A stretch of 64,000 nucleotides of DNA, from positions 1-64,000 of IMG/VR virus record IMGVR_UViG_3300013121_000044, one strand, 5' to 3'. The DNA is from a virus. Taxonomy: Duplodnaviria; Caudoviricetes. This document shows, piece by piece, positions 1 through 64,000 of the stretch; positions within the stretch are counted from its first letter, which is position 1; every line of letters starts with the position of its first letter. The notes under the pieces were generated by a model. The model did no database searches and was not told the DNA's origin. It was given only the letters and a program-made list of their open reading frames with translations. The position numbers and the translations under genes are program-made.

Positions 1-873
1 CTTGAGGACGCGGGCTCCGTGGAGACCGGTGAGCCCTTCGCGCAGGTCCGTCGTGGGGAAAAGGTCGAGGACCCGACGCGCGGTCATCGCTTGTGTCCTG
101 TCGGATCGGATGACGGCGTACTCCGTCGGGACAGCGCGCCATTCACCGTCGTCCACCGATTGCGGCTCCGGAGGTTCCCACTCGATGACGGCGTAATTCG
201 CGCGCGTGGAGGGCCCCGCGCGAACGCCTCGCGCCACTACATCCCCGTGCCCTCGGGACGCGGCCAAGGAGTCGGAGCCGTGGCGCGCGCCGAAGAGTCG
301 ATCGAAGTAGGAGGCGAGGGTCACGCCCGCCGCTACGTCAGAAGCTCCGCCGACCAGAACCGCGTAAGCCCAGTACGTGTCCGCGCCGAAGCGCGGGCGG
401 GCGTCATCCCCGGAGTCGTAGAGGGCCTCGCCCACGGTCTTCAGGAAGTGGGCGTTCCCTCCGAGGAAGAGGGCCTCTTCCCGGAACGCGCGGCGCCAGA
501 CCGGGAGCGACCGGACGGAAGGCGGCACGCGTGCGTCGAGCGCCCCTGTCGGAGCGGAGGTTCCGAGGTCGAGGGCGCCGTCCAGGAGCGCGGCGAGTCC
601 TTTTTTTGGCAGCGGCACGAGGAGGAGGTAGCCCCCGCCGTCGTCGAGCAGGTTCGTAACGGCCCCCTCGACGGCGCTCACGGCGGCTCCAAGGGCGGCC
701 TGCGCCGTGGCGAGCGCGCCTACAGTCTCCTCGTTCGCCAGGGCCGTCGCGATCCGGAGCTCCGCGCGCGCCGCTTCAAGGGCCGTCCGCGTCGCCTCCA
801 GGCCCGCCGTCAGGCCCCCGGCCGCTTCCGTCACGGCCCCCGGCAGGGCGGGGGTCAGACTTGTCCAGCTCAC
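1..873 (-). CDS. Hypothetical protein, probably virion/baseplate-associated; runs off the window (3' partial)
   Basis: Not in the ORF track. Manual translation gives a GTG at 873 after GAGGAG, then MSWTSLTPALPGAVTEAAGG..., open to position 1 with GC-rich third positions. Confidence 0.7.
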   Translation of the reverse strand, partial: MSWTSLTPALPGAVTEAAGGLTAGLEATRTALEAARAELRIATALANEETVGALATAQAALGAAVSAVEGAVTNLLDDGGGYLLLVPLPKKGLAALLDGALDLGTSAPTGALDARVPPSVRSLPVWRRAFREEALFLGGNAHFLKTVGEALYDSGDDARPRFGADTYWAYAVLVGGASDVAAGVTLASYFDRLFGARHGSDSLAASRGHGDVVARGVRAGPSTRANYAVIEWEPPEPQSVDDGEWRAVPTEYAVIRSDRTQAMTARRVLDLFPTTDLREGLTGLHGARVLK

Positions 874-1017
874 GCGCTTCTCCTCGGAGGCTCGCGATAC
901 GCCTCCGCTTGTTGTCTGCGGCGACACGCACTAGGGTCAGTGTGAGGTCCAAGAGGGCCTCACCGATGGTGAGCATGCGCGGCCGTCGGTTCCACGACAC
1001 ACGAGGATGGTACTTCC

Positions 1018-1581
1018 ATGGCGTCCGAAACCGAACTGCTGAATTCAACGGGGCTCGTGGTGATGCTCCGCGACCCCAACACGGGGGAGGTGATGCACCT
1101 GAACTTCCCGCCGGGGACGTACGAGATCCCGCTGGAGGCGCACCTCCCGGCGCGTGTCGCGAAGGTCACTCTCTACGCCGAGCGGCTGCCTCGGGGCGGG
1201 GAGTACGACGTACGGCTGGTGTTCGACACCAACCCTCCGTCCGCAAAGGACGCCCCGCTCGGATCGACCCTCATTCAACCCGTGGCCTCCGAGGTTCTGG
1301 GGAATCGCACCACGTACCGTCCGGACGGTCCTGCGCGGTCGATCCCCCCGGCGGGCCCCCCGGAAGCTCCGGTGACCTCGGTGATCGCCCCTACGCCCCC
1401 CGAGGTGACGCCCGTGACACCCCTCCAGGTCGAGCCCTCGACGGGGGCCCCGGAGACGCCCCAGGCGCCCGCCCAGGGCGCCTCGGGAGGGGTGGACGCC
1501 CCCAAAGCCCCTTCGCCCACCACAGAGGCCCAGAAGGGCTCTCCGAAGGGGACGGGAGCGGGAGGTCGGAGGGGTCTGTAG
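1018..1581 (+). CDS. Hypothetical protein with Pro-rich C-terminus
   Basis: Protein-like N-terminal half. Fills the gap between two minus-strand genes. Confidence 0.55.
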   Translation: MASETELLNSTGLVVMLRDPNTGEVMHLNFPPGTYEIPLEAHLPARVAKVTLYAERLPRGGEYDVRLVFDTNPPSAKDAPLGSTLIQPVASEVLGNRTTYRPDGPARSIPPAGPPEAPVTSVIAPTPPEVTPVTPLQVEPSTGAPETPQAPAQGASGGVDAPKAPSPTTEAQKGSPKGTGAGGRRGL

Positions 1582-1584
1582 GGA

Positions 1585-3186
1585 TCAGATGAAGGCGGTG
1601 GCGAGGTTCGACGTGCCGACGATGTCGGCCCCGGGGGCGTTCGAGACCTGGGCGAGCTTGCCTGCGTCGGTCCCTTCCGTGACGCTCACGAGGAGCCCCG
1701 AGACGCGGCGCCCTGCCGGAACTTCCGGAGCACGCGTCGCGGCGGTCGCCGCGCCCGTCCAGATGTAGAGCCCATCCTCCGCAGGGGCGGTCTGGGCGTC
1801 GGCCCAGAAGCGCTGGCCCGCCGCCATCGCCACACCGTCTACGTTCGCGCCGGGGGCCGAGAGGTCCACGTTGGCCGGGGCACGGACGCGCGCGGTGACG
1901 GTGGTCGGGTAGCTCCCGGGACGCACTTCGCCCTGGAGCTGTGTGGTGCCCGCCAGGATCTGAAGCATGGCGTGTTCCATGTCCGAGACCCCGGCCGTGA
2001 CGAGTGCGGCAGCCGTGACGGACATCACGATCGCCGTGTCGTCGTGCGACGTGATGGTGGCCGGGGCGCCCCCCACCGTGGCGCTGAAGTCGGGACCCGC
2101 TCCGCCGTAGAGGAACTTCTGCGCCACGGCGCCGAGCGACCCCACGCCGATGGCCGTCGCCGCGACGAGTCCAGCGGCGGTGGCGTTGCCGTTGATCGCC
2201 GAAGCGAGGTTCGCCAGGGTCTCGGTGGCGCCCGTGCGGTTCACGGTGATCACGGTGCCCGTGACCGAGACCGAGTTCCCGCCCTGGTTCATCCGCAGGA
2301 TGAGGGCGATACGGTTGCCCCCGTTGCCGCCCTTGCGGGCCACGACGCGCAGACGGTTGGTCGGGTCGGTGCCCGACACGAGGAGGTCGAGCCGCGCGAT
2401 GCCGCCGCCGTCCCCGTTGTACATGTTCTTGTGCGTCGGCGTCACGACCTGGGGCGCCGTGGGGACACCGACGAGGCCGAGCTGCGTCGGCGGAACGAGG
2501 GCGGCGCCGACGAGAGCGAGCGCGGTCACGAACGACGCGGCGGCCGAGCCGTTGATCTGAGCCGCGACGGCGGTGGCCGTGGGGCCGGCGGCGGCGGGCG
2601 TGACCGTGATGAGGACCACCCCGTCGGCCTGCATCGCGACGGTCACGGAGCCCGCGCCCGAGGGGGGCAGGATTCGGATGCCGATGCGGTTCCCGAGGGG
2701 GCCCACGTCGACGGCCGTGAGGCGCAGCACCTTCTGGGCGGGATTGAACCGGCGGACCCCGGTCATGCCAGGGTTCACGTCCCCGAGCTGGGAGAGCACC
2801 TCGAAGACCGCGTTGGTGCCGTTGAGGAGCCCGACGCCTCGCACGGTGAGCTGACCGTCCACCGAGGTCGAGATGACGGCGGTCTCCTCGATCTGGTGGA
2901 TGCGGGGGTTGCGGCTCGGTGTCGGTACGATCCCCCACACGATGGCGGGCATGGTCGACCCCGGGATCACCACGCCGGCCGCGTCGAGCGCGGGCACGCG
3001 CCGCTGCTCCATGTCCTTGATGCGCGGCCTCACGCGATCCCAGGACGAATTCGTCAGGGTGTAGACCCGCGTCTCGGCGGCGTTGAGTCCATCCCCACGG
3101 AACATGGCGTTCAGCGCGGCTGCTTCCAGGCCGAGATCGTCCTGGAACGAGATGTTGGCGAAGGCCGTGACAGTCAGTTCGATCAT
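1585..3186 (-). CDS. Virion structural protein (two sheath-like repeats plus C-terminal fibre/decoration module)
   Basis: ATG at 3186 after GAGGAG. Repeats LRLTAVDVGPLGNRIGI and LRVVARKGGNGGNRIAL. C-terminal VRAPANVDLSAPGANVDGVAMAAGQRFW...QTAPAEDGLY resembles a common phage fibre/decoration motif. Confidence 0.65.
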   Translation of the reverse strand: MIELTVTAFANISFQDDLGLEAAALNAMFRGDGLNAAETRVYTLTNSSWDRVRPRIKDMEQRRVPALDAAGVVIPGSTMPAIVWGIVPTPSRNPRIHQIEETAVISTSVDGQLTVRGVGLLNGTNAVFEVLSQLGDVNPGMTGVRRFNPAQKVLRLTAVDVGPLGNRIGIRILPPSGAGSVTVAMQADGVVLITVTPAAAGPTATAVAAQINGSAAASFVTALALVGAALVPPTQLGLVGVPTAPQVVTPTHKNMYNGDGGGIARLDLLVSGTDPTNRLRVVARKGGNGGNRIALILRMNQGGNSVSVTGTVITVNRTGATETLANLASAINGNATAAGLVAATAIGVGSLGAVAQKFLYGGAGPDFSATVGGAPATITSHDDTAIVMSVTAAALVTAGVSDMEHAMLQILAGTTQLQGEVRPGSYPTTVTARVRAPANVDLSAPGANVDGVAMAAGQRFWADAQTAPAEDGLYIWTGAATAATRAPEVPAGRRVSGLLVSVTEGTDAGKLAQVSNAPGADIVGTSNLATAFI

Positions 3187-3238
3187 GAGTACTCCTCGGC
3201 CCCCTCCCAGGGGGCCGTGAGGAGTATAGGTTCTGCGC

Positions 3239-4624
3239 TTATCGCAGTTTGACGACGAGAGCCTTCGCAGGCTCGAAACGAACCGTGAAGGAGCTGGCGT
3301 ACGCGGCGAGGGAGAGATCCGGCAGCGCCATGGGGGAAGGCGAGGTGACCACATCGTGACGATGACCCGCGACGGAGGCCGAGAGCGCGTTCAAGCGCGA
3401 GATGATCGCGCTCAGAATGGTCACCAGCTCCTCGTACTTCGTCCCATGGGAACTCGCTCCCGTGCCGAGGACGATTCGGTCCGGCAGGACGGTGTCGACG
3501 AGGAACGTCTCCAGGCGTGGGTCGATCGTCACCCCGCGTCCGGCGACCTTGGCGAGGGCCGTCGCGGTGAGGAGAGCTTCTCCGCCCGACCGGAGCGAGG
3601 CGCTCCCGACTCCGGTCAGGACGAGATCGGTACCCGAAACAACTTCGATCAGGGAGCCCGCTGCGGCGTGCCACGCGCCTCCGATCTCGTCTTTCCGAAG
3701 CCCCCCTACGCGTTCGGAACGGTCCCCCGTGATTTCGTGCGCCCCGCTCCCGTGATGGGCCGTTTCGTGGACAGCCCCGGGCCCGTCGCCTCCGGTCTGT
3801 GCGATCCCCCCGGCTGCGAAGAGTTCGACGTGACCTTGGGCGTCGACGTGGAGACGGAAGAGCGCCTGACCCTCGCGGTTCGTGAGTTCCAGACGGATCA
3901 CGTCCCCCTCGCTCCCCACGTCGAGCGCCACGGTGTAGCGCCCCTCGTCAGGGCCAGTCTGGGTCGTCTGGTCGGTGCCGCCGCGCCAGCGGTAGTTCGT
4001 GTGCCCGCCTTCGTTCGTATACGCGGACTCCCCCACCCAGGTGGAGGTTCGGAGCTCGCCGGCCGTGATGTGAACCCTGTCCCCATCCCCGAATGCTTGA
4101 ACGCGCGCGAGGGGCCCTCCTTGAAGTTGCGCCACGCGCCCGCGCAGGGCGGCGACGGAAGCCCCGTCCGGCCCCCGCAGGGCGGCGTCGCCCGGGAGGA
4201 GGTCCGTGGGGGCTCCGGGGTCCCGTGCCGAGGCCGTGAGTCCCCGGTCGAGGGCGGGGTCCGCGCCGCCGTGACCGTCGAGTCCGGAGAGCGTCGGGCC
4301 CGCGTCGGTGTGCGCGGTTCCGAGCGGGAGGATCCCGAAGATGTAAGGTTCTCCGAGGGCGTTGGAGACGACGACGTTCGTCCCGGGTTCGAGGAGGCCC
4401 GTGTCCCCGGGGGAGGTTCGGATGCGCCCCATGGTGGCGGTTCGGCCGCTATTCAAGGAGACGCGATAGGAGTGCCGCCGCGCGTCCACCTCCAGGATCA
4501 CGCCACGCTCGAACGCGGTGGGGGGCGCCCCGAGGACCGCGTTTGCGTGCGGACGCCCCGGAGCGACGAGAAGTGGGTTGGGGGTCTCAGGGAGTCGGGC
4601 GGAAGGACGGCGGGGTGGTGCCAT
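3239..4624 (-). CDS. Baseplate central spike (gpV/gp5-like)
   Basis: N-terminal OB-fold-like GVILEVDARRHSYRV, beta-rich repeats, C-terminal HxH (GHRH). Directly downstream of the tail tube gene. Confidence 0.7.
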   Translation of the reverse strand: MAPPRRPSARLPETPNPLLVAPGRPHANAVLGAPPTAFERGVILEVDARRHSYRVSLNSGRTATMGRIRTSPGDTGLLEPGTNVVVSNALGEPYIFGILPLGTAHTDAGPTLSGLDGHGGADPALDRGLTASARDPGAPTDLLPGDAALRGPDGASVAALRGRVAQLQGGPLARVQAFGDGDRVHITAGELRTSTWVGESAYTNEGGHTNYRWRGGTDQTTQTGPDEGRYTVALDVGSEGDVIRLELTNREGQALFRLHVDAQGHVELFAAGGIAQTGGDGPGAVHETAHHGSGAHEITGDRSERVGGLRKDEIGGAWHAAAGSLIEVVSGTDLVLTGVGSASLRSGGEALLTATALAKVAGRGVTIDPRLETFLVDTVLPDRIVLGTGASSHGTKYEELVTILSAIISRLNALSASVAGHRHDVVTSPSPMALPDLSLAAYASSFTVRFEPAKALVVKLR

Positions 4625-4661
4625 ACAGGGAGCCTACGCTCCCGTACGCCGTATGCCGAGG

Positions 4662-5444
4662 TCAGAGGGCGGCGACGGAGGCGTCCCCGAGTCCGCCCGC
4701 GCCGGCCGATCCGATGCGGTTGTAGACGGCCTCGGGGCTCGTGTTCGGGGCGAGGCCGAGGACGGCGTCCATGAGGACGCGACCGACGTGCGGCACCTCC
4801 ATCGCGTCCGACGCCTGGAAAGGCAGGATGCGGTCGCAGGAGCCCGAGACGGACTCGACGAGCATGGACTGACCGCTCGCGATCTGCGTCCCCCACGACC
4901 CGACGAGGCAGAGCTCCAGGTAGCACCCGCCGACGAGGGTGTGGCTCTTCGTGCGCATGACCACCCCCAGGCCGAAGGGGATGTAGAAGAGCTCGCTGTC
5001 GAGGTTGATGAAGAACTGACTCTGCGGCGAGCCGTCGAACGCGGCCGGGTCGTCGAACTGGTCGACGTTGATCCCGGCTTCGACGGCGTTGTGGTAGAGC
5101 GCCCGCAAGAGGTTGAAGCCGTTCAGCATCACGCGCTGGATCGACCACGAGGACTGCGACTTCCCTCGAAGAAAGAAGCTGCGTCCCGATCCGATTGCCA
5201 TCATCGGCTGAACAGGGGCCTGCGACTGCATCGAGAAGGACTGAAACATGCCGAGCGCCCGCATGGATCGGGGGCTTGAACGTTCCGCGCGCGCGACGCT
5301 CCGGCGCGCAGGCCCGGCCAGGATGAGGGTGTCATCGGGGTGCGCGGCGTCGTACGTAGCGTTGTCGAGCATCCGCTCGACGTGGTGGCGGTTGAAGTTC
5401 CAGGTGCCGAGTGCGCGGGTGATGCCGAGGGGGTAGGCGGGCAT
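4662..5444 (-). CDS. Tail tube protein
   Basis: GMFQSFSMQSQAPVQPMMAIGS...SIQRVMLNG and LELCLVGSWGTQIASGQSMLVESVS match the contractile-tail tube pattern. Downstream of the sheath gene. Confidence 0.75.
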   Translation of the reverse strand: MPAYPLGITRALGTWNFNRHHVERMLDNATYDAAHPDDTLILAGPARRSVARAERSSPRSMRALGMFQSFSMQSQAPVQPMMAIGSGRSFFLRGKSQSSWSIQRVMLNGFNLLRALYHNAVEAGINVDQFDDPAAFDGSPQSQFFINLDSELFYIPFGLGVVMRTKSHTLVGGCYLELCLVGSWGTQIASGQSMLVESVSGSCDRILPFQASDAMEVPHVGRVLMDAVLGLAPNTSPEAVYNRIGSAGAGGLGDASVAAL

Positions 5445-5463
5445 GAGAGCTCCTGAGGGAAGG

Positions 5464-6060
5464 TTAGTGACCGCCCTCGCTAGGGTGTTTGTACCGGTCG
5501 TAGAGAGCCGACCCGAACAACGCCAAGCCCGCGAGATCCTTCAGGCCCGGTTTGCGTTCCGCAGGGTCACCCACCATCGACGCGAGGGTCGTACCCCCGA
5601 GACCTACGAGCCCGGCGCCCTCCAGGTAGGTGTGCCAGGGGTGCTCGTGCGGGAGGAGCGTGGCTCCGATCATCGCGCCGTAGCTTCCGACGTTGATGGC
5701 GTCCTGGACGCCGAACGCGAGCTTCGTGCGGACGAGCTGGAGGAGGCGTGCTTCGAGGGACCCTACCTTCATCCCAGGGCGGACGCCCGGAGGCGCCGGG
5801 GGTGGTTCCGGGGGCTTCACGGAGTCGTAGAGCCCCTTGGCGGTGTTGATGGCACCCACGCCTGTCCCGACGTTGTGCGCCATCTGGGCGCCGCGCGTGG
5901 CGTTCTGGGCGAGCGGGACGCCCATCATGCCCTTGCCGACGTTCAGCGCCGCGCGGCCCGCCGAAGCGGCTGCCGGGGCGGCGCGCGGCGCCATGCGAGC
6001 GAGCGCGCCCCAGAAGGCGACCTTCTCTGGCTCCGCGAAGCGCTCGTAGAAACCCACCAT
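5464..6060 (-). CDS. Hypothetical virion protein with hydrophobic Gly/Ala segments
   Basis: Start overlaps the sheath stop. KxA motifs (EKVAF, TKLAF). Confidence 0.6.
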   Translation of the reverse strand: MVGFYERFAEPEKVAFWGALARMAPRAAPAAASAGRAALNVGKGMMGVPLAQNATRGAQMAHNVGTGVGAINTAKGLYDSVKPPEPPPAPPGVRPGMKVGSLEARLLQLVRTKLAFGVQDAINVGSYGAMIGATLLPHEHPWHTYLEGAGLVGLGGTTLASMVGDPAERKPGLKDLAGLALFGSALYDRYKHPSEGGH

Positions 6061-9000
6061 CAGCGCTGAACCACGAGGTGGAAAGCGATGTTGTTGAGGG
6101 GGCGCGCGACCCTGGCGCTGAAGACCATTTCAGCGGTGTCCGCCGCCGCTGCGCTCGGGGCCAGGGAGATGATCGACCCCGAGAGAAGGGGCGGCCCGAT
6201 CCGCTGGATGAAGCGGCCCGTCAAGAGCGTGGTGTTGTCCTGGACGGCGCGGTAGACCTCGTTGAGGGCCTCGGGGATGTTGTTGTACTGCCCGAGGAAG
6301 CTCTTGAGGAGCGCCTGATAGAAGACCGACAGGTAGTCGACGTTCTTGACGACCGAGAGCTCCCCCGTCTCCAGGCTGGTGGGGTCCGTGGTGAGCTGGT
6401 GGTTGCAGGAAGGCAGAGCCCCCTCCACCTCTTGCGTGCAGACGAAGAACCCTCCATCAGAAATGGTCGAGAGCTCTTCCTCGGAGAACATGTCCGAAGC
6501 GTTCTTCAGCCGGTCGACCCCGATGAAGGTGCCGTTGGTGAGGCCCATCTGAGGGGGCGTCCCCGCGATGACACCGGCCACGGCGCAGGCGAGGTAGTAC
6601 GACGGCAGGTAACCCGCCAGAGTCCGCACCGAAGGCAGCGTCCTGGGCAGTGAGCCGTCCCGCAGGTCCGCCACGCCGACGAGGTCCGGCCACATGAGCG
6701 TCAGTCGCTTCGAGCGGACCGACTGAGCGATCGCGACGAGCGCGAGTGCTTGGTCCTCGGTCGTGAGCGTACGGCGTACGCGGTAGGCGATCGCGTTGGG
6801 CGCGGTGATGTCGACATAGCGATCTTGGAAGTCGCGCGCGAAGTAGTGCGGGAGTTCCCGGGCAGTGTCCGCCGCGTCGTCGAAACCGTTCGCGATGCGG
6901 AACCGGTTTTCGTTGAGGGTGGTCGCGATGGGGTACGAGAGCACCCGGCCCGAGAACGCTGAGGGTCCGTAGTCGTTCGGGTCGAGCGGAATCTCGACGC
7001 GATCACCGGCGCGAACGCCGGCCTGGAGGAAGGTGGCGCTCGCGTCTTCGAGCTGATTGAAGAGGGCGTCGTTGAGGATGACCTGCGCCGTGCAGCTCCC
7101 CGTGATGGGCATGATCGAGGCAGGGGCGACCGGGCTCTGCGTCCCCGGATCCACCACGTTCGTCCCGCCCGCCGTCACCACGGCGGTCATCAATGCCGAG
7201 AGCGTCGCGTTCGCAGCGACCGCCGCCGCCACCTGAGCGTGCGTCGTGGTGCCGCCGACGGTGATGGTGATGGCGAAACCCACCACCGTGATCGCGAGGG
7301 CGGAGCCTGCGGCGTAGGTGATCGTGTAGGGCCCACCCGTCACCGTGGGCGACAGCATGGCGAAACGAATCGTGCCGAGCGTACCGCCGCCCCCCGTGGA
7401 CACGTCGAGGCGCGCGAGGTTCGAGATCTTGACCGTCCCGTCGGGCCCTCGCACGAGGATCTCGATGTCATCGGCCCCTGCCGCCGCCGTGTCGTCCCAA
7501 CGGCTCGTTCCGGGGATGATCTCCAGGGCCGAGGGGTCTCCGGGGTTCGGGTCGTTGACCGAGCTGTTGACGTGTCCGACGCGGTGCGTCCCGCGCCGAT
7601 TCTGCCACGCGGTGGTCCCCGTGCGGATGAGCCCGATGGTCACCGAGTCGCCGGGCACCACGGACCGCACCCCCACGGAACCGGTGGACGCGGCGTCGAT
7701 GGAGATCGTCCGGTAGAGGTTCGTGACGGCCGATCCCACGGTCTGCGACACGCCCGAGATGGACCCTTCGTACACGGTCTGGGCGACGGGGAGGGACACG
7801 CTCCCGAGCGCGATGCGGAAGCGCTGCATCACGCCACGATCGCGGGCGTAGATCGGGGACGCCTGTTGCTCGAAGGCCGCCTTCGCCGCCGCATGGACGT
7901 TCAGGTCTTGCGTCAGGTTGACGAAGACGTAGAGATCGCCGCGCGACGCGGTCCGAGCGCGCGCGTTGGCGTAGCCCGTCGAGTCGTCCGCCGAGACTCC
8001 GTAGTAGTAGATCGGGACGTTGCCGCCGTTGTCGAGCGCGAGCTTCACCCCCACGGCGAGGGGGTTCCGCGCGTCGAGCTTGCCGATGCCGCGAATCGTC
8101 GGAATGCCGTTGACCGTCTGCTGGTCTGTCGGGACCGCAGATCGAACGCCCTGGAGGTCTTGTCGCAGGGCTCGGTAGCCGAGATAGACCTGCGCGTAGG
8201 AGAGCGCCCGCGTGACCGTGGACGCGCTCGGGGAAGGCGTCGCCACCGTCGGACGAGGCGTGAGGGGGAGGCTCAGGGTCACGCCCCCCTTGATCACCAG
8301 CTTGTCCGAACCCGGCTCCGGGAAGACGATGAGGGTGCGCGTGGGATCCGTGAGTTCGCGCGTGGAGAGGGTCCGTTCGATACGGGCCTCCCCCAGCGCG
8401 TCGTACACCCACCGATCCGCGCCCGTCGTGCCTCCGGTCATGCCCGACACGAGGAAGACTGCGTTCGCCACGGTCTCGGTGATGGTGACGTTACCGAAGG
8501 CGCCCGCTGCGTCGTTCGTCAGGTTGAGAGTGTTCCCAGACCCCGGGGCGGCGGTGATGGCGAGGCCCCCTACCACCCCGTTGATGGCCGTGACCATGGC
8601 GTCGCGCACCTGGGACGCGGACCACCCGGGGGTGATCGGAACGGCTACACGACCGCCTGCGACCACGCCGTCTCGATCGAACTCGAAGACAGTCGCCGGG
8701 TTCACCCCGTCGTTGAGCGTGAAGGTTTCCCCCTCGTCGGCGCCCCCGGCCATACCCACGACCAGGAACCCGGCGTCCACCACCGTGTCCGTGATCGCGA
8801 CGTTACCGGCCACGAGGCAACGGTCCGCTGCGAGGTTCACGACCCCGGCACCTCCGGGAGAAGCCGAGATGCGCAGCCCCGCGCCCACGCCCTGGATGGC
8901 TGTGACGATCGCGCCGCGCACGGTGGCCTGAGAGTCGCCTACCGTGAAGGGGATCGCGACGTTTCCGCCGCTGACCCCGCCCCCCGAATCGAACTCGAAC

Positions 9001-9737
9001 ACCGTGGCAGGGTTCACGCCGTCGTTGAGCGTGAAGGTTTCGCCGTCGACGAGGGCTGCGCCGCCCCCCGCAGGCACGGTGATGGAACCCGTGGCGAAGG
9101 CTCCCACGAGCGCGGACTCGGCGACGGCGGTCATCGACCCGGTCGCCGTGGCGTCCGGGGTGGGGAGCTGCTGCGTGATGCGCAGGAGCGCCTCGTTGCC
9201 GGCCGGGATCAGCCCGTCCCCGTTCGGCTCGCCGACGGACGCGATGGTTCGCGCCACGGTCTGGCCCGAGCTCGATGTGAGGATGATCCGATCGCCCGGT
9301 TGAACCCCTGCCTGCACGAGGTTCGTCGTCACGGAGGTGAACGTGATGAGGGTCCGGTCCGCCGCCGTGGTCGTCACGCGCGTCCCGAGCACCGGGGCGA
9401 TGCCCGAGGAGAGATACGTCGAACCCAGGACGACGCGGGGGGTGCGCAGGGTCACGCGCGCCGAGCCGTGGTCGACCCGGGCGCCTGCGCTCTGACCGGG
9501 GAAGCCGCCGTCGAGCACCGTGACGGCGTCGGTGCCCGTGGCGGGCGGCGCGTACGTGGCGTCCTGCTCCAGTTGCCCGTAGGCCGAGGGGAGCAGGATC
9601 TGATCCCCGTCATCGGGGTAGTCCAGTACGTCGTACGCCGGGCCCACGATCACGGCGTTGAGGTCGGGGGTCGCGGGGGTCGCCGAGGGCTGGGCGATCT
9701 CCTGGAAGATCAGGATCAGAGGCTTGAGGGACGCCAT
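6060..9737 (-). CDS. Tail sheath protein (1225 aa, with large insertions)
   Basis: N-terminal IFQEIAQPS...AVIVGPAY. C-terminal sheath signature YLACAVAG...HQLTTD...ELSVVKNVDY...PLNNI. Upstream of the tube gene. Confidence 0.85.
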   Translation of the reverse strand: MASLKPLILIFQEIAQPSATPATPDLNAVIVGPAYDVLDYPDDGDQILLPSAYGQLEQDATYAPPATGTDAVTVLDGGFPGQSAGARVDHGSARVTLRTPRVVLGSTYLSSGIAPVLGTRVTTTAADRTLITFTSVTTNLVQAGVQPGDRIILTSSSGQTVARTIASVGEPNGDGLIPAGNEALLRITQQLPTPDATATGSMTAVAESALVGAFATGSITVPAGGGAALVDGETFTLNDGVNPATVFEFDSGGGVSGGNVAIPFTVGDSQATVRGAIVTAIQGVGAGLRISASPGGAGVVNLAADRCLVAGNVAITDTVVDAGFLVVGMAGGADEGETFTLNDGVNPATVFEFDRDGVVAGGRVAVPITPGWSASQVRDAMVTAINGVVGGLAITAAPGSGNTLNLTNDAAGAFGNVTITETVANAVFLVSGMTGGTTGADRWVYDALGEARIERTLSTRELTDPTRTLIVFPEPGSDKLVIKGGVTLSLPLTPRPTVATPSPSASTVTRALSYAQVYLGYRALRQDLQGVRSAVPTDQQTVNGIPTIRGIGKLDARNPLAVGVKLALDNGGNVPIYYYGVSADDSTGYANARARTASRGDLYVFVNLTQDLNVHAAAKAAFEQQASPIYARDRGVMQRFRIALGSVSLPVAQTVYEGSISGVSQTVGSAVTNLYRTISIDAASTGSVGVRSVVPGDSVTIGLIRTGTTAWQNRRGTHRVGHVNSSVNDPNPGDPSALEIIPGTSRWDDTAAAGADDIEILVRGPDGTVKISNLARLDVSTGGGGTLGTIRFAMLSPTVTGGPYTITYAAGSALAITVVGFAITITVGGTTTHAQVAAAVAANATLSALMTAVVTAGGTNVVDPGTQSPVAPASIMPITGSCTAQVILNDALFNQLEDASATFLQAGVRAGDRVEIPLDPNDYGPSAFSGRVLSYPIATTLNENRFRIANGFDDAADTARELPHYFARDFQDRYVDITAPNAIAYRVRRTLTTEDQALALVAIAQSVRSKRLTLMWPDLVGVADLRDGSLPRTLPSVRTLAGYLPSYYLACAVAGVIAGTPPQMGLTNGTFIGVDRLKNASDMFSEEELSTISDGGFFVCTQEVEGALPSCNHQLTTDPTSLETGELSVVKNVDYLSVFYQALLKSFLGQYNNIPEALNEVYRAVQDNTTLLTGRFIQRIGPPLLSGSIISLAPSAAAADTAEMVFSARVARPLNNIAFHLVVQR

Positions 9738-9751
9738 GGTTGTCCCGAAGG

Positions 9752-10501
9752 TTAGGGGGTCCGATGTTGCAGGACTTCGCGCAGGTCTGTGATCTGTCCG
9801 TTCGTGTCAAGACGCAGTGCAAGTTCGCGCAGGACGGGCGCCAGCGGCCACCGCCACCACTTGAACTGGATCTCGGTCCCCAGCGTGACGGCGGTGTTCC
9901 AAAATTCGGTCTCACCGCCCGCACGCTTGTAAATCACCGTCTCTGCGATCGTGGGCATCTCGATCGAGTGCACCCCGAACGCAGCGCGAATGTCCGGCGC
10001 GGAGCCGACGAAGAAAGAGGCGACCACGTCCGCGAGGGTCTGACTCTCCCCGGAATCGCGGGAGAGACAGGAGACAGTGATCGGGACGACCGCGTGGCAG
10101 AGGAGGGCCTCCCCGCCTCTCGGGTAATCGTGCGCGACTCGGTTCCCTGTGCCGAGCTTCAAAAACTGGATCGTCCCCCGTCCCACGAGGAGGGCGGGAC
10201 GCACGTTGCGGGCTGTCGGATATTGCGTCGAGGCGAGTTCGATGTAGATACGTCGAGGGGCAGGCGCCTCCTCTTCATCATCGCCCGGGAGCGCGCCCGC
10301 GTCGTCGTCTTCGGGGGTCGGGTCGGCCGTCCAAACCCAGGGGAGGCCGCCCTCGTTCGGCTCGAAGAAACGCGCCTGGAGAACGGACGTGAACACCGCC
10401 AGGAGGGCGTTCGGCGACGACGGGAACACGTCCGGGTGCTGGTCCGACACCCGGGTCATGTTGAGGAAGGAGGTTCCGGGCCTTGGCGCTTGGTCGCTCA
10501 C
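9752..10501 (-). CDS. Putative tail completion/terminator protein
   Basis: Position between neck and sheath genes; size and beta-rich pattern fit. Confidence 0.5.
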   Translation of the reverse strand: MSDQAPRPGTSFLNMTRVSDQHPDVFPSSPNALLAVFTSVLQARFFEPNEGGLPWVWTADPTPEDDDAGALPGDDEEEAPAPRRIYIELASTQYPTARNVRPALLVGRGTIQFLKLGTGNRVAHDYPRGGEALLCHAVVPITVSCLSRDSGESQTLADVVASFFVGSAPDIRAAFGVHSIEMPTIAETVIYKRAGGETEFWNTAVTLGTEIQFKWWRWPLAPVLRELALRLDTNGQITDLREVLQHRTP

Positions 10502-10502
10502 G

Positions 10503-11324
10503 TTAGTAGAGGGGCTGGAGGGTGTCGGGAGATACTGGGTAGCGATAGAGGACGTGGTCGCGCGCGAGCTCCAGACACGTCAGGACTTGGTGGACCCCCG
10601 CCAGCTGAATCTCCGTCTGGAGTTGCCGGTCCACCTCGAACCGTCGCTGGTCGTGCAGGCTCACCAGCACGTCGTCCTTCTCCATCTGAGGGAAGTCGGG
10701 GAGCCACATTTGCACGCCGTTGGCGTCGGACTTCTGTTCCGGGGTGTTGGTCACCGTGGTCGCGGAGGCGCTGCGACGGGCGTAGGTGAGAACGGGGGCC
10801 CAGTACCCTCCGTCGTATCCCGTCCCCCAGCAGCTCTTGCACTCGGAGCGCACGACCTGTTTCGTCCGCTTGTCGTAACAACGATCACAGCGTGGGCCCC
10901 ATGTCTTGCGCTTGAGGAGCACGACGGGCGTGCCGTTGAACTTCAGGCTCAGCCGGAAGTCTCGGATGAGCTTTCGACGAGGCCCCGCCATGCGCGGGTT
11001 CAGGACGCTAGGGCCGGTCTCCACCACGTCTCGCAGGATCGCGCCCCCGGGGGCCGTGCACGTCACCCGGTAGTACAAACGGTCGTAGAGCGTGAGCTGA
11101 TTGGGCCGGACGTGGTCCAGCGCTTCGGAGCCTCGATCGAGCGTGTCCAGTACGGCGTACTGTGAGGCGACGGGTCCGAGCACGTGGCCCCAGGGCCCTT
11201 CGGGGCCTCCCGATCGCTCCAGGGTGAAGGTGTACTCGCCGGACTCCGTGGCGCCCAGCACCGTCCACTGGACGAACTGCCCTCTCGGGAATACCGCCGT
11301 GGTGAGGGTGATCTTGACTCTCAC
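10503..11324 (-). CDS. Putative neck/head-closure protein with Zn-finger
   Basis: CDRC...CKSCWGTGYDGGY motif. Lies between the capsid and tail genes. Confidence 0.6.
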   Translation of the reverse strand: MRVKITLTTAVFPRGQFVQWTVLGATESGEYTFTLERSGGPEGPWGHVLGPVASQYAVLDTLDRGSEALDHVRPNQLTLYDRLYYRVTCTAPGGAILRDVVETGPSVLNPRMAGPRRKLIRDFRLSLKFNGTPVVLLKRKTWGPRCDRCYDKRTKQVVRSECKSCWGTGYDGGYWAPVLTYARRSASATTVTNTPEQKSDANGVQMWLPDFPQMEKDDVLVSLHDQRRFEVDRQLQTEIQLAGVHQVLTCLELARDHVLYRYPVSPDTLQPLY

Positions 11325-11818
11325 GTTCCGCGCTCGATGGCGAGCCCCGTCGATTGTTCGAGGTTCTTGAAGGCTCGGTGGATCGCGTAGCGGTCTCCCT
11401 CTTCGCGCCCCGGTCGTTCGAGCTTACCTACGGGCGCTCGCATCGCGTCCGCCTCCACGAACTGATTGAGCTTGATCATCGCTTCGATGTCTTGCCCGCC
11501 GGGTCGCATCTTGGGTCCTAGCACGGTGGCCAAGACAGGCGCCTTTCGGTTCGGAACGCCTTTGAACTGGGCGTAGCCGATCACGGACCCGTCCCGATGT
11601 CGGAGCGGGAGGTGGTAGCTCCCTTTGGGGAGGGCGAGGGTGTCGACGGCGCGTTGCACGAGGTCGACGTAGCTCGGGTGAAGCTCCGTGCGCTCCTGCA
11701 TACGCTCGTGCGCGTGCGCGGCCATTTTGCCGAACGTGTCGGAGACTCTTCGATCGAGCTCGCGAAAAGCTCGTCCGAACTGGCCTCGGTCGCGCTCTTC
11801 GATTCCGCTCATCGTCAT
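11321..11818 (-). CDS. Hypothetical protein
   Basis: 4-bp overlaps with both neighbours. GKMAAHAHERMQER motif. Confidence 0.6.
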   Translation of the reverse strand: MTMSGIEERDRGQFGRAFRELDRRVSDTFGKMAAHAHERMQERTELHPSYVDLVQRAVDTLALPKGSYHLPLRHRDGSVIGYAQFKGVPNRKAPVLATVLGPKMRPGGQDIEAMIKLNQFVEADAMRAPVGKLERPGREEGDRYAIHRAFKNLEQSTGLAIERGT

Positions 11819-12225
11819 GCTCCCGAGGCGGCCCCGTTCGCCGCACCCGGCGTGGAGCCCGACGAGGGGTCCGGTTTGCCGAGTTTGGCTCCCGTACTCT
11901 GCGCGGCGGAGTTGGCCGCGCGCTGCGTGGCCTGGGCCTGGAGGTTGGCGAGGGGCTTGTGAACGCTGGGGCCCTGGGCGAGAGGGGGGACGCCCCGGTA
12001 ACCGCCGACCGCGCGCGGAGCCGCGCCTGCGGCGAGTGTCGGGGACTTCGGAGGGGTGGGCAGCTTCGGCATGCCGTAGGCGTTGCCGATCTTCTCCGCG
12101 CGTTCCGGGAGGTCGCGGCCCTTGGAGGCTGCGTCGAACTCGCGCACCATCGCGGCCGTGATTCCCGCGCGACGCGCGGACTCCGTGTGAAAAAAGCGGC
12201 GTTGTCGATCCGACGCGTAGGGCAT
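11815..12225 (-). CDS. Hypothetical phage protein (MPY/FxSxxQRRFF type)
   Basis: N-terminus MPYASDRQRRFFH...EFDAASKGRDLPER resembles a recurrent small phage protein. Confidence 0.65.
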   Translation of the reverse strand: MPYASDRQRRFFHTESARRAGITAAMVREFDAASKGRDLPERAEKIGNAYGMPKLPTPPKSPTLAAGAAPRAVGGYRGVPPLAQGPSVHKPLANLQAQATQRAANSAAQSTGAKLGKPDPSSGSTPGAANGAASGA

Positions 12226-12251
12226 GCCCCTAGTCTACGGGGCCGCCTCGG

Positions 12252-13172
12252 TCAGTTCTGGCGCTGGTTGAAGACGAGCTGCTGCATGCCGGTGAGCATG
12301 GGGAGCCCGATGCCGATGCAGGAGTACACGAAGAACTTGACGATGTCGGCGCGCTGCTCGACGAAGAGGGTGCAGTCCTGGAGGTACCAGAAGCGCCCGA
12401 GGTAGTTCTCCGGACAGAAGAGCCACGCCTCGTCCGGCAGGTAGATGTCGCTCTTGAGGGTCGTGACCAGAGGGACGCCCCAGAGCGCGTCCTCCTTGTC
12501 GATGCCCTCGCGGTAGTGAGCCGCCGCGATCGAGTCGCCGATGACCGTCGCGGGGAGGTCGATCATGTCGGTCTGGCGCGACTTCGACATGAGCCCCTTG
12601 CCCACGGGCTTCCTGCGGTCGTAGAGGGCGCGGCACGCCTGGGCCCAGCCCGTGGCCGTGAGGCGCGGGAGCTCCGTGCGCTGGACGCTGGGGTTGCGGT
12701 TGATCGCCATCAGGCACGTGCGCCGGAAGTACACGTCCTCCTGGTCGGCGATGTCCTTGACCGAGTTGTCGGCCAGGAGCTTCCGCACGTCGGTCCGGTA
12801 CGTCATCAGCTCGAACTTGTTCTTGATGAACTCGTCCGATTGGATCTTCCCGAAGAAGACCGGGACGCGGCGCAGGTTGTAGAAGCGGGCCTTGGGCGTG
12901 CCGTAGAACTGGACGTACGTGGCCACCGACTGAGGCTCGATGTCCAGGAACTTCATCGGCTGGTCCGAGTCGGGCCAGACATCCAGCTCGTCGGCCGTGA
13001 CGCGCTTCGGCGGGAGGATTTCGCGGCACGCCGCCTCCTGGCGGACGATCTCGCGGATGAGGGCGGTCCCAGCGTCCGCAGCCTCCTTGGTGTGGCCTTG
13101 ATCGAGCAAGTCCACGAAGTTCTCGTTCAGCACCTGGGCGCTGACCTGGGTCGTCTCCATCTCGTACGACAT
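12252..13172 (-). CDS. Major capsid protein (HK97-like fold)
   Basis: 306 aa with strongly biased codons and an AAGGAG RBS. IREIVRQEAACREILPP...KDIADQED pattern. Follows the protease, scaffold-like and decoration genes. Confidence 0.8.
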   Translation of the reverse strand: MSYEMETTQVSAQVLNENFVDLLDQGHTKEAADAGTALIREIVRQEAACREILPPKRVTADELDVWPDSDQPMKFLDIEPQSVATYVQFYGTPKARFYNLRRVPVFFGKIQSDEFIKNKFELMTYRTDVRKLLADNSVKDIADQEDVYFRRTCLMAINRNPSVQRTELPRLTATGWAQACRALYDRRKPVGKGLMSKSRQTDMIDLPATVIGDSIAAAHYREGIDKEDALWGVPLVTTLKSDIYLPDEAWLFCPENYLGRFWYLQDCTLFVEQRADIVKFFVYSCIGIGLPMLTGMQQLVFNQRQN

Positions 13173-13221
13173 CGTCTTGTGACTCCTTCAAACCTCTCGT
13201 TGGGTTCGTTGTTCTCGGGGA

Positions 13222-13746
13222 TCAGCCCCAGCAGCACGCCTCGAAGATCACGTCGAGGCGCCCGTCGCGGAGACCGTCCGGACCGACCCAGCCCACGATC
13301 TGCTTGCCGTCACCGAGGACCTTGATCTCGAAGTTGCCGGCGTTGGCGATGAGGGGGTCGTTGGCCGCGAAGGTGAGCCCGTTGACCGCCGTGGTGTAGA
13401 AACGTGCGAGGCCCCGCAGCGCGGTGAGGCGTCCGACCTGACGGCCCGTCAGGTCCACGTCGCCTTCGTGCACGAAGAAGAGGGGCTTGGGCAGCACGGC
13501 TCCGACTCCCGAGAGCACGGGCGAAGTCCCCGGCACCCAGGTGTTGTCGCTCGCCAGCATCACGATCGTGCCCGGGACGATCGTCCCCGGCTGGATGAGG
13601 CCCATGGTGTCGGGCGTGCCCGGCCCCGTGCCCTGGGCGTAGGCGTTGGCGATCTCCTGGGCGAGGATTTCGCTGAGGCCGAGGCAGGCGTAGAATGCCT
13701 CCTTGGGGCTCTCGGTTGCCGGGGCGTATCGGTCCTGAAAACGCAT
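13222..13746 (-). CDS. Putative head decoration protein
   Basis: Immediately upstream of the capsid gene, AGGAG RBS, small and beta-rich. Confidence 0.55.
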   Translation of the reverse strand: MRFQDRYAPATESPKEAFYACLGLSEILAQEIANAYAQGTGPGTPDTMGLIQPGTIVPGTIVMLASDNTWVPGTSPVLSGVGAVLPKPLFFVHEGDVDLTGRQVGRLTALRGLARFYTTAVNGLTFAANDPLIANAGNFEIKVLGDGKQIVGWVGPDGLRDGRLDVIFEACCWG

Positions 13747-13782
13747 CTCGTGGTCTCCTGTGGCGGAAGCGTAGTGGGTGTG

Positions 13783-14115
13783 TCAGCCTTGGGCGCGGCG
13801 CAGGATGCGTGCCGCGAACTCATCTTCAGCAGCCTTGCGCCGTTCCGCCTTCGTGAGGGGCGTCGCCGACGCTTCTTTCTCGGCGGGCTCGCCGAGCGGA
13901 CGCGGGGGGTCGGGCGCTTCGATGATCGGCGCGAGCACTCGGCGCAGCGCGTCGTCGTCCGCGAGCTTCGCGCGCACCTCGTCGGGGAGCGGTGCCCCGA
14001 CGCGCGCTTCCAGACGCGCCAGGAGGGGGTCCGGTGCTCCCGAGGAGACTGGCTTCGCATCGGCCTCGTCTGCCATCGCGTCGAGGAGGTTCGCCACCTT
14101 GGTGAGGATCGTCAT
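13783..14115 (-). CDS. Small scaffold-like head protein (KxA motifs)
   Basis: Helical and charged; TKVAN, EKEAS, RKAAE. Confidence 0.6.
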   Translation of the reverse strand: MTILTKVANLLDAMADEADAKPVSSGAPDPLLARLEARVGAPLPDEVRAKLADDDALRRVLAPIIEAPDPPRPLGEPAEKEASATPLTKAERRKAAEDEFAARILRRAQG

Positions 14116-14492
14116 GTCGTGCTCCCGAGTCGTTCACGCAGAAGCGTAAGAGCCCGCGTGGCGGCGAGGATGTCGTTCGCGCGTGCCACCTTCGTGAGGG
14201 CCTCGGCCCGGTCCAGGAGGCGGAGGTCATGCGCGAGCTTCCGAAGAGGGTCACCGGCTCCCTTGCTGTCCGGGGCCGAAGGAGAATCGGGCACGGCGAA
14301 GGTGCCCGACTGTACGGCGTACAGCTCCTCGTAGGTGAGGTCTTGTGCGGACTCCCCGAGCTTCCGGATGTCCTCCGCCAGCTTCCTCATCTCCATGGAC
14401 GCCGTCTTGACGCCTCCATCGCCGGACATGGGAGGCCGTTGCGCGACGCGGGCCTCAATCTCGTGGAGCGTATCGACGAAGGTGTATCTCAT
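14112..14492 (-). CDS. Small head-associated protein (KxA motifs)
   Basis: ATG at 14492 overlaps the upstream stop; VKTAS, RKLAE, RKLAH, TKVAR. Confidence 0.65.
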   Translation of the reverse strand: MRYTFVDTLHEIEARVAQRPPMSGDGGVKTASMEMRKLAEDIRKLGESAQDLTYEELYAVQSGTFAVPDSPSAPDSKGAGDPLRKLAHDLRLLDRAEALTKVARANDILAATRALTLLRERLGSTT

Positions 14493-14680
14493 GGTTCGGC
14501 GAAGTGACGGAGGAGGTCGGGGTGGAAGGCGGACGCCTCGGCGGCGGTCTTGCACGAGCGGAGGTTCGCCTCGGCCTCGCGGAAGAGCGCCTGGACGGCG
14601 GGCTCCGTGGCTTGAAAGGCGCTCTTGCGGAGCTCGGCATGCTCCGCGATCAGGGCCTGCGCTCGCGCCGTCTTGATCAC
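14489..14680 (-). CDS. Small head-associated protein (KxA motifs)
   Basis: 4-bp overlaps on both sides. All 3 Lys lie in KxA. Confidence 0.65.
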   Translation of the reverse strand: MIKTARAQALIAEHAELRKSAFQATEPAVQALFREAEANLRSCKTAAEASAFHPDLLRHFAEP

Positions 14681-15117
14681 GTGAGGAGCGCCTGCGCCAT
14701 CTCGTAGCCGCCGAGGTAGTGCGCCGAGGCGACCTTGTGGATCTGCGTCTCGACACGTTCGGCCGTGGCGTCGTACGCCTGCGCGGCCTCCTTGTTCGTG
14801 ACCGCGACCTGTTCCGCAGCCACCTTCTCGTAGAGGGCGAGCTGGGCCATGAAGCCGTCGCAGATGGCGGCGCCGTACGCGTGCGCCTCCTTGAGGGTCC
14901 CCTGGTGGTCCCGCTGGGCGACCTCGGCGGCGAGCTTCTCCACGTCGGCCATGGGGGACGGCCCCGACAGGGAGGCGGTCTTGGCGCGCGCCTCGGTCGC
15001 GGCGGCCTGCACCGCGTCTTGGACCGCGCTACGCGAAGGGGCCTTGGGGGGCGGGGCGGTGGGGGCGCCGGCTTCGGCGGCCGTCTTGGGGGTCGTGAAG
15101 ATGCCTTGGAGGTTCAT
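14677..15117 (-). CDS. Head-associated/scaffold-like protein (KxA motifs)
   Basis: ATG at 15117 after AGGAG. 7 of 8 Lys lie in KxA. Confidence 0.7.
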   Translation of the reverse strand: MNLQGIFTTPKTAAEAGAPTAPPPKAPSRSAVQDAVQAAATEARAKTASLSGPSPMADVEKLAAEVAQRDHQGTLKEAHAYGAAICDGFMAQLALYEKVAAEQVAVTNKEAAQAYDATAERVETQIHKVASAHYLGGYEMAQALLT

Positions 15118-15131
15118 GGTGCTCCTGAATG

Positions 15132-16898
15132 CTAGGTGGTCAGCAGGATGTGGAGGTTCTCGGAGAGCACGTCGAGGTCGACGGCGGCGTCCGCGTTCGA
15201 TGTCCGGTCCGCGCGCCCCACAAGGGTATCCGCCTGTGCGTTGAGGGGGAGGGCGGCCCACTTGAGGAACCGGTCCCCGCCAGTACGCCGTACGCGAGCG
15301 AGGGCCTCGTCAATCTGGGCGTCGCGCGCGAGTTTTTCGGCCCAGGACGCAGGCGTGAGGGCCGCCGCCTTGAACTCGGTACCCCCGGAGACGGGCACTC
15401 CCTGGTCCGTCATGTACGAGGGGTTTCGGTACGGTGTGAACGCCTTCCGTGCGGCCCGTTCGGTCGCGGTCCCGAGGCCCGCCGCCAGCGGTAGGGCGAG
15501 GGCGGTGTGGAGCGCTTTCCCCCCGAGGACGTGGTGGAGCCCCGCCGCGTAGAGGCCCGTGAAGAGGGCCGTGTTGAGGAGGCGCTTCTTCACGTCCGAC
15601 CGGGAAGCGTCCATCGCGGCGCCTCGGGTCGTTTGATACGTGTGCCCCGTGTAAGGGTCCGTGATCGTCAGGAGGTCCGAGCGCGGGGGTTCGGCCGACC
15701 GGTAGTGCGCGCCGGGTCCGGGCGGGGACGCTTCATCGGACCAGGGCGCGAACGCGCGATCGCGGAGCACGTCCCCGACCGGGCCGTACGAAGCGGTCTT
15801 GAACGTCTGGGGGTACCTGCCGAGCACGGCCACGAGGGCGGGGGTCGCGACGACTAGCCGGTCGAGGGTGTTCTGACTCAGGGCGAGGTGATAGGCGTCT
15901 GCGGCCAGCTTCGCCACTTCCGCTTGACCGAGGAGTCGCGGGTGCGCCACCGCCGCAAGGGGGGTCGCAGGGGCTGCGGCGGTCTTGGGGATCCCAAGCG
16001 CGCGCACGTAGCCGCCGATCAGGGAGTCGGGCTCGGTCCACGCAGTGCGGATTTCGAGGGCCGCGCGCTCGAATCGGTCACGCAGGCGCTCGTGTTGTTC
16101 GAGGCGATCTCCGAGGGCGGCGCTCAGGCGCGTACGTTCGTACGCCACCTTCTGCATCATCCAACCTGTGGGGTCCGCCGGACGGAAGACGAACGAAATG
16201 TCGAAGAAACGGGGAGACGGGTTGAGGACGCAGACCTTCCGCCCGTCGGGGAGGACGGCCCGCATTTGCGTGAGGGCGTGGCGACAATACTGCGCGCGCG
16301 TGGGTGCGCGGTGTCCGCAGATGGTGCACACGTCCCAGCGGACGTGACAGCCCATGGACACGGCCGGGAAGTCTCCGTCACCGATCCGCTGCGGGATTTC
16401 GGGATCCCGTGCGTTGACGTAGCGGAGAAGCAGCTCCACCCGGTGCATTCGGGTGTTCCGAAACGCGTGAGGTACGGTGCCGAGCGACTTCGACGGGTCC
16501 TTGTTGACGTGGTGGCGATAGATGCCGCCGTGTTGCTCAAACGTCTTGTAGTGGTGGGGGAGAGTTTCAGCCTCCGCAACCCACCCCTCCAGGGACGCTG
16601 TGCACTCCGGGTGGCCGCACGTGGCGCGCCGCCCGACCATGTACGGGAGCGCGTTGAACCCGTCCCCGTTTTTGTTGTCGTCGTAGTACTCCCACTCTCC
16701 GAGCGCGTTGACGAGGACGTAGGTGATCCCCTCTTCCGGCTGGACGGTGGTCAGGAAGTCGTATGCGGGAGACTGGCTTTCGGCGAACGCACGTTTCTCG
16801 ATCGACAGACCGCCTCCGTGGTTTCGCCACGCCACGAGCTGGACCGTGGGTTCGCCGGTCTTGGGGAAGCGGTCTTCGAGTTCGAGGAGCTTGCGCAC
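15132..16898 (-). CDS. Prohead (capsid maturation) protease with long C-terminal extension
   Basis: NKNGDGF, HHVNKDP, VSMGC (putative catalytic Ser), CTICGH...YCRH and FFDISFV..PAD. Confidence 0.8.
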   Translation of the reverse strand: MRKLLELEDRFPKTGEPTVQLVAWRNHGGGLSIEKRAFAESQSPAYDFLTTVQPEEGITYVLVNALGEWEYYDDNKNGDGFNALPYMVGRRATCGHPECTASLEGWVAEAETLPHHYKTFEQHGGIYRHHVNKDPSKSLGTVPHAFRNTRMHRVELLLRYVNARDPEIPQRIGDGDFPAVSMGCHVRWDVCTICGHRAPTRAQYCRHALTQMRAVLPDGRKVCVLNPSPRFFDISFVFRPADPTGWMMQKVAYERTRLSAALGDRLEQHERLRDRFERAALEIRTAWTEPDSLIGGYVRALGIPKTAAAPATPLAAVAHPRLLGQAEVAKLAADAYHLALSQNTLDRLVVATPALVAVLGRYPQTFKTASYGPVGDVLRDRAFAPWSDEASPPGPGAHYRSAEPPRSDLLTITDPYTGHTYQTTRGAAMDASRSDVKKRLLNTALFTGLYAAGLHHVLGGKALHTALALPLAAGLGTATERAARKAFTPYRNPSYMTDQGVPVSGGTEFKAAALTPASWAEKLARDAQIDEALARVRRTGGDRFLKWAALPLNAQADTLVGRADRTSNADAAVDLDVLSENLHILLTT

Positions 16899-16901
16899 GG
16901 G

Positions 16902-17987
16902 TCAGTTGCCGTGTTCGTGCAGCGTCTTGGCGTGCTGCATGATCTTCTTGAGGACGGGCGTCCCGTCCCCCGCCATGGCGTTGATTACGTCCGCGTGGAG
17001 CGACATCGGGTTATCGGTCGCGTGCGCGATGAGCTTGGACTCGTCGCGCGTCAGATGGTGGAGCATGTGCAACGCCCACGCCTTTTCGTCGGGGGTGCCC
17101 CGGTCGAGATGCGCGTGCGTGGCCGCGACCAAGCTGTTCACGAACTTCCCCGCCTTCTGCTTCTTCTCAGACAGGGCTTGCGCCATCTGTGCCGCGCGCT
17201 CGGCGGCGATCTGCTTGGCCGCGTTCTCGACGATCGCGGGTTGATCCTTCGATGGTACGCGGGCCTTGGGGGACTGCGGGTTCGCGAGGAAGGCCGTCGC
17301 CGACTGAGCGGCGGGCGCGTATTCGGGGTCCCTCCCGGCGAGCTCCGTGAGCGTGTTCGCGTGGTCCCTGTCTCGGTTGAGGGCCCACTCCTTGTTTTGC
17401 ATGAAACGGACGTTGAAGTCGTCGGTTGCGTGCATGTCGTCGACGAGCTTCCGGGCTTGCTCCTCCCCCGCGAGCTGCCGGGCCTTCGACCACGTCCCGT
17501 AGCCGTGACCCACCACACTGCCGATCGCCGCACCCGGCAGCGCGTAGGTGAGAGCGCCGCGAAGGCGGTTGTCGTCGTCCTTCCAGGCCCCGACGCCACC
17601 TCCGATCGCTGTCCCGATGAGGGCGCCGCGCGCGGTGGGGGATCGCAGCGCATCCCCGAACGCGGAGGAAGTCTTGAGGAGCCCTCGGAGGTCCCGGATC
17701 GCGGCCTCTGCGTTCACGTCGAGGAGGAACTCCCGCTCCTCCGCCGTGTAGCGGCCCTCGGCGGCGAGTTTCTCGATGGCGGCGTCGACGAGGGCGGCTC
17801 CCGCGACGCTCGCGGCGAGAGCCTCGCGCAGAGGGCGCGCCGGGCCCCCACGAGACCCCGCCTCGTGTGAGGCCCACTTTTCGATTGCGGCGAGCGCGTA
17901 GGCGTCCGAGGGCGCCTCGCCCGAGGTGAGAGCCTGTTCTTTGAACCGGACCCACGCCTCCCGTACGGCGTACGGAGGGGTCGTCAC
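16902..17987 (-). CDS. Probable internal virion protein with glycine-zipper segments
   Basis: GTG at 17987 overlaps the upstream stop. GALIGTAIGGGVGA...GAAIGSVVG; EKWAS, EKLAA. Confidence 0.65.
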   Translation of the reverse strand: MTTPPYAVREAWVRFKEQALTSGEAPSDAYALAAIEKWASHEAGSRGGPARPLREALAASVAGAALVDAAIEKLAAEGRYTAEEREFLLDVNAEAAIRDLRGLLKTSSAFGDALRSPTARGALIGTAIGGGVGAWKDDDNRLRGALTYALPGAAIGSVVGHGYGTWSKARQLAGEEQARKLVDDMHATDDFNVRFMQNKEWALNRDRDHANTLTELAGRDPEYAPAAQSATAFLANPQSPKARVPSKDQPAIVENAAKQIAAERAAQMAQALSEKKQKAGKFVNSLVAATHAHLDRGTPDEKAWALHMLHHLTRDESKLIAHATDNPMSLHADVINAMAGDGTPVLKKIMQHAKTLHEHGN

Positions 17988-18223
17988 AGTCCCCTCCGCA
18001 GGCGCTGGAGCGCGTCGAGACCCTCGCGGATGCGCAGGTTCGTTGCGCGGTCGGCCGCCACCTTCATGGCGATCGCCTCGACGGCGGACGGGAGGGTCGG
18101 CTCCTTGGGGGGCGCGAGACCTTGCGCGGTCTTCACGCCGTGCGCCAGCTTCCACCAGCCGTGCGTTCGGAGGGCCTCGCGGAGGCTTGCGGAGACGGGG
18201 ACGTTTGCGTGGGTGTGCGGCAT
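17984..18223 (-). CDS. Small hypothetical virion protein (KxA motifs)
   Basis: ATG at 18223; WKLAH, VKTAQ, MKVAA. Confidence 0.6.
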   Translation of the reverse strand: MPHTHANVPVSASLREALRTHGWWKLAHGVKTAQGLAPPKEPTLPSAVEAIAMKVAADRATNLRIREGLDALQRLRRGL

Positions 18224-18224
18224 G

Positions 18225-19670
18225 TCAGGTACCTCGTCCTCGCGCGTTCTGGACGAACTTCTCGGTCTCGGCGAGAAGACGGATGGTCGCGAAGTCCATG
18301 TTCCCGCCCGCCATCGTCGACTGCCGGAGGAAGCTCCGCACCACGGCCGGACTCGTGGACATCGAAGGGCCGAACTTCCGCATGGCCTTGAAGGTCTCCT
18401 CCAAGCCTGCGGGGTTCTGCGCGTAGGCGTCGCGCAGCATGGGATCCTCTTGCACGACACCGTGGAAGGTGGCGTGAGCCTTCGGGTCATCGACGATCTT
18501 CTTCTTGAGGAAGCGATGCGCGTTGTCGATCGGCTCCGTGACGAGCTTTTGAGCGAGCGCGTTTCCAAAAGCTCCGGCCATGGAGCTATGGGCCGTGTTG
18601 AACGTGTCGATCTTGTCGGCGGCCTTGAGCGCCGCGACCTTTTCCTTCGCGAACGCGTCGTAGCTCGCCATCACGGTCATGGAGGGGACGGGCTGTGCCA
18701 TCTGGTGCTGGGCGTTGGCGAGGTAGTCCTGCATCCGAGCGGCTTGCTCGTCTGCCGTCTGCCCACCCCCACCGAGCATCCGGTACCCGGCGTAGAGCCC
18801 TCCTGCTGCCAACCCGGCTTGAGCGCCGCGCCGTCCCCACGTGCGGGCAGTATTGGCAGCGCCTTGGAGAGCAGCGCGATTTTCCGGCGAGACGGACTGC
18901 CAGTTGGCCTGTGCACGCGCGGTGGCGTCGGCTCGCCCGGCGCGCGCTGCGTCCATGCCCTTGTTGATCCAGTTGCCCCAGCTCGTCGTGGGCTGCGCGT
19001 CGGGCGCCTGCGGGGGCGCCTGCGGGGGCGCCTGCGGGGCCGCCTGCGGGGCCGCCTGCGGGGCCGCCTGCGGGGCCGCCTGCGGGGCCGCCTGCGGAGG
19101 GGCTTGCGCAGGGGCTTGCGCAGGGACCTGCTGGGGAGCCTGTGCCGTGGCTTGCGCGGACGCAGCGTTGCCGTACACCGGGTCGACTTGCACCGATGCC
19201 TGTCCACGCGCTCCGGGTGTTGCCGAGGACACCGGGCCCTGGGGGGCTCTTTCCTGGTGGCCCGCGCCCGCGTCGAAGAGACGCTGATACGGTTCCTGCT
19301 TGAGAGCCTTCCCTACGGTGTACGTCGAAGGGTCGACGTACATCGTGTCCGGTGCGTTTCGAGGAACGTTGGGCATGCCCGGGGCTTCTCGTTTCGGCGC
19401 GGGAGGAGGCCCGATCGCGACGTTCTTCTGCGTGGGGAGCATGGGAAGCATGGGCGCCTGACCCTGAGGCGCTCCACTGGCGGCAGGCCGCGCGGGGACC
19501 TGGGGAAGTTGCGGGAGTTGGGGACGTTGCGCCGGAGCCGGACGCGCCTGCTGCTGCGAGCTTCGAGGCAGCGGTGGCGGATGCGCCCGCGCGGATCCCG
19601 GGAGGTGCGGGATGCGGACGGGCGCGTTCGCGAGCTTCGCGTTCATCATGAGGTACAGGTCAGCGGGCAC
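18225..19670 (-). CDS. Probable internal virion protein, Pro/Gln/Ala-rich
   Basis: GTG at 19670 after GAGGAGG. PQAA repeats, one hydrophobic segment and a globular C-terminal domain. Confidence 0.65.
   Translation of the reverse strand: MPADLYLMMNAKLANAPVRIPHLPGSARAHPPPLPRSSQQQARPAPAQRPQLPQLPQVPARPAASGAPQGQAPMLPMLPTQKNVAIGPPPAPKREAPGMPNVPRNAPDTMYVDPSTYTVGKALKQEPYQRLFDAGAGHQERAPQGPVSSATPGARGQASVQVDPVYGNAASAQATAQAPQQVPAQAPAQAPPQAAPQAAPQAAPQAAPQAAPQAPPQAPPQAPDAQPTTSWGNWINKGMDAARAGRADATARAQANWQSVSPENRAALQGAANTARTWGRRGAQAGLAAGGLYAGYRMLGGGGQTADEQAARMQDYLANAQHQMAQPVPSMTVMASYDAFAKEKVAALKAADKIDTFNTAHSSMAGAFGNALAQKLVTEPIDNAHRFLKKKIVDDPKAHATFHGVVQEDPMLRDAYAQNPAGLEETFKAMRKFGPSMSTSPAVVRSFLRQSTMAGGNMDFATIRLLAETEKFVQNARGRGT
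19006..19125. repeat. 12-bp coding tandem repeat (about 10 units, encodes PQAA/PQAP)
   Basis: GCCTGCGGGG[GC]C units, degenerating to GCTTGCGCAGGG. Confidence 0.9.
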
Positions 19671-20463
19671 GGAGGGCCTCCTCGCGAGCTCGCGGCAGAG
19701 CACGCTCGACTTCGGACAACGTGGCGAGCACTTTGGCGTACTCCTGACGGGCGTCGCGCGCCTGTTTGAGGAGGCGCGTCGCGCGCGTCGGGACGCCAAC
19801 GAGGAATTCGCGCGCTTCGGCGAGCTTCTCCTGGGACACGGCGAGCGGCGCGAGCCGCAGGAGTTCCCGCACGCCGTTGAGCTCCGGGAGGAGATCCTCG
19901 TCGAGCACCGCAATCGCGTTCTTCTCGAACGCCACGTGGTCGTGACCATCCGCCCGGCAGTCTTCCGCCAGGGCGCGTAGATTGGACTGCCACCGCACGT
20001 CGAGCTGCCGGAGGTTCAGGGGGAGTTCCTGCGACAGCTTCTGGAGGTGACTCCAGCGCGTCACCGCCGGAGGTGTCTTCGGCAGATAGGGGTCGATCGT
20101 CTCGGCGGCGGTCTTGGTGCGAACCCACGCGCGCGGATTCGGCAGATCGGGATAGCTCGCTTGCTTGATCGCGGGGGCGGGAGCGGCGGTCGCCTGGAGG
20201 CGCGTGATGACTACCTCCGGATCGACGGGATCAAAATCGACGCGACGGTCCGCTTCCCCTCGCTTGGCGGCGTACTTGTGGCCGAAGACGGCGGTGTTGG
20301 TGTCGCGCCCGAGCCGCCGGATCTGTTCCGGGTTCAGCCCGTGGTCACGTGCCACCTTTTCCACCAGGGTCGTCAGATCGTTGCCCCCGAGGGCTCCCTG
20401 GGCGGCACAAAACGCATCGGCTACCGACTTCGCCTGACGCGCATATTCATCCGGGCTCCACAT
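19660..20463 (-). CDS. Hypothetical virion protein (KxA motifs)
   Basis: ATG at 20463; EKVARDHGLNPEQIRRL; IKQAS, TKTAA, EKLAE. Confidence 0.7.
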   Translation of the reverse strand: MWSPDEYARQAKSVADAFCAAQGALGGNDLTTLVEKVARDHGLNPEQIRRLGRDTNTAVFGHKYAAKRGEADRRVDFDPVDPEVVITRLQATAAPAPAIKQASYPDLPNPRAWVRTKTAAETIDPYLPKTPPAVTRWSHLQKLSQELPLNLRQLDVRWQSNLRALAEDCRADGHDHVAFEKNAIAVLDEDLLPELNGVRELLRLAPLAVSQEKLAEAREFLVGVPTRATRLLKQARDARQEYAKVLATLSEVERALPRAREEALRAR

Positions 20464-20479
20464 CGACGGAAGGATAGGG

Positions 20480-21196
20480 TCAGGTCTCCGTGGGTCCCGA
20501 GCGTACCAGTTCCCCCACAGGGACCGGGGACTCGGCGGCGGTAACCGTGTGGTTCTGGGTGGTGAGCGCGAGCTCGAACCGCAGTGCAGCCGTGTCCCCG
20601 CCGTTCTTCGGTTGCATGCTGCGCACCGTCGTGGCGGCATCGAGAGTGGCGCGGGCGACCTTGAGGGCCTCTTGCGCGTGGCGGCTGGTGAGGGGGCGAC
20701 CACGATGCTCGCGCGCGCGGACGGCCAACGACGCCATGACTTTTTGCGCCGTCTTCACCGGGTCCGGGGGCGGAGGCTCGGCAACCCGGTACCGATCGAG
20801 GAGCACCTCAGGCCCCTCCTGGATCGCGAGCTCGTACGCGCGATACTCTTCCGTGGTGTCGCGCACCGAGGCCACATAGCGGCGTGCGGCGAAGGCGTGC
20901 TTGAATACGTCCGGGTCAAAAAAAAGGGCCCGATAGACCTCCAGTACGCGCGGAGCAAGCCCCAGGGCCTCGCATACCAGCGGCGCCTCTGCGCGTACGA
21001 GGAGGAGCGCGTCGATCACGTGGTGTTCGTCCCCGTTGTAGAGGTCGAGGGCTACGACGAGATCTGCGTCTGTTTCCACGTCTCCGGAGAGTACGGCGTA
21101 CAGCGCTGCTTCCAAGGGGTCCTCGGGCGGCGGTTCGCCGGACCGGAACGCCTCGGCGACACGTCGGGCGCGTGCGTCGGGCCGAAGGGTGCTCAT
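20480..21196 (-). CDS. Hypothetical protein
   Basis: Protein-like ORF filling the operon gap. Confidence 0.65.
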   Translation of the reverse strand: MSTLRPDARARRVAEAFRSGEPPPEDPLEAALYAVLSGDVETDADLVVALDLYNGDEHHVIDALLLVRAEAPLVCEALGLAPRVLEVYRALFFDPDVFKHAFAARRYVASVRDTTEEYRAYELAIQEGPEVLLDRYRVAEPPPPDPVKTAQKVMASLAVRAREHRGRPLTSRHAQEALKVARATLDAATTVRSMQPKNGGDTAALRFELALTTQNHTVTAAESPVPVGELVRSGPTET

Positions 21197-21207
21197 CCAG
21201 TCTGAGG

Positions 21208-23754
21208 TTATGCCGGGCGCAGCCCGTCGGGAGCGAGCTGATCCCCGTGTTCGCGGAGGAGGATCAGCGTGTCACCCAGAGATCGGAACACGTCCCTTAC
21301 CCGTTGCTCCAGGTCTCGGTGCGCTTCGTCACCGATCTTCTCTCGCACGTCCCGAGTCTGCGTGTAAAGCAGGAGCAGGGCGCGCCCGAGCTTGTCCACG
21401 GCGCCGTCGAGCGACGGTGCGTAGTTCTGAAAAATCTCGCGCAGGGCCTTCGGGCGCGCGAACGCGGCCACGGCGGCGGCGTCGAACACTTGAGGGTCCC
21501 CGAGGAGCGCCGCGTCGTTGAGGAAGGTGGGGTTGACTTGCTGCGCGAGCGTGTCCGGTGTCGGCGCCTGCGGCATGACAGGGTTCATCGGCGGCGCGGC
21601 CTGCGCAGGATCCATGGGAGGTTGAGGCGCACCCGGCATGGCCGCAGCGGAGGGCCCAGGGGCCGCGCCCGGAGGCATTCCCCCGGGGGCCGCACCCGGA
21701 GGCATTCCCCCGGGGGGCATTCCCCCGGGGGGCATTCCACCTGGAGGCGGAGCGCCTCCCACCGGAGCCATCGCGGGGCCTCCCATCATGCTCGGCGGCG
21801 GGGCGCCCATCATCGCCATCATCCCCTGCGGGGCGGTCATCGGGCCCCCCTGGTCGACGCCCATGGCGCGCGACTGGATCTCGTCGAGGAGCATGGTTTG
21901 CTGTTGAAGCGCGGCCATTTGCTGCTGGATGAGCTGACGCTTCTCCGCGAGCACGAGGTCGAGCCCCGGGGGAGGCGCAGGCGGAGCTCCGCCCATCATG
22001 GAGGGGTCACCCCCTGCGTTCGGATCCATGCCCGGGTCGCCGGGCGGAGGTCCCGGAGGGGGCCCGTCGGCGGTCTTCGCCCAGAGGCGAACCGGGGCGC
22101 GAGCCGCCACAGCCTGAAGCGTCGTCGCCGCATCTGCGACGGTCAGTCCGTATGTCGAAGCGACTTTCACGACCGCCTCAACACCCTTGGCGGGGATGCG
22201 TTCGGAGCCGATGAGGAACTCTCCTTCGGCCGCACGTTTGATTTGGAGCTTCACTGCTCCCGTCTTCGCCAGCCCTCGCTCGATGAGCGACCACACCTGA
22301 GCGGGGCTCGACAGGAAATCTCCCTCGACCCAGCGCCCATATTCGCAGGGCCACCACACGGTGTCTTCGCCGATGAAGATCGCATCCTGCTTCTGCGGCT
22401 TCATGGGGCCGCCCAGAACCCCTGGGAGCTTCGTGACCGTGTGGCAATGGCTGAGGTGGAAGGACGTACGTCCTCCCTCCGAGGAGACGTTCGAGGCATG
22501 CTCCGGTTCGGTTGCGCGGACGGTCAGGCGGGTCAGCGTGAGGAGCGTTCCCGTGCCGTTGCTCTCCGGCACGGGCTTGGCGCGCTTCTCCAGGAAGTCG
22601 AGCACCTCGTCGTAGGTCGCAGCGACGGGCTCCGCAGCAAGCTGCGTGACGCGCGCGTACTTTCCGTCCGGGAAGAGGACGAGGTAGGTCTTGTCCTCGG
22701 CTCGATCGCGGCCCATGTTGTTGTAGCGGTAGCGCCCGTGCCTCAGAGAGGATTCGTCCCCGTGGTCGCGGTGAATTGAACTGGGGTTGGGGATGACGAG
22801 CGCCACGCGGCTCTGCCCGTCGGTCATGTAAAGACGGTAGAGCCCCGCCTCATCCGGTTGCGTGAGGCGGAGGGATTCCTCCGTCAACGCGACGAGGTCC
22901 TTGTGGGAGGCGCGCCGATCCTTGATGAAGAACCCTCTCTCTCTCGCGGTCCCGTACGCGTTCGCGACTTCGCCCGGTTCCAGTTCTCGGTGGAGCTCCT
23001 GGAGGGGCGTCGACGCGGTCGCGAGGTACACGTCGTGTTTCATCGGCGTCTCGCGCCGATCCTCCGCCGCAACCTTCGGGCGCGGCGCAAGAGCGTCGCG
23101 GAGGGGCGATACGCCGTATTGTTCCGCGAGGATCTGCGCCACCTTCGGGCGACGGAGGAGCGTGCTTCGGACGGTCTCGCGCGTGCCCTCAGGCATGCGG
23201 CTGAACGCGTCGAGGAGCGTGCCCGTCTTCGTGGTGGGCAGTTCGCGCTTGAGGCGGGCGAAGGGCGCCCACGCGGGGTCCTCGGCGTAGGAGTAGCGCC
23301 CCACCGACGGGGGCACCACGAGGTTTCGGATGTCCACGTCGGTGGTGAGCGTCTTGGGCACGTCGACCGAGAGGCCGAGGCGGTTGGGCGCCGTCGAGGC
23401 GACTTCGCGCAGCCACTCGGGAGTCAGGGGGTAGTACCGGTCGCGCGTGCGGCAGTAGAAGAGGTCCAGAGGCTTCACCGCGTTGTCGACCAGGACGACG
23501 GGGATGAAGAGGATCTCGTCGCCTTGCTTGACGATGAACGTGCCCACGGCTTCGCCGTTCTGCACGTCTTTCTCCAGCACGCGGAACGTCACCACGCTCG
23601 CGAGAAGCGAAGGCTGGCTCTTGGTGATCGCCTTGTAGGCCAGATCAGAGAAGCCCTGGACGAAGAGGCTCTCTTCGTCGCCGGGGTCAGGCGCGTCGAG
23701 GAAGCCTTGCGTGCGGGGGGCCTGGGCGGTGGGGAAGGCGGAGGGATCGGGCAT
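21208..23754 (-). CDS. Large probable virion protein with PPGGM low-complexity region
   Basis: GAGGA RBS, globular N-terminus (FIPVVLVDNAVKPLDLFY), motifs PKVAA and AKTAD. Confidence 0.75.
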   Translation of the reverse strand: MPDPSAFPTAQAPRTQGFLDAPDPGDEESLFVQGFSDLAYKAITKSQPSLLASVVTFRVLEKDVQNGEAVGTFIVKQGDEILFIPVVLVDNAVKPLDLFYCRTRDRYYPLTPEWLREVASTAPNRLGLSVDVPKTLTTDVDIRNLVVPPSVGRYSYAEDPAWAPFARLKRELPTTKTGTLLDAFSRMPEGTRETVRSTLLRRPKVAQILAEQYGVSPLRDALAPRPKVAAEDRRETPMKHDVYLATASTPLQELHRELEPGEVANAYGTARERGFFIKDRRASHKDLVALTEESLRLTQPDEAGLYRLYMTDGQSRVALVIPNPSSIHRDHGDESSLRHGRYRYNNMGRDRAEDKTYLVLFPDGKYARVTQLAAEPVAATYDEVLDFLEKRAKPVPESNGTGTLLTLTRLTVRATEPEHASNVSSEGGRTSFHLSHCHTVTKLPGVLGGPMKPQKQDAIFIGEDTVWWPCEYGRWVEGDFLSSPAQVWSLIERGLAKTGAVKLQIKRAAEGEFLIGSERIPAKGVEAVVKVASTYGLTVADAATTLQAVAARAPVRLWAKTADGPPPGPPPGDPGMDPNAGGDPSMMGGAPPAPPPGLDLVLAEKRQLIQQQMAALQQQTMLLDEIQSRAMGVDQGGPMTAPQGMMAMMGAPPPSMMGGPAMAPVGGAPPPGGMPPGGMPPGGMPPGAAPGGMPPGAAPGPSAAAMPGAPQPPMDPAQAAPPMNPVMPQAPTPDTLAQQVNPTFLNDAALLGDPQVFDAAAVAAFARPKALREIFQNYAPSLDGAVDKLGRALLLLYTQTRDVREKIGDEAHRDLEQRVRDVFRSLGDTLILLREHGDQLAPDGLRPA
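21661..21745. repeat. 15/27-bp coding repeats encoding PPGGM/PPGAAPGGM
   Basis: Repeated GGCATTCCCCCGGGG units. Confidence 0.8.
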
Positions 23755-23788
23755 TGTCCTCGCGTGAAAGTATACGCGAGGTGTGAGG

Positions 23789-25678
23789 TCAGCCGCGCAG
23801 GGACTGGACGTAGGCGGCGCGCTGGCTGGGCGCGAGGCTCGCGATCTTCTGGATCTCCTCGCGCTTGCGCTCGATCGGCATCGTGGCGGGGAGCTGCGAG
23901 CCCCACGTCGCGGCGGCCTGCTTCAGGTTCGCGTGGTAGGCGTCCTCGGCCACCTTCTTCTCGGCACCGACCTCACCCGGTTCGGTGGAGAGCTCGGTCT
24001 TCCCCGGGGGCGTCTTGTACTTCCCCTCGGGGCGGTTCTTCTGGTCGACCTCGGCGAGCTGGTCGTCCTTCTTCGCGTTCGCGAGCGTGTTCGCGTCGGT
24101 CTCGGTGAGCGACCCCTCGCCCGCAGCCTTGAGGATGTCGGCCCAGAAGGCGTCTTCGGCGGACTTCTCCGCGTTGTCGTCCTTCTTGTTCTTCACGTGG
24201 TCGTAGACCTTCTTGCCTGCGACGGCGAGGCCCGCCGCGCCCGCCGCTCCCGCGACGCCCTTGCCGAGCGTCGACGCGGCGTCGCGGATGTGGCCCGAGC
24301 GGGTCCGCTCGGCCATGCCGTGACCGACGGTGTCCACCGCGTCGCGGAACGCTTGACCCTTGCGGCTGAGGAGCTTCGCCGCCGAGCCGATGTCGCTCAG
24401 GGCGCCCTCCTTCGCTTCGGGCGGGCCCGCCGGGGGCGCGCCTGTGGCTTCGGGCGGAGGCCCGCCCATGCCGCCCGCTTCGGGGCCCCCACCCTCACCG
24501 AGAGCCTGGGCGAGTGCGTGGACGAGCTCCGGGTCCGGAGGGATGCCCTGCTGGTCGAGGACGTGGAGCACTTCGGCGAGCTCGCCCTCGGCGTCCTCCG
24601 CCGTCTTCGCGCGCCCCAGGATCAGCGACATGGCTTCGAGGCCCGCCGCCCCGGCTGCGCCCAGGCCCGCCGCCGCCACCTTTGCCTCCTCACTGGGGAT
24701 CCAGCCGCCGGTCTTCCGGTGGAGACCCACGAGGAACGTCAGCGTGCGGTGCAGGGGGTTCGCTTCGCTCGCCTGGACCTCCATGCCCTGCATGTCCTCC
24801 GGCCCCGGGTTGCCTCGGCTGAGGAGGTGGTGAGCGCCCGCGCCGAGACCGGCCAGGGCGCCTGCGCCGCCGAGCGCCAGACCCTGGTTCTTGAGAGCCT
24901 GGGCGGCTCCCGCGTACTCCTGGCGAGCGAGGTCACGCCCGAGGGGGTTCGATGCGTGATCGGTCATCGCGGCGGCGCCGTGTCGCATGTCGCGGAAGTT
25001 CTGGATCGGGTTCGACAGCACGTCGCCCGCGAATTGCCGCATGCGGCTCACCCCGGGGACCTGTTCGGCCACGTCGTTGATGGCCGTCCCAGCGGCGGCC
25101 CCCCGCGTTTTGAGCGCCTGGAGGAGTGCGTCGAAGCGCCCCGCCGCCTTCACCGTCGTGCCCGTTGTGGGGGCGTGGGGGGCGGGGACCTCGCGACCGA
25201 TCACGCCGGGGGCGGGCAGATCGGTCTCGCCGCGCGGCGTGCGGTAAGTGCCTTCGGAGCGGTTGGCGTTGTCCACGGCCGCGAGCTGGTCGGAGGGGGC
25301 GGCGTTCGCGAGCGTGTTCTCGTTGTTGTCGGTGAGCGACCCGTCGGCCGCCGCCTTCTCCATGTAGAACGTCGCCGCGACCGCCGCGCGTCCCTGGAGG
25401 TCGTAGAGTCCGGCCTGCTTGGCGCGTGCGATCCGGGTGGCGCTTGGCCCCACGCCTTCGCTCGCGAGCTTGTCGCTGACCGCCTTCATGCGCTGCGCGA
25501 GGGGCAGGGCGGCTTCCTTCGCGAGTTGCGCCTCCAGGACGGGGGGGAGGCCCGCCTCCTGGGCGATCTTGTCGAAGACGCCGATGGCGATGTCGTCGTT
25601 CGGGAGCGGGCGCATGACGCCGCTGTCGACGAGACCGTCGTGCATTCCCTGGAGGTAGGTGCGGGTGAAGAGACGCAT
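23789..25678 (-). CDS. Probable internal head protein (629 aa) with a duplicated ~45-aa module and many KxA motifs
   Basis: ATG at 25678 after AAGGAG. Two copies of KAAxxGSLT...NTLANA..xDQLAxVD..NRxEGxY. Confidence 0.75.
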   Translation of the reverse strand: MRLFTRTYLQGMHDGLVDSGVMRPLPNDDIAIGVFDKIAQEAGLPPVLEAQLAKEAALPLAQRMKAVSDKLASEGVGPSATRIARAKQAGLYDLQGRAAVAATFYMEKAAADGSLTDNNENTLANAAPSDQLAAVDNANRSEGTYRTPRGETDLPAPGVIGREVPAPHAPTTGTTVKAAGRFDALLQALKTRGAAAGTAINDVAEQVPGVSRMRQFAGDVLSNPIQNFRDMRHGAAAMTDHASNPLGRDLARQEYAGAAQALKNQGLALGGAGALAGLGAGAHHLLSRGNPGPEDMQGMEVQASEANPLHRTLTFLVGLHRKTGGWIPSEEAKVAAAGLGAAGAAGLEAMSLILGRAKTAEDAEGELAEVLHVLDQQGIPPDPELVHALAQALGEGGGPEAGGMGGPPPEATGAPPAGPPEAKEGALSDIGSAAKLLSRKGQAFRDAVDTVGHGMAERTRSGHIRDAASTLGKGVAGAAGAAGLAVAGKKVYDHVKNKKDDNAEKSAEDAFWADILKAAGEGSLTETDANTLANAKKDDQLAEVDQKNRPEGKYKTPPGKTELSTEPGEVGAEKKVAEDAYHANLKQAAATWGSQLPATMPIERKREEIQKIASLAPSQRAAYVQSLRG

Positions 25679-25704
25679 TCGATAGGGCTCCTTGTGCGGG
25701 AAGT

Positions 25705-26406
25705 CTAGGCCCCCTCGACGAGCGACCCGGCGTCCGCGCCGGGGGCCCCGGAGAGCATGTTGTGCGCGCGGATGGCGCGTCGGATGTGCGGGCCGACCGT
25801 GGGGGGCATCTGGGCGAGTTCGCGAGGCGGGGTAGTCGGCGGGTCGAATCGGTGCCCGAGGCTGCGTGCGGCGTTCGTGATCCCGACGTGCGCCAGGGGA
25901 CCGAGCTTCCAACCCATGGTTCCCGTCACCGGGCCAATGAGAGCGCCCGTCGCGGCGGCGGCGAGATCCCCGCGCCGTTGTGAGGGGTCCCCGGTCATGG
26001 CTTGGTAGATGTCGAGTCCCGTCAGCCCGAGCCCAAGCGCGCGCATGGCGTTGCCCCCGGCGCGACCGAGCATCCCCGCGTCGGGCGCGTGCGGCGCCCA
26101 GTAGTAATCCTTGAGGAGCTTGCCGTACGCCTTGAGATGCGATCCTCGCGCCTGGGCGTCCTGACGAAAGGCGTGCCACGCGTCGACGGGGGAACCGACC
26201 GCGATTTCGCGCGCCAGATTGGCGCTCGTGTGCGCCACGTCTTTGGCGGTGTTCCAGGCTCCGGGACCGTACCCCGGAGACGGGTGGTTGCGGAAGAGCC
26301 ACGTCGCGGCGCGACCGAGGGCTCCGGCGTTGAGCGCCACTTTGGTGAGTCCGTATCGGCGGAGGGTGTCTTCTTCGGCGCGCCGTACGGCGTATTGTGG
26401 AGCCAT
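25705..26406 (-). CDS. Probable virion protein with hydrophobic segments
   Basis: Start overlaps the RNAP stop. N-terminal TLRRYGLTKVA followed by Gly/Ala-rich helices. Confidence 0.65.
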   Translation of the reverse strand: MAPQYAVRRAEEDTLRRYGLTKVALNAGALGRAATWLFRNHPSPGYGPGAWNTAKDVAHTSANLAREIAVGSPVDAWHAFRQDAQARGSHLKAYGKLLKDYYWAPHAPDAGMLGRAGGNAMRALGLGLTGLDIYQAMTGDPSQRRGDLAAAATGALIGPVTGTMGWKLGPLAHVGITNAARSLGHRFDPPTTPPRELAQMPPTVGPHIRRAIRAHNMLSGAPGADAGSLVEGA

Positions 26407-28205
26407 CAGTACGTCCCTCCGGGGCCGTGGCGCATCTCCGCGCCATAGGCGTAGGCCGGGACGGGGTGCGTTCCGTGCAGGTCCGACTCATCGCCGATGT
26501 GCGCCGCGTCTTGAATCGACCCTTTCAGGTACCTGTGGGCGAGGCGCGCCATCCAGTCCCGATCGAGGAGCGGGTTCATCGTGAACGGGCGCATCACGAA
26601 CTCGACCGACGGCATTCGACGCGCCACGGGCACCTCATGCACGCCGGCCTCGCGGAGTTCTCGTGCGAGGGCAGGGGTGACCGGCGTACCGACGGTGTGG
26701 TGGAGGACTTCGCCTCCGAGGCGGCGGCCGACCGCTTCGTCGGTGCGCAGGCGTACGGCGTCTCGCCCGTACGCGTCACGGAGCGCGTTGTAGTTGACCA
26801 CGTCTCCCTTCAGGAGCTCGGGGTGTTCGGGATCGGCCTCCGTGAGGCGCACGTGGTTGATCTCGCTCTTGGCGAGGAGCTCCAGGTGCCTACGGTCGAG
26901 GTTCACCCCCTCGTTCTGATAGACCCGGTGGAGGGCGTCGACGAAGTAAGCCCGGCCCGCTCCGATGCCCTTGTGCTCCACGACGCGTGCGGGGTGTGGC
27001 ACCCCGTCCGTGAGGGCGTCCCCCGCCTCGACGTGTTGCCCCGGTTTGACCGTCACATCGAGCTCCGGATCGGCGTAGATCTTCTGGGAGCCCACCCACA
27101 CGAAATGTCCCCCCTGGGGGGCCTTCTCGATCTTGGTCACGACACCGGCCTGTGTGGCGAGCGCGGCTTCGTGGCGGAACGCCTTGGGAATTTCCAGGAG
27201 CTGGCGCACCCCCTTCAAGCCCGTGGGGGTCTTCGTGGTGGCCTTCACGGTGAGCGTACCGTGGCGCGAGGAGAGAGCCATCTGCGTGAGGGGCTCCGCC
27301 ATCGCCTGGGCCGCGCGCACCCCCACCGGGGCTCCGATCCCATGTGGCTGGCCCCGTTCATTCAAGCCCTGACACATCTGACAGACGCCGCGCGGCGCGG
27401 CGCACGTCATGGGCGATCGGACCAGAATGGTGGTCTTGCCGCGCGCGCGGAGGTCCGCGAGGATGCGGGGGGTGAGGAGCGTGTTTCGGGCGAGGCCCCC
27501 GTCCGCTTGGGTGTAGCGGTCGAGCGCGTGGGAGTCGTCGGGCCGCATGCGGACCCCCGCCGTGGTTCCGCAGTCGCTCGTCGTCACGACGTTCGAGATC
27601 ATGTTCGCGACGAGCACTTTCGCCATCTCGCCCGGTTCGGACACCGAGATACGGGCCGCGACCTCGTTGGCTCTCACCTCAGGCCCCGCGAGCCAGTACT
27701 GGGCGGGCGTGAGACCTTCGGAATAGGAGCGGTCGAGGACCCGGTGCACGAGGCCCTCCTTGGGGTGCACGGTCGCCAAGGGCGTCGCGACGATCTTCAT
27801 CAACTGGCCGGGGTTTCCGCGAGCCCCCGAGAGGGCCATGTGGGTCATCGAGCCGGGGTGCTTTTTCGTATGGTCGAGCACCTTGGCTTGCGCGTCCACG
27901 ATGATGCGTTCGCGCTCCTGCGGGGTATGCGCCTTCTCCAGCGCAGCCACGGCCGGCTTCACGATCGCGTCGCGTGTCTTGTAGTCGGGGCGGATGTCGT
28001 CGAGACCGACGGAGATCCCTTCGAGCGTGGCGATCTCATCGCCACGTCGCTTCAAGGCCATGACCGTCCGGACGTACGCCTGTGGATCCGTTCGCGCGAG
28101 GTCGACGACGTGGTCGTGCAAGACCTTGTTCGTCACAGGCCCCGTGACCTTGTAGCCATCGGGGAGGACGGAGTTGATCAGGAGGTGACCGAGCGTCGTA
28201 CTCAT
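26406..28205 (-). CDS. rpoC: Phage multisubunit RNA polymerase, beta' C-terminal part
   Basis: SGARGN, SYSEGLT, DCGT, VRSPMTC....GVCQMCQG, VGVRAAQAMAEPLTQMALSSRH (trigger loop), RRHLELL. Confidence 0.9.
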   Translation of the reverse strand: MSTTLGHLLINSVLPDGYKVTGPVTNKVLHDHVVDLARTDPQAYVRTVMALKRRGDEIATLEGISVGLDDIRPDYKTRDAIVKPAVAALEKAHTPQERERIIVDAQAKVLDHTKKHPGSMTHMALSGARGNPGQLMKIVATPLATVHPKEGLVHRVLDRSYSEGLTPAQYWLAGPEVRANEVAARISVSEPGEMAKVLVANMISNVVTTSDCGTTAGVRMRPDDSHALDRYTQADGGLARNTLLTPRILADLRARGKTTILVRSPMTCAAPRGVCQMCQGLNERGQPHGIGAPVGVRAAQAMAEPLTQMALSSRHGTLTVKATTKTPTGLKGVRQLLEIPKAFRHEAALATQAGVVTKIEKAPQGGHFVWVGSQKIYADPELDVTVKPGQHVEAGDALTDGVPHPARVVEHKGIGAGRAYFVDALHRVYQNEGVNLDRRHLELLAKSEINHVRLTEADPEHPELLKGDVVNYNALRDAYGRDAVRLRTDEAVGRRLGGEVLHHTVGTPVTPALARELREAGVHEVPVARRMPSVEFVMRPFTMNPLLDRDWMARLAHRYLKGSIQDAAHIGDESDLHGTHPVPAYAYGAEMRHGPGGTY

Positions 28206-28212
28206 CGGGGCC

Positions 28213-28554
28213 TCACACAGGTCCCGACATGGGGGAGGGGCCGATCCCGTACGCGTCGCCCAGATCTGCGCCCCCGGTGCCCGAGTCGGACCAGCGTACG
28301 CCACCGTCCTGAGAGGTGAGGAGCGGCTTCCGCTCTCGCGGCTGTCGTCCGTAACCGAAATTCGACCGACGGAAGAGCTTGGCGAGCATGTCGGCGCCGT
28401 TCCCCTCGTCGAGGAGCGCGTACTTCTTCAAGACCGCCTTGGCGGCCAAGTCGAAAGCGTGCCCCACGCCCGAGAACCGACCCGCCGCCCCGCGCGCGGG
28501 AGCGTTCGGAGCTTTCATGGGCGTCGCGGGGATGATCACCTCGGAGCGACTCAT
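28213..28554 (-). CDS. Hypothetical protein
   Basis: ATG overlaps the upstream stop; fills the gap. Confidence 0.55.
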   Translation of the reverse strand: MSRSEVIIPATPMKAPNAPARGAAGRFSGVGHAFDLAAKAVLKKYALLDEGNGADMLAKLFRRSNFGYGRQPRERKPLLTSQDGGVRWSDSGTGGADLGDAYGIGPSPMSGPV

Positions 28555-29057
28555 CGGATGCCCCCAAGCCAGCGTTGGAGATCCTCGATATGCGTCAGCT
28601 CCACCCTCGCCCCCTCCTGCGCGAACCCCGACAGAGCAAGGCGCTCCGGCTGAGCCTCCGCAGCGGACGCCAGAGCCTCCCACGCGACCAGGGCTTGTTT
28701 CTCCAGCGCGAGCAGGGCTTCGAGCATGGGCCGGGGGTCCGCGAGAGGGGGCGAAGGTACGGAGACGCCAGCGGGAAAATGGGCCTCGCCGCGCGCGGCC
28801 AGGGTCCGGTGCAGCGCGTAGATCCAGTCACGCTCCTCCTCGATGTGGTCGCGGAAATGCCGATGAAGCCCGTCTCGATCGACGACGCGCAACTGATCGC
28901 CGTACGCCATGTACGCCAGCAGTACGGCGTACTTCGCGTCGAGAACTCCGCGAACCGCCCCGACGTAAGGGTCCGCCATTGGGCCGTGGCCGTCCGGCGA
29001 GCCTGAGGCTTCCGAGGACAGGTACGGGTCGAGATCGGGCGGGAACCCTTCAGGCAT
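28551..29057 (-). CDS. Ferritin-like four-helix-bundle protein (degenerate ferroxidase motifs)
   Basis: HFRDHIEEERDW...LAARG and LLALEKQAL...VELTHIEDL follow the bacterioferritin helix pattern. Confidence 0.6.
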   Translation of the reverse strand: MPEGFPPDLDPYLSSEASGSPDGHGPMADPYVGAVRGVLDAKYAVLLAYMAYGDQLRVVDRDGLHRHFRDHIEEERDWIYALHRTLAARGEAHFPAGVSVPSPPLADPRPMLEALLALEKQALVAWEALASAAEAQPERLALSGFAQEGARVELTHIEDLQRWLGGIR

Positions 29058-32000
29058 CGTCGCTCTCCAACCAGCATAGCGTGGTGGCGAGCAGGTCGGG
29101 GGTCGCTTCGCGCCCCTCCTGCAAGGCGGCCAGCACCTCCGCGTCGGAGACCCAGGCGGCCTTCTTGACCGCGCTCTTGTCCTCGATCTCGATGTGGTCG
29201 GTGAGCTGGAGCGCCCCCTTGCGCCACGCGGCGATCGCTTCCTCCTCGGTCTTGAACTTCTTCGCGGGGCCCGTGGGGGTCCCCGCCTTGGAGGCGTGCG
29301 TGAACCCGATGATGGCCTCGTGTTGCGGGAAGGCCATGAGCTTTCGGCGCGTCTGGTCGGAGAGGAGCATGTTCGAGAGAGTCATGTGTTTGGCCTCTTC
29401 GATTGCGTCCTGGGTCACCGGCACGTGCACCTGGAGGGTGTCCCCGTCGTAGTCGAGGTTCATCCCCTTCTCGATGAAGGGGTTCACGCGGATGGTCTTG
29501 CCCTGCACGGGCACTGGATGTGCGGCGACGATGGACCAGCGGTGCAGCGTGGGCGCGCGGTTGATCAGGACGGGGCGTTCCTTGGTCTCCGCCAGGAGCG
29601 CTTCGCGTGCGACGGGGTCCTTCTTGTTCACGCGCTCACGCGCGTCGAGGGCCGGGTAGCCCGTACGAACGAGTCGGGCCACGACCAGTTTGTCGTACAT
29701 CTGCCAGAGCATCTGCTCCGGGAGTCCCACGTGGTCCATGCCGAGGTTGGCGTCCGGGACTGCGGTGCCGCGCCCTGACACGTCCTGCGTGCGGCGCATG
29801 AGCTTCCGCTGGAAGAAGCCCCCTTTCGGCGTGCCGACCCCCGCGATGTTCGAGAGGAACCCCTTCACGCTCTGACCCCTCAGCTCGTCGTTCTCTACGT
29901 CCTCGGTGCCGTAAAGCGCTGCGACGGCGTTGAAGACCTGACGCCTGTGCTTGGCACGATCCGATTCCACGGCGGTGGTGCGGAGCGTGTGGTTGGAGTC
30001 CATGAGGTGGCCGTAGAGCTTGTTGGCGTCCGCCACCATGAGCATCGAAGGGTCGTTCGGCTGCGGCAGGATCGGTCGGAATACGGGAGGCACCACGGGC
30101 ACCTTCGAGACGATGTACGCCTCGTGCGGCTTCATGCCCTCCTTCTGGAGCGCTTCGAGGTACTTGATCTGCTTGACGAGGTCGTTGAGCTCCGCGCCCG
30201 ACGCCTTGGTCATGCGCGTCCGGAGCTCCCGAAGACGTGAGGGAACGTCCAGTGCCTTCAGCTGCTCGTGAAACCAAGCACCGCCGTGTTCCCCCAGTTT
30301 TGCCTCGAACTCTTTCTCCGAGAGGCCGAGGAGGCGCCGCACCGGCTCCTTGAAAACGGGATGGGGGATCGCTTCCGGCAGGTCGATATGGGCGTAGAGA
30401 GTTCCCTGCGGCCCTCCCGTCAAACGCGGGTCAAAGAGCCCTCCCATTTCAGGGCGAAGGTTCTTTGCGACGAGAGTCTTGGCGTTTTCGAGGGCCCCCG
30501 TGCTCTTGGCGAGCACGTCCTTGTCCGTCATCGGCAGGAGCTTGATCTTGGACCCGCGCTTGTCGACCCGGAGACCGGCCCCCTCCAGCATGCCGACGAA
30601 CTTCGAGAAGGCGAAGGGCGGGCGTTCGACAGGGAGGGGCGCGCCGAGTTGGATCGCCTTCCAGAAGGCGTCGTTCTTCTGACCCTTGATCGTCGCCGCC
30701 TCGCGCAGGAAGTTACGGGCGTTGTGAGCGATGAGGGCGTCAAACTCCATCTTCCCGAGGCCCTTGGCGGAGTCGTCTCCGCCGGTCTTCAGCGGCTGCT
30801 CGTTCAGGTCGTACGGACCTACGCCGTGACCTGCGAAGTTGGTGTCCGTCGACTTGAAGAGCTTGTAGATGAATTGCCGCCCGACCAGGACGCCCTGCCC
30901 GTCGTGTCCCTTGATGTGGCGCTTGAGCACGGGGTCGTAGATGTGCTCCTTGTCCTTGACATCGTGCTTCTTCAGGAGGTCCGTCGCCCACTCGACCGCG
31001 TTGTGCCGCGCGTTGTTGTCGTAGATGATCGGCTTCCCTGTCTTCTCGACGACCTTTCCGACGGCGGTCTCGATCACCTGGGCCGGGTTGATGCGGGACA
31101 CCACGCCCGCCGAGGTGAGGAGGAGGTCGATGGGACGCTCCTGCGCGTCCTGGAGCATCTCATGATCGGGCACGATCTTCGCCACGACGCCCTTGTTGCC
31201 GTAGCGCCCCGCGAGCTTGTCGCCGACCTGCATCGCCTCCCGAGTCCGAACGAGGACCGTGATCTGCGAGGAAGTTCGCACCACGTCGACGACTTCGCCG
31301 GGCGTGCCGTGCGTCCAGGTGAGAGCCACCTCCTGGTAGGGGCGGGCGAGCGCCTTGGAGATCCTTCCGAGGAGCGCGTCCGTCCCCGTCACCTGGGTCT
31401 TCGTGAGACCGGCGACGAGGAGGTCGCGCGGGTGTACGGTCACCCCCTTCCGTACGACGCCGTGCTCGTCCAATACGTCGTACGCCCGAGGCCCGTACTT
31501 CGTCCCGTAGTACATCCGGTGCTTCTCGCGGTTGAGCTCGATCTGCGAGCCCAACGGGTAGACCTCCCGGTACATGTGCTCGCTCGTGAGCTTCTTCGAG
31601 CACCCCTCGCTGATCACCACCGCGTCGTTGGAGTTGACGCCGTAGTAAGGGACGTAGGCGACGCGGAGGTTCTTGCCGAGCGCGAGGACGCCGTCGCGCG
31701 TGAAGTTTGATTCCCCGAGGCGTTGCCCTTCTTGGACGCGATCCCCGGGCTTCACGCTGAGATCATGGTGAAGATACGTCTTCGACGGGAAAGGGAAGAG
31801 ACGTTGATAGGGAACCTTGACGAGGCCCTCGTCCTTGTCGGCGTTCTTCTCGGACTCCGCCTTCTTCTTCAATCCTTCCGGCCGGATGTAGACCCAACCG
31901 TCCTCGATCTTGTGGACGGTGCCGGTCACGGGCGCGCGGGGCACCACCATGTGCCCGTAGAGCGCCTCGAAGGACACTTCCCCCGGAAGGTGGGACTTCA

Positions 32001-34620
32001 CCTGGACGAAGGGCGCCTCGCGCTCCAGAAGCGGCAGGGCCTGCGTGCCCATCTTCGAGCCCATGATGGCGCGGTTCCCCTGGATCGAGTGGATCATGGG
32101 GATGAGGGTCGTGGCGGGCGAGTAGGCGTGGGACACGTGCCCGAGCTGGTGTGTGACGCGCGAGCCCGGGACACGCTTTACTTTCCCGTTCACGAACGCG
32201 TCCACCTCCCCCTTCAGGTCTTCCCCGGCGAAGGCCACGACGTGGTGGGCAAGGTCGCCCGCCTTGAGGAACTCGTCCTTCCCCGTCCGGACGTTGCGCG
32301 CGACGGTGTAGAGGTTCCCCTGGTTGTCGCGGTGCGCCGCGATCGTCGCCCGGATGTCGACGCCCGAGTGGCTCGAATTACCTGACCAATGCCCCCCGCC
32401 ACCTCCCTGGCGAACATAGAGAAGGCCCCCAGGGACCGTGGCGCAGTAGACGAGACCGTCGTGTTCTTGGGTGAAGTAGTGCCCTTTCCTGGGGACGGCC
32501 TGACGATACCGGTCCTGGAGCAGGCGCACCTCGTAAACATCGAGGTATCGGTCTTCCCGCTTGTCCGCATACACCGAGGTACGGACGGACCAGCCCAGGG
32601 AGATGGCGAGACGCTCCACGTCGCCCGCCAATCTCCGGCTTGTGGTACAGAAAACTTCCTGCGTGTAAGTCTTCCCGGTCGCGCGGCGTGAGTCGATCCG
32701 CCCATCCCCCAGGAGCAGGGTTTCGAGCAGGTTTCGGCGCGCCGCGACGGGCGCGTCGAAGAAGTACTCGGGAATGTACTTGGCATCGCAGAAGCCGAAT
32801 TGGTGGAGATACGCCGCGAGTTGCCGGTGGCTGATGTGGAACCCTTTGTCGTTACACGACCACTTAAACGGGAGGCGCTTCAGCAGTGCCTCGATCGCGG
32901 CGCACTTCCAGTCATTGGCGGCACGGCTCTGCGAGATCTGTACGTGAGCAGGCTGCCCGTTCGCCTGCGCGGAGGTTGATCCCTCCGACAGGAACCACCC
33001 CATGAAGGAGCCCCAGAGGGCGATGTCGATCGCGCGCGCCCTGCGCGGGTAACCCGCCAGCGTGGGAAGCGTGAATGTACGCTTGCGTCCGCCTCGGTAG
33101 GGGAGGTGTCCCGTGTCGAACACCCGAGGCCGCCCGTGCGCTTCATCCGCCCGCACGAGGTCGAAGCGCGGTACCGTGTTTTGGCCCAGGGGGTACACGC
33201 GATCGACGGGAGCGCAGAAAACCCTGTGGTTCGGTGTGACGAGGTAGCTGACCTTGCCCGCACGTACGCCGTACAGCCGCCCCGCGTACGGCTCTCGGAT
33301 CAGCCGATTCGCGCGGCAAAACGCCAACGCACCCCCGATCCGGCAGGCGAAGAAGTCCTTCTCGGTCACCGCGTCCCACCTCTTCCAGCCTTCTTTCGTC
33401 AATACTTCCCCGTCACCCCTGTGACACTCCGGCGTGCGGATCGGGTCGAGCGCGCCGAAGTGGGTGTTGTGGATCATTCGCGCGTCGAGCGGGATCGCCC
33501 GGTCCGAGGGGATGCCGCCTTCGCCGAGGCTGGTGACCTTGACGGCATGGTCGATGAGCTCCAACGGGTTGATCCCTGTCGGGACGGCGGTGAGAGACGA
33601 AGTTGTGACGAACTTCCGCACCGCGTCGGAGAAGGGGGCGGGCCGGAGGGCGTCGCGCACGGAAGTCTTTCCGTTGAGCGCGAACTTCGCCTTCTGGGAC
33701 CACACACGTGCGGAGAGGCGGATCCGTTCGGCCAGGAAGTCGTCCAGGGAGTGGAAGGTCTTGAACGTCAGCGCGTCCGTGTCGTCCGTGGACACCTTGC
33801 CGGAGTGAACGGCGAGGACTTTCTTCGCCGCCGCCAGGAGCGCATCCGGCGTGACCTTATCGTAACCCTTCCCGAGGGTGGCTGCTGTGACGTGAGGGTC
33901 CAGCGTAGTCTGGTCGAGTTTCCGACGCACCTCCTCCACCTTCCCCGCGTGGGGCGCCTTCGGGTTCATCACCGAGGGGTGGACGAGCTTCGCGTAGAGC
34001 TTCCCGATCGCCTTCTCGTCGTCCTTGCCGTGGGCGGCGGCATTGGCCTCCGCCACCCCGTGGCCGAGGTGCTCGACGACCTTGTCGTGCCCGACACCGA
34101 GCGCTTTCAGCACGGGGTAGAGGGGGATGTTCGTAGTCCCGTAACTCAGGTGGAACGTGCCGCGCTTCGGCTCGAAACCGAGGTCGAAGTTCTTCCCACG
34201 CCCCAGGTTGAAGATCGCCTTGAGCTCCCCGTTGTCCGCCCTTGCCGTGTACACGCCCGGCTTGCGTCGCAACTGGTTGGCCACCTGATACTCGTTGCCG
34301 TCCGCGACGAGCGTGTGCCTCTCTGTGAGATAAGGGAGGTGTACGATGGTGAAGTTCTTCGCTTCGTCGATGATCTTCCCGTCGGATCCACGCAGTACGA
34401 GCGTCCCTTTGAGGGCTTCGTCCAGGGATCCTCCCGTCAGCAGCGCCCGCCGCTGCTCCTCCGGGGAGTAGTGTTTCTCCACGACGCGGAGGTCTTTGAC
34501 TTCGAGCTTTCGCTCCCGCATGTCGAGGGGAAACGCGGTCTGAACAGCGTTCACGGCCTTGGACCGGACGCGCTCACGCAGGGACGCCGCGTCCGTCAAA
34601 ATGGGGGTCGGCTCGGTCAT
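29050..34620 (-). CDS. rpoBC: Phage RNA polymerase beta/beta'-N fusion subunit, intein-containing
   Basis: Beta motifs: NPLELIDH..VTSLGEGG, DPIRTPE, NRAIMGSKMGTQA, GDKLAGRYGNKGVV, SRIN. Beta' motifs: GGLFD, PVVPPVFRP, NRAPTLHR and catalytic NLDYDGD. Confidence 0.92.
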   Translation of the reverse strand: MTEPTPILTDAASLRERVRSKAVNAVQTAFPLDMRERKLEVKDLRVVEKHYSPEEQRRALLTGGSLDEALKGTLVLRGSDGKIIDEAKNFTIVHLPYLTERHTLVADGNEYQVANQLRRKPGVYTARADNGELKAIFNLGRGKNFDLGFEPKRGTFHLSYGTTNIPLYPVLKALGVGHDKVVEHLGHGVAEANAAAHGKDDEKAIGKLYAKLVHPSVMNPKAPHAGKVEEVRRKLDQTTLDPHVTAATLGKGYDKVTPDALLAAAKKVLAVHSGKVSTDDTDALTFKTFHSLDDFLAERIRLSARVWSQKAKFALNGKTSVRDALRPAPFSDAVRKFVTTSSLTAVPTGINPLELIDHAVKVTSLGEGGIPSDRAIPLDARMIHNTHFGALDPIRTPECHRGDGEVLTKEGWKRWDAVTEKDFFACRIGGALAFCRANRLIREPYAGRLYGVRAGKVSYLVTPNHRVFCAPVDRVYPLGQNTVPRFDLVRADEAHGRPRVFDTGHLPYRGGRKRTFTLPTLAGYPRRARAIDIALWGSFMGWFLSEGSTSAQANGQPAHVQISQSRAANDWKCAAIEALLKRLPFKWSCNDKGFHISHRQLAAYLHQFGFCDAKYIPEYFFDAPVAARRNLLETLLLGDGRIDSRRATGKTYTQEVFCTTSRRLAGDVERLAISLGWSVRTSVYADKREDRYLDVYEVRLLQDRYRQAVPRKGHYFTQEHDGLVYCATVPGGLLYVRQGGGGGHWSGNSSHSGVDIRATIAAHRDNQGNLYTVARNVRTGKDEFLKAGDLAHHVVAFAGEDLKGEVDAFVNGKVKRVPGSRVTHQLGHVSHAYSPATTLIPMIHSIQGNRAIMGSKMGTQALPLLEREAPFVQVKSHLPGEVSFEALYGHMVVPRAPVTGTVHKIEDGWVYIRPEGLKKKAESEKNADKDEGLVKVPYQRLFPFPSKTYLHHDLSVKPGDRVQEGQRLGESNFTRDGVLALGKNLRVAYVPYYGVNSNDAVVISEGCSKKLTSEHMYREVYPLGSQIELNREKHRMYYGTKYGPRAYDVLDEHGVVRKGVTVHPRDLLVAGLTKTQVTGTDALLGRISKALARPYQEVALTWTHGTPGEVVDVVRTSSQITVLVRTREAMQVGDKLAGRYGNKGVVAKIVPDHEMLQDAQERPIDLLLTSAGVVSRINPAQVIETAVGKVVEKTGKPIIYDNNARHNAVEWATDLLKKHDVKDKEHIYDPVLKRHIKGHDGQGVLVGRQFIYKLFKSTDTNFAGHGVGPYDLNEQPLKTGGDDSAKGLGKMEFDALIAHNARNFLREAATIKGQKNDAFWKAIQLGAPLPVERPPFAFSKFVGMLEGAGLRVDKRGSKIKLLPMTDKDVLAKSTGALENAKTLVAKNLRPEMGGLFDPRLTGGPQGTLYAHIDLPEAIPHPVFKEPVRRLLGLSEKEFEAKLGEHGGAWFHEQLKALDVPSRLRELRTRMTKASGAELNDLVKQIKYLEALQKEGMKPHEAYIVSKVPVVPPVFRPILPQPNDPSMLMVADANKLYGHLMDSNHTLRTTAVESDRAKHRRQVFNAVAALYGTEDVENDELRGQSVKGFLSNIAGVGTPKGGFFQRKLMRRTQDVSGRGTAVPDANLGMDHVGLPEQMLWQMYDKLVVARLVRTGYPALDARERVNKKDPVAREALLAETKERPVLINRAPTLHRWSIVAAHPVPVQGKTIRVNPFIEKGMNLDYDGDTLQVHVPVTQDAIEEAKHMTLSNMLLSDQTRRKLMAFPQHEAIIGFTHASKAGTPTGPAKKFKTEEEAIAAWRKGALQLTDHIEIEDKSAVKKAAWVSDAEVLAALQEGREATPDLLATTLCWLESDDA
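32377..33426 (-). mobile_element. Intein (350 aa) with LAGLIDADG homing endonuclease
   Basis: Junctions TPE|CHRGDGEVLT...VYCATVPGGLLYVR....WSGN|SSHSG. VTPNH block B. LAGLIDADG-like FMGWFLSEGS and LLLGDG. Codon usage visibly less biased than the extein. Confidence 0.88.
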
Positions 34621-34761
34621 CGTCTAAGTGTACGTCTGGCGGGTAAAAGAGACTGAGCCCGGCCGCGTGCCCGGGTTCCGGAGAGGCAACTCCGATGGTC
34701 ATCGTTAGCGTCCTGCGGTTCGCGATCTTCCTTCTCTAAGCGTCGTACGCCGACGCCCGCG

Positions 34762-35130
34762 TCACAGGCGACGCGGGCGTTGGCGCTCGACCTCTGCTTT
34801 GGGGCGATCGACCTCGGACCACATCACGGTGACCTGCACGATCCCCGACGGGAGCGTGGTGGTGTTCATCCGCAGGTCAATCACCTCTTCGCGGACGCCG
34901 CGCGCCAGGAGGGTGTCGAGCTCGTCCTTCCGCACGTGGGGACAGAGCTGCTCCGTGTCCGGAGGCACGTAGTCGTCGGCCTCCAGGTCCTTCTCGATTT
35001 TTTTCTGGCAGAAGCGACAGGCGGAGAGAGGTCGATACGTGACGAACGTGTCGTGATGGACGCCACGTACCGCAGGAACGCCAGGGTTGGGGCCTCGGAT
35101 GCCTTCGATGGTGTCCCAGGGGGCGCTCAT
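34762..35130 (-). CDS. Hypothetical protein (Cys motif)
   Basis: 4-bp overlap with the portal stop; CRFC...CPH. Confidence 0.65.
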   Translation of the reverse strand: MSAPWDTIEGIRGPNPGVPAVRGVHHDTFVTYRPLSACRFCQKKIEKDLEADDYVPPDTEQLCPHVRKDELDTLLARGVREEVIDLRMNTTTLPSGIVQVTVMWSEVDRPKAEVERQRPRRL

Positions 35131-36857
35131 GACCCCCCTCGCGTCTGTGCCTTCATCTCGGCCTCTTGGTTCTGCTGAATCTGCTCCAGGAGCACCCGCA
35201 GTACGGCGTACGCCACCCCGTCCTCGGTCTTGATCTGATCGAGTCGACTCTGGCGCGTGCCGGGGTCCATGCCGACGAGCTCCTCCGCGAGGGGCGTGTT
35301 CGCTGCGAACACCTGGGCCGGGTCATACGATTGACCGCCGGAGCTCCGCATGGCTTGTTGACGGGACTGGAGGCTCAGGGACTGCTGCTGCTTCTGGATC
35401 GCGAGCTGCGTCTCCGTCTCCGCGCGCGCGTCGTCGAGAGCGTCCTGCCGACGTTGCTTCCGCTCGTGCGTGAGGTCCTTGTCGATCGCATCGGCCATTG
35501 TCGAGTCGCTGATCTTCCCGGCAGCCCACATCTGCGCGGTGAGCTGCTTGTTCTCGGAGTCGTCCACCATCTTGAAGTCGGCCAACTTCATGGGGACGGA
35601 GGCCCATCGAAGGAACGACGAGGCGCGCTCCTCAGTCCACTCGATGAGGCCGTTCAGGTTCTCGATGTGCACCCGGAGCTGGTTCTCGATCATGCGGAGG
35701 GTGATCTCCCCCCGCGTCTGTCCGAGCCCGCCCTTGAGGAACTCGATCGGCACGCCGAGAGAGAGGACGATGTTCTCCTCGGCCTGCTGAAGCTCGCCGA
35801 GCGTGAGCAGGGTCTTGCCCTCGCCGCCGACGTTCTGCACCCCGACGGGAATGGGCGAGAACATCAGGCGAAGCGGGTCTCGGCGGAATGCCTTGTAGTT
35901 CATCTCCAGCTCTTGGCGCCATCGCTGGAGGTTGATGGTGGTGAGGGGGTCGCCCTGGCCGCTCGCCGCCAGCGGGTGCATCACGCGGAAGGGCGTGATG
36001 TGCTCCAGGGCGATCGCCTCGTTGGCGCGGCGGAGGATGGCCGTGAAGAAGAACATCTTGATCGCGGCGGTGATCGGCGGGTACCCCCACTGCGACTCGA
36101 CCCCGGCGGGGCCCGGCATCCGCATGTGGTAGAGGGCCCCCTCGGCGAACTTGAAGGTCTTCTTCTCCTTCATCGCCGCCAGGAAGGCCATCGGCATGTG
36201 GTTGATCTTGGTCTTGTTCCCGGCGCGAACGTCCGCGATGAGCGAGCGCGGGATCGTGTAGTAGTAGACGCACTCCCCGGTGATGGGGTTCGAGTCGATG
36301 TCGATCAGCTTGGGGTCCCACCGGATCAGCTTGAGCTTCGCGGGGTCCCGGAGCTGCTCGTCGATGACCTTGGAGATCACCCGGAGCCTGCCGCAGTTCC
36401 GGCAGTCGTGGCGGAACTCCAGGCGGTCCAGGTTGAACGCGTACCGCGCCGCGCACACGTCCTCGCGCGTGTGGCAGTGCGGGCACTGGAGGTCGCGCTT
36501 GATGGGCTCGTAGAGGGACACGAAGCTGTTCCCCGTGAGCCACACGTCGAAGCTCACGAGCGTGAGGAACCCCTTCAAGCGGAGCTGCTTCTCGAAGAGG
36601 CGCTCGTGCCGCTTCTTCTCGGCCTCGCCGCTCGTCTCGTACACGAAGCGGGTGATCGGGTACTCCCCGAACTTTCGCACCGTGCCATAGATGTGCGCGG
36701 AGTTGAACCCGATGTATTCCGCTTGACGGAGGAGGTCCTTGAGCTTGCGGGGTGTGAACCCCGTCAAGTAGTCGAACATCGGGTTGGGGTGGCTGGAGCC
36801 ACGCGCCCCCGAGAGCGGGTCGGAGAACTGGTCGAAGTCGATCACTTGCGAACTCAA
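35127..36857 (-). CDS. Portal protein with Zn-ribbon insertion
   Basis: 576 aa; DVWLTGNSFVS, LYHMRMP....WGYPPI, IVLSLGVPIEFL and a coiled C-terminus; CPHC...CRNC insertion. Confidence 0.75.
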   Translation of the reverse strand: MSSQVIDFDQFSDPLSGARGSSHPNPMFDYLTGFTPRKLKDLLRQAEYIGFNSAHIYGTVRKFGEYPITRFVYETSGEAEKKRHERLFEKQLRLKGFLTLVSFDVWLTGNSFVSLYEPIKRDLQCPHCHTREDVCAARYAFNLDRLEFRHDCRNCGRLRVISKVIDEQLRDPAKLKLIRWDPKLIDIDSNPITGECVYYYTIPRSLIADVRAGNKTKINHMPMAFLAAMKEKKTFKFAEGALYHMRMPGPAGVESQWGYPPITAAIKMFFFTAILRRANEAIALEHITPFRVMHPLAASGQGDPLTTINLQRWRQELEMNYKAFRRDPLRLMFSPIPVGVQNVGGEGKTLLTLGELQQAEENIVLSLGVPIEFLKGGLGQTRGEITLRMIENQLRVHIENLNGLIEWTEERASSFLRWASVPMKLADFKMVDDSENKQLTAQMWAAGKISDSTMADAIDKDLTHERKQRRQDALDDARAETETQLAIQKQQQSLSLQSRQQAMRSSGGQSYDPAQVFAANTPLAEELVGMDPGTRQSRLDQIKTEDGVAYAVLRVLLEQIQQNQEAEMKAQTRGGS

Positions 36858-36886
36858 TGCCTCATGCAGGAGAGGATCACAACACC

Positions 36887-38899
36887 ATGCGTATCACCGT
36901 CGAGTTTTTGAAGGGTAACACTCCCGTGTTCTGTCTGGACGCTTCGGAGAGTTCTTCTGCGCGGCGCGTATGGGGCGCCGTGTGGTCGGGCGAGCGCTGG
37001 CTCTTCCCCGCTTACCACCCTTTCGGTCTCTGGGCGGCAGCGGATCTTCGGAAGCTCCACCCCGAGGCGGACTGGGATTCGGAGGCCGTAAGGCACGTCG
37101 GTGCACTGGAAGGGGACCAGGAGGCGTGGCTTCGCGCGGAGGCCGCTTGGAGGGGACGCGGGGACCCCTTGACCGCCGGGGACAGCCGACTCCCTCCCAT
37201 TCCCGCCGATTTTTTCCCCCCCGACTTCACGCCCTTCCTGCACCAGCGCCTCGGCATGGCGCGCGTTCGGCTCTGGCCCCGGTCATGGTTTCTATGGGAG
37301 CAACGCACGGGGAAGACCCGAACGCTCATCGACGGTCTCCGACTCCTCGCCCTCGAAGGGAAGTTCACGAAAGCGCTCGTCCTCGGCCCTCCGGTCGTGC
37401 TTCCCGGTTGGGTCGCGGAGACGCGGCGAGCGTCGCGCGGGGCCTGGGAGGCTGTGATTTGGGACGGGACTCCGGAGACTGCCGAGCGGGCCCGCACGGC
37501 GCAGGTCGTTCTCGTGAGCTACGCCCGTGCTCGTCTCGCGGCGCAAGTGGAGGTGCCGCACCCCCAGCTCGGGTCGATGAAGGTATTCGCCCCGGAAGCG
37601 AGTCCTCTTCGGGAGCTCGGGTACGACGTGATCGTGGCGGATGAGTCGCACAACCTCGGAAACTGGAAGTCGGATCAAACGCGAGCGGCCGTGGAACTCT
37701 CGAAACTCGCGGCCCGGCGCTACTGCTTGACGGGCACGGCGGGGGATCAGCCCCTCAAGGTTTACGGGCAACTCTACTTCCTGGCGCCGGGGCTCGTCCC
37801 GATGAGCTGGGAGAGGTTCGAGGAAAAGCACGTGATTCGCTCGGAGCGAATGGCGCACATCGTCACGGGTTACCGTGCGCTCAACGAGATCAACGCGGTG
37901 GTCGATTCCGTGGCGACCCGGCTGAAGCGCGCCGAGTGTATGGACCTGCCGCCGCGCGTCACCATCGACGTTCCCTTCGATCTCGGACCTCGGCAGCGCT
38001 CGCGCTATAACGAGATGGTCGCGGAGATGCGTGCGTCGGTGACGCCTGCCCTGGAGTACCTCCACGCCAAGGACGCAAGCGGGCCCGTCGAGAGCGGGGC
38101 TGAAACTCTTTTCAATTTGCCGCACGGGGCGACGCGCGTGCAGAAACTCCTCCAGCTCCTCTCGGGCTTCATCCTTCTCGGGACGGAGGATTCGATCTGC
38201 GACGCTTGCCCCCGCATGGAGGCGTGCGTGGAGGAGCAGGTACGCCCCTACACGCGGAAGTGCGCCGTCGTGCAGAAGAAGCCGCCTCGTCGGGTACTCC
38301 GGGACGTGGAGAACCCCAAGCTCGAACTTTTCGAGGCGCTCCTCGCGGCGGTTCTGGAAGAGGACCCCACCAACAAGATGATCGTGTGGGGGTCCTTCGA
38401 CGAGGAGCTCGACGACCTGATGAAGGTGTGTGAGCGCCTCGGAGGTGCGCCCGTGCGCCTGGATGGCGACACCACGAAGCACATCGCCGACATCCGGGAG
38501 CGCTTCCAAGGAGACTCGACCTGTCGAACGCTCGTTGGGATGGTGACGGCGGGGATCGGCATCGACCTGTCCGCCGCGAACTACATGCTCTATTACAGCC
38601 TGCCGTGGCAGCCGTTGGTCTATTCCCAGGCGGAGGATCGGAACAACGGGCCGGGTCAAAAGCGCCCGATGACCGTCTACAGGCTCCTCACGTCCGCCGA
38701 GACGCCGGCCCTGGATCGTTTCATCGCGGGAGTTTTGAAGTTCAAGGGTCGCGTGGCATACACCATGCTGGAGCGGGTCGCCTGCGCTTCTTGTGAGCGT
38801 CAAGCGACGTGTGCCCTTGACGGAACCGTCCCGTTCCAGGAGAACTGCAAGTACGCCGCTGCGGTGGCGAGGCCCGTTACCAAGGTGCACCTCCTGTGA
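36887..38899 (+). CDS. SNF2-family (SF2) helicase
   Basis: EQRTGKT, DESH, LTGT, AGIGIDL, QAEDR. Confidence 0.85.
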   Translation: MRITVEFLKGNTPVFCLDASESSSARRVWGAVWSGERWLFPAYHPFGLWAAADLRKLHPEADWDSEAVRHVGALEGDQEAWLRAEAAWRGRGDPLTAGDSRLPPIPADFFPPDFTPFLHQRLGMARVRLWPRSWFLWEQRTGKTRTLIDGLRLLALEGKFTKALVLGPPVVLPGWVAETRRASRGAWEAVIWDGTPETAERARTAQVVLVSYARARLAAQVEVPHPQLGSMKVFAPEASPLRELGYDVIVADESHNLGNWKSDQTRAAVELSKLAARRYCLTGTAGDQPLKVYGQLYFLAPGLVPMSWERFEEKHVIRSERMAHIVTGYRALNEINAVVDSVATRLKRAECMDLPPRVTIDVPFDLGPRQRSRYNEMVAEMRASVTPALEYLHAKDASGPVESGAETLFNLPHGATRVQKLLQLLSGFILLGTEDSICDACPRMEACVEEQVRPYTRKCAVVQKKPPRRVLRDVENPKLELFEALLAAVLEEDPTNKMIVWGSFDEELDDLMKVCERLGGAPVRLDGDTTKHIADIRERFQGDSTCRTLVGMVTAGIGIDLSAANYMLYYSLPWQPLVYSQAEDRNNGPGQKRPMTVYRLLTSAETPALDRFIAGVLKFKGRVAYTMLERVACASCERQATCALDGTVPFQENCKYAAAVARPVTKVHLL

Positions 38900-39426
38900 A
38901 AGCTGTTCTCCAATACACCGCCGAAGATCTCCGCCGCCTCGTCGCGGAAAACGCGACCTCCCTGGGATACGCCGTATTGCCGGAGGAGGTGGACATGCCC
39001 GACGACATCACCGTCTCGGTGCAGTTCGAGGGCGTGCCTCGTCCACCCACGCCGGTACAGCTCGCGCAGACCGCTGGGGAGGCTCCGGAGGGCGCTACCC
39101 CAGGACCCCCGCGACCTCCCGCGAGCAAGATTCTCCCCTCGCAGGAGGGGGCCTGGACCTCGCAACCCGCTCGCGGCGGTGATCCGCGCTACGTCCCGAT
39201 CGAGCCCCCCACGTTCGCCCCTCGCGTACCGCGTGTTCGCGAGGTCGGGCAGGACACCGGCCTCGTTCGACGCGAGACGGGGACGGAGGACGGGCGCCCC
39301 CGAGGGTGGCTGCCCCCCTCGACGGAGCAAGACCCGGAGGCTCCGCCGGACGGGGCGGGCATCCCTGAGTTCGGCGAAACGGCGGATTTCCTCGACGAAT
39401 ACATCACTTCTCCGAGAGGGCGCTGA
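38896..39426 (+). CDS. Hypothetical protein
   Basis: GTGA overlap with the helicase stop. Confidence 0.6.
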   Translation: MKAVLQYTAEDLRRLVAENATSLGYAVLPEEVDMPDDITVSVQFEGVPRPPTPVQLAQTAGEAPEGATPGPPRPPASKILPSQEGAWTSQPARGGDPRYVPIEPPTFAPRVPRVREVGQDTGLVRRETGTEDGRPRGWLPPSTEQDPEAPPDGAGIPEFGETADFLDEYITSPRGR

Positions 39427-39427
39427 C

Positions 39428-39622
39428 GTGGAGAAGCACGGCGTCGTAACAAAAGAACCGACAACTGAGGTAGAAGCTCCCGCGTCCAGGACTTTACGCC
39501 GTACTGCCGACGTGGCAGAACCGGCGACGTGCCCAAGGTGCCAAGGACCTCTTCTTTCGCCCACCCCCGAGTGTTCGTCGACGCGGTGCGGGACCTGCGG
39601 GACCGCACCCTTCGAGCGGTAA
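39428..39622 (+). CDS. Small Zn-ribbon protein
   Basis: GTG at 39428; MEKHGV...CPRCQG...CGTCGTAPFE. Confidence 0.55.
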   Translation: MEKHGVVTKEPTTEVEAPASRTLRRTADVAEPATCPRCQGPLLSPTPECSSTRCGTCGTAPFER

Positions 39623-39990
39623 CTCGCGAGGAACATCTGTTTCACGACGCGCAGCGTCACAAGGCCATTGTGACGTACCTGTTCGTGGAACTGTGGACCG
39701 CGCCCGCCGACGAACAATCCGTGGCGCAACAGTTCTACGAGTGTTACCGCCACCTCGTGGAGGGGGGGAGGCTCGACGAGCTCCCCCTCCGAATCATCCC
39801 TCAGGCAGATGTCGTGCGCGCTCTCAGGCGGATCCTGCGCGGCGACGAACCACAGCTGGCCCGAATGACCAGCCAGGAGAACTCTCATGACGACGACGAC
39901 GACGAGCGAAGAGACGAAGGCGAAGGACCCCCCCGAGAAGGGCTCGAAGCAGGAGAAGAAGTCCGAATCCAAGTCCGGCGCGTCGGGTAA
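39529..39990 (+). CDS. Hypothetical protein (start uncertain, overlaps both neighbours)
   Basis: Only protein-like plus frame across 39622-39887. Confidence 0.4.
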   Translation: MPKVPRTSSFAHPRVFVDAVRDLRDRTLRAVTREEHLFHDAQRHKAIVTYLFVELWTAPADEQSVAQQFYECYRHLVEGGRLDELPLRIIPQADVVRALRRILRGDEPQLARMTSQENSHDDDDDERRDEGEGPPREGLEAGEEVRIQVRRVG

Positions 39991-41008
39991 GACCCTCGCC
40001 GGCTACGCGGCGGTGTTCCAGAACTGGGAACTGGTTCCGGTCGAGGACGGTCCCGTGGAGATCGACCCGGCGCGCCTCCTGGTGGTGTTCGACGTGCGCA
40101 CCACGCCGCAGCCGATCGACGACTTCCTCAAGTCGTGCGTGGGGGGCATCAACAGCCCCCCCAAGATCACGAAGATGAAGTACCTGGGCGAGGACGGCGA
40201 GGCCGCCGTCAGCTCCGATCCCAAGGCGCGGGTCGCGCTCAAGCGCGGCGCGATCTACCACGTGATCGTGTACGGCCGTCGTCGCGTTCGGGCGGCGGTG
40301 AAGCTCAGCTTCAAGACCATCAAGGCGGAGATCAAGGGGTACAAGACGTGGCAGGCCATGGTCCATGACGCCTACGTCGAGAACGACGCGCGCGCCGACA
40401 TGACGACGTGGGACAGGGCGTCCTACGTCAAGAACCTCCGTGACGCGGGCATGCTCCAGGACAAGATCGCCGAGGAGCTCAAGATGAGCTCGGCCTCCGT
40501 CTCCCAGTACCTCGGCGTCTTCGACCTCCCCCAGCCGATCCAGAAGATGATCGGCAACGGGGCTCTCAGCGTCACGGCCGTGAGGGTTTTGCGCCCGCTC
40601 AAGGAGTACAACCCCGACGAAGTGATCGCTCTGGCGCAGAGGGCGATCGACAAGGGCTGGACCGAGGACGAGCTCAAGGCCGCCGTGAACGACTTCACCG
40701 CGAGGAAGGAGGTGACGGGAGGCCCGTCGAAGAAGGGCGGCAAGAAGAAGGTCAGCCGCGTCGTGGACTACGACAAGGCCGAGGTCGCGTTCGTCGGCGT
40801 GTCGAAGATCCGGCCCGCGCTGAACTTCTACGCCACGCGCGTGAAGATCCTGCGGGCCAAGGAGGTCGACGACACGCCCGAGGCGCAGATCCGGCACGCG
40901 CGCAAGCTCGGCAAGGAGGAGGGCATCCTGGAAGGGCTCCTCCAGGCGTCGAAGATCCACGAGATCCCGGCGGCGGTGTTCGTCGCCGAGGACTCGGCCG
41001 AGGAGTAG
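39887..41008 (+). CDS. parB: ParB/Spo0J-family DNA-binding protein
   Basis: YHVIVYGRRRVRA (GxxRxxA), ENDAR and HTH QDKIAEELKMSSASVSQYL; AGGAG RBS. Confidence 0.82.
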   Translation: MTTTTTSEETKAKDPPEKGSKQEKKSESKSGASGKTLAGYAAVFQNWELVPVEDGPVEIDPARLLVVFDVRTTPQPIDDFLKSCVGGINSPPKITKMKYLGEDGEAAVSSDPKARVALKRGAIYHVIVYGRRRVRAAVKLSFKTIKAEIKGYKTWQAMVHDAYVENDARADMTTWDRASYVKNLRDAGMLQDKIAEELKMSSASVSQYLGVFDLPQPIQKMIGNGALSVTAVRVLRPLKEYNPDEVIALAQRAIDKGWTEDELKAAVNDFTARKEVTGGPSKKGGKKKVSRVVDYDKAEVAFVGVSKIRPALNFYATRVKILRAKEVDDTPEAQIRHARKLGKEEGILEGLLQASKIHEIPAAVFVAEDSAEE

Positions 41009-41012
41009 GGAC

Positions 41013-41801
41013 TCAGGTCGCCACAAGCTCGCTGCGCGCGTCGGGGTTCGCGGCGTGCCACTGTCGAATTTTTTCGATCGCACCGTCGCGAATGGCACGA
41101 AGTTCGGGGACCATGAAGATGGAGCCGTCCATGCCGTAGAGGATTTGCGCGGCGGCCTCTTCGTCGTGTGCGTTGCCGCGCAGTCCGAGCAGGAGGGTCA
41201 ATACGACCCGCTCGCGTCGATTGAGACCCGCCGCGTGAAGTTGCCCGAGTGCTGCGCGCCCTTTTGGCGTCGCGGATACTTCCACGTCATCGTCCGACGC
41301 GATCTGCACGTCCTCGATCGGAGTCATCACAGGATCCGGTGGCCCGTCACCCCGCAGCATCGTCTGCTTTCGCAGGTGGACCGAGATGTGGACGGTTCCC
41401 AGCCGGTGCAGAACTTCGTCCATCTTCACGTCCACCCAGTGCGCGGCGTAGGTGAGGAAGCGAACCGGTTTGTTCGTTTTCTTTGATCGGTAGTTCGGGT
41501 CGTACTTATCGACGGCGATCATGAGCCCCTCGTTACCTGCGCTGATGAGTTCGGGGAGGAGCTCCTTGTCGCGCGTCCGATCCCTTGCTTTGCCAATCAC
41601 AAAGCGGAGATAGCCTTCCGCGAGACGCCCTCCCAGGCGTGCCCGCTTCCTTTCGCTTTGAGCACGCACAACCGGGTCCGTCATGGTCTCCAGGGCGAGC
41701 TTCAACGCTCTGTATTCCACGAACCCGGCGCGCTCTTCTTCCTTCGTCGGCAGCGAAAGTTGTCCGACTTCCTCGAAATAGCGTGCGATTGTATCCCGCA
41801 T
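41013..41801 (-). CDS. Sigma70-family sigma factor
   Basis: Region 1.2 (RYFEEVGQLSLPTKEEE), region 2 (YLRFVIGKA...ELISAGNEGLMIAVDKYDP...RFLTYAAHWV) and a degenerate region 4 (LNRRERVVL). Confidence 0.85.
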   Translation of the reverse strand: MRDTIARYFEEVGQLSLPTKEEERAGFVEYRALKLALETMTDPVVRAQSERKRARLGGRLAEGYLRFVIGKARDRTRDKELLPELISAGNEGLMIAVDKYDPNYRSKKTNKPVRFLTYAAHWVDVKMDEVLHRLGTVHISVHLRKQTMLRGDGPPDPVMTPIEDVQIASDDDVEVSATPKGRAALGQLHAAGLNRRERVVLTLLLGLRGNAHDEEAAAQILYGMDGSIFMVPELRAIRDGAIEKIRQWHAANPDARSELVAT

Positions 41802-41866
41802 ACTCTCGGGATATACACTCTTTTCCCCGACATGTCGTCGGCGAGTCACGAGGCAACAGCAGCACT

Positions 41867-43150
41867 ATGAGCAACAAAAGCAAGGCCACGCAGTCCCCCG
41901 CCCCTTCGGTCCCGGCCGTCGCCGAGGCCCCCTCCGCGCCCGAACCCGCGCCCGTTTCTGTGACGGCACCCGCTGATGCGGCGCCTTCTCACGAAGGCGC
42001 GGCGTCGGAGCGCGCGGTGTCCGCCGTGCCCCCGGGCGCTCCGCCCGCCGTGCCGTCGACGGAGCTCGCTGCTCCGGCGTCTGCGACCACCGCCCTCGCG
42101 GTTCCGCTCCCCGACGTGATGAACCCCGACAAGCCGCTCGACGTGTACAAGCCGGGCGTGTTCGTCGAGCTCATCCAGCTCTTCCCGCTCGACGCGCGCT
42201 ACCTCCGCCAGATCCAGCCCGTCACCGACGAGGAGCTGAGCGAGGCCCTCAAGACGCTGCCGGAGGCCAAGCGCGGAGCCTTCCAGAAGGCCCTCGACCG
42301 GATGAACCCCGTCAAGATCGGCAGCCACTCGCGGCGGCGCGACGGACTCACGATCTTCGACGTGCGCATCAACCAGGGCACCGGCAACGATGAGACGCGG
42401 CCCAAAGGCACCCCGGAAGGCGGGCTCTACTCGACCGACAGTCGCATCCTCGCTACGGCGGACCGTGACCTCGCGGCGGCTCTCCACGCGCCGGAACTCT
42501 TCGACGCCTACGTGATCTTCGACCGCAAGGGGAACACCTACTGGCCCCCGCGCGACGACGAAGGCGGAGAGACTCGCAGCAACGCTCCCCTCTGCCGCTC
42601 TGTCGACGCGGAGAAGGGCGACGTGTTCGGCGCGTGCGACGCGTGCCCCAACCGCCCGTTCGTCAACGGCTCCAAGCCCGGCGACGACGAGTGCAGGGGG
42701 GAAGTCGTCCTGTACGTCGTCCCTGCTGACTTCAGTGGCATCTACCGCTTCGTGTTCAACGGGACGAACACGAAGGCGGGTCGCAGCCTCATCGCCAAGT
42801 TCGCCGCGTGGGGGGAGAAGTGGGATCATCCCTTCGCGTTCAAGACCCGAAAGGAGACCGACAAGAACGACTCGAAGCGCCGCTGGTTCGTCGTCGAGGC
42901 CGAACCGCAGCGCAGCGTCGTCCCGACCCCTGAGGAACGCGCCTTCCTCCTGCTCCTCGCGCGCAAGATCGACACCGAGGTGTTCTGGACCGAGCGTCGC
43001 CGCATCCACCTCGCGGCGTCCAAGGCGAAGCCCGTCACGCCCCCGCAGAAGGCCAACCTCGCGGGCCTCCTGGCCAGCTCCCAGGCCGCCACGCCCGCGC
43101 TCCCGGCGGCAGGTCCTCTGAAGGACCTCTCGAAGGGCAACAACCTGTAG
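41867..43150 (+). CDS. Hypothetical replication protein, possibly SSB-like
   Basis: CRSVD...GACDACP...C motif, aromatic beta-strands, position at the head of the replication operon. Confidence 0.5.
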   Translation: MSNKSKATQSPAPSVPAVAEAPSAPEPAPVSVTAPADAAPSHEGAASERAVSAVPPGAPPAVPSTELAAPASATTALAVPLPDVMNPDKPLDVYKPGVFVELIQLFPLDARYLRQIQPVTDEELSEALKTLPEAKRGAFQKALDRMNPVKIGSHSRRRDGLTIFDVRINQGTGNDETRPKGTPEGGLYSTDSRILATADRDLAAALHAPELFDAYVIFDRKGNTYWPPRDDEGGETRSNAPLCRSVDAEKGDVFGACDACPNRPFVNGSKPGDDECRGEVVLYVVPADFSGIYRFVFNGTNTKAGRSLIAKFAAWGEKWDHPFAFKTRKETDKNDSKRRWFVVEAEPQRSVVPTPEERAFLLLLARKIDTEVFWTERRRIHLAASKAKPVTPPQKANLAGLLASSQAATPALPAAGPLKDLSKGNNL

Positions 43151-43157
43151 CGTCGTC

Positions 43158-43213
43158 GGGGGAGGGGGGTGCGCCGTACGTCGTTCGCGGCGTACGGCGT
43201 ACTCCTCTCCCCC
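43158..43213 (+). other. 26-bp RNA hairpin with UUCG loop (intergenic)
   Basis: 43158-43183 pairs fully with 43188-43213, using four G-U pairs. Confidence 0.7.
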
Positions 43214-43241
43214 TCGCCGTTCCTTTGTCCGGGAGAACCAC

Positions 43242-44135
43242 ATGGCCTACGACGAGAGAGTTCTGAAGTACGCGCCCTGGTCGATCAGCAAGGCGAACCT
43301 CATGGGGCTGTGCCTCCGTCAGGGGGGTTTCAAGTACGTCGACAAGTTCAAGGAGGGGAAGAAGAGCACGCAGTCTCGGGTCGGTACGGTGGCGCATGCG
43401 GTGCTGGAGGCGGCGCGCAAGGTCACCTTCGACGTGGAGACGTTGACCGAAGAGGCGCGGCGGATTTGCGTCCGAGACGAGCTCTCGCACGACGAAACCG
43501 TCGAGATCCTCTCGAAGGTCCCCGGAATCCTCGACTACGTGCGTCGCGTCAACGCGTTCAAGGCGGAGCACGGCGTCGCGCGTGAGCTGATCGAGTATCA
43601 GCTCGCGATGGACGAGAACGGGAACGGTGTTCCCTTCTTCGACAAGCGCGCCTTCTTCCGAGGCGTGATCGACGACGGCCTCTGGACCTCCGACGACGTT
43701 CTCGTCATGATCGACCACAAGAGCGGCCGGAAGAAGCCGATCCGGGAGCACTCGACGCAGTTCTACGCGTACATGGGTTTGGCCGTCGCGAACTTCCCCG
43801 CGCTGCGCGGGGTCCAACCGGCCATCAACTACTTCGGAGAGCCGAAGCTCGACTGGTTCCCGCGCTTCGACGGTTCGGGGGGACCGTGGCGTCGCGAGGA
43901 GATCGTCCAACACGTTTTTCCCTGGCTGGAGACGTACCTCAACAAGCTCTCCAAGCGCCTCCTGGTGCTCGACACGGGCAGCCCGAATCCTGAGACGGGC
44001 TGGCAGTGCGAGTACTGCGGCTACGTCGACCGGTGCCCTGAAGGCACCGCACACGCGGCTGCACGCAAGGCGAAGCGCGGGGACGACCCCCTTCTCGCGC
44101 ATCTCCTCGCGGTTCTCCTCTCTCCCAACCTGTAA
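43242..44135 (+). CDS. PD-(D/E)XK RecB/AddB-like exonuclease
   Basis: WSISK..LC, GTVAHAVLE, RGVIDD, IDHKSG, QFYAY and CEYC....C (Fe-S-type Cys). Confidence 0.82.
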   Translation: MAYDERVLKYAPWSISKANLMGLCLRQGGFKYVDKFKEGKKSTQSRVGTVAHAVLEAARKVTFDVETLTEEARRICVRDELSHDETVEILSKVPGILDYVRRVNAFKAEHGVARELIEYQLAMDENGNGVPFFDKRAFFRGVIDDGLWTSDDVLVMIDHKSGRKKPIREHSTQFYAYMGLAVANFPALRGVQPAINYFGEPKLDWFPRFDGSGGPWRREEIVQHVFPWLETYLNKLSKRLLVLDTGSPNPETGWQCEYCGYVDRCPEGTAHAAARKAKRGDDPLLAHLLAVLLSPNL

Positions 44136-44148
44136 CCCCCGAGGAACC

Positions 44149-47100
44149 ATGGCACGAGGGAAGGGCTCCAACACCACCTCCGTCCGACATTCCGATGCGA
44201 TTGAGTTGATGCGGCGCTTGGACATGGGGCGCCTGCGTCAACTTATCACCCAGACCTTTCCCGCCACGAAAGTCACGCAGGTCTCTACGCAGATTCTGCA
44301 AATGAACTGCCTGACGCCCGGACACCCGGACGTTCACCCGTCGTTCTACATCGACTTGAAGCGAGGACGCGCGTTTTGCAAGTCGCCCGCGTGCGGGTAC
44401 AGCACGCGCAACCTCCTTCAACTCCTCCAAGACTGCCGGGGTTGGTCCTACGCAGAGGGCCTCGCGCAGGTTCAAGCGATCACCGGGACGCGCCTCGTCT
44501 CGGAGAAGCTCGACGCGGCGTACGAAGACCTCGACCAGCATCGCACCGCGATGAGCACGCTCGCGTGGGCCGTGAATACGTTCCTCGTGGGCATGATCGC
44601 ACCCCCGGACGGCGACGCCGCGTACGACCCGATCGCGCAACACGCCGCGAGCGGTGCCCTCGCGTGGCTTTTCGAGCACCGTGGGCACAAGAAGGACCTC
44701 GCCGCCTACTTCTCGTACGGCCTTTGGCCTCCGCTCCACCACCTCCTCGCCCTGTGCGAGAAGCGCCTCGGGGACATGGCGAGCGAGGAGTACCGCGCAG
44801 GCCACACAGCCCGGCTTTCCCCGGATCGTCGCGAGAAGATCCTGGAGCGCATTCGTCGACTCGCAGAGTCCGTCGGGACCGAGTGGGTCTACTCGGTGGC
44901 CTTCATTACCGGCCATGACTTCAACACCCCGGCGCGCATCCGACTGCGTCGCCCGGATGCCGAAGACCAGAAGCAAGGGAACATCTTCACCCTGGCAGGG
45001 CACGTACCGGACGAGCCGTACGGCTACTTCGGGCTTTATGCCCCGCACCTCGCAGGTCTCACGAAACGGGAGGCGCGGTCCCTGCGCGTCCTGGTGGTGG
45101 AGGGCGAACACGACGCGCTGTCCGTCGCCGAGGGTCTCCTCGCGGAGAGCGTGACCGCCTGGACAGTAATCGGCGCCTGCGGCGACGACGGGACCGCTTC
45201 GTCGAACGAAATCGACGCGCTCGCGGACGCGGGGATCGAGGTTGTCTACCTCCTTCACGATCACCCGGACCCCGAGCTCGGCAAAGGGGAGGGGTGGCTC
45301 CGGAAGAAACTCACGACCGCGCGGAAGGTTGACCCGCGCGTGTTCGTGCGCTGGCGCGAACTCCGGGCGGAGAACCAGCTCGCCAAGGACCCCGACGACG
45401 TGATCCGCCTCGCGGGGTTCCGTCACTTTCGCCGCGTGGTGCTCGACGACGACAAGAGCTTCGTCGCGAGCGACGAGTGGGCGATCGAACGTGCGATCGA
45501 GGAGGGGCGCGACCTCCCGGACGTGCGAGAGCGCACCGCGAAGGCGGCCAAGTACGGGGAGTGCCTCGCGCACCCCGAGAGGCTCGCGAACTTTCTCGAC
45601 AAGGTGGCGGGCCCTCTCGGGGTTGCGCCCGGCGTGGTGCGGTCACAGATCGTGCGCGGTCAGGACGACGAAGCCGGCTTCATCGGTCGGATCGCCGACA
45701 CGATCGTCCACGACCTCCACTTCCTCTACAAGGAGGACACCATCAAGGGGTCCATCGTCCACGCCTACCACAAGGACACGCAGCGCCCCGTGCGTTTCCA
45801 GGTGGATGACGGCCCCGGGATCCTCACCGCCCTCTCGAACGTCGTGGGGGACGTGCACGACTACTTCTCGCAGCGCGTGGGGCTCCCGGCGTGGCTCTCC
45901 GACGCGCGGGCGACGGAGGCCGGGTCGCCCGTCTTGCGAGAACTCCAGAAGCCGCTGGCGGACTACACCCGGATCGCGCTCCAGCGGCTCTTCCACGGCC
46001 TCCCGTCGCGGGAGGAGTGCGAGATCGTCGGGCTCGGCCCGCATCTTCGCGAAAACGCGGAGGCGCCGTACGGCGTACTCCAGTACATCAACAACGGCAA
46101 CCGCGTCATGCGCTGTCGGTTCTCGGACGCGGAGAAGCTCACGGCGGAGTACCTCCCGGGGCCGTCGGACGGGAAGATGCTCTTCACGCTGTCCCCGCAA
46201 CCCTTTCGCGGCCACTGCCGCACCCCGGAGGACATCGAGTGGGGTAACACGGTCACGATCGAGGATCTCGCAGGAGTGCTCCGCGATTTTACGGAGCTCT
46301 TCAACTGCTGGGCGTTTCGTCGTGGGAAGCTGGAGGCGGTCACCGCTGCCCTTTCGCTTTTTCACACCGCAGTTCCACACTTCTGTCCGGACAAGATCAT
46401 CTTCGGGTTGACCGGTCCCACCGGCTCGGGCAAGTCGAAGTTCATGGCCCTCTTCTGCGGGGGCCAACACCCGGACCTGTGCATGATCGACTGGGCGACC
46501 TACCAGTCGAACTACACCCCGGCGGGTCTCTACAACTTCTTCGACGGGTCGACGAACCTCATGGCGTTGGAGGAGTTCACGGCGGACGCGCTCCACCGGA
46601 TGAAGGCTCAACAGGTCGAAGACATCATGGAGCTCGTGCGGCAGGTCCCCTTCCCCGGGGGGGCCCAGGTTCGCCGCATGTATGGGGGCGTCTCGCGTGT
46701 CATGACTATTCACACGAATGTCATGGTCACCTCGGTCAACCCCCCTCGCGATATTCAGGACGCCAACCGCCGCCTGGAGATCGAAACCGTGAAGGTGGTT
46801 GGGCACAAGGACCCCGCCATTGAGATGTACCGGAAGTTCACGCCGGAGCGTCTCGCGTACATGCGCCGCGCGTTGAACCTCGGTCTTCTGAAGTTCTACG
46901 GGCGCTACCGCGCGCACTACAACCTCATCGCCCCGTGCTTGGCAACGGAGATGGCGGGGGAGCTCAAGGTCGAGTCGCGCTTCCTTCGGAGCCTCGCAGG
47001 ACCCGCCACGATGCTCGCCATGCTCGGCGGCGACTGGAAGAAGTTCGTCACCGAGTGCGTGGCCGCGCGGCGCGACACCCTCGACGCGTACGCGCATTCG

Positions 47101-47658
47101 ACCCCCACGAACATCCTCTTCGACACCCTCCTCCGCACCAACGGCGTGCGCATCGGCCCCAACTACACGTCCGTCATGGCGCTCCTGGCGGAGCCGGACA
47201 AGTGGGGGGTGCTCAACGGCACGTCGTGCGGCGCGTTCTACAACGACCTCAAGGGGTACCTCGTGATCGACTGGATCGCGGCGCTCTCGAACGGCGGCGT
47301 CCTGAACCGGGCCGAGCCGTGGTGCCGCGAGCCGTACCACCGCCTGAAGTACCAGCTCGACCAGCACACGACGGCCGCCAACTTCCAGGAGTACGGGGAG
47401 CTCGGCGTGGAGGACTTCTTGAACGCGTGCGGCGTCTCCTCGCAGCCGCACACGGTCACCGTGCTCCGGGTCGGGGCGTTCGTCTCGAAGCTCCGGGAGA
47501 TGAACCTCCGCCGTAGCTCCGTCGCGGCGGCGCCCCCCGCCTCGTCGGGGGAGCCCGCCGCGTCGGCCGCCGCGCCCCCCGCAACCGCCCCCGCCGCGCA
47601 GGGGGCGGGGGCCGCCTCTCTCCCCCCCGGCATGCGCGGCCGGGGGAACAACATGTAG
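44149..47658 (+). CDS. DNA primase (Zn-finger plus TOPRIM) fused to a P-loop ATPase/helicase
   Basis: C...H.D..PSF...C....C; VVEGEHDALS and LHDHPD; GPTGSGKS and MALEEF. Confidence 0.8.
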   Translation: MARGKGSNTTSVRHSDAIELMRRLDMGRLRQLITQTFPATKVTQVSTQILQMNCLTPGHPDVHPSFYIDLKRGRAFCKSPACGYSTRNLLQLLQDCRGWSYAEGLAQVQAITGTRLVSEKLDAAYEDLDQHRTAMSTLAWAVNTFLVGMIAPPDGDAAYDPIAQHAASGALAWLFEHRGHKKDLAAYFSYGLWPPLHHLLALCEKRLGDMASEEYRAGHTARLSPDRREKILERIRRLAESVGTEWVYSVAFITGHDFNTPARIRLRRPDAEDQKQGNIFTLAGHVPDEPYGYFGLYAPHLAGLTKREARSLRVLVVEGEHDALSVAEGLLAESVTAWTVIGACGDDGTASSNEIDALADAGIEVVYLLHDHPDPELGKGEGWLRKKLTTARKVDPRVFVRWRELRAENQLAKDPDDVIRLAGFRHFRRVVLDDDKSFVASDEWAIERAIEEGRDLPDVRERTAKAAKYGECLAHPERLANFLDKVAGPLGVAPGVVRSQIVRGQDDEAGFIGRIADTIVHDLHFLYKEDTIKGSIVHAYHKDTQRPVRFQVDDGPGILTALSNVVGDVHDYFSQRVGLPAWLSDARATEAGSPVLRELQKPLADYTRIALQRLFHGLPSREECEIVGLGPHLRENAEAPYGVLQYINNGNRVMRCRFSDAEKLTAEYLPGPSDGKMLFTLSPQPFRGHCRTPEDIEWGNTVTIEDLAGVLRDFTELFNCWAFRRGKLEAVTAALSLFHTAVPHFCPDKIIFGLTGPTGSGKSKFMALFCGGQHPDLCMIDWATYQSNYTPAGLYNFFDGSTNLMALEEFTADALHRMKAQQVEDIMELVRQVPFPGGAQVRRMYGGVSRVMTIHTNVMVTSVNPPRDIQDANRRLEIETVKVVGHKDPAIEMYRKFTPERLAYMRRALNLGLLKFYGRYRAHYNLIAPCLATEMAGELKVESRFLRSLAGPATMLAMLGGDWKKFVTECVAARRDTLDAYAHSTPTNILFDTLLRTNGVRIGPNYTSVMALLAEPDKWGVLNGTSCGAFYNDLKGYLVIDWIAALSNGGVLNRAEPWCREPYHRLKYQLDQHTTAANFQEYGELGVEDFLNACGVSSQPHTVTVLRVGAFVSKLREMNLRRSSVAAAPPASSGEPAASAAAPPATAPAAQGAGAASLPPGMRGRGNNM

Positions 47659-47702
47659 GAGACACATGACACCGTACGCCAGACGGCGGGGGCTGACCTG
47701 AC

Positions 47703-50700
47703 ATGGGTACGCCCCTCCCGCAGGTCCCCGTGGAGACGTGCATCCCGTGCCGCCGGCCCCCCTACGACCAGAAGGCGGGGCCGGCGTGCGCGGGGTGCCC
47801 GGCTTTCAAGAACACCCACTACTTCCCCTTCTCCGACGGCCCCGAGGTCCCGGACCTCGTGATCCTCGGCGACGCCCCCGTCGCCCCCCGGCTGTCTCTG
47901 ATCGGGGGGCGGGAGCTCGTCTCGGCGGACATCTTCCACCAAGCGTTCAAGGACGACGGCGGAAAGGTGCTCCGAAACGCGGTCACGGACGTGGGCCTCC
48001 AAGCCGACTTCCAGGGCCTCACGGCGCGGTACGTGTACGCCGTGAAGTGCGCCACCGAGCGCCCGAACAAGACGGTCCTCACGTCCTGCCAGGGGTACCT
48101 CCGCGCGGAGCTCGGCCGACTGGCGGCCTCCCGCCGCATCGCGGGCTACTCCACGAACCTCGTGATCCTCGCGTGCGGCGTGAACGCGTTGCACGCGCTG
48201 GGCGTGCCCGTGAAGTCGGAGGGCGAATCGCTCGGCCGCGTGTTCGAGAACGTGGTCGTCGGCGAGGTCCTCGTGGACGTGATCGCCACGCGCTCGATCG
48301 CCACGTACGCGGCGGGCGTCGGCAAGTACCCCACGCTCCTCGCGGACGTGGAGCGCGCGGCCCGCGTCGCGCGCTCGAAGCCGGTCCAACAGACCCCGCG
48401 CGCGGAGCTGGAGCGGGGGTACGTCTACCCCAAGACCATCGCGGAGGTGCGCGAGGTCGTGCAGATGATCCGGGCGTACGCGGGGGAGGGCTACGCGCCC
48501 GTCGACTGGTACGTCGCCGCCGACACCGAGACGAACACCCTGCACATGAACTACTCCTGGGCGAAGGCGATCACCGCGTCCTTCGCGTGGGACGACGGCA
48601 AGGCCACCGCCATCACCCTGTGGCACCCCCAGGCCCCCTACGACCCCGAGGAGGCGTGGCGATACGTCGTACGGCTGGTCGACTCCGGCAAGCCCCTCAT
48701 CTGGCACGGCGGGAAGTTCGACTACAAGGTCTTCTGGAAGCACGGCTACCCCCTGCGCGCCGTGGGGAACACGAAGTGGGACACGCTCCTCGCCGAGCAC
48801 GTGCTCGAAGAGGACAAGAAGGGCGAGTACAGCCTGAAGCCCCTCGTGAAGCGCTTCCTGCCCGCGTACGCGGGCTACGAGGACCGCCTGAAGGAGCTCC
48901 TCGAACGGGACGACGCGGAGGGCGTGCTCCTCCAGGTCAACCGCACCAAGGCCGTGAAGCTGCCCCAGGCCGTCTCCGACGCCTTCGCCCTGGCGCGCGA
49001 GCGGAAGTGGGTGTCGAGCGCGAAGTTCAGGGCCGACACCCTCAAGAAGCTCATCGAGACCGGCAGGTTCAAGAAGACCGAGCTCTCCCCGGAGGACCTC
49101 GACACCCTCCGCCTCCTCGTAGCCGCGCAGGAGGCGGGGGAGTTCTCCGGGCGGGCGCAGGCCCAGGCCGCCAAGGAGCGCAAGCGAAAGGGAGGCTTCG
49201 AGCGCATCCCGCTCGACGAGCTGCTCTTCTACGCCTGCGTGGACGCGGACGTGACGCGCCGCCTCGCCATCATCCAGAGCCACCGGATGCGGGCGGAGGA
49301 CGAGCAGATCCGCCAGTGGCGGGAGATGGTCGCGGCGCAACTGGCGGCCCAGCCCCCGGACCCGGGTGGCCCGCGTCACGTCGTGCGAGACCCGTGCCCG
49401 CGCGAGGACCGCCAGCACGCGATCGTCCGCGAGTTCAAACTCCCACTCCAGGCGGAGATCGCGAAGATCGAGTACCGGGGCGTGCGGATCGACCGCGACT
49501 ACCTCGAAGACGGCAAGGGCAAGCTCGACGGCGTGCTCGCGGCGATGGACCAGGAGATCTTCAAGATCTGCGGCGAGAGCTTCGGGATCAACCAGCGGAA
49601 GAAGCTCGCGTCGTTCCTCTTCGAGGGCGGGGCGGGCTTCCTCCACCCCGACCCCGAGCACGCCGAGGAGATCGTCCGCCAGAACCCCACCGAAGTGCGC
49701 TACGTGAACGGCCGCATGACGTACGTGCCCCACCACTTCACCGCGACGGGGCAGTTCCAGACCAGCGCGGACGTGCTCAAGAGCCTCGTCAGCCGGTACC
49801 AGTGCCCGCTCGCCAACCTCCTCCTCGCCCGCGCCAAGGCGGACAAGGCGCGCAACTCGTTCTTCGAGAACGCCGACATCCTGTCGGCCATGTTCGAGGA
49901 CCTCAAGCTCCACGGCGGGTACAACCTCGCCGGCACCGCCACGGACCGCCTCTCGTCGAGCTCCGGCGTCGACGGCGTGGGGTGGAACTGGCAGAACATC
50001 CCGAAGGGCCTCCTCGGCGCCCTGCGGAACACGCGCGGGGACCTCGTGATCGGGGCGGACGGCAAGCCCGTCTTCGAGGGCGTCAACTGCAAGAAACTCG
50101 TCATCCCCTACGACTCCTCGATGTGCATCGGGAACGCGGACGCCAAGGGGGCCGAGGTCACCGTCTTCGGGTCGTACGCCGACGACGCGGCCCTGATTCA
50201 GGCCCTCATCGACGGCATGGACCCGCACTGCTTCTTCGCGTCCGAGGCTCTCAACCCGGCGCGCGTCGGCGCGGGGCTCACGGGGAACGCGCGGCGCCTC
50301 GCCCTGGAGAAGGCCGGGGTCGACGACGACCACGCGTGGTCGTACGACGACTTCAAGAACCGCGAGGAGATGCGCGAGAAGGGGGTCGGCAAGCTCATCA
50401 AGGACGGCGGCATCGGCGACCCGAAGAAGCGCGCGACGTGGGAGTTCCCCGACCTCGTCGACTACGCGGACCGCCTGGACAAGCTCCGCGACAACATCAA
50501 GAGGCTCGTCTTCGGGATGCTCTTCGGCGCGGGCGTCCGGAAGATCGCGGAGATCGCGGGCATCAGCCTGGAGCTCGCCGAGAAGATCAAGGCGCTCCTC
50601 TTCGAGCGGTTCCCGTCCATCAAGACGTACATGGACGAGACGAAGTGGGAGCTCAACATGTTCGGCCTCGTCGAGACCGTGCACGGGGGGCGGCGGCGCT

Positions 50701-51212
50701 TCCCCATCGACACGTCGCGCGCGCCGAAGTCCCTCCTGGCGCGCGCCCAGCGCCAGGGGATCAACGTCAAGATTCAGCGCACCAATTCCCAGCTCGTGCT
50801 CCTGGTGCTCTGCTGGATCGCCGAGGTGTTGGAGCGCGACATGGGCGGGGCCGTGCTCCTCACGGTCCACGACTCCATCGGGTTTCAGGTGCCGAAGAAG
50901 TACGCGCATCAGATGCCCGACTTGTTCAAGAAGTACGGCACGGACAGGATCGCGGAACTCAACAAGCACTGGCTCAAGTCCCCGTACCGTTGGGACCTGA
51001 AGCTGGGGCCCAGCTACGGGGAACAGAGCAACGTGCCGAAGTACCTCAAGTCCATCCCCGAGGACACCTGGGAGACGCCGCGAACGTTCGTGCCGGAGTC
51101 GGTCATGACCCGCCAGCTCGACGGGTACACCGAGGAGGAGGTGTTCGAGGACCTGCGCGAACCGGACGAGTACGAGATGCCCAAGAAGACGCCGCCGAAG
51201 AAGGCGGCATGA
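47703..51212 (+). CDS. polA: Family A DNA polymerase with N-terminal UDG-like and 3'-5' exonuclease domains
   Basis: VILGDAP/AVKC UDG-like domain; DTET, KFD, YACVDAD exonuclease motifs; TDRLSSS, NWQNIP, motif A DAKGAEV, motif B KRLVFGMLFG, motif C VHDS. Confidence 0.9.
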   Translation: MGTPLPQVPVETCIPCRRPPYDQKAGPACAGCPAFKNTHYFPFSDGPEVPDLVILGDAPVAPRLSLIGGRELVSADIFHQAFKDDGGKVLRNAVTDVGLQADFQGLTARYVYAVKCATERPNKTVLTSCQGYLRAELGRLAASRRIAGYSTNLVILACGVNALHALGVPVKSEGESLGRVFENVVVGEVLVDVIATRSIATYAAGVGKYPTLLADVERAARVARSKPVQQTPRAELERGYVYPKTIAEVREVVQMIRAYAGEGYAPVDWYVAADTETNTLHMNYSWAKAITASFAWDDGKATAITLWHPQAPYDPEEAWRYVVRLVDSGKPLIWHGGKFDYKVFWKHGYPLRAVGNTKWDTLLAEHVLEEDKKGEYSLKPLVKRFLPAYAGYEDRLKELLERDDAEGVLLQVNRTKAVKLPQAVSDAFALARERKWVSSAKFRADTLKKLIETGRFKKTELSPEDLDTLRLLVAAQEAGEFSGRAQAQAAKERKRKGGFERIPLDELLFYACVDADVTRRLAIIQSHRMRAEDEQIRQWREMVAAQLAAQPPDPGGPRHVVRDPCPREDRQHAIVREFKLPLQAEIAKIEYRGVRIDRDYLEDGKGKLDGVLAAMDQEIFKICGESFGINQRKKLASFLFEGGAGFLHPDPEHAEEIVRQNPTEVRYVNGRMTYVPHHFTATGQFQTSADVLKSLVSRYQCPLANLLLARAKADKARNSFFENADILSAMFEDLKLHGGYNLAGTATDRLSSSSGVDGVGWNWQNIPKGLLGALRNTRGDLVIGADGKPVFEGVNCKKLVIPYDSSMCIGNADAKGAEVTVFGSYADDAALIQALIDGMDPHCFFASEALNPARVGAGLTGNARRLALEKAGVDDDHAWSYDDFKNREEMREKGVGKLIKDGGIGDPKKRATWEFPDLVDYADRLDKLRDNIKRLVFGMLFGAGVRKIAEIAGISLELAEKIKALLFERFPSIKTYMDETKWELNMFGLVETVHGGRRRFPIDTSRAPKSLLARAQRQGINVKIQRTNSQLVLLVLCWIAEVLERDMGGAVLLTVHDSIGFQVPKKYAHQMPDLFKKYGTDRIAELNKHWLKSPYRWDLKLGPSYGEQSNVPKYLKSIPEDTWETPRTFVPESVMTRQLDGYTEEEVFEDLREPDEYEMPKKTPPKKAA

Positions 51213-51278
51213 GGTGACCATGGTGAACAAGGAAGAGCAGAATCATGAGCAGGTCTGTCTCGTGCGAGGAGGTGCCTG

Positions 51279-51479
51279 ATGCCGCGCAAGAAGGATGAGA
51301 TCCGTGTCGGGAGCCGTGTTCGCATCACGGGCATCGCGTCCTGCATGGATCGAGAAGGTTTCGTGAAGGCGATCCAGAACGTGCCTCCTGACAACCGCCC
51401 GTCTCACCTCGTCGAGCTCGGAGAGGGGGTCGTGTGGGCCTGGACCGAAGAGATCACCCAGCTGGCGGACCCCTCGTGA
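51279..51479 (+). CDS. Small hypothetical protein (KOW/SH3-like)
   Basis: GGAGG RBS; IRVGSRVRIT. Confidence 0.55.
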   Translation: MPRKKDEIRVGSRVRITGIASCMDREGFVKAIQNVPPDNRPSHLVELGEGVVWAWTEEITQLADPS

Positions 51480-51868
51480 AGGACTCGCCGAAATTCTGGG
51501 CGCGGGAGTATCTGTGCGAGCCTCCGCCGCGCACGGAAGCCTATCGGCGCGCCTACATCCTCTGGTGTGTCGCGCACGCCCTCATGGAGCGGAAAGATCG
51601 CACGTACTGCACGGGCACGGGGCACGAAGGGGAGGCGCTTCCTTTGACGGGGTGGGAGCGCGACGCGGTGAACCGCACGGGGAGGCGCATGTACAAGGCT
51701 CTCCGGCGCCTCGCCGAGCGATTCCCAGCAGAGGATTGGAAAGCGGCGAAACGTGACGCCGAGCGCACGTCCCTTCGGGAGCGTGAACGCATCGCACAAG
51801 ATCATTCGGACGTGGTGGCGGAGGTGCGCGCTGCGTACGCCGTATTCTCGGAGGGGTACCCGGTATAA
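51476..51868 (+). CDS. Hypothetical protein
   Basis: GTGA overlap with the upstream stop. Confidence 0.55.
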   Translation: MKDSPKFWAREYLCEPPPRTEAYRRAYILWCVAHALMERKDRTYCTGTGHEGEALPLTGWERDAVNRTGRRMYKALRRLAERFPAEDWKAAKRDAERTSLRERERIAQDHSDVVAEVRAAYAVFSEGYPV

Positions 51869-52025
51869 GATCGGGTGAGCGTCACGTAGGCCGGTACGTG
51901 ATAATGTCCTCCACACCCGGTCAGAATGGGCGCGCCCGGCCGCGCGCCCTCTGCTCCTCGGGGGTGCGCCGGCCCCGAGGAGAGTGCTCAGCCGGCGTTT
52001 CTTTTTGCCCACAAAAGAGGATCCC

Positions 52026-52817
52026 GTGAACATTTTCGCCGCCGACACCGAGACCCTGGGGCTCATCCCCGGGGAACACCGCGTCATCGAGTTGAGCTTC
52101 GCCCGCGTCACCGACGGTGACTGGTCGAACTTCAAGATCGAGACCTTCCGTTTCGTCCCGCGTCCCGAGCACTTCGTCAAGGCCCACCCCAAGGCCCTGG
52201 AGGTGAACGGCTACCGGGAGGGCCATCCCGACTGGAAGGGGGCGCCCGAGATCGGGAGCCCCGAGGCCGCCGACATCTGGAGGTACGTCGTCTCGCGTAC
52301 GCGCGGCGCGGCCCTCCTCTGTCAAAACGTGCCCTTCGACCGGGGCATGATGTGGGAGGAGATGCGCCTCCACGGGGCGTACGCCGTACCGCACGGCGTC
52401 GGGCCCGAGGAGGGGCCCTGGGAGAAGCACTTCATCGAGGTGCGCAAGTGCTCCACCTTCCTCCAGAAGAAGCACGGCTGGCGCTCCGCGAGCCTGAACC
52501 CCCTCTACGAGGAGTGCCGCGCGGCCTTCGGCGCCCCCCCGCTCCCCCACCAGCACCGCTCGGAGTCGGACGTGCTGCGGGCCCTCTGGGTGTGGGCGCA
52601 CGCGGCGGCCCTTTCGGGGGACGGGTCGGCCCCGGAGATCTCGGTGAAGAGGGCGATCCAGGGGTGGCTCAACGGCGTCGGCGTCGAGACGCGCTCGACG
52701 ATCCTGCCGGGGGTGCTGCACTCGGTCGAGTTTCGCGGCACCGTGGCGCAGCAGGACTCGATTCCCGTGGGGGCCTGCGGCGCGCCCGACCCCACGGTGC
52801 CCGACACCAACGCGTGA
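52026..52817 (+). CDS. DEDDh 3'-5' exonuclease (DnaQ-like)
   Basis: DTETLGL...IELS, NVPFD, HRSESDV; GTG after AGAGGA. Confidence 0.8.
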   Translation: MNIFAADTETLGLIPGEHRVIELSFARVTDGDWSNFKIETFRFVPRPEHFVKAHPKALEVNGYREGHPDWKGAPEIGSPEAADIWRYVVSRTRGAALLCQNVPFDRGMMWEEMRLHGAYAVPHGVGPEEGPWEKHFIEVRKCSTFLQKKHGWRSASLNPLYEECRAAFGAPPLPHQHRSESDVLRALWVWAHAAALSGDGSAPEISVKRAIQGWLNGVGVETRSTILPGVLHSVEFRGTVAQQDSIPVGACGAPDPTVPDTNA

Positions 52818-52823
52818 CGGGTC

Positions 52824-54476
52824 TCACCCCGGCGCCGAGCTTCCGAGGTTGACCTCGTTGATGGCGATCTGAATCGCGAGGCGCGCGAACACCAGGGCGT
52901 GCAGGAAGTCGTCCGGATCCACGGGGGCGTGGCGCCACACCTTCCGGCCGCCCGCGTCCTTCGAGGTCGTCTCCTCGTACTCCGCGAGGATGTGCTTGAA
53001 GGCGGCCTTCACGTACGCGCTGGGCTCCTTCGGGAACTGAAACTCCTTGCGGAGCATCGCCATCATGGCCGAGTCAATCGCCACGGTGCGGTTCACGGTG
53101 TAGCTGTTCCGGGACTGGTCCCAGACGACGTAGTGGGCGGCGTTGGGGCCCGTGTAGCGAAACTTCACGACGCGCTGCGGGTTGGCCATGCTGGTGCGGA
53201 GCATGTCCATGTTCATGTTGCCCTCGCCCGCGTCGCCGCCGACTAGGAGCTGGTTGCCCATGTCGTAGTTCCTGAGGACCGTGCGGATCTCCTCGTTCTC
53301 CTGCACGGCGTGAAGGCCGGGGAATACCTTGAAGTAGAGGACGCGCAGGCGGCCCGAGGTGAGGCGCCCCAGGACGACCAGCACCGTGAACGAGTGGCCG
53401 TCCTTGCCCCCGCCCGACCAGTCGATGCCCGCGCCGACCTTCATGACGTTCTGCATGAGCTCAGGGGTCGGCTTCGGGCTGATCGGAGGGCCGTCCGCTG
53501 CGGACCACAGGATCTCCTCCGTGACGAGTCTGCGACCTACGGAGTCCGAGATGCCGAGCACCTCGTTTCGGAACTTCGGCAGGGAGTAGGCGTCGGGCCC
53601 CTCCATGGTGCCGAGGATGTCGATCCACTCGGCCCGCGCCTCGTCCCGCTTCGGGCCCTCGGGCCACGCGGCGGGCACGCCTCGGATCATGATGGGGCGC
53701 GAGATGTGGAAGCCCTTGTAGGGCGCCTCCACGTCCGCGTTCGTGTCGACCCACATGCCGTGGCGGGGATTCAGGTAGGCCCCGCAGGCGCCGCAGAGAG
53801 GGCCCCACTTGCCGAGCTGCTTCTCACTGACGATGATCGAATAGCGCGAACACGAGTCACAGCGAATCGCCCACTCGGTCTGCGAGGACTTCTTCCAAAG
53901 GTCCTCGATCCCGTTCTCCAAGGTCTTCGGCGTGCCGCAGTAGGTCTCGCGGCGGACGGTGGAGTTTCGCAGGCATTCTCGGATCTCGGGGCGCACCGCG
54001 TCGAGAAGAACGTCCTGAACCTCGTCGATCAGTACGTGGTCGGCGGAGTTGCCGCGTACGCGATCCGCGTCCTCGTCGGCGTACGTGAACACGATCTCCG
54101 AACCGTTCGTGAACGAACGCGTAAGCACGCGGTTCGGGAGTGATGCGTCGATGAAGTTCTCGCGGATATGAGGCGAGTAGTGAATGGCCTTGCCGACACG
54201 GAGCGTGGAGAACTTCAGCGTTTGCTCCTCAGACGGCGTCACGAAGAGTGACTTGAAGAAGTCGCGCGCCACGGAGTCCGTAAGGAGCTCCACCATCAGC
54301 ATGATGGACTTGCCGATCTGGCGACTCGTCTTGAGGAGCGTTTTCTTCCAAGCACCGTCGTACGGAGCGACGAGCATGGGGTAGTCGACGAGGGAGAGAG
54401 GGCGGCCCTCCCACTGGATCATCCGCTCGCACATCTGCGAGCGTGTCAGCTCGATTCGTTTACGATCCAAGCTCAC
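52824..54476 (-). CDS. terL: Terminase large subunit
   Basis: SRQIGKS, VRGNSAD, LIDEVQD, GTPKT, a Zn-finger, and nuclease motifs GIDWSGG...PDDFLHA. Confidence 0.88.
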   Translation of the reverse strand: MSLDRKRIELTRSQMCERMIQWEGRPLSLVDYPMLVAPYDGAWKKTLLKTSRQIGKSIMLMVELLTDSVARDFFKSLFVTPSEEQTLKFSTLRVGKAIHYSPHIRENFIDASLPNRVLTRSFTNGSEIVFTYADEDADRVRGNSADHVLIDEVQDVLLDAVRPEIRECLRNSTVRRETYCGTPKTLENGIEDLWKKSSQTEWAIRCDSCSRYSIIVSEKQLGKWGPLCGACGAYLNPRHGMWVDTNADVEAPYKGFHISRPIMIRGVPAAWPEGPKRDEARAEWIDILGTMEGPDAYSLPKFRNEVLGISDSVGRRLVTEEILWSAADGPPISPKPTPELMQNVMKVGAGIDWSGGGKDGHSFTVLVVLGRLTSGRLRVLYFKVFPGLHAVQENEEIRTVLRNYDMGNQLLVGGDAGEGNMNMDMLRTSMANPQRVVKFRYTGPNAAHYVVWDQSRNSYTVNRTVAIDSAMMAMLRKEFQFPKEPSAYVKAAFKHILAEYEETTSKDAGGRKVWRHAPVDPDDFLHALVFARLAIQIAINEVNLGSSAPG

Positions 54477-55128
54477 GGCGGTGTTCGGCGCGGAGGTGGG
54501 AGCGCGCGCGGATCTCCACTTCGCAGTCCGCGAGATGCGCGATCTGGACGCCGACTGCGTCTTCGGGGGCGCGGCTCACCAGTCCGCGAAGGGACTCCTC
54601 GGGCAGCGCACACAGTTTCGCCCACACCTTTTCGACCTTGGCGCGTACAGCGCCTTCGTCGCGGTCCCAGGCCGAAAGAGCGTCCTGGCAGAAGCGGAGC
54701 TGCGCGGGCGCTAGAACCCAACCGTCGTCATGAAGCACGAGGGCGATGGCGGGGTCCACACCGTCGGGGTCGAAGCCCTCGTCCTCACCGATCGTTCCAC
54801 CCGTGAGCGTTTCGATTTCGGTCACGGCCCAGGCGAGCTGGAGGGGGGTGGGGTGAGCGACGCCGCCTGCCGGGTGCCCGTCACACGCGACGGCGAAGGC
54901 GAAGAGCACCTCGTGATCGTGGGACCAGCTCCGCGTGGTGAGGATCGTTTGTGCTCCGAGGGCCTTGGCCGAGATGGCGTCATCCCACGCGATCGCGCGC
55001 CGTTCCAGCTCCAGGTGCAGCGTCTCGGGCTCCCAGGCCCGCACCCCTTTCCCGAGGAGGGCCTCGACCGCAGCCCAGACGCTGGAGGCCGAGGCGCGTG
55101 AGTCGCGGAGAACGTCGAGCGCGTTCAT
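54460..55128 (-). CDS. Hypothetical protein
   Basis: ATG at 55128 overlaps the upstream stop; WEPETL motif. Confidence 0.65.
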   Translation of the reverse strand: MNALDVLRDSRASASSVWAAVEALLGKGVRAWEPETLHLELERRAIAWDDAISAKALGAQTILTTRSWSHDHEVLFAFAVACDGHPAGGVAHPTPLQLAWAVTEIETLTGGTIGEDEGFDPDGVDPAIALVLHDDGWVLAPAQLRFCQDALSAWDRDEGAVRAKVEKVWAKLCALPEESLRGLVSRAPEDAVGVQIAHLADCEVEIRARSHLRAEHRRELGS

Positions 55129-55526
55129 TCGTCGATCAGCTCCCGAGCGTCTGTGAAACAAGCTCGGACCGAAGTCGCATGAGGGAGGTCTGCGTGGTCT
55201 CCTGCCAGGGCTTTCAACCCAGAAACCGTCACCGTGCGCGTCCCCTTTGCGTCGTCTTGCGTGACCGTGAGGACGAGGCTCTCCCGAAGCTGACGCTGTT
55301 CTTCCGTCGCGGACCGAAACGCTTCATTCAGCCACGCGCGTGCCTCAGGCAGAAGAAGGCCCCACTTCTCCGAGATCTGGATGCACGCGAGCCGGACGTT
55401 GCCGATCAGGATCGACCGTTCGAGCCAGTCGAGCCCACGCGCCTTGAGCTCCGAGGGGTCGACCCCCGAAGGTACTTCGGCGAGCGGCGTCGCCGCGACG
55501 AACTCTCTCTCCGTGGGTGGAGCCAT
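55125..55526 (-). CDS. Hypothetical protein
   Basis: Coupled to both neighbours. Confidence 0.55.
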   Translation of the reverse strand: MAPPTEREFVAATPLAEVPSGVDPSELKARGLDWLERSILIGNVRLACIQISEKWGLLLPEARAWLNEAFRSATEEQRQLRESLVLTVTQDDAKGTRTVTVSGLKALAGDHADLPHATSVRACFTDARELIDE

Positions 55527-56542
55527 CAGACCGCCGCCCTTCGTACGCCTGCCGACCGGAGCGTCTCCCCGAGAACCCGCTTGAGCTCCATGGGGAGCGT
55601 CGGCAAGACCGCCGCCAGCTTCGCGGCGTCCATCTGACCTCCAGGCGCGATCTCGCGTACCACCTCCGGCCCGAGCGAGTCGGCGTAGAAGTCCGGCGGG
55701 AAGGCCACGAGGTCTTGCAGGTCGTAGGCCCCTCCCCCGATGTCGATCATCTGCGCGCTCACCTTCATGGGCGTGTTGAAGACCGTGTGGAGGGGGTCCG
55801 GAATCTTCCGCCCGTAGTGGGCGTCAACCCCTGCGGTCTTGTCGAGCTTGAGGAGGAGCGACGCGAGCTTCACCCTTGCGTCGAACGACCGGAGGGCGGT
55901 GGGTTCCTGGCGCAGCGCCGTCGCGGCGCGCTCGTAGGCGTCGCGGACTTCGGCGGTCTTGGCGAGGTGAGCCCTCGCCGCGAGCCCGTCGAGGACCACC
56001 CCCGGGTTGGCGAGGGCGGACATCCCCCACGCCTGGGCGGCGGGCTGGAGGGTGACCCCGTGGCGCTCGGCGGCTTGCGCCAGCTTGTGGAAGGCGGCGA
56101 CACGAGCCGGGAGAGCGAGACGATCCGCCTGTTCGAGGAGGCGGGCTTCGGCCATCTTGACTTCGCGGGGGCCACGAACGGGGTAGGTGTGATTCTCCGG
56201 GAAAATGAAGTCGTCGTCCGATTCTGCCACCTTCTCAGTGACGCGGACGAGGGCCTCCTGCGGTACGCCGTACGCCTCCAGGGCCTCGGCGATCTTCCCC
56301 CGGACGAAGGCAGGGGCCAGGGGGTTAGAGCCGACGTAGAGGTGGGACACGACCGCGTGCGCGGGGGTGTGGATGGGGTACCGCCGCTGCGTGGGCCACG
56401 CGAACGCGGTCGAGGGCAGATCCGAGGGGTCGTCCTCGAACTCCGCCGTCTTGAGGATCGGTTCGACGCCGGGGTGGCGGGCCACGAGGTGGCGGAGGTG
56501 GGCGTGGGCGGCGTCGTGGTAGATGTCGATGATCATCGTCAC
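55526..56542 (-). CDS. Probable head protein (KxA-rich)
   Basis: 9 of 13 Lys lie in KxA. Internal repeat AFAWP..RRYPI / DFIFP..HTYPV. Confidence 0.7.
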   Translation of the reverse strand: MTMIIDIYHDAAHAHLRHLVARHPGVEPILKTAEFEDDPSDLPSTAFAWPTQRRYPIHTPAHAVVSHLYVGSNPLAPAFVRGKIAEALEAYGVPQEALVRVTEKVAESDDDFIFPENHTYPVRGPREVKMAEARLLEQADRLALPARVAAFHKLAQAAERHGVTLQPAAQAWGMSALANPGVVLDGLAARAHLAKTAEVRDAYERAATALRQEPTALRSFDARVKLASLLLKLDKTAGVDAHYGRKIPDPLHTVFNTPMKVSAQMIDIGGGAYDLQDLVAFPPDFYADSLGPEVVREIAPGGQMDAAKLAAVLPTLPMELKRVLGETLRSAGVRRAAV

Positions 56543-57513
56543 TCCGAGGGTACGAAGGTGGGGCAGACCGCACGCACGTCGGCCAAGGCTTGTCGCTCCG
56601 CGTCGAGGGCCCGCGCCACGGCTGCCTGTGCTGCGTCGCGCTCGACCCGGAGCTGAGCGCACCGGTCCTGACAAGCCTGCACCCTCGCCGCGTAGGTGTC
56701 GAGAGCCGCCCGTTTCGACGCGAGGAGGGCCTCGTACGAGTCCACGTCGCCTACGAAGGACGCTTGTTGCAGGACGAAGTCTCGGGCGAACGTGGACCCC
56801 GTCTCCGTGAGCGCCGTAACCCGGGCGCGCGCTCTTTCGAGCGTCGCCACGTCTCGTACGAGAAAGGCGTGGATCGCGCGGTCGGTGCCGCAATCGGTCT
56901 GGCAGGCGTCGTACGCCCTCTGCGCTGCGGTGAGGGCGGACTCGGCGGCGTGTCGCGCGGCGTTCGCTTGGGTGTAAAGAAGGCGCCGCGCGTCCTCGAC
57001 GGACACATCGACCACCGGCAGGTCATACCCCTGGGCCGGAGTGGTCTCGAAGGATGCGAGAAACTCGCGCCACGCCACCGTCAGCGCGGAGAGCCGAGCC
57101 AGGATCTGCCGGAACCCGGCGTCGGCAGTCGCCCTGTCTGTGTATGTCACGGTCACGCTCGCGACGAGGTACTCCGAGCGCCCCGCGCGAACCGCCGCCG
57201 TGCGGTCCTGGTCGATCGTCGTGAGGTCGGACAAGCTCGCGATGCGCGCGAAGGGGTCGCCGCTGAGGTACACGAGGGAGGCGGCGTCGACGCGTACGTG
57301 AAGTCCGGGCGTGAGTCGCCGCACGTCGAGCGGGGTCGCGATCCGCGCGAGTACGTCGGCGCGGGGGTTTTCGGGGTCTCGGATCGTAAGAACGAACAGG
57401 TTCCGCGTGGGGAGGTCCCCCTTGTCGGTCACCGTGGTCGTCACCTCGTACACCGTCGCGCCCGAGACGAGCGTCGCCGCCCGGCGAATCTGGTCCACGT
57501 GAGGAGCCGTCAC
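56539..57513 (-). CDS. Hypothetical protein with C-terminal coiled coil
   Basis: GGAGG RBS; coupled overlaps. Confidence 0.65.
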   Translation of the reverse strand: MTAPHVDQIRRAATLVSGATVYEVTTTVTDKGDLPTRNLFVLTIRDPENPRADVLARIATPLDVRRLTPGLHVRVDAASLVYLSGDPFARIASLSDLTTIDQDRTAAVRAGRSEYLVASVTVTYTDRATADAGFRQILARLSALTVAWREFLASFETTPAQGYDLPVVDVSVEDARRLLYTQANAARHAAESALTAAQRAYDACQTDCGTDRAIHAFLVRDVATLERARARVTALTETGSTFARDFVLQQASFVGDVDSYEALLASKRAALDTYAARVQACQDRCAQLRVERDAAQAAVARALDAERQALADVRAVCPTFVPSE

Positions 57514-57905
57514 GACTCACCTCCGAGGACATAGGTTCGCTCCCCGGGCACGGTCAGCGAGGCAACCTCCGGGTCCCACGCGGCAGCCACTTCGGCGAGG
57601 CGCCGCTTCGTGTGCTCGATCAACGTCGCGAGTGCGGTTCTTGCGAGCGCGTGAGAAGTCGCGCCCATTGCGCGAAAGAAGGTGCGCCCGAGGTCCCGGG
57701 CTTCCTCGCGAGAGTTCGGCCACGCGGTGATGTCGTCCACCGTGGCGACGTGGCTATAGGAACCGTCGTCCGTGCGGTGAACGAAGAGCTCGCGCGGTAC
57801 GCCGTACGCCTGCGCGACGACGAAGCGGCACGTGTACGTCACGCCCCCTCGCCCATCGTCCTCGCGACCCACTGTCTCTTCGACGCGCACCCAGGCGGAG
57901 CTCAC
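57510..57905 (-). CDS. Hypothetical protein
   Basis: Coupled overlaps. ELFVHRTDDGSYSHVATVDDI resembles segments in both neighbours (LFVV...RRVATLRDF; LFVL...ARIATPLDV). Confidence 0.6.
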   Translation of the reverse strand: MSSAWVRVEETVGREDDGRGGVTYTCRFVVAQAYGVPRELFVHRTDDGSYSHVATVDDITAWPNSREEARDLGRTFFRAMGATSHALARTALATLIEHTKRRLAEVAAAWDPEVASLTVPGERTYVLGGES

Positions 57906-58822
57906 GGACCCTCCGTCCGGGTGAGGAGCGTAGTAAACGCAGTGTTATTGCGTGCGGCGCTCGCCTGCAAGCGGTCGAGCTCCGCCGCGACGTACTCGAA
58001 CAGCGCCGTGGCCTCGTCGAGCGTGGCGGCGAGGTGCGTGAAGCGCACGGATCTCACGAGAGGATCCTTCCTTTCGCGCATCGACGCGCCGCCCCCCGCC
58101 CCCGAGGCCAGGAGAGAAGCTCCGCGATAGAGGGACCAAGGCAGATTGGTCGCGCGTGTGGGGAAGTAGCGTGGCTCATAGCCGGGTCCCAGCGGGTTCG
58201 GTCGTACAGTGACGTACTCGAACTGCCACGTCCCGCCCACCTCCGGCGAGGCGAACGTTTTGGTGACGACCGCGACACTACCCAGGTAGCTGACGATCTG
58301 CGTGAGGCCGTTGTACCCTGAGGTCGTGAAGCCTGACAATCGCACCCAGCGGCCCACGTCGTCCGGCGTGAAGGCGTACCCCGGGAGGAGGAGCTGGCGC
58401 CCCGTGAGGGCTTGCGGCGCCGAGCCCGTCGCGCGGATGAAGATGCTCTGGACGGTGAAGTCGTGGTTCGTGTAGGGCGCTTGCGCCTGGATCCAATGCG
58501 CAGGGCCGTTCGTGATCCGGAGGGTGTCGCCTGCCTGCACGTTGTCGAACCACGCCTGAGCGTTCGGTGTGCGCACGTCGAAGTACGTCAGCTCCAACTG
58601 CGGAAGCTCGGCGAAGTCCCGGAGGGTGGCGACTCGGCGGAGAACTTCGGTCTCACCCGACGTGTCGACAACGAAGAGCGGGGCGTAGCTCAAGGGGTCC
58701 GTTGCGACGGCCGTAGATCCGGGAGGCACGGAGACGGGTACCGTCACGGCCCACTGCGTAGCTTGGTAGCCCGTGGATCGCACGTATCCTTGTTGCTGCA
58801 CGCGGAGAATGACTGCTGACAT
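57902..58822 (-). CDS. Hypothetical, probably structural protein
   Basis: Thr/Val/Gly-rich beta composition; first gene of the terminase operon. Confidence 0.6.
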   Translation of the reverse strand: MSAVILRVQQQGYVRSTGYQATQWAVTVPVSVPPGSTAVATDPLSYAPLFVVDTSGETEVLRRVATLRDFAELPQLELTYFDVRTPNAQAWFDNVQAGDTLRITNGPAHWIQAQAPYTNHDFTVQSIFIRATGSAPQALTGRQLLLPGYAFTPDDVGRWVRLSGFTTSGYNGLTQIVSYLGSVAVVTKTFASPEVGGTWQFEYVTVRPNPLGPGYEPRYFPTRATNLPWSLYRGASLLASGAGGGASMRERKDPLVRSVRFTHLAATLDEATALFEYVAAELDRLQASAARNNTAFTTLLTRTEGP

Positions 58823-59384
58823 GATTTACGGCGGTGTGGACCCGGGTCTGGTGTCGCCGGCAGCGGCGGTCGTTTCTTTGAGCGGGCAGCTCCTCGCGGC
58901 CTCGTCCTTTACGATAGGGCGTGACCTTCGCGGTGGGCGGCGCCTCGCCGAGATCCGGCGCCAAATCGCCCTCTTCTTCGCCCCCTGGGGCCCCCTGGCC
59001 GGGGCGGCGATCGAAGGCCCCAGTCTCAACTCCGAACACCGAGAGTACGACCTCGGGGAGATGTCCGGGGCCGTACGGAGCTGGTTCTACGAGAACGGAG
59101 AGGTCGAGGCCACGGTCGTCGAACCGGCGCGACTCAAGCTCTACGCCACGGGCAACGGGCAAGCGACCAAGGACCTCGTTCGGCAATACGTCGTACGGGA
59201 CCTCCGGTTCCCGGTTGAAAGTGAGGACGCCGCCGATGCGGCCGTTCTCGCGCACATCGCTTTCGCGTTGGCCTCGAAGGTGCGCCCGGCCACGCGTGAT
59301 CAGGCGGAGGTCTTGCGGGACCTCCGCGCGCCACGTCCGCAGGTGCGTCGGGCGAGGCGGCGCACGAAGACCCTCAACGTCTGA
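58821..59384 (+). CDS. ruvC: RuvC-like Holliday junction resolvase
   Basis: GVDPG, IEGP, LKLYATGNGQATK, DAADA. Confidence 0.82.
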   Translation: MIYGGVDPGLVSPAAAVVSLSGQLLAASSFTIGRDLRGGRRLAEIRRQIALFFAPWGPLAGAAIEGPSLNSEHREYDLGEMSGAVRSWFYENGEVEATVVEPARLKLYATGNGQATKDLVRQYVVRDLRFPVESEDAADAAVLAHIAFALASKVRPATRDQAEVLRDLRAPRPQVRRARRRTKTLNV

Positions 59385-59392
59385 GAGGAAAC

Positions 59393-62284
59393 ATGGGAGA
59401 AGGACTCAATCAAGGTACGGTTTCTTCGGTCAGCGGCGCTCCTGAGGCGCCGCGTGTCTTGAAGCAGGTCGCCCGGCCCCTCACCTGGGATCAGCGGTTC
59501 CCGCGTCACGCGTTCGACGTGCGCCGCTACGACGCGGTCATCCGTCGCGCGAACGGAGAGGAGGTGTTCCGGCTGGACGGCGTCGAGGCCCCCGCCCACT
59601 GGGGTGACACGGCGATCAACATCGCCGCGCAGAAGTACTTCATTCGGAAGGGCGCGAAGACGGACGACGCCCGCGAGCGATCCGTCTTTCGCATGCTCGC
59701 GGGCGTCGCCGATACGATCGCGGCCAGCGGCTACGAGCAGGGTGTCTTCGCGAGCGTCTCCGATTCGCAGTACTTCCAGTCGGACCTCTACCAGCTCCTC
59801 GTCGAGCAAATGGGCGCCTTCAACTCGCCGGTCTGGTTCAACGTGCGACACTGGTACGTCCACGGCATCGTCGGCAACGGTAACAACTGGGCGTGGGACC
59901 GGGAGACGAACGGTTACCGCGTGATCGCCAACAGCTACGAGCGCCCCCAGTGCTCGGCCTGCTTTATCCTGCCCGTCGAAGATACGCTCGACGGTGAGAA
60001 CGGCATCGCGGAGACTCTCATGGCGGAGACGCGCGTCTTCAAGAGGGGCTCCGGAGCGGGAGCGAACTTCTCGCGCGTCCGGGAGCGCGGGGCGCCCACG
60101 GCCAGCGGCCACGCGAGCTCCGGCGTGATGAGCTTTCTGGAGGTGCTCGACCGGAACGCTGGGTCCATCAAGTCCGGCTCCGTCGCGCGCCGCGCCGCGA
60201 AGATGGTGACTCTCGACGTGGATCACCCGGAGATCGAAGACTTCATCGGCTGGAAGGTTCGGGAGGAGAAGAAGGCGTACGACCTCATGGCGGCGGGTTG
60301 GTCGGGGGGCATGGAGGGCGCCGCCTATTCCACGGTCGGGGGCCAGAACGCGAACAACTCGGTGCGCGTGTCCGACGAATTCATGCAGGCAGTCGAGAGG
60401 GACGGTGACTGGGATCTCCTTTCGCGCGTCGGTGGGCATACTGCGCGAACAGTCAAGGCTCGCCACATCTGGCACCAGATCGCCAAGGCGGCCTGGACCG
60501 TGGCCGACCCTGGGCTTCAGTTCGACACGACCATCAACGACTGGCACACGACGCCCAACGCGGGCCGCATCGACGCGTCGAATCCGTGCAGTGAGTACAT
60601 GCACATCAACGATTCGGCGTGCAATTTGGCGTCGATTCGTCTCACGAAGTTCCTGCGACCGGAGGGCGCGTTCGACACGCAAGGTTTCCGCGACGCGTGC
60701 CGCACGTTCATCGTGGCTCAGGAGATCCTCGTGGACCTCTCGTCCTACCCCACGCGAGGCATCGCGGAGGGAGCGCATCGGTTCCGTCAGCTCGGCCTCG
60801 GCTACGCGGACTTGGGGGCGCTCCTCATGCTCCTCGGCTACCCCTACGACTCGGACGCGGGGCGGGCCGTCGCGGCGCAGATCACCTCCCTCATGACGGC
60901 GGAGGCGTACCGCACGAGCGCAGAGCTCGCGCGGCATCTCGGCCCCTTCGAGGGGTACGCGGCGGACCGTGAGAACGTCCTCCGCATCATCGCGAAGCAC
61001 CGCGAGGCCGCGCTGACGTTCCTCACCGTGGACACCCCCCTGGCCAAGAAGCTCCAGGAGGAGGCGTGCCGCGTCTGGGGCGACGCCCTGGGGCTCGCCA
61101 TGGAGTACGGCGTACGCCACGCCCAGGTGACCCTGCTCGCGCCCACCGGCACGATCGGCTTCCTCATGGGGTGCACCACGACGGGCGTCGAACCCCTCCT
61201 CGCGCACCGTCAGTACAAGACGCTCGCGGGCGGGGGGTCCCTCGTGATCCTCAACGACATCGTCGAGGCGTCTCTCAAGAACCTCGGCTACGGCGCTGAC
61301 GCCATCCAGCAGATCACGCGGTACGTTGAAACCCACGGCTACTTCACCGGTTCGCCGCTCCTGCCTCAACATCTCCCGATCTTCGACACCGCGTTTCCTG
61401 CGCACGGGGATCCGGAGAACCGGAGCCTCAGCCCCGAGGCCCACGTCCGGATGGTCGCCGCTGTCCAGCCGTTCCTGAGCGGCGCGGTGTCCAAAACCGT
61501 GAACCTCCCCGCCTCCGCGACGGTCGAAGACATCGAGGCCATCCACATGCTCGCGTGGAGGAGCAAGCTCAAGGCCGTGGCGGTCTATCGGGACGGGTCG
61601 AAGGGCGCTCAGCCCGTGAAGACCAAGGCCGAGGCGTCTCCGGTCGCGCGGGTCCAGCTCGACAAAAAGGGGTCCACGAATCCGGCCGAATACATGCCTC
61701 GCGAGGCCCTGACGCCGAACCCCGTCTTCAAGCGCTTCCAACGCAAGCTCCCCAAGGTGCGCAAGGGCGTCACCTGGGCGCTCAAGCTCGACGAGCACAA
61801 GATCTACATCCGCTCAGGGGAGTACGAGGACGGATCCCTCGGGGAGATCTTCGTCGACCTCGCCAAGGAGGGTTCCACCCTCGGGGGGTTGGTGGGCATG
61901 TGGTCGAAGGCCATCTCGCTCGCGATCCAGTACGGCACCCCCCTGGAGGAGCTCGTCGAGACGTTCACCTACACGCGCTTCGAGCCGTTCGGTCGGGTGC
62001 TCAACCACCCGACGATTCGTACGGCCACGTCGATCGTCGACCTCGTGATGCGCACCCTGGCGGTTCACTACCTGGGTCGCAAGGATCTCCAACACGTGCA
62101 GCCGGACGCCCTCATGGAAGGGCAGATCCCCCCTCCCACGCACCCGGCCACCCCGGACGAACCGCAGGGGTTGACGGCAGCTTCCGGGGACGGCCCGCCG
62201 TGCCCGGCGTGCGGTACGATCACGAAGCGGAACGGCGTGTGCCATCGCTGCCCCAACTGCGGCGAATCCCTCGGGTGTAGTTGA
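59393..62284 (+). CDS. nrdJ: Class II (adenosylcobalamin-dependent) ribonucleotide reductase with TSCPD and Zn-ribbon C-terminus
   Basis: FNSPVWFN, QCSACFI, SNPCSEY, ACNLAS, APTGTIG, GAVSKTVN, YRDGSK and C-terminal CPAC...CPNCG..GCS. Confidence 0.92.
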   Translation: MGEGLNQGTVSSVSGAPEAPRVLKQVARPLTWDQRFPRHAFDVRRYDAVIRRANGEEVFRLDGVEAPAHWGDTAINIAAQKYFIRKGAKTDDARERSVFRMLAGVADTIAASGYEQGVFASVSDSQYFQSDLYQLLVEQMGAFNSPVWFNVRHWYVHGIVGNGNNWAWDRETNGYRVIANSYERPQCSACFILPVEDTLDGENGIAETLMAETRVFKRGSGAGANFSRVRERGAPTASGHASSGVMSFLEVLDRNAGSIKSGSVARRAAKMVTLDVDHPEIEDFIGWKVREEKKAYDLMAAGWSGGMEGAAYSTVGGQNANNSVRVSDEFMQAVERDGDWDLLSRVGGHTARTVKARHIWHQIAKAAWTVADPGLQFDTTINDWHTTPNAGRIDASNPCSEYMHINDSACNLASIRLTKFLRPEGAFDTQGFRDACRTFIVAQEILVDLSSYPTRGIAEGAHRFRQLGLGYADLGALLMLLGYPYDSDAGRAVAAQITSLMTAEAYRTSAELARHLGPFEGYAADRENVLRIIAKHREAALTFLTVDTPLAKKLQEEACRVWGDALGLAMEYGVRHAQVTLLAPTGTIGFLMGCTTTGVEPLLAHRQYKTLAGGGSLVILNDIVEASLKNLGYGADAIQQITRYVETHGYFTGSPLLPQHLPIFDTAFPAHGDPENRSLSPEAHVRMVAAVQPFLSGAVSKTVNLPASATVEDIEAIHMLAWRSKLKAVAVYRDGSKGAQPVKTKAEASPVARVQLDKKGSTNPAEYMPREALTPNPVFKRFQRKLPKVRKGVTWALKLDEHKIYIRSGEYEDGSLGEIFVDLAKEGSTLGGLVGMWSKAISLAIQYGTPLEELVETFTYTRFEPFGRVLNHPTIRTATSIVDLVMRTLAVHYLGRKDLQHVQPDALMEGQIPPPTHPATPDEPQGLTAASGDGPPCPACGTITKRNGVCHRCPNCGESLGCS

Positions 62285-62498
62285 GGGCCAAAAAAGCGCG
62301 GCTTCGGAGGTAGAAGGATGTGTTCCGATCCATCTATCCCGGAGGTTCCCATGAGTCGAAGTTGATGTCCCGCTGAACACCGCACACAACCGCCGCTCGT
62401 TCGCCCGCCCGATCCTCCCGCCAACCGCCGTGCCGTTCCTCGCGGCACAACCTCCGCGCGCTCCGCGCGACACCCGACACCCAAGCGCCATACGGAGA

Positions 62499-62523
62499 CG
62501 GGGGCCCCAACGTGGGGCCCCCG
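62499..62523. terminator. Probable terminator hairpin between convergent genes
   Basis: CGGGGGCCCCA-acg-TGGGGCCCCCG is a perfect 11-bp stem, with a T-rich tract about 10 nt downstream on the plus strand. Confidence 0.6.
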
Positions 62524-62544
62524 ATCCCCCTACTTTTCTTTGGC

Positions 62545-64000
62545 TCAGACGACCGCGTCGGTCTGGATGAAGAGGCCGCCGACTTCGTTGATGCTGATCA
62601 CTTCTGCGTTCGCCCCGCCGTCGAGACCTGCGCGGTTCGTAACCGAGAAGTGGAAGCGGTCGATCCCCCCGGACAGTTCCGTAGGGACGAAGATCTGCTG
62701 ACGTGTAACCTGCGTCGTCGCCACGCCGGGCGCGGCGTGCATCTGCATGTTGACCTCCACGACGGCATGCGGTTGACCCGCGCCGGAGGCGAGGGCCCAA
62801 AACGCCACGCGAAGCGTCAACGCATCACCCGCCGCGATTGCAGCGGCGCTCCGGGCCTTCACCGATACGTCGAGAATCACGCCGATACGCGCCGTGTTGG
62901 CGGGGTTCGCGGTACAGGCGCGGCCCGCGAGAGCTCCGAGGGGGTACGTCCCGATGTCGGTGTTGTTATCGGTGGTAACGATCGACAGGGGAGCGTGCCA
63001 CACGAGGCGCGTGTAGTTCGCCCCGTGGTGGTGGTTCGGCGTGGCGTCGACGGTGAGGTGGTCCTCCTGCCCGTCGAGGTAGTTCTTGTCCGCGTCGAGG
63101 AGGAGGTTGGTCGTCTTCCGGCCCCCTGCCCATTCCATGCGGTTCGGCCAGATGACGGACTGGAGCACGCCCGTGCCCACCGAGTCCGGCGTGAAGACCT
63201 TGAAGAGGGGCGCGTCCACCGACGAGGACCCGAGGACCGCAGCGGGCGCCCCGGCGGCGGCGAACGTTGGAGCGTCGACCCCCACGTGAGCCCACCGGAG
63301 TCGCGAGGCTCGGTGATCTGCGCCTACCTCGAACGCGGCGTAGAAGCGAATCCCGATGGTACCTACGGCGCCCGTGAAATTGGGGGAAGTCCCGTCAATC
63401 TTTCGGAAGACGACGTTGCCCGTCGCCGTGTCGACGCCCTGCACCACGTAAAGGCCCTCGGGAGCGTCCGCTGCGCCGGAGGTGTTTGACAGTGCTGCGT
63501 AAACGAGGGGAACGGGGGCGCTGTTGGGCGTGTCGTACACGAGAGGGAGCTTCGCGCTCACGTTTCCGAACCGCGTCAGAGTCATCGACGTGACAGTGAT
63601 TGCGGTAGCACTTGCGACGACACCCGCCTCGGCGGCCACGAGGTTGTCGTTCGCGTTGACGTTGTAGACGAGAGGCTGGAGGACCATCAGCGCCTTCTCG
63701 CGTGGGGCGTCGGGCGCTGCGGCGAGGAGATTCGTGGGTGCGTGGAGTGTCGCGCGGAGGAACTCGGCCCCCGCAGCCGGCATGCCTGTCGCACCAAAGT
63801 CCTTGCGGAGGGGCCGCGCCCCTTGCATCTGGTGCCCCCACTCACTCACGCGCCCGTTGATGCCCACGAGCCGACTTCCTCCGTCGACACCCTGGAGGAG
63901 CTGCACGAGCTGCTCCCGGACCGAGCCCGCTGTCAGGGAGAGGAAGTAGTCGTTCCCGAGAGACGCTCCCCCGAGCTGGGCCTCCCCGCCGATCCTGCGC
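62545..64000 (-). CDS. Probable tail fibre/structural protein, C-terminal part (5' partial)
   Basis: The frame stays open past the track start (63906) to the window edge (...LSLTAGSVREQLVQLL...). Ala/Thr/Val-rich. Confidence 0.6.
   Translation of the reverse strand, partial: RRIGGEAQLGGASLGNDYFLSLTAGSVREQLVQLLQGVDGGSRLVGINGRVSEWGHQMQGARPLRKDFGATGMPAAGAEFLRATLHAPTNLLAAAPDAPREKALMVLQPLVYNVNANDNLVAAEAGVVASATAITVTSMTLTRFGNVSAKLPLVYDTPNSAPVPLVYAALSNTSGAADAPEGLYVVQGVDTATGNVVFRKIDGTSPNFTGAVGTIGIRFYAAFEVGADHRASRLRWAHVGVDAPTFAAAGAPAAVLGSSSVDAPLFKVFTPDSVGTGVLQSVIWPNRMEWAGGRKTTNLLLDADKNYLDGQEDHLTVDATPNHHHGANYTRLVWHAPLSIVTTDNNTDIGTYPLGALAGRACTANPANTARIGVILDVSVKARSAAAIAAGDALTLRVAFWALASGAGQPHAVVEVNMQMHAAPGVATTQVTRQQIFVPTELSGGIDRFHFSVTNRAGLDGGANAEVISINEVGGLFIQTDAVV

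Follow-up and report, generated by a model that had tools for sequence, protein, structure and literature searches.

Evenly spaced palindromes in an uncultured phage genome and an orphan ParB as their proposed reader

Described systems with dispersed protein-binding sites

Clamps of the ParB family have so far been understood in three roles: origin-proximal segregation (ParABS), guarding of the division site (Noc) and regulation of a plasmid (KorB). The IncP plasmid RK2 carries about a dozen KorB sites on 60 kb, mainly at promoters, and Noc has about 70 sites on 4.2 Mb. The phage described here has 90 palindromic sites on 187 kb, evenly spread and mainly in genes. We found two published parallels, KorB with its operator OB and the unexplained dyad repeats of Cluster O mycobacteriophages. 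The phage is uncultured and comes from sewage.

KorB and the ParB encoded by the phage are both ParB-family CTP clamps, CTP activity being inferred for the phage protein, and the KorB operator OB reads TTTAGC-G-GCTAAA (PMC11790492, PMC13584720). In both systems the palindrome is of odd length and its central base is free, and many copies are dispersed round the replicon, one of them at the protein's own operon. From its 13-bp odd-centred palindrome KorB can travel as far as 1.5 kb by sliding (PMC11790492), which agrees with the 2-kb spacing of the phage palindromes, and a similar action at a distance is inferred for the phage ParB. However, the replicon is probably a virulent phage rather than a plasmid, it has neither IncC/ParA nor a recognisable KorA, and its ParB scores 14 bits against the Pfam KorB domain (PF08535), below the cut-off of 22.3. 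The likeness to KorB-OB is a functional resemblance and not membership.

Noc of Bacillus with its NBS sites (7ol9 and 7nfu, cited in PMC12704722) is an orphan ParB paralogue that, like the phage protein, has the canonical domain order, lacks a ParA and goes with many palindromic sites dispersed over a whole chromosome. It is among the best sequence and fold matches of the phage ParB, for which the CTP-dependent spreading of Noc is inferred. Noc sites are nevertheless about 30 times sparser than those of the phage and avoid the terminus. The N-terminal membrane-targeting helix of Noc is not evident in the phage ParB, which reaches 48 bits against TIGR04285 (Noc; cut-off 315). Chromosomal ParABS shares the protein family and the CTP boxes with the phage, and parS shares its half-sites TTCAC/GTGAA with the motif of a sister lineage, in which they are spaced by G-N-C. 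Chromosomal parS sites, however, are few, clustered near the origin and dependent on ParA, whereas the phage sites are genome-wide and there is no ParA.

In Cluster O mycobacteriophages (Corndog), 34 invariant 17-bp dyads (TGTTCGG-N3-CCGAACA) on a genome of about 70 kb were predicted to bind a dimeric protein and their function was left open; the genome also codes for a ParB-like domain protein, which was set aside (PMC4351075). As in the phage studied here, about one site occurs per 2 kb, many lie in genes or at gene ends, and the virus is not obviously temperate. Sequence and phage lineage differ, and that paper offers neither statistics on the spacing nor any co-variation or assigned reader. 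Cluster A stoperators (in PMC4351075) likewise place a single short protein-binding site in dozens of copies across a phage genome, binding being inferred in our case. They differ in that they are asymmetric, follow the direction of transcription and serve the immunity repressor of temperate phages; the sites described here are palindromic and without orientation. Finally, a 5mYOX-activating phage ParB has no DNA-binding domain and is encoded with a Tet/JBP-type thymine dioxygenase (PMC13229309), in contrast to the present ParB, which has an HTH and a genome in which PF12851 was not found.

Counts, spacing and coding context of the palindromes

The window is a 64-kb stretch of the phage genome for which a first-pass annotation had reported 26 TACGNCGTA cores, 25 of them extending to RTACGNCGTAY, separated by gaps of 0.5 to 3.9 kb with a mean near 2.4 kb. 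We recovered all 26 cores where the annotation had placed them (Table 1), compared to 0.31 expected and at most 2 in dinucleotide shuffles. The same 25 widen to RTACGNCGTAY, the exception at 39495 having T at -1, and the gaps measure 527 to 3884 bp with a mean of 2396.

The complete genome (186,803 bp) contains 90 cores, 87 with the R..Y flanks, which corresponds to 0.48 per kb. Genome-wide the consensus extends to S-N-R-TACG-N-CGTA-Y-N-S, a palindrome about CCGTACG-S-CGTACGG. Markov models of orders 1-5 predict only 0.7-7.8 cores, and codon-preserving shuffles of the whole genome leave 5.0±2.1 cores (maximum 12) inside called genes, where 66 are seen.

The spacing of TACGNCGTA is far more even than chance. 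Genome-wide, the coefficient of variation (CV) of the gaps is 0.53, or 0.46 with clusters collapsed, compared to 0.98 for random placement, and the lowest value in 20,000 random simulations was 0.68. The distribution departs from an exponential (KS p=4e-8) with a gamma shape of 4.6; the mean spacing is about 2 kb and the largest gap 6 kb.

The sites inside genes use all three frames (37/11/18) and both gene orientations, and non-coding DNA and gene ends are about 2.3-fold enriched in sites genome-wide. The annotation had pointed to a rare Val codon, and this is borne out: GTA makes up 6.8% of Val codons, and TAC-GNC-GTA spells 37 of the 69 Tyr-[A/G/D/V]-Val tripeptides, with 2.0 expected. Its count of 24 window sites in genes holds only roughly, our gene calls, which are crude, placing about 23 of the 26 in genes and leaving 4645, 39495 and 43193 intergenic. 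The lattice is selected at the DNA level. The shuffles, the gap statistics, the rare codon use and, in relatives, the turnover of sites at conserved density all speak for the evenly spread DNA-level signal inferred in the annotation. None of the outcomes that the annotation had named as refuting it was seen: the counts lie far above those of codon-preserving shuffles, the gaps do not follow an exponential, and none of the bacterial genomes sampled is enriched.

Table 1. Palindrome cores and the parB operon in window coordinates (L001, L003, L004 and L133 are relatives of the phage)
Feature	Position	Strand	Context
Palindrome core TACGACGTA	1204..1212		inside gene, frame 0
Palindrome core	4645..4653		intergenic
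Palindrome core	6770..6778		within 1225-aa tail-sheath-like gene
Palindrome core	9627..9635		second core in 1225-aa tail-sheath-like gene
Palindrome core	11151..11159		inside gene
Palindrome core	14313..14321		15-bp extended palindrome CTGTACGGCGTACAG
Palindrome core	15284..15292		inside gene
Palindrome core	17964..17972		complete 15-bp palindrome CCGTACGGCGTACGG
Palindrome core	21092..21100		inside gene
Palindrome core	23110..23118		inside gene
Palindrome core	26386..26394		where two minus-strand genes meet
Palindrome core	28923..28931		inside gene
Palindrome core	31474..31482		RNAP beta/beta'-N gene; retained in L001, L003, L004
Palindrome core	33265..33273		RNAP gene; retained in L001, L004
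Palindrome core	35202..35210		retained in L001, L003; missing in L004
Palindrome core	38968..38976		176-aa gene 5' of parB operon; retained in all aligned relatives
GGTAGAAG promoter-like element of small-ORF/parB operon	39469..39476	+	strand-specific; invariant in 6 relatives
Palindrome core	39495..39503		operon leader; retained in all relatives, spelled TTTCACGGCGTGAAA in L133
Small ORF, conserved, no known family	39529..39990	+	candidate ParB partner
Orphan canonical ParB, 373 aa	39887..41008	+	proposed palindrome reader
Palindrome core	43193..43201		intergenic
Palindrome core	46069..46077		conserved 1169-aa gene
Palindrome core	48663..48671		DNA polymerase A gene; 31 bp upstream in L003, L004
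Palindrome core	51836..51844		inside gene
Palindrome core	52380..52388		inside gene
Palindrome core	56264..56272		inside gene
Palindrome core	57798..57806		inside gene
Palindrome core	59187..59195		inside gene
Palindrome core	61106..61114		ribonucleotide reductase gene

The phage ParB, its operon and the lattice in relatives

The phage genome codes for one canonical ParB with CTP-binding boxes and an HTH. This protein scores 66.3 bits against TIGR00180 (cut-off 58.45) and 40.9 bits against PF17762 (HTH_ParB; cut-off 22.6), and matches PF02195 alone only weakly (14 bits). The N-domain of CTPase fold carries the boxes GRRRVRAA and ENDAR; the Box I-like, GRRR and ENxxR motifs show no variation across 14 homologues, and G130, R131, R133, E165, N166 and R169 are invariant across 22. 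CTP-bound ParB, Spo0J, Noc and KorB are its closest sequence and fold matches. The best Foldseek matches of the model are CTP/CDP-bound ParB structures (probability 1.0), the DNA-binding domain superposes with Noc 6y93 (TM 0.80) and KorB 1r71 (TM 0.70), and the model gives a TM by target of 0.66 with KorB 8qa9. By the criteria of N-domain and HTH the protein is a member of the ParB/Spo0J CTPase-clamp family, its CTP activity and sliding being inferred. Residues 1-35 are rich in Lys, Ser and Thr and predicted to be disordered. The C-terminal part, a Lys-rich linker followed by long helices at 305-324 and 331-355 (pLDDT about 75-79), matches no Pfam family.

The small ORF ahead of parB encodes a core of about 115 aa and an acidic tail, overlaps the parB start and has no recognisable family match. 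The leader core at 39495 lies 18 bp past GGTAGAAG and about 26 bp ahead of the small-ORF start, and this site is unchanged in 6 relatives. Since a site is placed in the leader of the operon, ParB probably regulates its own synthesis.

Relatives of the phage came from an alignment-based search and exact-protein look-ups. A single-protein IMG/VR search with ParB or P0022 returned no match, blastn with a 7-kb query found none among cultured phages, and tblastn of ParB against cultured phages gave only Listeria contigs at 31% identity that resemble host Spo0J/Noc. All fetched loci and records with this ParB subfamily (36-91% identity) are enriched in the same motif, with for example 8-14 sites in 21 kb, 44 in 99.9 kb and 19 in 35.1 kb, compared to 0 for the reversed-motif control; the gap CV in relatives is 0.44-0.46. 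Across the aligned relatives, four sites are common to all lineages, many are lineage-specific, and one is displaced by 31 bp within the polymerase gene. Thus individual sites turn over while their density is held.

The most divergent syntenic relative (L133), with a ParB 33% identical, contains 0 TACGNCGTA. We found instead 5 copies of TTCACG-N-CGTGAA in 21 kb, with 0.001 expected, one of them at the same operon-leader position. This second lattice is also present in two IMG/VR fragments (14 per 51 kb) and in a 22.8-kb fragment (4 sites), and a ParB of the TTCAC subfamily is encoded in two of the three lattice fragments; G006 (29% complete), which has the TTCAC lattice, contains no ParB in its available part. 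The half-sites are those of canonical parS, TGTTNCACGTGAAACA (PMC7022226). The distant relatives Salmonella phage Arash and Vibrio phage D69 have no ParB HTH and no enriched palindrome. We considered Y208/G210 of the recognition helix as the specificity switch and dropped this candidate. The TTCAC-subfamily ParBs of G007 and G008 keep VSQYLAVF, nearly identical to the helix of the TACG subfamily, and the switch must therefore lie elsewhere. In 11 kb of a low-GC relative that shares the operon (L134), no clear lattice is seen. The sequence ATTACGTAC is found 4 times in those 11 kb, without explanation.

The lattice co-occurs and co-varies with the ParB lineage. The same pattern would also fit any other DNA-binding protein co-evolving in this phage lineage. 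The co-variation is at the level of phage lineages and not of identified contact residues. Most genes of the phage have no recognisable family, leaving room for an unidentified dimeric protein, such as a global repressor or a nucleoid-like protein, that binds the sites with ParB unconnected, and the Cluster O dyads had no assigned reader either (PMC4351075). We nevertheless regard such a protein as rather improbable: among the families recognised here, ParB is alone in having members that use many scattered dyads of 13-16 bp, the variant motif is made of canonical parS half-sites, the parB operon leader has a site in every relative, and relatives without ParB show no lattice.

Proposed loading of ParB and remaining explanations

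The palindromes are, in our judgement, probably specific binding and loading sites of the ParA-less ParB, kept for whole-chromosome reach. The first-pass suggestion of a dimeric protein with a role in organising or protecting the genome is upheld and narrowed to one candidate. Binding itself, CTP-dependent sliding and the purpose are inferred, since for an uncultured phage there are no data on binding, CTPase activity or occupancy. If the protein behaves like ParB, Noc and KorB, its dimers would recognise the palindrome through the HTH, take up CTP, form a closed ring and then slide away along the DNA for roughly 1-2 kb. Selection would hold one site per about 2 kb so that the whole 187-kb chromosome comes within clamp reach and, without intergenic DNA, the site would be written into genes by synonymous or tolerated codons. 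From the leader site, ParB would probably control its own operon. The tolerated gap, on average and at its maximum, would then be a natural gauge of the effective sliding range.

What the clamps would do is less clear. KorB-like global transcription control is possible, as is, to the same degree, the compaction or gathering of replicating phage DNA; self-marking or protection is unlikely, and some other purpose more so. We hypothesize, tentatively but with some weight, that a virulent phage loads ParA-less CTP-dependent ParB clamps genome-wide from about 90 even sites, with site-poor host DNA staying bare. If true, this would be a virus-wide self-marking layer gathering, shielding or globally switching phage DNA, a ParB role other than partition or nucleoid occlusion and a fourth use of ParB, the coverage of an entire viral genome. 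Dispersed phage dyad repeats such as those of Cluster O, a puzzle since 2015, would then be accounted for as well. ParB-loaded lattices may be widespread, and Cluster O mycobacteriophages may provide one in cultured phages. The two specificities, TACG and TTCAC, would offer an orthogonal protein-site pair for DNA tagging or silencing.

It is conceivable, if very unlikely, that the ParB-bound sites are the ordinary partition centromere of a plasmid-like prophage, served by a host or undetected ParA. The phage-plasmids P1 and N15 provide a precedent in that they use ParB/SopB, with several dispersed centromere sites in N15. However, 90 evenly spaced sites are far beyond the need of a centromere, and the phage carries its own RNAP, DNA polymerase and RNR, as large virulent phages do; it is probably virulent. 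No integrase or resolvase was found in its genome, the complete genome has no match to a ParA-type ATPase (PF13614, PF01656), for which controls match in 14/14 genomes, and ParB residues 1-40 lack the ParA-contact motif [LFI]G[KR]G[LFI] (defined in PMC12704722). An SMC partner was not found either, the single weak P-loop match being a dNMP kinase.

That a DNA-modifying, nicking or restriction-related enzyme acts on the motif, as an epigenetic or anti-defence mark, can hardly be maintained. In favour of this view, a short palindrome whose central base is free is a typical form of enzyme target, thymine dioxygenases are activated by some phage ParB-like proteins (PMC13229309) and the phage carries the dNMP kinase. 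But its genome has no detectable N6/N4, C5 or Dam-type methyltransferase (PF01555, PF00145, PF02086) and no Tet/JBP gene (PF12851), the dioxygenase-activating ParBs lack the DNA-binding domain that this one has, and selection does not normally enrich enzyme targets or space them evenly. A methylation mark was rejected because none of the three methyltransferase families matched, and a ParB-activated thymine dioxygenase on account of the missing Tet/JBP gene and the HTH. The modification mark proposed in the annotation loses ground accordingly, and so does its packaging cue, there being no link of the sites to genome ends.

A host compositional signature (HIP1/uptake-like), or else a signal for the phage RNAP at the level of RNA or transcription, would sit well with the enrichment outside coding DNA and close to gene ends. 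Of the 9 GGTAGAAG promoter-like elements, 5 have a palindrome within 110 bp. Yet most sites are in genes, in all frames and both gene orientations, and a stem of 4-5 bp is too weak as a terminator. A host signature would leave unexplained both the even spacing and the change of motif from one syntenic sister lineage to another at similar GC content. Because the host is unidentified, it is excluded by sampling alone: a 15-mer scan of about 186,000 species genomes gave scattered single matches and no motif-enriched genome among the 120 matches listed, and three whole bacterial genomes have 4-13 sites each. Taken together, these points make either signal scarcely credible.

The core background in high-GC bacterial DNA is 0.013 per kb, about 37-fold below the phage, and the motif is no general signature of bacteria. 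Since the sites are so much rarer there, loading of ParB from the palindromes could tell phage from host DNA, a matter of interest for defence and counter-defence. A locus of a Thermoleophilaceae MAG (L011), with 3 sites in 7.7 kb, was considered as host or misbinned relative and rejected as unrelated to the phage; the genome of this MAG has just 5 sites in 3.5 Mb.

Abundance and spacing of the palindrome

All 26 copies of the palindromic core TACG-N-CGTA (TACGNCGTA) that the first-pass annotation had located in the window were recovered at the same positions; dinucleotide shuffles yield 0.31. The window covers the initial 64 kb of a single contig (G000; 186,803 bp, 66 % GC), across which we count 90 cores, 87 of them with the R..Y flanks of RTACGNCGTAY. 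Symmetry of the sites reaches about 15 bp (S-N-R-TACG-N-CGTA-Y-N-S), and 79 % of sites genome-wide have C or G at the centre. Perfect sites predominate, with 21 one-mismatch sites in the window against about 11 expected.

The proposal that the motif is selected at the DNA level withstands codon-preserving shuffling. Gene calls were crude, being taken from GC3 periodicity (202 genes, 89 % coverage), and 66 sites fall wholly within called genes, occupying all three reading frames. Permuting synonymous codons inside each gene gives 5.0 ± 2.1 such sites (maximum 12), a conservative comparison because the motif's own codons get reused. Protein sequence had also been held not to explain the motif, and indeed TAC-GNC-GTA spells 37 of the 69 frame-0 Tyr-[Ala/Gly/Asp/Val]-Val tripeptides where 2.0 are expected; GTA, described earlier as rare, makes up 6.8 % of Val codons.

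The sites had been thought too evenly placed for chance, and the gaps are non-exponential (KS test p = 4e-8; gamma shape 4.6). Their genome-wide CV is 0.53, or 0.46 once tight clusters are collapsed, compared to 0.98 for random placement, and all 20,000 simulations stayed at 0.68 or above. At most 5,994 bp separate neighbouring sites, while random placement gives a mean of 10.4 kb for the largest. No one-mismatch sites were found within this site-free stretch, which may be recently acquired DNA where sites have not yet been gained.

Non-coding DNA has a modest excess of sites (27 % of them versus 11 %), and 43 % versus 28 % lie within 100 bp of gene ends (P = 0.0015), as expected if sites are placed at least cost. 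Three tight clusters are all intergenic. The first involves the inverted repeat GAGGGCGCC...GGCGCCCTC (G000 104985-105025), directly 5' of the RBS and ATG of a 91-aa gene. The third is flanked by a terminator-like hairpin and a start codon, and the gene upstream of it terminates in a Gly/Arg-rich GGTCG(N) repeat.

Coordinates of features in the window and in the complete record (G000)
Feature	Location	Strand	Remarks
RNAP beta'-C	window 26406-28304	-	separate gene
RNAP beta fused to beta'-N	window 29050-34620	-	gene
GGTAGAAG, invariant	window 39469-39476	+	18 bp before the palindrome at 39495
Leader palindrome	window 39495		about 26 bp upstream of small-ORF start
Small ORF	window 39529-39990	+	core of about 115 aa plus acidic tail; overlaps parB start
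parB	window 39887-41008	+	373 aa
1169-aa protein	window 44149-47658	+	between PD-(D/E)XK nuclease and DNA polymerase A in every relative
Other GGTAGAAG copies	G000 62309, 91055, 96896, 126265, 131049, 139480, 145505, 145909	+	
Cluster 1	G000 104,996-105,018		outside window; three overlapping cores, 7-bp register, in a longer hairpin
Deoxynucleotide monophosphate kinase	G000 111091-111876	-	PF21448, 42 bits
Cluster 2	G000 112,950-112,965		two cores adjoining a terminator-like hairpin
Largest site-free stretch, about 6 kb	G000 154,358-160,352		outside window; lower GC (62.7 %); many small ORFs
Cluster 3	G000 162300-162370		cores at 162,328 and 162,357; 29-bp tandem duplication, one core per copy

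The motif in bacteria and in related phages

Had the palindrome been a host signature, it should be equally abundant in the host chromosome. We scanned CCGTACGSCGTACGG across about 186,000 prokaryote species genomes and found, among the matches listed, scattered single occurrences, mostly in Streptomyces and other high-GC Actinomycetota; three sites occur together at just one of these loci, which has no relation to the phage. The 120 loci listed (924 kb) contain 12 further copies of the 9-bp core, a density of 0.013 per kb compared to 0.48 per kb in the phage, and three whole bacterial genomes of 3.5-5.5 Mb hold 4-13 sites each. The motif is not enriched in the bacterial DNA sampled and is not a general bacterial signature; the true host has not been identified.

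ParB homologues of 46-91 % identity occur in conserved synteny (RNAP, SNF2 helicase, 173-aa gene, parB, sigma-like gene, PD-(D/E)XK nuclease, 1167-aa gene, PolA), and the same core is enriched at every such locus (8, 8 and 14 sites per 21 kb). In two IMG/VR records the counts are 44 over 99.9 kb and 19 over 35.1 kb; their gap CVs are 0.44 and 0.46, and the reversed control pattern is absent from both. Shorter contigs whose ParBs are 36-41 % identical likewise bear the motif. When 22 kb were aligned across four lineages (nucleotide identity 95, 81 and 69 %), four sites were common to all and many were lineage-specific, and in two lineages the polymerase-gene site is displaced 31 bp upstream. 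This turnover indicates that density is conserved rather than the individual site.

The most divergent syntenic relative (L133), with a ParB 33 % identical to that of the phage, has no copy of TACGNCGTA in 21 kb. It carries instead five TTCACG-N-CGTGAA sites (0.001 expected), one of them at the same operon-leader position, plus five weaker CACGNCGTG. Canonical parS has TTCAC/GTGAA half-sites (PMC7022226); the L133 motif has the same half-sites but with a G-N-C spacer between them. The presence of parS half-sites ties the kind of motif to the ParB family, independent of gene neighbourhood. Lattices of TTCACG-N-CGTGAA are also seen in three IMG/VR fragments of 51.0, 51.7 and 22.8 kb, with 14, 14 and 4 sites respectively (control 0), and two of the three code for a canonical L133-subfamily ParB. 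The recognition helix of the ParBs from these fragments is almost identical to that of the TACG type, so the residues that switch specificity cannot be named.

No clear lattice, either of TACGNCGTA or of the TTCAC type, was found in 11 kb of the low-GC relative L134 (33 % GC), which has the same small-ORF/parB operon. It contains four ATTACGTAC (at 2983, 5478, 5655 and 11149; 0.13 expected), which include the palindrome TACGTA. Phages Arash and D69 share the RNAP lineage and no ParB HTH was found in them; the best enrichment in an unbiased palindrome scan is only 4-9-fold in these two versus 120-1,100-fold in this genome.

The phage ParB as candidate reader

The reading with most support takes the palindromes as loading sites of the phage's own ParB. 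The parB product exceeds the curated cut-offs for TIGR00180 (ParB/RepB/Spo0J) and ParB HTH, contains the ParB motifs GRRRVRAA and ENDAR, and is the single ParB_N match in the whole genome. By sequence it is closest in the PDB to CDP-bound Spo0J, Noc, ParB and KorB; by structure, its AlphaFold model (pLDDT 75) is matched to CTP/CDP-bound ParB, Noc and KorB with probability 1.0. No ParA-type ATPase was found in the phage genome and the ParA-contact motif, as defined in PMC12704722, is absent from the N-terminus; judged by its sequence, the protein is in the terms of that paper an orphan ParB with canonical domain order.

We hypothesize that ParB would load on the palindromes as a clamp of limited travel. 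The even 2-kb spacing fits such a clamp: KorB acts on promoters 1.5 kb distant (PMC11790492), and a site every ~2 kb would place each base of the genome within reach of some loading site. That ParB binds the sites, depends on CTP and slides is inferred from its family membership and has not been shown. The downstream purpose is undecided between global transcription control, compaction and self-marking or protection.

Mechanistically the nearest parallel is KorB/OB, and among orphan ParBs it is Noc/NBS. The phage ParB fails the tests specific to KorB (KorB domain; KorA/IncC) as well as the Noc equivalog score. At the DNA level there is a published precedent in Cluster O mycobacteriophages, whose 34 dyad repeats have no assigned function (PMC4351075). 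Our searches of the literature turned up no account of a phage ParB whose sites form a lattice across the genome.

The small ORF lies in the roughly 460 bp before parB, a region mostly left blank by gene callers, and is conserved in all relatives, including the 33 %-GC one. Its start codon is GTG (at 39529) in this phage and ATG in relatives; it has no match in Pfam or PHROG, and may encode a ParB partner. The GGTAGAAG element, a candidate promoter element of the phage, is present in nine copies, all on the + strand, where 2 would be expected on each strand; the copies usually stand 20-45 nt upstream of an RBS and start codon. A palindrome lies no more than 110 bp from five of the nine (P about 0.001, post-hoc test). 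The leader layout suggests autoregulation together with some promoter-linked sites.

Genome content and source

The ends of the contig are identical over 141 bp and its completeness is rated 100 %. Searches of the phage genome for a DNA methyltransferase, a Tet/JBP dioxygenase or an SMC identified none. Genes for deoxynucleotide monophosphate kinase, one of which is present, are frequent in phages with modified bases; no base-modification enzyme accompanying it was found in this genome. The phage is probably virulent, an inference from gene content, since neither integrase nor resolvase was found. Near-identical DNA occurs in metagenomes of eight studies (activated-sludge, wastewater, estuary).

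Other encoded functions include a family A DNA polymerase, a class II ribonucleotide reductase and SNF2 helicases. The 1169-aa protein, without a Pfam family and with only a marginal PHROG match, is probably some uncharacterised type of replication protein. The window encodes a multisubunit RNA polymerase, by which the closest cultured phages (~34 % identity) are Salmonella phage Arash and Vibrio phages D69, D181 and D148. Among relatives the fused RNAP gene ranges from 1513 to 2477 aa, and the longer versions give LAGLIDADG/Hom_end matches, which suggests inteins.

Follow-up and report, generated by a model that had tools for sequence, protein, structure and literature searches.

A Lys-x-Ala motif enriched in the head proteins of an uncultured phage as the probable cleavage code of its prohead protease

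Why do the probable head proteins of an uncultured phage place an alanine two residues after so many of their lysines? The question is raised by a 64,000-nucleotide stretch of DNA (henceforth termed the window) that belongs to a genome of 187 kb with 66% GC. An initial annotation of the window had reported that the motif Lys-x-Ala (KxA) accounts for much of the lysine in several of these proteins and had attributed this pattern to a prohead protease of K-x-A specificity. We re-derived the gene coordinates by independent gene calls, which agreed with the earlier ones, and all reported counts proved exact: KxA contains 3/3 lysines in 14489-14680, 7/8 in 14677-15117, 3/4 in 17984-18223, 7/12 in 19660-20463 and 9/13 in 55526-56542, while 13 copies are present in 23789-25678 (more than 10 had been claimed), eight in the protease, and the capsid protein carries T-K-E-A-A at residues 28-32. 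Alanine at Lys+2 is also enriched beyond composition, as judged by within-protein shuffles and binomial tests, with per-protein p values from 0.02 down to 4e-5 for the proteins listed. Across the 13 genes of positions 13222-25678, a stretch that lies between the capsid gene and the RNA polymerase gene and was picked before the counts were inspected, 66 of 169 lysines are followed by Ala at +2 versus 28.3 expected (p=4e-12), and the remaining genome holds 192 KxA versus 202 expected. Compared with the other 207 genes, the odds ratio of these 13 genes is 5.7 (Fisher's test, p=1e-20). The claim that tail and replication proteins show no such saturation was borne out by per-protein counts against expectation: KxA enrichment was looked for in tail, replication and RNA polymerase proteins and was absent.

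Such an excess might reflect composition (68% GC, Ala-rich, Lys-poor), a DNA-level motif or chance among 220 proteins, and the 13-25% Ala content of the proteins in a GC-rich genome would seem to invite this reading. It is refuted by several observations and retains a negligible probability. The counts surpass both composition-preserving shuffles and per-protein expectations; the 12 enriched proteins show a 3.2x excess of Ala at K+2, and no other offset from -6 to +8 is raised; R-x-A enrichment was looked for in the same proteins and is absent; and the Lys and Ala codons at KxA sites mirror overall codon usage. In addition, nearly all of 79 related IMG/VR loci that carry the protease, spanning 29-71% GC, are KxA-enriched (1.3-3.2x), which rules out a high-GC artefact, and the relatives at 29-45% GC keep the enrichment with a z of 21.7. 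When all gapped residue pairs up to three positions apart were compared in related loci, KxA ranked first or second (z 30, 18 and 22), with CxxC as its sole rival.

The enrichment falls in the same syntenic genes in these relatives, and head-building proteins with a KxA excess occur in hundreds of relatives. In protein families whose members average 22-45% identity to the window protein, KxA lysines are 54% conserved versus 26% for other lysines (MWU p 3.6e-6), and many single KxA sites are conserved at 90% or more. A sequence logo of 1872 sites adds preferences at -2, -1, +1, +3 and +4 and gives the fuller motif [F/L/M]-E-K-[T/V/L]-A-[S/E/A]-[E/D], in which Ser is the most enriched residue directly after Ala (3.7x). 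Pro is depleted from -2 to +5, and Pro and Gly are both depleted across about eight residues; the Pro depletion fits an extended peptide in a protease cleft. As a positive control, we ran these statistics on T4 gp68, gp21 and gp22; IxE and LxE came out as the top pairs, with 16 copies in gp22 versus 5.8 expected. We consider it probable that KxA is the core of the cleavage motif of the phage's own prohead protease, with the cut probably after Ala. This assignment draws on sequence statistics, structural models and analogy, and the proposal would be a known process, proteolytic head maturation, with an undescribed cutting rule. We found no earlier account of a K-x-A head-protease code in the literature examined.

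The protease itself (588 aa, 15132-16898, minus strand) combines a catalytic domain at about residues 16-249 with a helical, scaffold-like C-terminal half. It matches the PHROG 'head maturation protease' over residues 116-212 (E 4.5e-7), and on the basis of its AF2 model it is a serine protease with the fold of T4 gp21 and herpesvirus assemblin. In VIA-align, the N-terminal domain of the model superposes on T4 gp21 (5jbl_B) with Z 9.7 and an rmsd of 2.9 A over 138 residues, a score that clearly exceeds the Z of 6.3 of the best unrelated match; herpesvirus proteases match weakly (Z 4.5-5.8 over 105-129 residues). The candidate catalytic residues H129 (nt 16512-16514) and S181 (nt 16356-16358), the latter being the serine of the S-M-G-C motif pointed out earlier, are invariant in 36 homologues, and hhalign pairs them with His 85 and Ser 140 of T4 gp21 in an alignment that is formally insignificant (E 0.34). 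Six of the eight KxA sites lie past the catalytic domain. The same asymmetry holds across the family, with 287 sites versus 76 expected in the C-terminal half (3.8x) and 38 versus 49 in the catalytic domain (0.78x). At the end of the protease domain, K250-V251-A252 (16143-16151, minus strand; verified by translation) is the predicted self-cleavage site: all 36 homologues, the most distant of them at 37% identity, keep K250 and A252, and a K-[V/I/L]-A follows the FFDIS motif by about 20 residues in most of 75 IMG/VR homologues. The model has one long linker of low confidence (residues 249-260, pLDDT <50), and the site sits in it.

A comparable pattern was found in the major capsid protein (306 aa, 12252-13172, minus strand), for which an AF2 model (pLDDT 89.7) matches the HK97 fold (Foldseek E 3e-9; VIA Z 15-18) and a profile search recovers the phage G gp27 capsid protein 6wkk (E 6e-23). 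Its K29-E30-A31 (nt 13080-13088, minus strand) is the predicted maturation site, and a cut at A31 would leave a mature protein of 275 aa. Of 60 family members, with identities as low as 23%, 55 have a KxA within residues 19-42; the first 45 residues of the family hold 73 KxA versus 12 expected, and the mature part holds 43 versus 78 (0.55x, P 9e-6). Together, the capsid and protease counts form the pattern of site plus avoidance that is expected of a cleavage code. Two structural points count against cleavage here. K29 lies at the start of a predicted helix, and residue 28 of the model superposes on HK97 residue 119. Mature HK97 capsid protein begins at residue 104, and on this superposition a cut at A31 would give an N-arm shorter than that of HK97. 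The capsid data also bear on the idea that the KxA lysine undergoes covalent modification (isopeptide cross-linking, acylation or methylation, for example). Lysine is the invariant anchor of the motif and HK97-fold capsids are known to use lysines in cross-links, but KxA is scarce in just that part of the capsid protein, the mature body, in which cross-links would be expected, and is densest in the small scaffold-position proteins and the protease tail. A modifying enzyme was looked for in the head block and not found. Modification is highly improbable.

If KxA is a cleavage motif, head maturation might proceed as follows. The small KxA-saturated proteins (13783-15117), the larger head proteins (17984-25678 and 55526-56542) and the protease, whose C-terminal half is long and helical, would all be assembled into the procapsid. 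Once activated, the protease would free itself at the invariant K250-V-A252 linker and shorten the capsid protein by about 31 residues at K29-E-A31. Scaffold-like proteins would be cut to short peptides and internal proteins would lose propeptides, as with the T4 gp21 and phiKZ/SPN3US proteases. Taken together, the gp21 fold, the invariant K-V-A in the linker, the capsid site with its surrounding avoidance, the enrichment in the syntenic genes of relatives and the conservation of the lysines support the earlier proposal of a prohead protease with K-x-A specificity, and all comparative tests run, on sequences and models, agree with it.

The scissile bond is most likely the one after Ala, with Lys as P3 and Ala as P1, by analogy with T4 gp21, the phiKZ/SPN3US enzymes and herpesvirus assemblin. 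T4 gp21 cuts at (L/I)-x-E, with sites in gp23, gp24, gp22, gp67, gp68 and internal proteins. Herpesvirus assemblins, with the consensus (V/L/I)-x-A|S, cut after Ala and before Ser. It is also conceivable, though clearly less probable, that the protease recognizes the motif but cuts on the C-terminal side of Lys (K|x-A), which would make Lys P1 and Ala P2'. At conserved sites Lys is as invariant as Ala, the sequence data are compatible with either bond, and the HK97 prohead protease, a member of the same fold superfamily, cuts its capsid protein after Lys. However, T4 gp21, the nearest structural relative, cuts after the i+2 residue of an i/i+2 pair, and the Ala-then-Ser preference of the assemblins recurs here in the 3.7x excess of Ser. 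The phiKZ/SPN3US motif (AXE) also pairs positions i and i+2 and is cut after the second of them (PMC10052503).

Three known systems each share part of the organization of this phage. In common with T4, it has the gp21 protease fold, a protease gene that adjoins small scaffold or core genes and the capsid gene, and an i/i+2 motif with which the scaffold proteins are saturated and which is found in the protease and near the capsid N-terminus. It differs from T4 in the motif, which is Lys-x-Ala rather than Leu/Ile-x-Glu, in the C-terminal protease extension, which is about 340 residues long and absent from T4 gp21, and in its small capsid protein of phage G-type HK97 fold that is not gp23-like; a common N-terminal targeting leader across unrelated proteins was looked for and not found. 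In the KxA-rich set, [LI]xE is mildly raised (38 versus 25 expected), for which K-L-A-E sites may be a partial cause, and [ASG]xE was tested and is not raised. The prohead proteases of phiKZ (gp175), 201phi2-1 and SPN3US (gp245) cut after (A/S/G)-x-E (PMC10052503, PMC5694885). With these the phage shares its nature as a large myovirus with a virion-associated multisubunit RNA polymerase, and the processing proposed here resembles theirs, in which many head-internal proteins are cut at a short motif, the protease cleaves itself and propeptides contain several motif copies. In contrast, those enzymes use P1 Glu with a small P3, where we infer P1 Ala and P3 Lys, the head genes have no sequence similarity and the genome is smaller here. 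With herpesvirus assemblin the phage shares the fold superfamily (a weak match), the Ala-Ser preference and a protease fused to a scaffold-like C-terminal part with release by self-cleavage, which is predicted here; the anchor residue is Lys rather than hydrophobic, and host and virus lineage differ.

The candidate substrates differ in the strength of their signal; those described here up to the product of 20480-21196 are all encoded on the minus strand. Four small KxA-saturated proteins lie between the protease and capsid genes (13783-15117) and are predicted to form a degradable scaffold or core. Besides the two already given, 13783-14115 has 4/6 and 14112-14492 has 5/6 lysines in KxA. Conserved sites include K6 and K50 of 13783-14115, K85 and K101 of 14112-14492 (6/6 orthologues), K19 and K44 of 14489-14680 (6/6), and K46, K61 and K128 of 14677-15117 (18-20 of 20 orthologues). 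In phages Arash and D181, as in relatives with 29-71% GC, small ORFs at the same position are KxA-saturated too. On the far side of the protease gene, two proteins without overall enrichment carry conserved sites. In the 361-aa product of 16902-17987, K73-L-A is KxA in 12/12 orthologues, with the other lysines 15% conserved, which predicts a 75-residue propeptide; in the 481-aa product of 18225-19670, K12-L-A is conserved in 16/16 and K344-V-A in 14/16. Between them, the 79-aa head-module protein of 17984-18223 conserves K25 in 7/8 and K54 in 8/8 orthologues. The 267-aa head-module protein of 19660-20463 (p 8e-4) is predicted from its sequence to be a multiply cut internal or scaffold protein; K36, K100, K117 and K181 stay KxA in 21-24 of 25 orthologues whose mean identity is only 32%. 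The 848-aa head-module protein of 21208-23754 has seven KxA with marginal significance (p 0.05), and three of its sites are conserved (K227 in 23/25, K530 in 22/25, K560 in 25/25). For a polyprotein-like substrate, which the initial annotation had also envisaged, the strongest plausible candidate on sequence grounds is the 629-aa Ala/Gly-rich protein of 23789-25678 (p 0.005). Its KxA form N-terminal (37-177) and C-terminal (505-611) clusters, K87, K505 and K586 are conserved in 16/16 and K108 and K517 in 14/16 orthologues, and enrichment recurs in the orthologues from loci L001 (15/32 Lys) and L011 (21/35 Lys). Outside the head block, 55526-56542 lies upstream of the terminase gene and encodes a 338-aa protein with a DUF6582 region (Pfam, E 4.6e-7; KxA p 4e-5), in which K31/A33, K104/A106, K129/A131 and K225/A227 are all invariant in 22 homologues at 37-80% identity. 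Low-GC relatives encode a KxA-rich protein of about 320 aa after the terminase gene. Two of the 12 enriched proteins are weak. The 238-aa product of 20480-21196 (3/5 Lys in KxA, nominal p 0.03) is probably not a substrate, as no more than 1-2 of 25 orthologues keep its sites, and 28551-29057, with 2/2, has too few lysines to judge.

Cultured relatives include Salmonella phage Arash (OQ632216, PMC10585845), with 39-41% identity in the protease domain and 40% in the capsid protein, and Vibrio phages D181, D148 and D69. More distant are Bacillus phage G (gp19 protease and the gp27 capsid protein) and the Bixzunavirus mycobacteriophages (Alice gp90/gp92). These relatives have homologous protease and capsid proteins and an agreeing gene order. 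The KxA excess recurs in gp220, gp223 and gp225 of Arash and in genes 275, 278 and 280 of D181; it is modest in gp19 and gp21 of phage G and in gp90 of Alice. R-V-A takes the place of KxA at the capsid-protein site of phage G, and Alice lacks any basic-x-Ala at that site. The records of these relatives and the papers on them that were consulted contain no annotation of protease specificity and report no cleavage, and Arash gp222 is annotated only as 'structural protein'. LC-MS of Arash virion preparations detected the KxA-rich proteins in corresponding gene positions at 80-100% coverage, among them gp220, which has 10/21 Lys in KxA and the position of 19660-20463; gp218, the homologue of the 21208-23754 product, is likewise a virion protein by MS (PMC10585845). 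That proteins in corresponding gene positions are KxA-rich and present in virions counts for the cleavage reading; their coverage speaks against it in that the proteins are not simply lost from the head. The coverage would suit KxA as an uncut short linear motif, either a docking or 'packaging code', an alternative that the initial annotation had also named, through which scaffold and internal proteins would bind the capsid interior, the portal or one another, or a helix cap in these Ala-rich helical proteins. Many KxA sites lie in predicted helices, including K330 and K522 of the protease, and repeats in scaffold proteins could give multivalent binding. Yet an uncut motif leaves unexplained the invariance in a disordered linker that ends the protease domain, the one fixed N-terminal capsid site with avoidance elsewhere in that protein, the depletion of Pro and Gly and the failure of Arg to substitute for Lys, and the statistics parallel the proven cleavage code of T4. 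We thus regard an uncut motif as rather unlikely and cleavage by the prohead protease as the better account.

Within the virion block, multisubunit RNA polymerase genes (26406-34620, minus strand; Pfam Rpb2 and Rpb1 domains) encode beta fused to beta'-N (29050-34620) and beta'-C (26406-28205). They lack KxA enrichment, with 9 copies versus 12.2 expected and 1 versus 2.8. The last 56 residues of the beta/beta'-N fusion protein hold four overlapping KxA.

The window covers the initial 64 kb of one contig, which is 186,803 bp long and has 66% GC, and independent gene calling with a codon-bias model reproduced the gene coordinates of the initial annotation. On the minus strand, one virion block runs from about 36.8 kb to 1.6 kb. 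It starts with a 572-aa putative portal protein, a label carried over from the initial annotation. Two RNA polymerase subunits assigned by Pfam follow, a beta/beta'-N fusion (29050-34620) and beta'-C (26406-28205). After these come a series of unannotated proteins (25678 down to 16902) and the 588-aa protease (15132-16898). Four small proteins (15117 down to 13783) and a 174-aa protein separate the protease from the 306-aa capsid protein (12252-13172); all of these are encoded on the minus strand. Tail genes come after the capsid gene; they include that of a 1225-aa protein (6060-9737, minus strand) whose C-terminal 180 residues match a tail-sheath PHROG (E 5e-6), so this is probably a myovirus whose sheath protein is unusually long. 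The terminase gene lies at 52824-54434. PHROGs and Pfam gave almost no match for the head proteins of the block, and a megablast search of a phage collection with 10 kb of the sequence returned no match.

The initial annotation had counted, protein by protein, lysines followed by alanine at position +2 (Lys-x-Ala, KxA) in probable head proteins. All of these counts were exact on recount, and a test of Ala at Lys+2 against each protein's own Ala content, with 2000 shuffles, showed enrichment beyond composition. Twelve proteins were enriched at p<0.05 in this protein-by-protein test, among the strongest 55526-56542 (9 KxA against 2.2 expected, p 4e-5), 14112-14492 (5 against 0.8), 14677-15117 (7 against 2.0) and 19660-20463 (7 against 1.8). 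To avoid picking proteins after the data had been seen, we also tested, as an unbiased set, every one of the 13 genes that lie between the capsid and polymerase genes. Here, 66 of 169 lysines lie in KxA versus 28.3 expected (p 4e-12), whereas the remaining 207 genes of the genome contain 192 versus 202 expected (Fisher odds ratio 5.7, p 1e-20). Ala is raised 3.2-fold at K+2 in the enriched set and occurs at about background level at all other offsets from -6 to +8, which rules out helical periodicity as the cause. Arg-x-Ala showed no enrichment in the same set. Weaker flanking preferences comprise T/V/L at +1, S/E at +3 and D/E at +4. Since the Lys and Ala codons at these sites mirror general usage, the signal resides at the protein level; this ordinary codon use and the variable middle residue exclude a DNA-level motif. 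Beyond the window, nominal enrichment also occurs in 78677-79627 (minus strand; 4/7 Lys in KxA, p 0.007), 91109-91735 (plus strand; 7/11, p 0.009) and 177215-178384 (plus strand; 7/25, p 0.006). Chance alone would bring about 11 of 220 proteins below p 0.05, so these three may be noise, or they may be additional packaged substrates.

Relatives of the locus are numerous. The 588-aa protease has more than 990 metagenome homologues, on contigs of up to 196 kb, and 356 homologues in IMG/VR, from which we sampled 79 related loci with 10-kb flanks. A single-sequence scan of IMG/VR with the capsid protein found no relative. The order of protease, four small proteins, 174-aa protein and HK97-fold capsid protein recurs in 74 of the 79 loci and in a cultured relative, Salmonella phage Arash (OQ632216). 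Across a GC range of 29-71%, KxA is 1.3-3.2-fold enriched on the protease strand in nearly all loci. We then scanned every residue pair at spacings 1-4 with loci grouped by GC. KxA ranked first in the high-GC (z 29.8) and mid-GC (z 18.0) groups; in the low-GC group (z 21.7) CxxC alone ranked above it, which makes KxA the top non-Cys pair of the scan. Enrichment in low-GC relatives argues that KxA is not a high-GC peculiarity and, together with the within-protein shuffles, the other offsets and the Arg-x-Ala control, rules out a composition artefact. The same statistics applied to T4 gp68, gp21 and gp22 as a positive control returned IxE and LxE as top pairs (16 versus 5.8 expected in gp22). 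From locus to locus, the same syntenic genes account for the enrichment: the small ORFs lying between the protease and capsid genes, the protease's C-terminal half, and orthologues of both 19660-20463 and 23789-25678. A sequence logo built from 1872 sites shows [F/L/M/I] at -2 and E at -1, followed by K, [T/V/I/L], A, S (3.7-fold) or E, and then E/D, with Pro depleted from -2 to +5 and Gly depleted at -1, +1 and +4.

In orthologue alignments with 22-45% mean identity to the window protein, lysines within KxA are conserved in 54% of cases versus 26% for other lysines (p 3.6e-6). Sites retained in 85-100% of orthologues are K46, K61 and K128 of 14677-15117; K36, K117 and K181 of 19660-20463; K227, K530 and K560 of 21208-23754; K87, K108, K505, K517 and K586 of 23789-25678; and K25 and K54 of 17984-18223. 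A single fully conserved N-terminal site is present in each of two proteins without overall enrichment, 16902-17987 (K73) and 18225-19670 (K12). Four invariant K/A pairs are found among the 38 invariant columns of 55526-56542. We dropped 20480-21196 and 13222-13746 from the candidate substrates because their KxA sites are not conserved. The protein encoded by 55526-56542 (minus strand), which contains a DUF6582 region, lies upstream of the terminase gene, and in distant relatives of low GC content a KxA-rich protein of about 320-340 aa likewise adjoins the terminase gene, directly on its downstream side (IMG/VR loci L044, 8460-9422, and L054, 8389-9372). A protein-atlas search with 55526-56542 returned only 'hypothetical' viral clusters, and a literature search for DUF6582 returned no papers.

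The AF2 model of the protease contains a confident N-terminal domain (residues ~16-249, pLDDT ~80-94), a linker at 249-260 with pLDDT below 50, and a helical C-terminal half. In VIA-align, T4 gp21 (5jbl_B) ranked first with Z 9.7 and an rmsd of 2.9 Å over 138/164 residues (model residues 16-240), followed by the next unrelated chain at Z 6.3 and herpesvirus proteases at Z 4.5-5.8. A Foldseek search with the same model was weak (E 0.37), and the PHROG 'head maturation protease' profile matched residues 116-212 (E 4.5e-7). On the modelled structure, the 588-aa protein thus shares its protease fold with T4 gp21 and herpesvirus assemblin. Neither the window protease nor 36 homologues matched a Pfam model at a meaningful E value, including the HK97-type S78 and ClpP-type S14/S49 families, to which distant kinship is possible; a PDB search with the sequence profile returned only designed coiled coils. 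Invariant in the 36 homologues are H129 and S181, the latter being the serine of the S-M-G-C motif singled out in the initial annotation (here V-S-M-G-C). An hhalign comparison of the family with T4 gp21, formally insignificant (E 0.34) and used as a pointer to residues only, aligns them with His 85 and Ser 140, which we take to be the catalytic residues of gp21.

The distribution of KxA within the protease follows this architecture. The disordered linker behind the catalytic domain is precisely where the invariant K250-V-A252 is located, and most of 75 further homologues have K-[V/I/L]-A about 20 residues after an FFDIS motif. Family-wide, KxA is slightly under-represented in the catalytic domain (38 versus 49 expected) and strongly over-represented in the C-terminal half (287 versus 76). 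In the low-GC loci L035, L039-L044, L052-L054 and L068, the boundary K-V-A is in some cases replaced by K-M-F, K-V-I or K-V-F and is otherwise missing, and a KxA lies 10-20 residues beyond; these may be sub-clades with a moved site or a shifted specificity.

The AF2 model of the protein encoded by 12252-13172 (pLDDT 89.7) has an HK97-type fold: Foldseek matched it with HK97 and with encapsulins (E 3e-9 to 1e-8), VIA Z scores were 15-18, and a profile search matched phage G gp27 (6wkk) at E 5.8e-23. The protein is an HK97-fold major capsid protein and a sequence homologue of gp27. KxA occurs at residues 19-42 in 55 of 60 capsid family members, down to 23% identity, directly preceding a conserved F-I-R...R-E-E segment; the window protein carries K29-E-A31. 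Over the first 45 residues, the family contains 73 KxA versus 12 expected, and over the rest of the protein 43 versus 78 (0.55-fold, P 9e-6). The phage G capsid protein has R-V-A within one residue of the aligned position, and the 6wkk chain sequence in the PDB, which is nearly full length, is uninformative on the mature end. Retention of KxA at one place and its avoidance in the mature body is the pattern that protease-driven selection would produce. The main rival reading, in which KxA is a docking motif that stays uncut, leaves this avoidance unexplained, as it does the site in the protease linker and the depletion of Pro around the motif.

The best-supported interpretation of these sequence patterns is that KxA serves as the cleavage motif of the gp21-fold protease. 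The enzyme would free itself at K250-V-A252 (16143-16151, minus strand), trim the capsid protein at A31, degrade the small proteins in scaffold position and remove propeptides from larger head proteins. T4 and phiKZ-like phages are well-known examples of head maturation by proteolysis at short motifs. To our knowledge, few prohead-protease specificities have been mapped, and all of those end in Glu. The initial annotation had set KxA apart from the Glu-ending T4 and phiKZ codes, and this distinction held against (L/I)-x-E and (A/S/G)-x-E: [ASG]xE is not raised in the KxA-rich set (57 versus 54.8 expected), and no x-E pair was among the top eight in the pair scan of the 79 loci. [LI]xE reached 38 versus 25 expected, an excess that may be partly explained by K-L-A-E sites. 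T4 also differs in placing a common cleavable N-terminal leader on unrelated cargo. No such leader is visible in this genome, and a genome-wide one is unsupported, as KxA in the first 35 residues totals 30 versus 34 expected; 11 of the 27 proteins with such a site are encoded between the capsid gene and 25705-26406. Our literature search found prohead-protease papers without a K-x-A motif and no publication describing a KxA specificity. The process is of a known kind, and the candidate Lys-x-Ala specificity read from these sequences is new.

Herpesvirus assemblin cuts after Ala and before Ser. The motifs of T4 and phiKZ/SPN3US are i/i+2 pairs that are cut after i+2 (PMC10052503). By analogy with these enzymes, and because Ser is the favoured residue after Ala in the logo, the cut is probably placed after Ala. 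Cleavage directly after Lys, the position used by the HK97 protease, appears unlikely.

Cultured relatives identified by tblastn are Arash and the Vibrio phages D181, D148 and D69, with phage G gp19 and Bixzunavirus gp90 proteins as more distant matches. Arash is a 180.8-kb myovirus in which the gene order is kept, and its morphology agrees with the myovirus reading of the window phage. The Arash counterpart of the protease, gp222, contains K218-V-A220. The Arash proteins gp220, gp223 and gp225 are KxA-rich, typically as E-K-x-A-S, and the capsid protein (gp226) carries K27-E-A29. These last four proteins were detected in virion preparations, as were the polymerase subunits, which rank with the most abundant virion proteins by MS (PMC10585845). 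This virion proteome, the only published one of a relative, gives coverage and lists neither a protease nor termini (PMC10585845). The high peptide coverage shows that the KxA-rich Arash proteins, or their fragments, stay in the particle.

A more ambitious reading extends one code across the clade. We see roughly even chances that all members share an undescribed code, Lys-x-Ala followed by Ser/Glu, read by a T4-gp21-fold protease with a herpesvirus-like P1 Ala. The clade in question comprises hundreds of uncultured 100-200-kb phages in which genes for a multisubunit RNA polymerase lie within the virion gene block; its cultured members are Arash and the Vibrio D181-type phages, and phage G and the Bixzunavirus mycobacteriophages may also belong to it. 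If such a code exists, the cleaved head-internal proteome of uncultured phages would become readable, including scaffold debris, propeptides and possibly tethers of the packaged polymerase, as at the KxA cluster of the beta/beta' fusion, and scaffold, propeptide and mature parts could be separated from sequence alone. This would concern a very large, mostly uncultured phage group whose head genes lack annotation. A conserved KxA code read by a gp21-fold enzyme would also show that this fold has changed its specificity from lineage to lineage, and would tighten the functional parallel with assemblin (Ala, then Ser). The idea is directly testable, as cultured members exist and virion LC-MS data are available for Arash.

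In the 1856-aa polymerase fusion (29050-34620), four overlapping KxA (K1801, K1815, K1819, K1820) lie within the last 56 residues, where the sequence reads ...E-D-K-S-A-V-K-K-A-A-W..., and the rest of the protein is not enriched; this cluster could be a cleavable tail or a tether of a packaged polymerase. The fusion also has a weak LAGLIDADG match at residues 628-694. Many protease homologues are about 830-1010 aa long, and the long ones (P0024, P0033, P0047, P0048, P0063, P0088, P0097, P0104 and P0113) contain intein/Hint or LAGLIDADG domains (PF14528, PF05203, PF14890, PF13403). In three IMG/VR loci (L017, L024 and L026), the protease alignment picks up again at query residue 179-184, so that the insert falls at the putative active-site motif, the invariant V-S-M-G-C.

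Follow-up and report, generated by a model that had tools for sequence, protein, structure and literature searches.

Organization of the RNA polymerase genes

The window analysed here is a 64,000-nucleotide stretch (positions 1 to 64,000 of IMG/VR record IMGVR_UViG_3300013121_000044) of the complete 186,803-bp genome, bounded by direct terminal repeats, of an uncultured phage. This phage encodes one bacterial-type RNA polymerase (RNAP) core from two genes. The first (29050..34620, minus strand) codes for a precursor of 1856 aa in which beta, an intein and the N-terminal half of beta-prime follow one another, and the second (26406..28205, minus strand) for the 599-aa C-terminal half of beta-prime (b'C). 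Flanked by the portal gene on one side and the head genes on the other, and on the same strand as these, they lie within the virion gene block where an earlier note on this sequence had placed them. The order of portal, RNAP and head genes agrees with that of phage Arash. The portal gene (35127..36857, minus strand) lies directly upstream, and its product is 30% identical to the Arash portal gp204 (E 6e-96). Between it and the RNAP genes lies a small ORF of 122 aa (34762..35130, minus strand), which has a counterpart in this position in 20 of 23 related loci; family and fold searches with this ORF gave no lead. A 168-aa ferritin-like ORF (28551..29057, minus strand; PF00210, E 7e-10) separates the two RNAP genes, and 17 of the 23 loci have a homologue of it in this position.

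The fused chain and its intein

A single frame of the first gene, with a GC3 of 0.86, carries the Pfam domains Rpb2_2, Rpb2_3 and Rpb2_6 of beta followed by Rpb1_1 and Rpb1_2 of beta-prime. The N-terminal part of beta (33427..34620, minus strand; residues 1-398) comprises the protrusion and lobe, matched by Rpb2_2 and Rpb2_3, and ends with the motif RTPE; it aligned with residues 54-422 of cyanobacterial beta. The C-terminal part (30550..32376, minus strand; residues 749 to ~1357) comprises the fork, the second double-psi barrel, the flap and the C-terminal helix. It matched Rpb2_6 (E 3.5e-38) and beta chains of the PDB (E 1e-65 and weaker), and its AF2 model had a pLDDT of 88. The beta-prime N-half (29182..30549, minus strand; residues ~1358-1813), with clamp, lid, rudder and catalytic barrel, abuts the end of beta with no linker at all. 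Salmonella and Acinetobacter beta-prime aligned with it from about residue 17 onward, and PDB beta-prime and gamma chains matched it at E 1e-41, in agreement with Foldseek. The fused chain is thus beta joined head-to-tail with beta-prime residues ~17-572 (E. coli numbering). A 907-aa piece across the junction was modelled by AF2 with a pLDDT of 88.2 and a pTM of 0.80. The join exploits the fact that the C-terminus of beta and the N-terminus of beta-prime are naturally close together.

The catalytic metal-binding motif NLDYDGD (29440..29460, minus strand; residues 1721-1727) is the counterpart of NADFDGD; DYDGD was invariant in one alignment (A1) and D.DGD in another (A2). Homology stops at about residue 1813, ~85 residues past this motif. 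The fusion of beta with an N-terminal half of beta-prime ending soon after DYDGD, as read in the earlier note, was borne out. A C-terminal tail of 43 aa beyond the split point (29053..29181, minus strand) is present in the closest relatives only and was modelled with low confidence (pLDDT 34-62). The fused chains of Arash and of Vibrio phage D69 terminate at the split point in the alignment, without this tail.

The intein (32377..33426, minus strand; residues 399-748) is 350 aa long, contains a LAGLIDADG-type homing endonuclease core and lies inside the beta motif RTPE|S, a site adjoining the active centre. Its bounds were set by alignment with Arash gp206 and D69_0261, both free of any insert at this exact point; its removal leaves an extein of exactly 1506 aa, a length previously given as approximate. 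The match to PF14528 was weak. Cys1, TPNH, LLGDGR, the terminal Asn and the +1 Ser were invariant across three orthologous inteins; the usual penultimate His is lacking, and the C-terminal end reads GN.

The C-terminal half of beta-prime

Translation of b'C starts at the ATG at 28205, an upstream GTG extension being supported in 0 of 23 relatives. The protein matched Pfam Rpb1_5 and PDB beta-prime (E 8e-35), and Foldseek matched its entire AF2 model (pLDDT 84.1) to the C-terminal half of beta-prime from bacteria (TMq 0.67-0.70). It contains the funnel, bridge helix, trigger loop, second zinc site and C-terminal part of the clamp. The bridge helix (27600..27707, minus strand; residues 167-202) was modelled by AF2 as a helix of 36 residues and, in the alignment, falls on the part of Thermus beta-prime that holds the bridge helix. 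The second zinc site (27372..27572, minus strand) is made of Cys 212, 268, 275 and 278, the sole four cysteines of b'C, which were near-invariant in alignment A3. The trigger loop (27192..27326, minus strand) is formed in the AF2 secondary structure by helices 294-316 and 329-338 with a flexible tip, where pLDDT dips (310-330), and HMMER aligned it to Thermus beta-prime 894-1104. Neither the AF2 model nor the HMMER alignment revealed an SI3-type insertion in it. That the bridge helix, trigger loop and Zn site reside in a separate gene of 599 aa had been correctly described. The Foldseek resemblance of the junction-piece and b'C models to bacterial beta, beta-prime and gamma, along with the PDB matches, likewise upholds the earlier view of a recognisably bacterial-type enzyme.

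Relatives, zinc-hairpin loss and phylogeny

Among 261 relatives, 209 were of the split type and 41 of a single-chain type in which the entire core is one polypeptide of ~2000-2090 aa; in one of them (L026), a single ORF of 2040 aa encodes the whole core. These 41 relatives, with an undivided core of ~2040 aa, are new. Their b'C part begins 0-5 aa after residue ~1812. The fusion junction was spanned by one open frame in all 150 of the best 50%-identity representatives, and 23 of 23 IMG/VR loci had portal, small ORF, fused gene and b'C in this order. The fused layout was also found in cultured phages, namely Salmonella phage Arash and Vibrio phages D69, D148 and D181. Hundreds of phages share the two-chain layout, which is the usual one in a large family and not peculiar to one genome. 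None of the literature searched described a fused-and-split phage RNAP.

The beta-prime N-terminal zinc hairpin, beside the join, has been cleanly deleted, ~40 residues being reduced to ~8. In its place, TGGPQGTLYAH (30388..30420, minus strand; alignment A4) replaces the segment bearing the four cysteines; the extein has only two cysteines, neither of them at the hairpin site, as suspected when the zinc-finger cysteines were first reported missing. A Cys-free loop at this position is common to the fused phage family. The hairpin is present in phages with a separate beta-prime, its cysteines being retained in RHph_Y65 and Va2, and lost in all fused forms. Zinc-hairpin loss accompanies the beta/beta-prime fusion, an association that is new here.

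In our trees, bacteria and phages were separated with a support of 99-100, the fused family had a support of 100, and the genes nested in no bacterial rpoBC clade. RHph_Y65 and Va2 were the nearest outgroup in the beta-prime-N trees. Identity of beta-prime to bacteria was 27-32%, alike across phyla, and scores were 3 to 17 times lower than every NCBIfam equivalog cut-off. The trees place the fused family as one clade outside bacteria, a grouping also new here. The split state requires one change only on these trees and appears to have arisen once, a result that is likewise new; it lies ~20 residues upstream of the point where cyanobacteria divide rpoC1 from rpoC2. The most likely order of events, on grounds of parsimony, would be separate beta and beta-prime, then a complete fusion in which the zinc hairpin was lost, then one later split. 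A sister-clade position of the single-chain forms was not rejected by an AU test (p = 0.48), and the backbone of a mixture-model tree was unresolved.

RNAP subunits and sigma factors in the genome

A six-frame Pfam search of the whole 186,803-bp genome detected neither alpha (PF01000, PF01193) nor omega (PF01192), extending the previous statement that none was seen, nor a second RNAP, with one beta/beta-prime set only; positive controls for these searches were detected in 14 of 14 genomes. The genome contains at least two sigma-70-type genes. One (41013..41849, minus strand; 278 aa, PF04542 region 2) matched the sigma factor family PHROG 351 (E 1e-13) and NCBIfam RpoS/RpoH/RpoD (1e-8 and weaker); scanned as a protein, it scored 22.8 bits, at or just below the Pfam cut-off of 24. 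A second (genome 73050-73757) is orthologous to Arash gp10, and at genome 118597-119289 lies a gene for a region-4 (sigma) protein. The term "compact two-chain enzyme" used in the earlier note is therefore apt for the core and too narrow for the enzyme overall, since the phage also encodes sigma-70-type factors.

Proposed mode of action

The best explanation of these data as a whole, and one that we consider probable, is a self-sufficient two-chain RNAP, spliced from its intein, served by phage sigma factors and packaged like that of Arash; its function is what we infer. The intein would excise itself to yield the 1506-aa chain, on which the 599-aa chain would dock non-covalently, as the C-terminal beta-prime piece of cyanobacteria does on gamma. 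The resulting core of 2105 aa would contain both double-psi barrels, with the catalytic barrel pair on one polypeptide. Alpha and omega may be dispensable because the covalent beta/beta-prime link would substitute for the alpha-dimer assembly platform; jumbo-phage RNAPs function without either subunit (PMC7598289). Promoters would be chosen by the phage sigma-70-type factors, for which the clamp helices of beta-prime and the flap tip of beta, both retained, would serve as docking sites. By analogy with Arash, the enzyme and one sigma may be loaded into the head and delivered into the cell together with the DNA; transcription would then be independent of the host polymerase and not blocked along with it.

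Mass spectrometry of purified Arash particles yielded 3516 spectra for Gp206, the most of any protein and above the major capsid protein, with 100% peptide coverage, together with 1210 spectra for Gp216, and the sigma Gp10 was present (PMC10585845). As its authors pointed out, abundant enzymes could co-purify with particles, and packaging is therefore unproven even in Arash. An enzyme of the same architecture could thus stay out of the virion, the host RNAP reading early genes and the phage enzyme with its sigmas taking over middle and late genes. The single RNAP set, as opposed to the separate virion and non-virion sets of phiKZ-like phages, would fit such a scheme, and a consensus scan for promoters returned none. 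We nevertheless hold it to be rather unlikely in view of the rank of Gp206 among Arash spectra and of the location of the RNAP genes between portal and head genes in all 23 loci.

Somewhat less likely still is a phage/host chimera, in which the two chains would assemble with the help of an alpha dimer, and perhaps omega, taken from the host. The enzyme is much closer to bacterial beta/beta-prime (PDB E 1e-65) than phiKZ-type enzymes are (PHROG jumbo-phage families, 1e-12 to 1e-17), so that alpha-contact surfaces could survive, and Helicobacteraceae and Wolbachia, with their naturally fused enzymes, are ordinary bacteria that presumably still use alpha. However, the low beta-prime identity to bacteria, much the same for every phylum, and the very different hosts of the family (Salmonella, Vibrio, high-GC bacteria) make it unlikely that a fit to the alpha of one host has been conserved; moreover, the enzyme, if packaged, must function on arrival.

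A recent capture of host rpoB/rpoC, or bacterial DNA mis-binned as phage, might be suggested by the top sequence and fold matches, all to bacterial RNAP chains. This very improbable reading is refuted by the complete virus genome with terminal repeats, the position between portal and capsid genes, the NCBIfam scores far under cut-off, the absence of any phylum closer than 32% and the monophyly of the family outside bacteria. Finally, a frameshift, assembly error or decaying pseudogene, for which we found no support and which deserves practically no credence, is refuted by the unbroken junction in hundreds of independent assemblies (among them all of the best 150 representatives and all 23 IMG/VR loci) and in four cultured phages, by invariant catalytic residues and by the complete peptide coverage of Arash Gp206.

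Comparison with known systems

The closest cultured systems are Arash (gp206, 1525 aa; gp216, 606 aa; OQ632216; PMC10585845), D69, D148 and D181, which share the fused chain, the split point, the Cys-free loop, the order portal, small ORF, RNAP and the gp10 sigma orthologue, at 30-37% identity. They differ by the absence of the intein, of the 43-aa tail and, in the stretches compared (a search that covered Arash and D69), of the ferritin-like gene. In Arash, the two RNAP genes are also 4.8 kb apart, with opposite-strand genes between them. The Arash paper names them plainly "beta" and "beta-prime"; searched by term, its text yielded no mention of a fusion (PMC10585845). The single-chain relatives (such as IMGVR_UViG_3300037634_006620, with its 2040-aa ORF) have the same junction and the same zinc-hairpin loss at 31-40% identity, but no split.

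Helicobacteraceae and Wolbachia carry natural beta/beta-prime fusions (Zakharova et al. 1999, as cited in PMC7483510). These rpoB-rpoC fusions have the same head-to-tail join, and the NCBIfam fusion model NF007172 was the top match of the phage fusion (315 bits, cut-off 5372). They are, however, cellular, unsplit and ~2840-2890 aa long (NCBIfam model lengths), and Campylobacterota beta-prime is no nearer to the phage than that of other phyla.

Other phage RNAPs alignable to bacterial ones are those of Rhizobium phage RHph_Y65, Vibrio phage Va2 and the "mReC" contigs (PMC7481178), whose tables list beta and beta-prime as separate genes. In RHph_Y65 and Va2, beta-prime is a separate, unsplit chain of 1127-1192 aa with an intact zinc hairpin, at 23-25% identity. 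RNAPs of the phiKZ/AR9 type (PMC7598289) are likewise two-barrel phage enzymes lacking alpha and omega, with beta-prime cut past the catalytic barrel, and one of their sets is packaged in the virion. They are far more divergent, with beta in two or three pieces, two paralogous sets and no sigma homologue, whereas the phage studied here has a whole, fused beta, one set and sigma-70-type genes.

Of the two cuts to which the phage split had been likened, the archaeal A'/A'' cut does not correspond, lying ~290 residues further on, and the likeness to cyanobacterial rpoC1/C2 holds to within ~20 residues. In cyanobacteria and plastids, beta-prime is likewise cut in the linker past the catalytic barrel, and the cyanobacterial pieces join non-covalently. 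There, however, beta is a separate chain, and the phage lacks the large trigger-loop insertion. The phage cut also falls upstream, so that TTxGRxxxN, which ends gamma in Lyngbya, begins the phage b'C. By the trees, the phage cut is independent of the cyanobacterial one and arose inside the fused phage family.

Organization of the RNAP genes

The record that begins with the window is 186,803 bp long, carries direct terminal repeats and is rated complete, the window being its first 64 kb; its G+C content is about 67%. On the (-) strand, the fused RNA polymerase (RNAP) gene at 29050-34620 is translated into an ORF of 1856 aa, in which Pfam placed the beta domains Rpb2 2, 3 and 6 at residues 141-1278 and the beta-prime domains Rpb1 1 and 2 at residues 1471-1747, in the same frame. 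A second ORF, at 26406-28304(-), contains Rpb1 domain 5 and codes for the C-terminal half of beta-prime (b'C). Since matches to b'C began at residue 30-43 of this frame in all 23 related loci (32-37 in 21 of them), we placed its start at the ATG at 28205, which gives a gene at 26406-28205(-) and a protein of 599 aa. Third-position G+C is 0.86 in both RNAP genes.

The gene directly upstream of the RNAP genes codes for the portal protein, 30% identical to gp204 of Salmonella phage Arash (OQ632216; E = 6e-96). Downstream, on the same strand, we found homologues of Arash gp218 and gp222 (structural), gp219 (annotated hypothetical) and gp226 (major capsid protein), arranged in the Arash order. The RNAP genes therefore lie within the head-gene block, in agreement with an earlier note that had placed the enzyme inside the virion gene block. 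A 900-aa ORF downstream of the RNAP genes was considered as the counterpart of the Arash gp217 helicase and rejected; the gp217 orthologue is located at genome positions 107896-109305. A consensus scan for promoters and terminators across window positions 26000-37200 gave nothing above chance.

Several neighbouring genes were also recorded. A ferritin-like ORF of 168 aa (window 28551-29057(-); PF00210, E = 7e-10) lies between the two RNAP genes, with an overlap of 8 nt at the stop codon of the fused gene; this position is taken by a homologue in 17 of the 23 related loci, and none was found in the stretches of Arash and Vibrio phage D69 that were examined. Between the portal and RNAP genes, an ORF of 122 aa (window 34762-35130(-)), whose start overlaps the portal stop, has a homologue at the same place in 20 of the 23 loci (27-50% identity). 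When it was considered as an omega-like subunit, Pfam, PHROGs, NCBIfam and the ESM Atlas returned nothing usable, and no similarity to Arash gp205 was found. A SNF2-family helicase gene, homologous to Arash gp198c, is divergent from the portal gene (window 36857-38899(+)), and a gene for a ParB-like HTH protein (window 39887-41008(+)) lies just before a sigma gene.

Anatomy of the two chains

The double-psi barrel, flap and C-terminal helix of beta were all present in the fused chain (Rpb2_6 in Pfam, E = 3.5e-38; PDB beta chains, E = 4.5e-65), and the flap tip and C-terminal helix could be aligned with bacterial beta. At the junction, the last beta helix aligned with the final residues of bacterial beta and was followed directly by beta-prime, without a linker, the N-half of beta-prime (b'N) aligning with the Salmonella and Acinetobacter proteins from about residue 17. 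The two subunits are thus continuous in one frame, as had been noticed from the sequence. A model of a 907-aa piece across the junction reached a pLDDT of 88.2 and a pTM of 0.80, and its Foldseek matches were bacterial beta-prime, cyanobacterial and plastid gamma, and beta.

The beta-prime zinc hairpin, which in bacteria comprises about 40 residues with four Cys, is reduced to about 8 residues without Cys, and a further stretch of about 34 residues is missing shortly after this site. The extein contains two Cys only, neither of them at the hairpin site; the N-terminal zinc-finger cysteines that had appeared to be missing are indeed absent. The clamp helices, lid and rudder are retained in b'N, the rudder being 4 residues shorter. 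The catalytic motif NLDYDGD occupies residues 1721-1727, and D.DGD was invariant in all 61 aligned sequences. The homologous part of the chain stops near residue 1813, shortly after this motif as described before, and is followed by a 43-residue tail that is absent from Arash and D69 and was modelled with a pLDDT of 34-62.

The separate b'C chain opens with a TTxG element corresponding, as read from the alignment, to about residue 587 of E. coli beta-prime. Its AF2 model (pLDDT 84.1, pTM 0.72) contains a 36-residue bridge helix (residues 167-202) and a trigger loop of two helices, flexible at its tip and free of any large insertion. Foldseek matched it over its whole length to the C-terminal half of beta-prime (TMq 0.67-0.70), and its only four Cys fall at the second zinc site of beta-prime. 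The model, the structural matches and the four Cys thus bear out the assignment of bridge helix, trigger loop and zinc site to the 599-aa gene.

The intein and other insertions

Alignment with the intein-free orthologues of Arash (gp206, 1525 aa) and D69 (1527 aa) placed the intein at exactly residues 399-748, between RTPE and S749, and confirmed the extein length of 1506 aa proposed earlier. Pfam gave a weak LAGLIDADG match at residues 628-694. An orthologous intein was found at the same site in three relatives. In all four sequences the class 1 features C399 (Cys1), the TPNH block, N748 and the +1 residue S749 are invariant, as is the LLGDGR endonuclease motif. The penultimate His of class 1 inteins is replaced by an invariant Gly-Asn ending, the last residues reading SGN (TGN in the related IMG/VR locus L005). 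The insertion site is a conserved beta motif, ETPEG in bacteria, which adjoins the rifampicin-pocket segment, so that no activity is expected from the precursor before splicing.

In relatives, three more positions are occupied by inteins or other inserts, namely a loop of beta (about residues 922-934) and two motifs, GNKG in beta and DYDGD in beta-prime. The fused-family RNAP, a term we use for both split and single-chain forms, is an intein hot-spot, its inserts always being located in the most conserved motifs. Examples of inteins in the DYDGD and GNKG motifs are found in loci L012/L013 (about 6202-7700), L017 (about 6225-7408 and about 3388-4452) and L006 (about 6135-7202). In the beta surface loop, some relatives have acquired an inorganic-pyrophosphatase-like domain (PF18823; 45.7 bits in the protein representative P0031, above cut-off) and others, at this position, a P-loop AAA_18 domain. 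Inserts of one or the other type occupy residues 707-764 of P0031, 612-666 of P0012, 582-635 of P0029 and 578-678 of P0023. In the present protein this site (residues of about 922-934, window 31819-31857) is only a short Lys/Glu-rich loop. A pyrophosphatase built into an RNA polymerase would be unusual.

Spread of the layout

More than 120 clusters, 61-93% identical, were retrieved by a word-indexed search with the junction; in all of them one protein combined beta and beta-prime domains, and the contigs were up to 191 kb long. When 1.84 billion 50%-identity representatives were searched exhaustively with HMMER, 8224 matches were obtained, and each of the best 150 of these, down to 35% identity, spans the junction. 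In 23 of 23 fetched IMG/VR loci the portal gene is followed by the small ORF (seen in 20 of them), the fused gene and b'C. Because the fusion is kept across these clusters, the best 150 representatives and all 23 loci, it is neither a pseudogene nor an assembly error, the latter being one of the two findings that the earlier note had named as refuting it, the other being a position of the genes within a host rpoBC clade.

Among 261 relatives, 209 end just after b'N (split-type), 41 also include the C-half in the same chain (single-chain) and 11 are ambiguous, mostly owing to an intein that interrupts the catalytic motif. In single-chain forms the C-half resumes 0-5 residues after about residue 1812, which pinpoints the place of the split. 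One of these, at L026:4571-10693 (IMGVR_UViG_3300037634_006620), codes for beta and all of beta-prime as a plain 2040-aa ORF, and Pfam identified beta and all the beta-prime domains in another single-chain relative. The 41 single-chain representatives include P0161 and P0191, with a core of about 2040 aa in one open frame. The phage studied here has the beta/beta-prime continuous frame, a b'C that begins at the TTxG element, the position between the portal and head genes and an orthologue of Arash gp10. Its layout characterizes a large phage family, most of it uncultured, with some members in culture.

Relation to bacterial enzymes

The NCBIfam equivalog cut-offs were not reached for rpoB (282 against 896 bits) or rpoC (188 against 963 bits). 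The best match in this collection was the Helicobacter-type fused model NF007172 (315 against a cut-off of 5372 bits), and the rpoBC fusion model NF011417 scored 273 bits against 4632. A scan of 185,579 species genomes, performed with a 3-sequence alignment as query, returned only ordinary rpoC genes at 27-32% identity, at roughly equal distance in Atribacterota, Campylobacterota, Pseudomonadota, Bacillota, Acidobacteriota, Actinomycetota, Cyanobacteria and others. Apparent phage matches from Staphylococcus, Acinetobacter and Salmonella records were rejected as bacterial contigs with nusG-rplKAJL-rpoBC. Entries such as OR844998, CAKLQH020000005 and AGRM01000005, among others, are publicly filed as phages and give misleading RNAP matches of this kind.

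Trees were built from the beta-prime N-half, the largest containing 181 rows, of which 83 were bacterial, 73 split-type and 23 single-chain, the other 2 coming from phages whose beta-prime is a separate chain. Bacteria and phages were separated with a support of 99-100, which disposes of the possibility that the genes nest within a host rpoBC clade. The fused family formed one clade (support 100), with Rhizobium phage RHph_Y65 and Vibrio phage Va2 as nearest outgroup. On these trees a single change suffices for the split/single-chain character. The split forms were monophyletic with a support of 99 in FastTree, 96 under LG+G4 and 59 under the C20 mixture. FastTree nested them in a grade of single-chain forms; an AU test run on a 38-row LG+G4 version did not reject the single-chain forms as a clade of their own (p = 0.48), so that on these alignments the split clade may be either nested in the single-chain forms or sister to them.

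In RHph_Y65 and Va2, as in bacteria, beta-prime is unfused and unsplit and the zinc-hairpin Cys are intact. It follows that in the shortest history the fusion and hairpin loss came first and one split later. Parsimony, rather than the tree, thus suggests that fusion with hairpin loss preceded a single split, and the single-chain form is likely the earlier state.

Other transcription genes

Six-frame searches of the whole genome revealed one beta locus and one beta-prime catalytic locus (PF00562/PF00623). The same type of search detected no alpha (PF01000, PF01193) and no omega (PF01192), although it succeeded in all 14 of the reference genomes that served as controls; this extends to the complete genome the earlier remark that neither subunit was seen. 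A PF00940 search for a T7-type RNAP gave no match in the genome, and none in the controls either.

Sigma-70 regions 2, 3 and 4 are spread over three genes. The first (window 41013-41849) contains region 2 and matches the PHROG 'sigma factor' (E = 1e-13). The second, at genome positions 73050-73757(-), contains region 3 and is an orthologue of Arash gp10 (28% identity, E = 2e-21), the sigma detected in virions. The third, at genome 118597-119289(+), encodes 230 aa with region 4 as its sole sigma domain, in N-terminal position.

Proposed mechanism and significance

We propose that the intein would splice out of the 1856-aa precursor and that the resulting 1506-aa chain would assemble with the 599-aa chain into a 2105-aa core. 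The covalent link between beta and beta-prime could substitute for the alpha platform, a role we suggest because the phage encodes no alpha or omega and because the two-barrel cores of the phiKZ/AR9 enzymes work without them (PMC7598289). Promoter specificity would be provided by the phage sigma-70-type factors, acting on the clamp helices and the flap tip, which are both retained. In the alignment, A, T, K and T stand at the rifampicin-pocket positions where E. coli has Q513, D516, R529 and S531; transcription is therefore predicted to be rifampicin-insensitive.

The enzyme is probably carried in the head. Mass spectrometry of Arash particles gave the top spectral count for the fused chain Gp206 (3516) and 1210 for the b'C chain Gp216, and the sigma Gp10 and a helicase were also present, although the authors warn that enzymes occurring in large amounts can co-purify (PMC10585845). 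The presence of both chains in virions is known for Arash only. Taken as a whole, we tentatively put forward, as a possibility that we rate slightly below an even chance, a self-sufficient bacterial-type RNAP, free of alpha and omega, made of one (about 2040 aa) or two chains, programmed by phage sigma factors and delivered by the virion.

All cellular RNA polymerases have two large subunits assembled on an alpha-type platform. How phage enzymes do without it is an open question (PMC7598289), to which the fused family offers a simple, testable answer, beta being tied covalently to beta-prime. If the enzyme is indeed self-sufficient, the link is what allowed it to dispense with the universal alpha platform and with the zinc hairpin, and it would be the simplest enzyme known that still has a nearly full bacterial beta/beta-prime domain set. 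The family supplies natural one-chain and two-chain versions of a near-complete bacterial core and brings sigma factors of its own, and its cultured members, Arash on Salmonella and D69 on Vibrio, make experiments possible. A one- or two-gene core guided by sigma factors would, in addition, be of use as an orthogonal tool for transcription.

Comparison with known systems

We found no published description of the layout of fused chain and b'C, or of the single-chain form, in the literature searched, which includes a minority of the subscription journals. The genes are labelled 'beta' and 'beta-prime' in the Arash paper, in which a term search found no mention of a fusion (PMC10585845), and the layout was not mentioned in the searched passages of a jumbo-phage comparative paper and a 2026 review. 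The mReC contigs of Weinheimer and Aylward (PMC7481178) share no sample ids with the fused family; their tables give beta and beta-prime as separate genes, bar one 1487-aa 'beta' entry, and the paper speaks of 'fused' for crAssphage only.

The earlier note had compared the split with archaeal A'/A'' and with cyanobacterial rpoC1/rpoC2. The archaeal comparison did not hold: A'/A'' is cut after the bridge helix and before the trigger loop, whereas the phage bridge helix (b'C residues 167-202) belongs to the second chain, where the A'' model finds a match at residues 292-315 only. The cyanobacterial comparison holds for the linker, the residue of the cut being different. On the approximately 625-aa cyanobacterial gamma, the end of the fused chain falls near residue 560-580, and residue 36 of RpoC2 aligns to b'C residue 51. 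At the Lyngbya locus gamma ends about 10 residues past TTPGRIIYN, whereas in the phage this element opens b'C, the cut being located about 20 residues upstream, before TTxGRxxxN. The phiKZ-type beta-prime is likewise cut after the catalytic barrel, at the cyanobacterial position (Sokolova et al., PMC7598289). As the cut of the phage has its origin inside the fused family, we read it as an independent occurrence in the shared linker, and cuts in the same linker in cyanobacteria and plastids, phiKZ-like phages and the fused family point to a structurally permissive seam.

In other respects the enzyme differs from the phiKZ/AR9 type, in which beta is divided into two or three polypeptides, two paralogous sets exist and there is no sigma homologue, whereas here beta is whole, encoded at a single locus and accompanied by sigma-70 regions in three genes. 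Natural fusions of beta to beta-prime are known in bacteria (PMC7483510), but the rpoBC fusion of Helicobacter and Wolbachia is full-length and unsplit, whereas here beta-prime is split and the scores fall far below the NF007172 and NF011417 cut-offs. The enzyme is a phage RNAP of bacterial type in which a Helicobacter-like fusion, a split like that of cyanobacteria and an intein come together.
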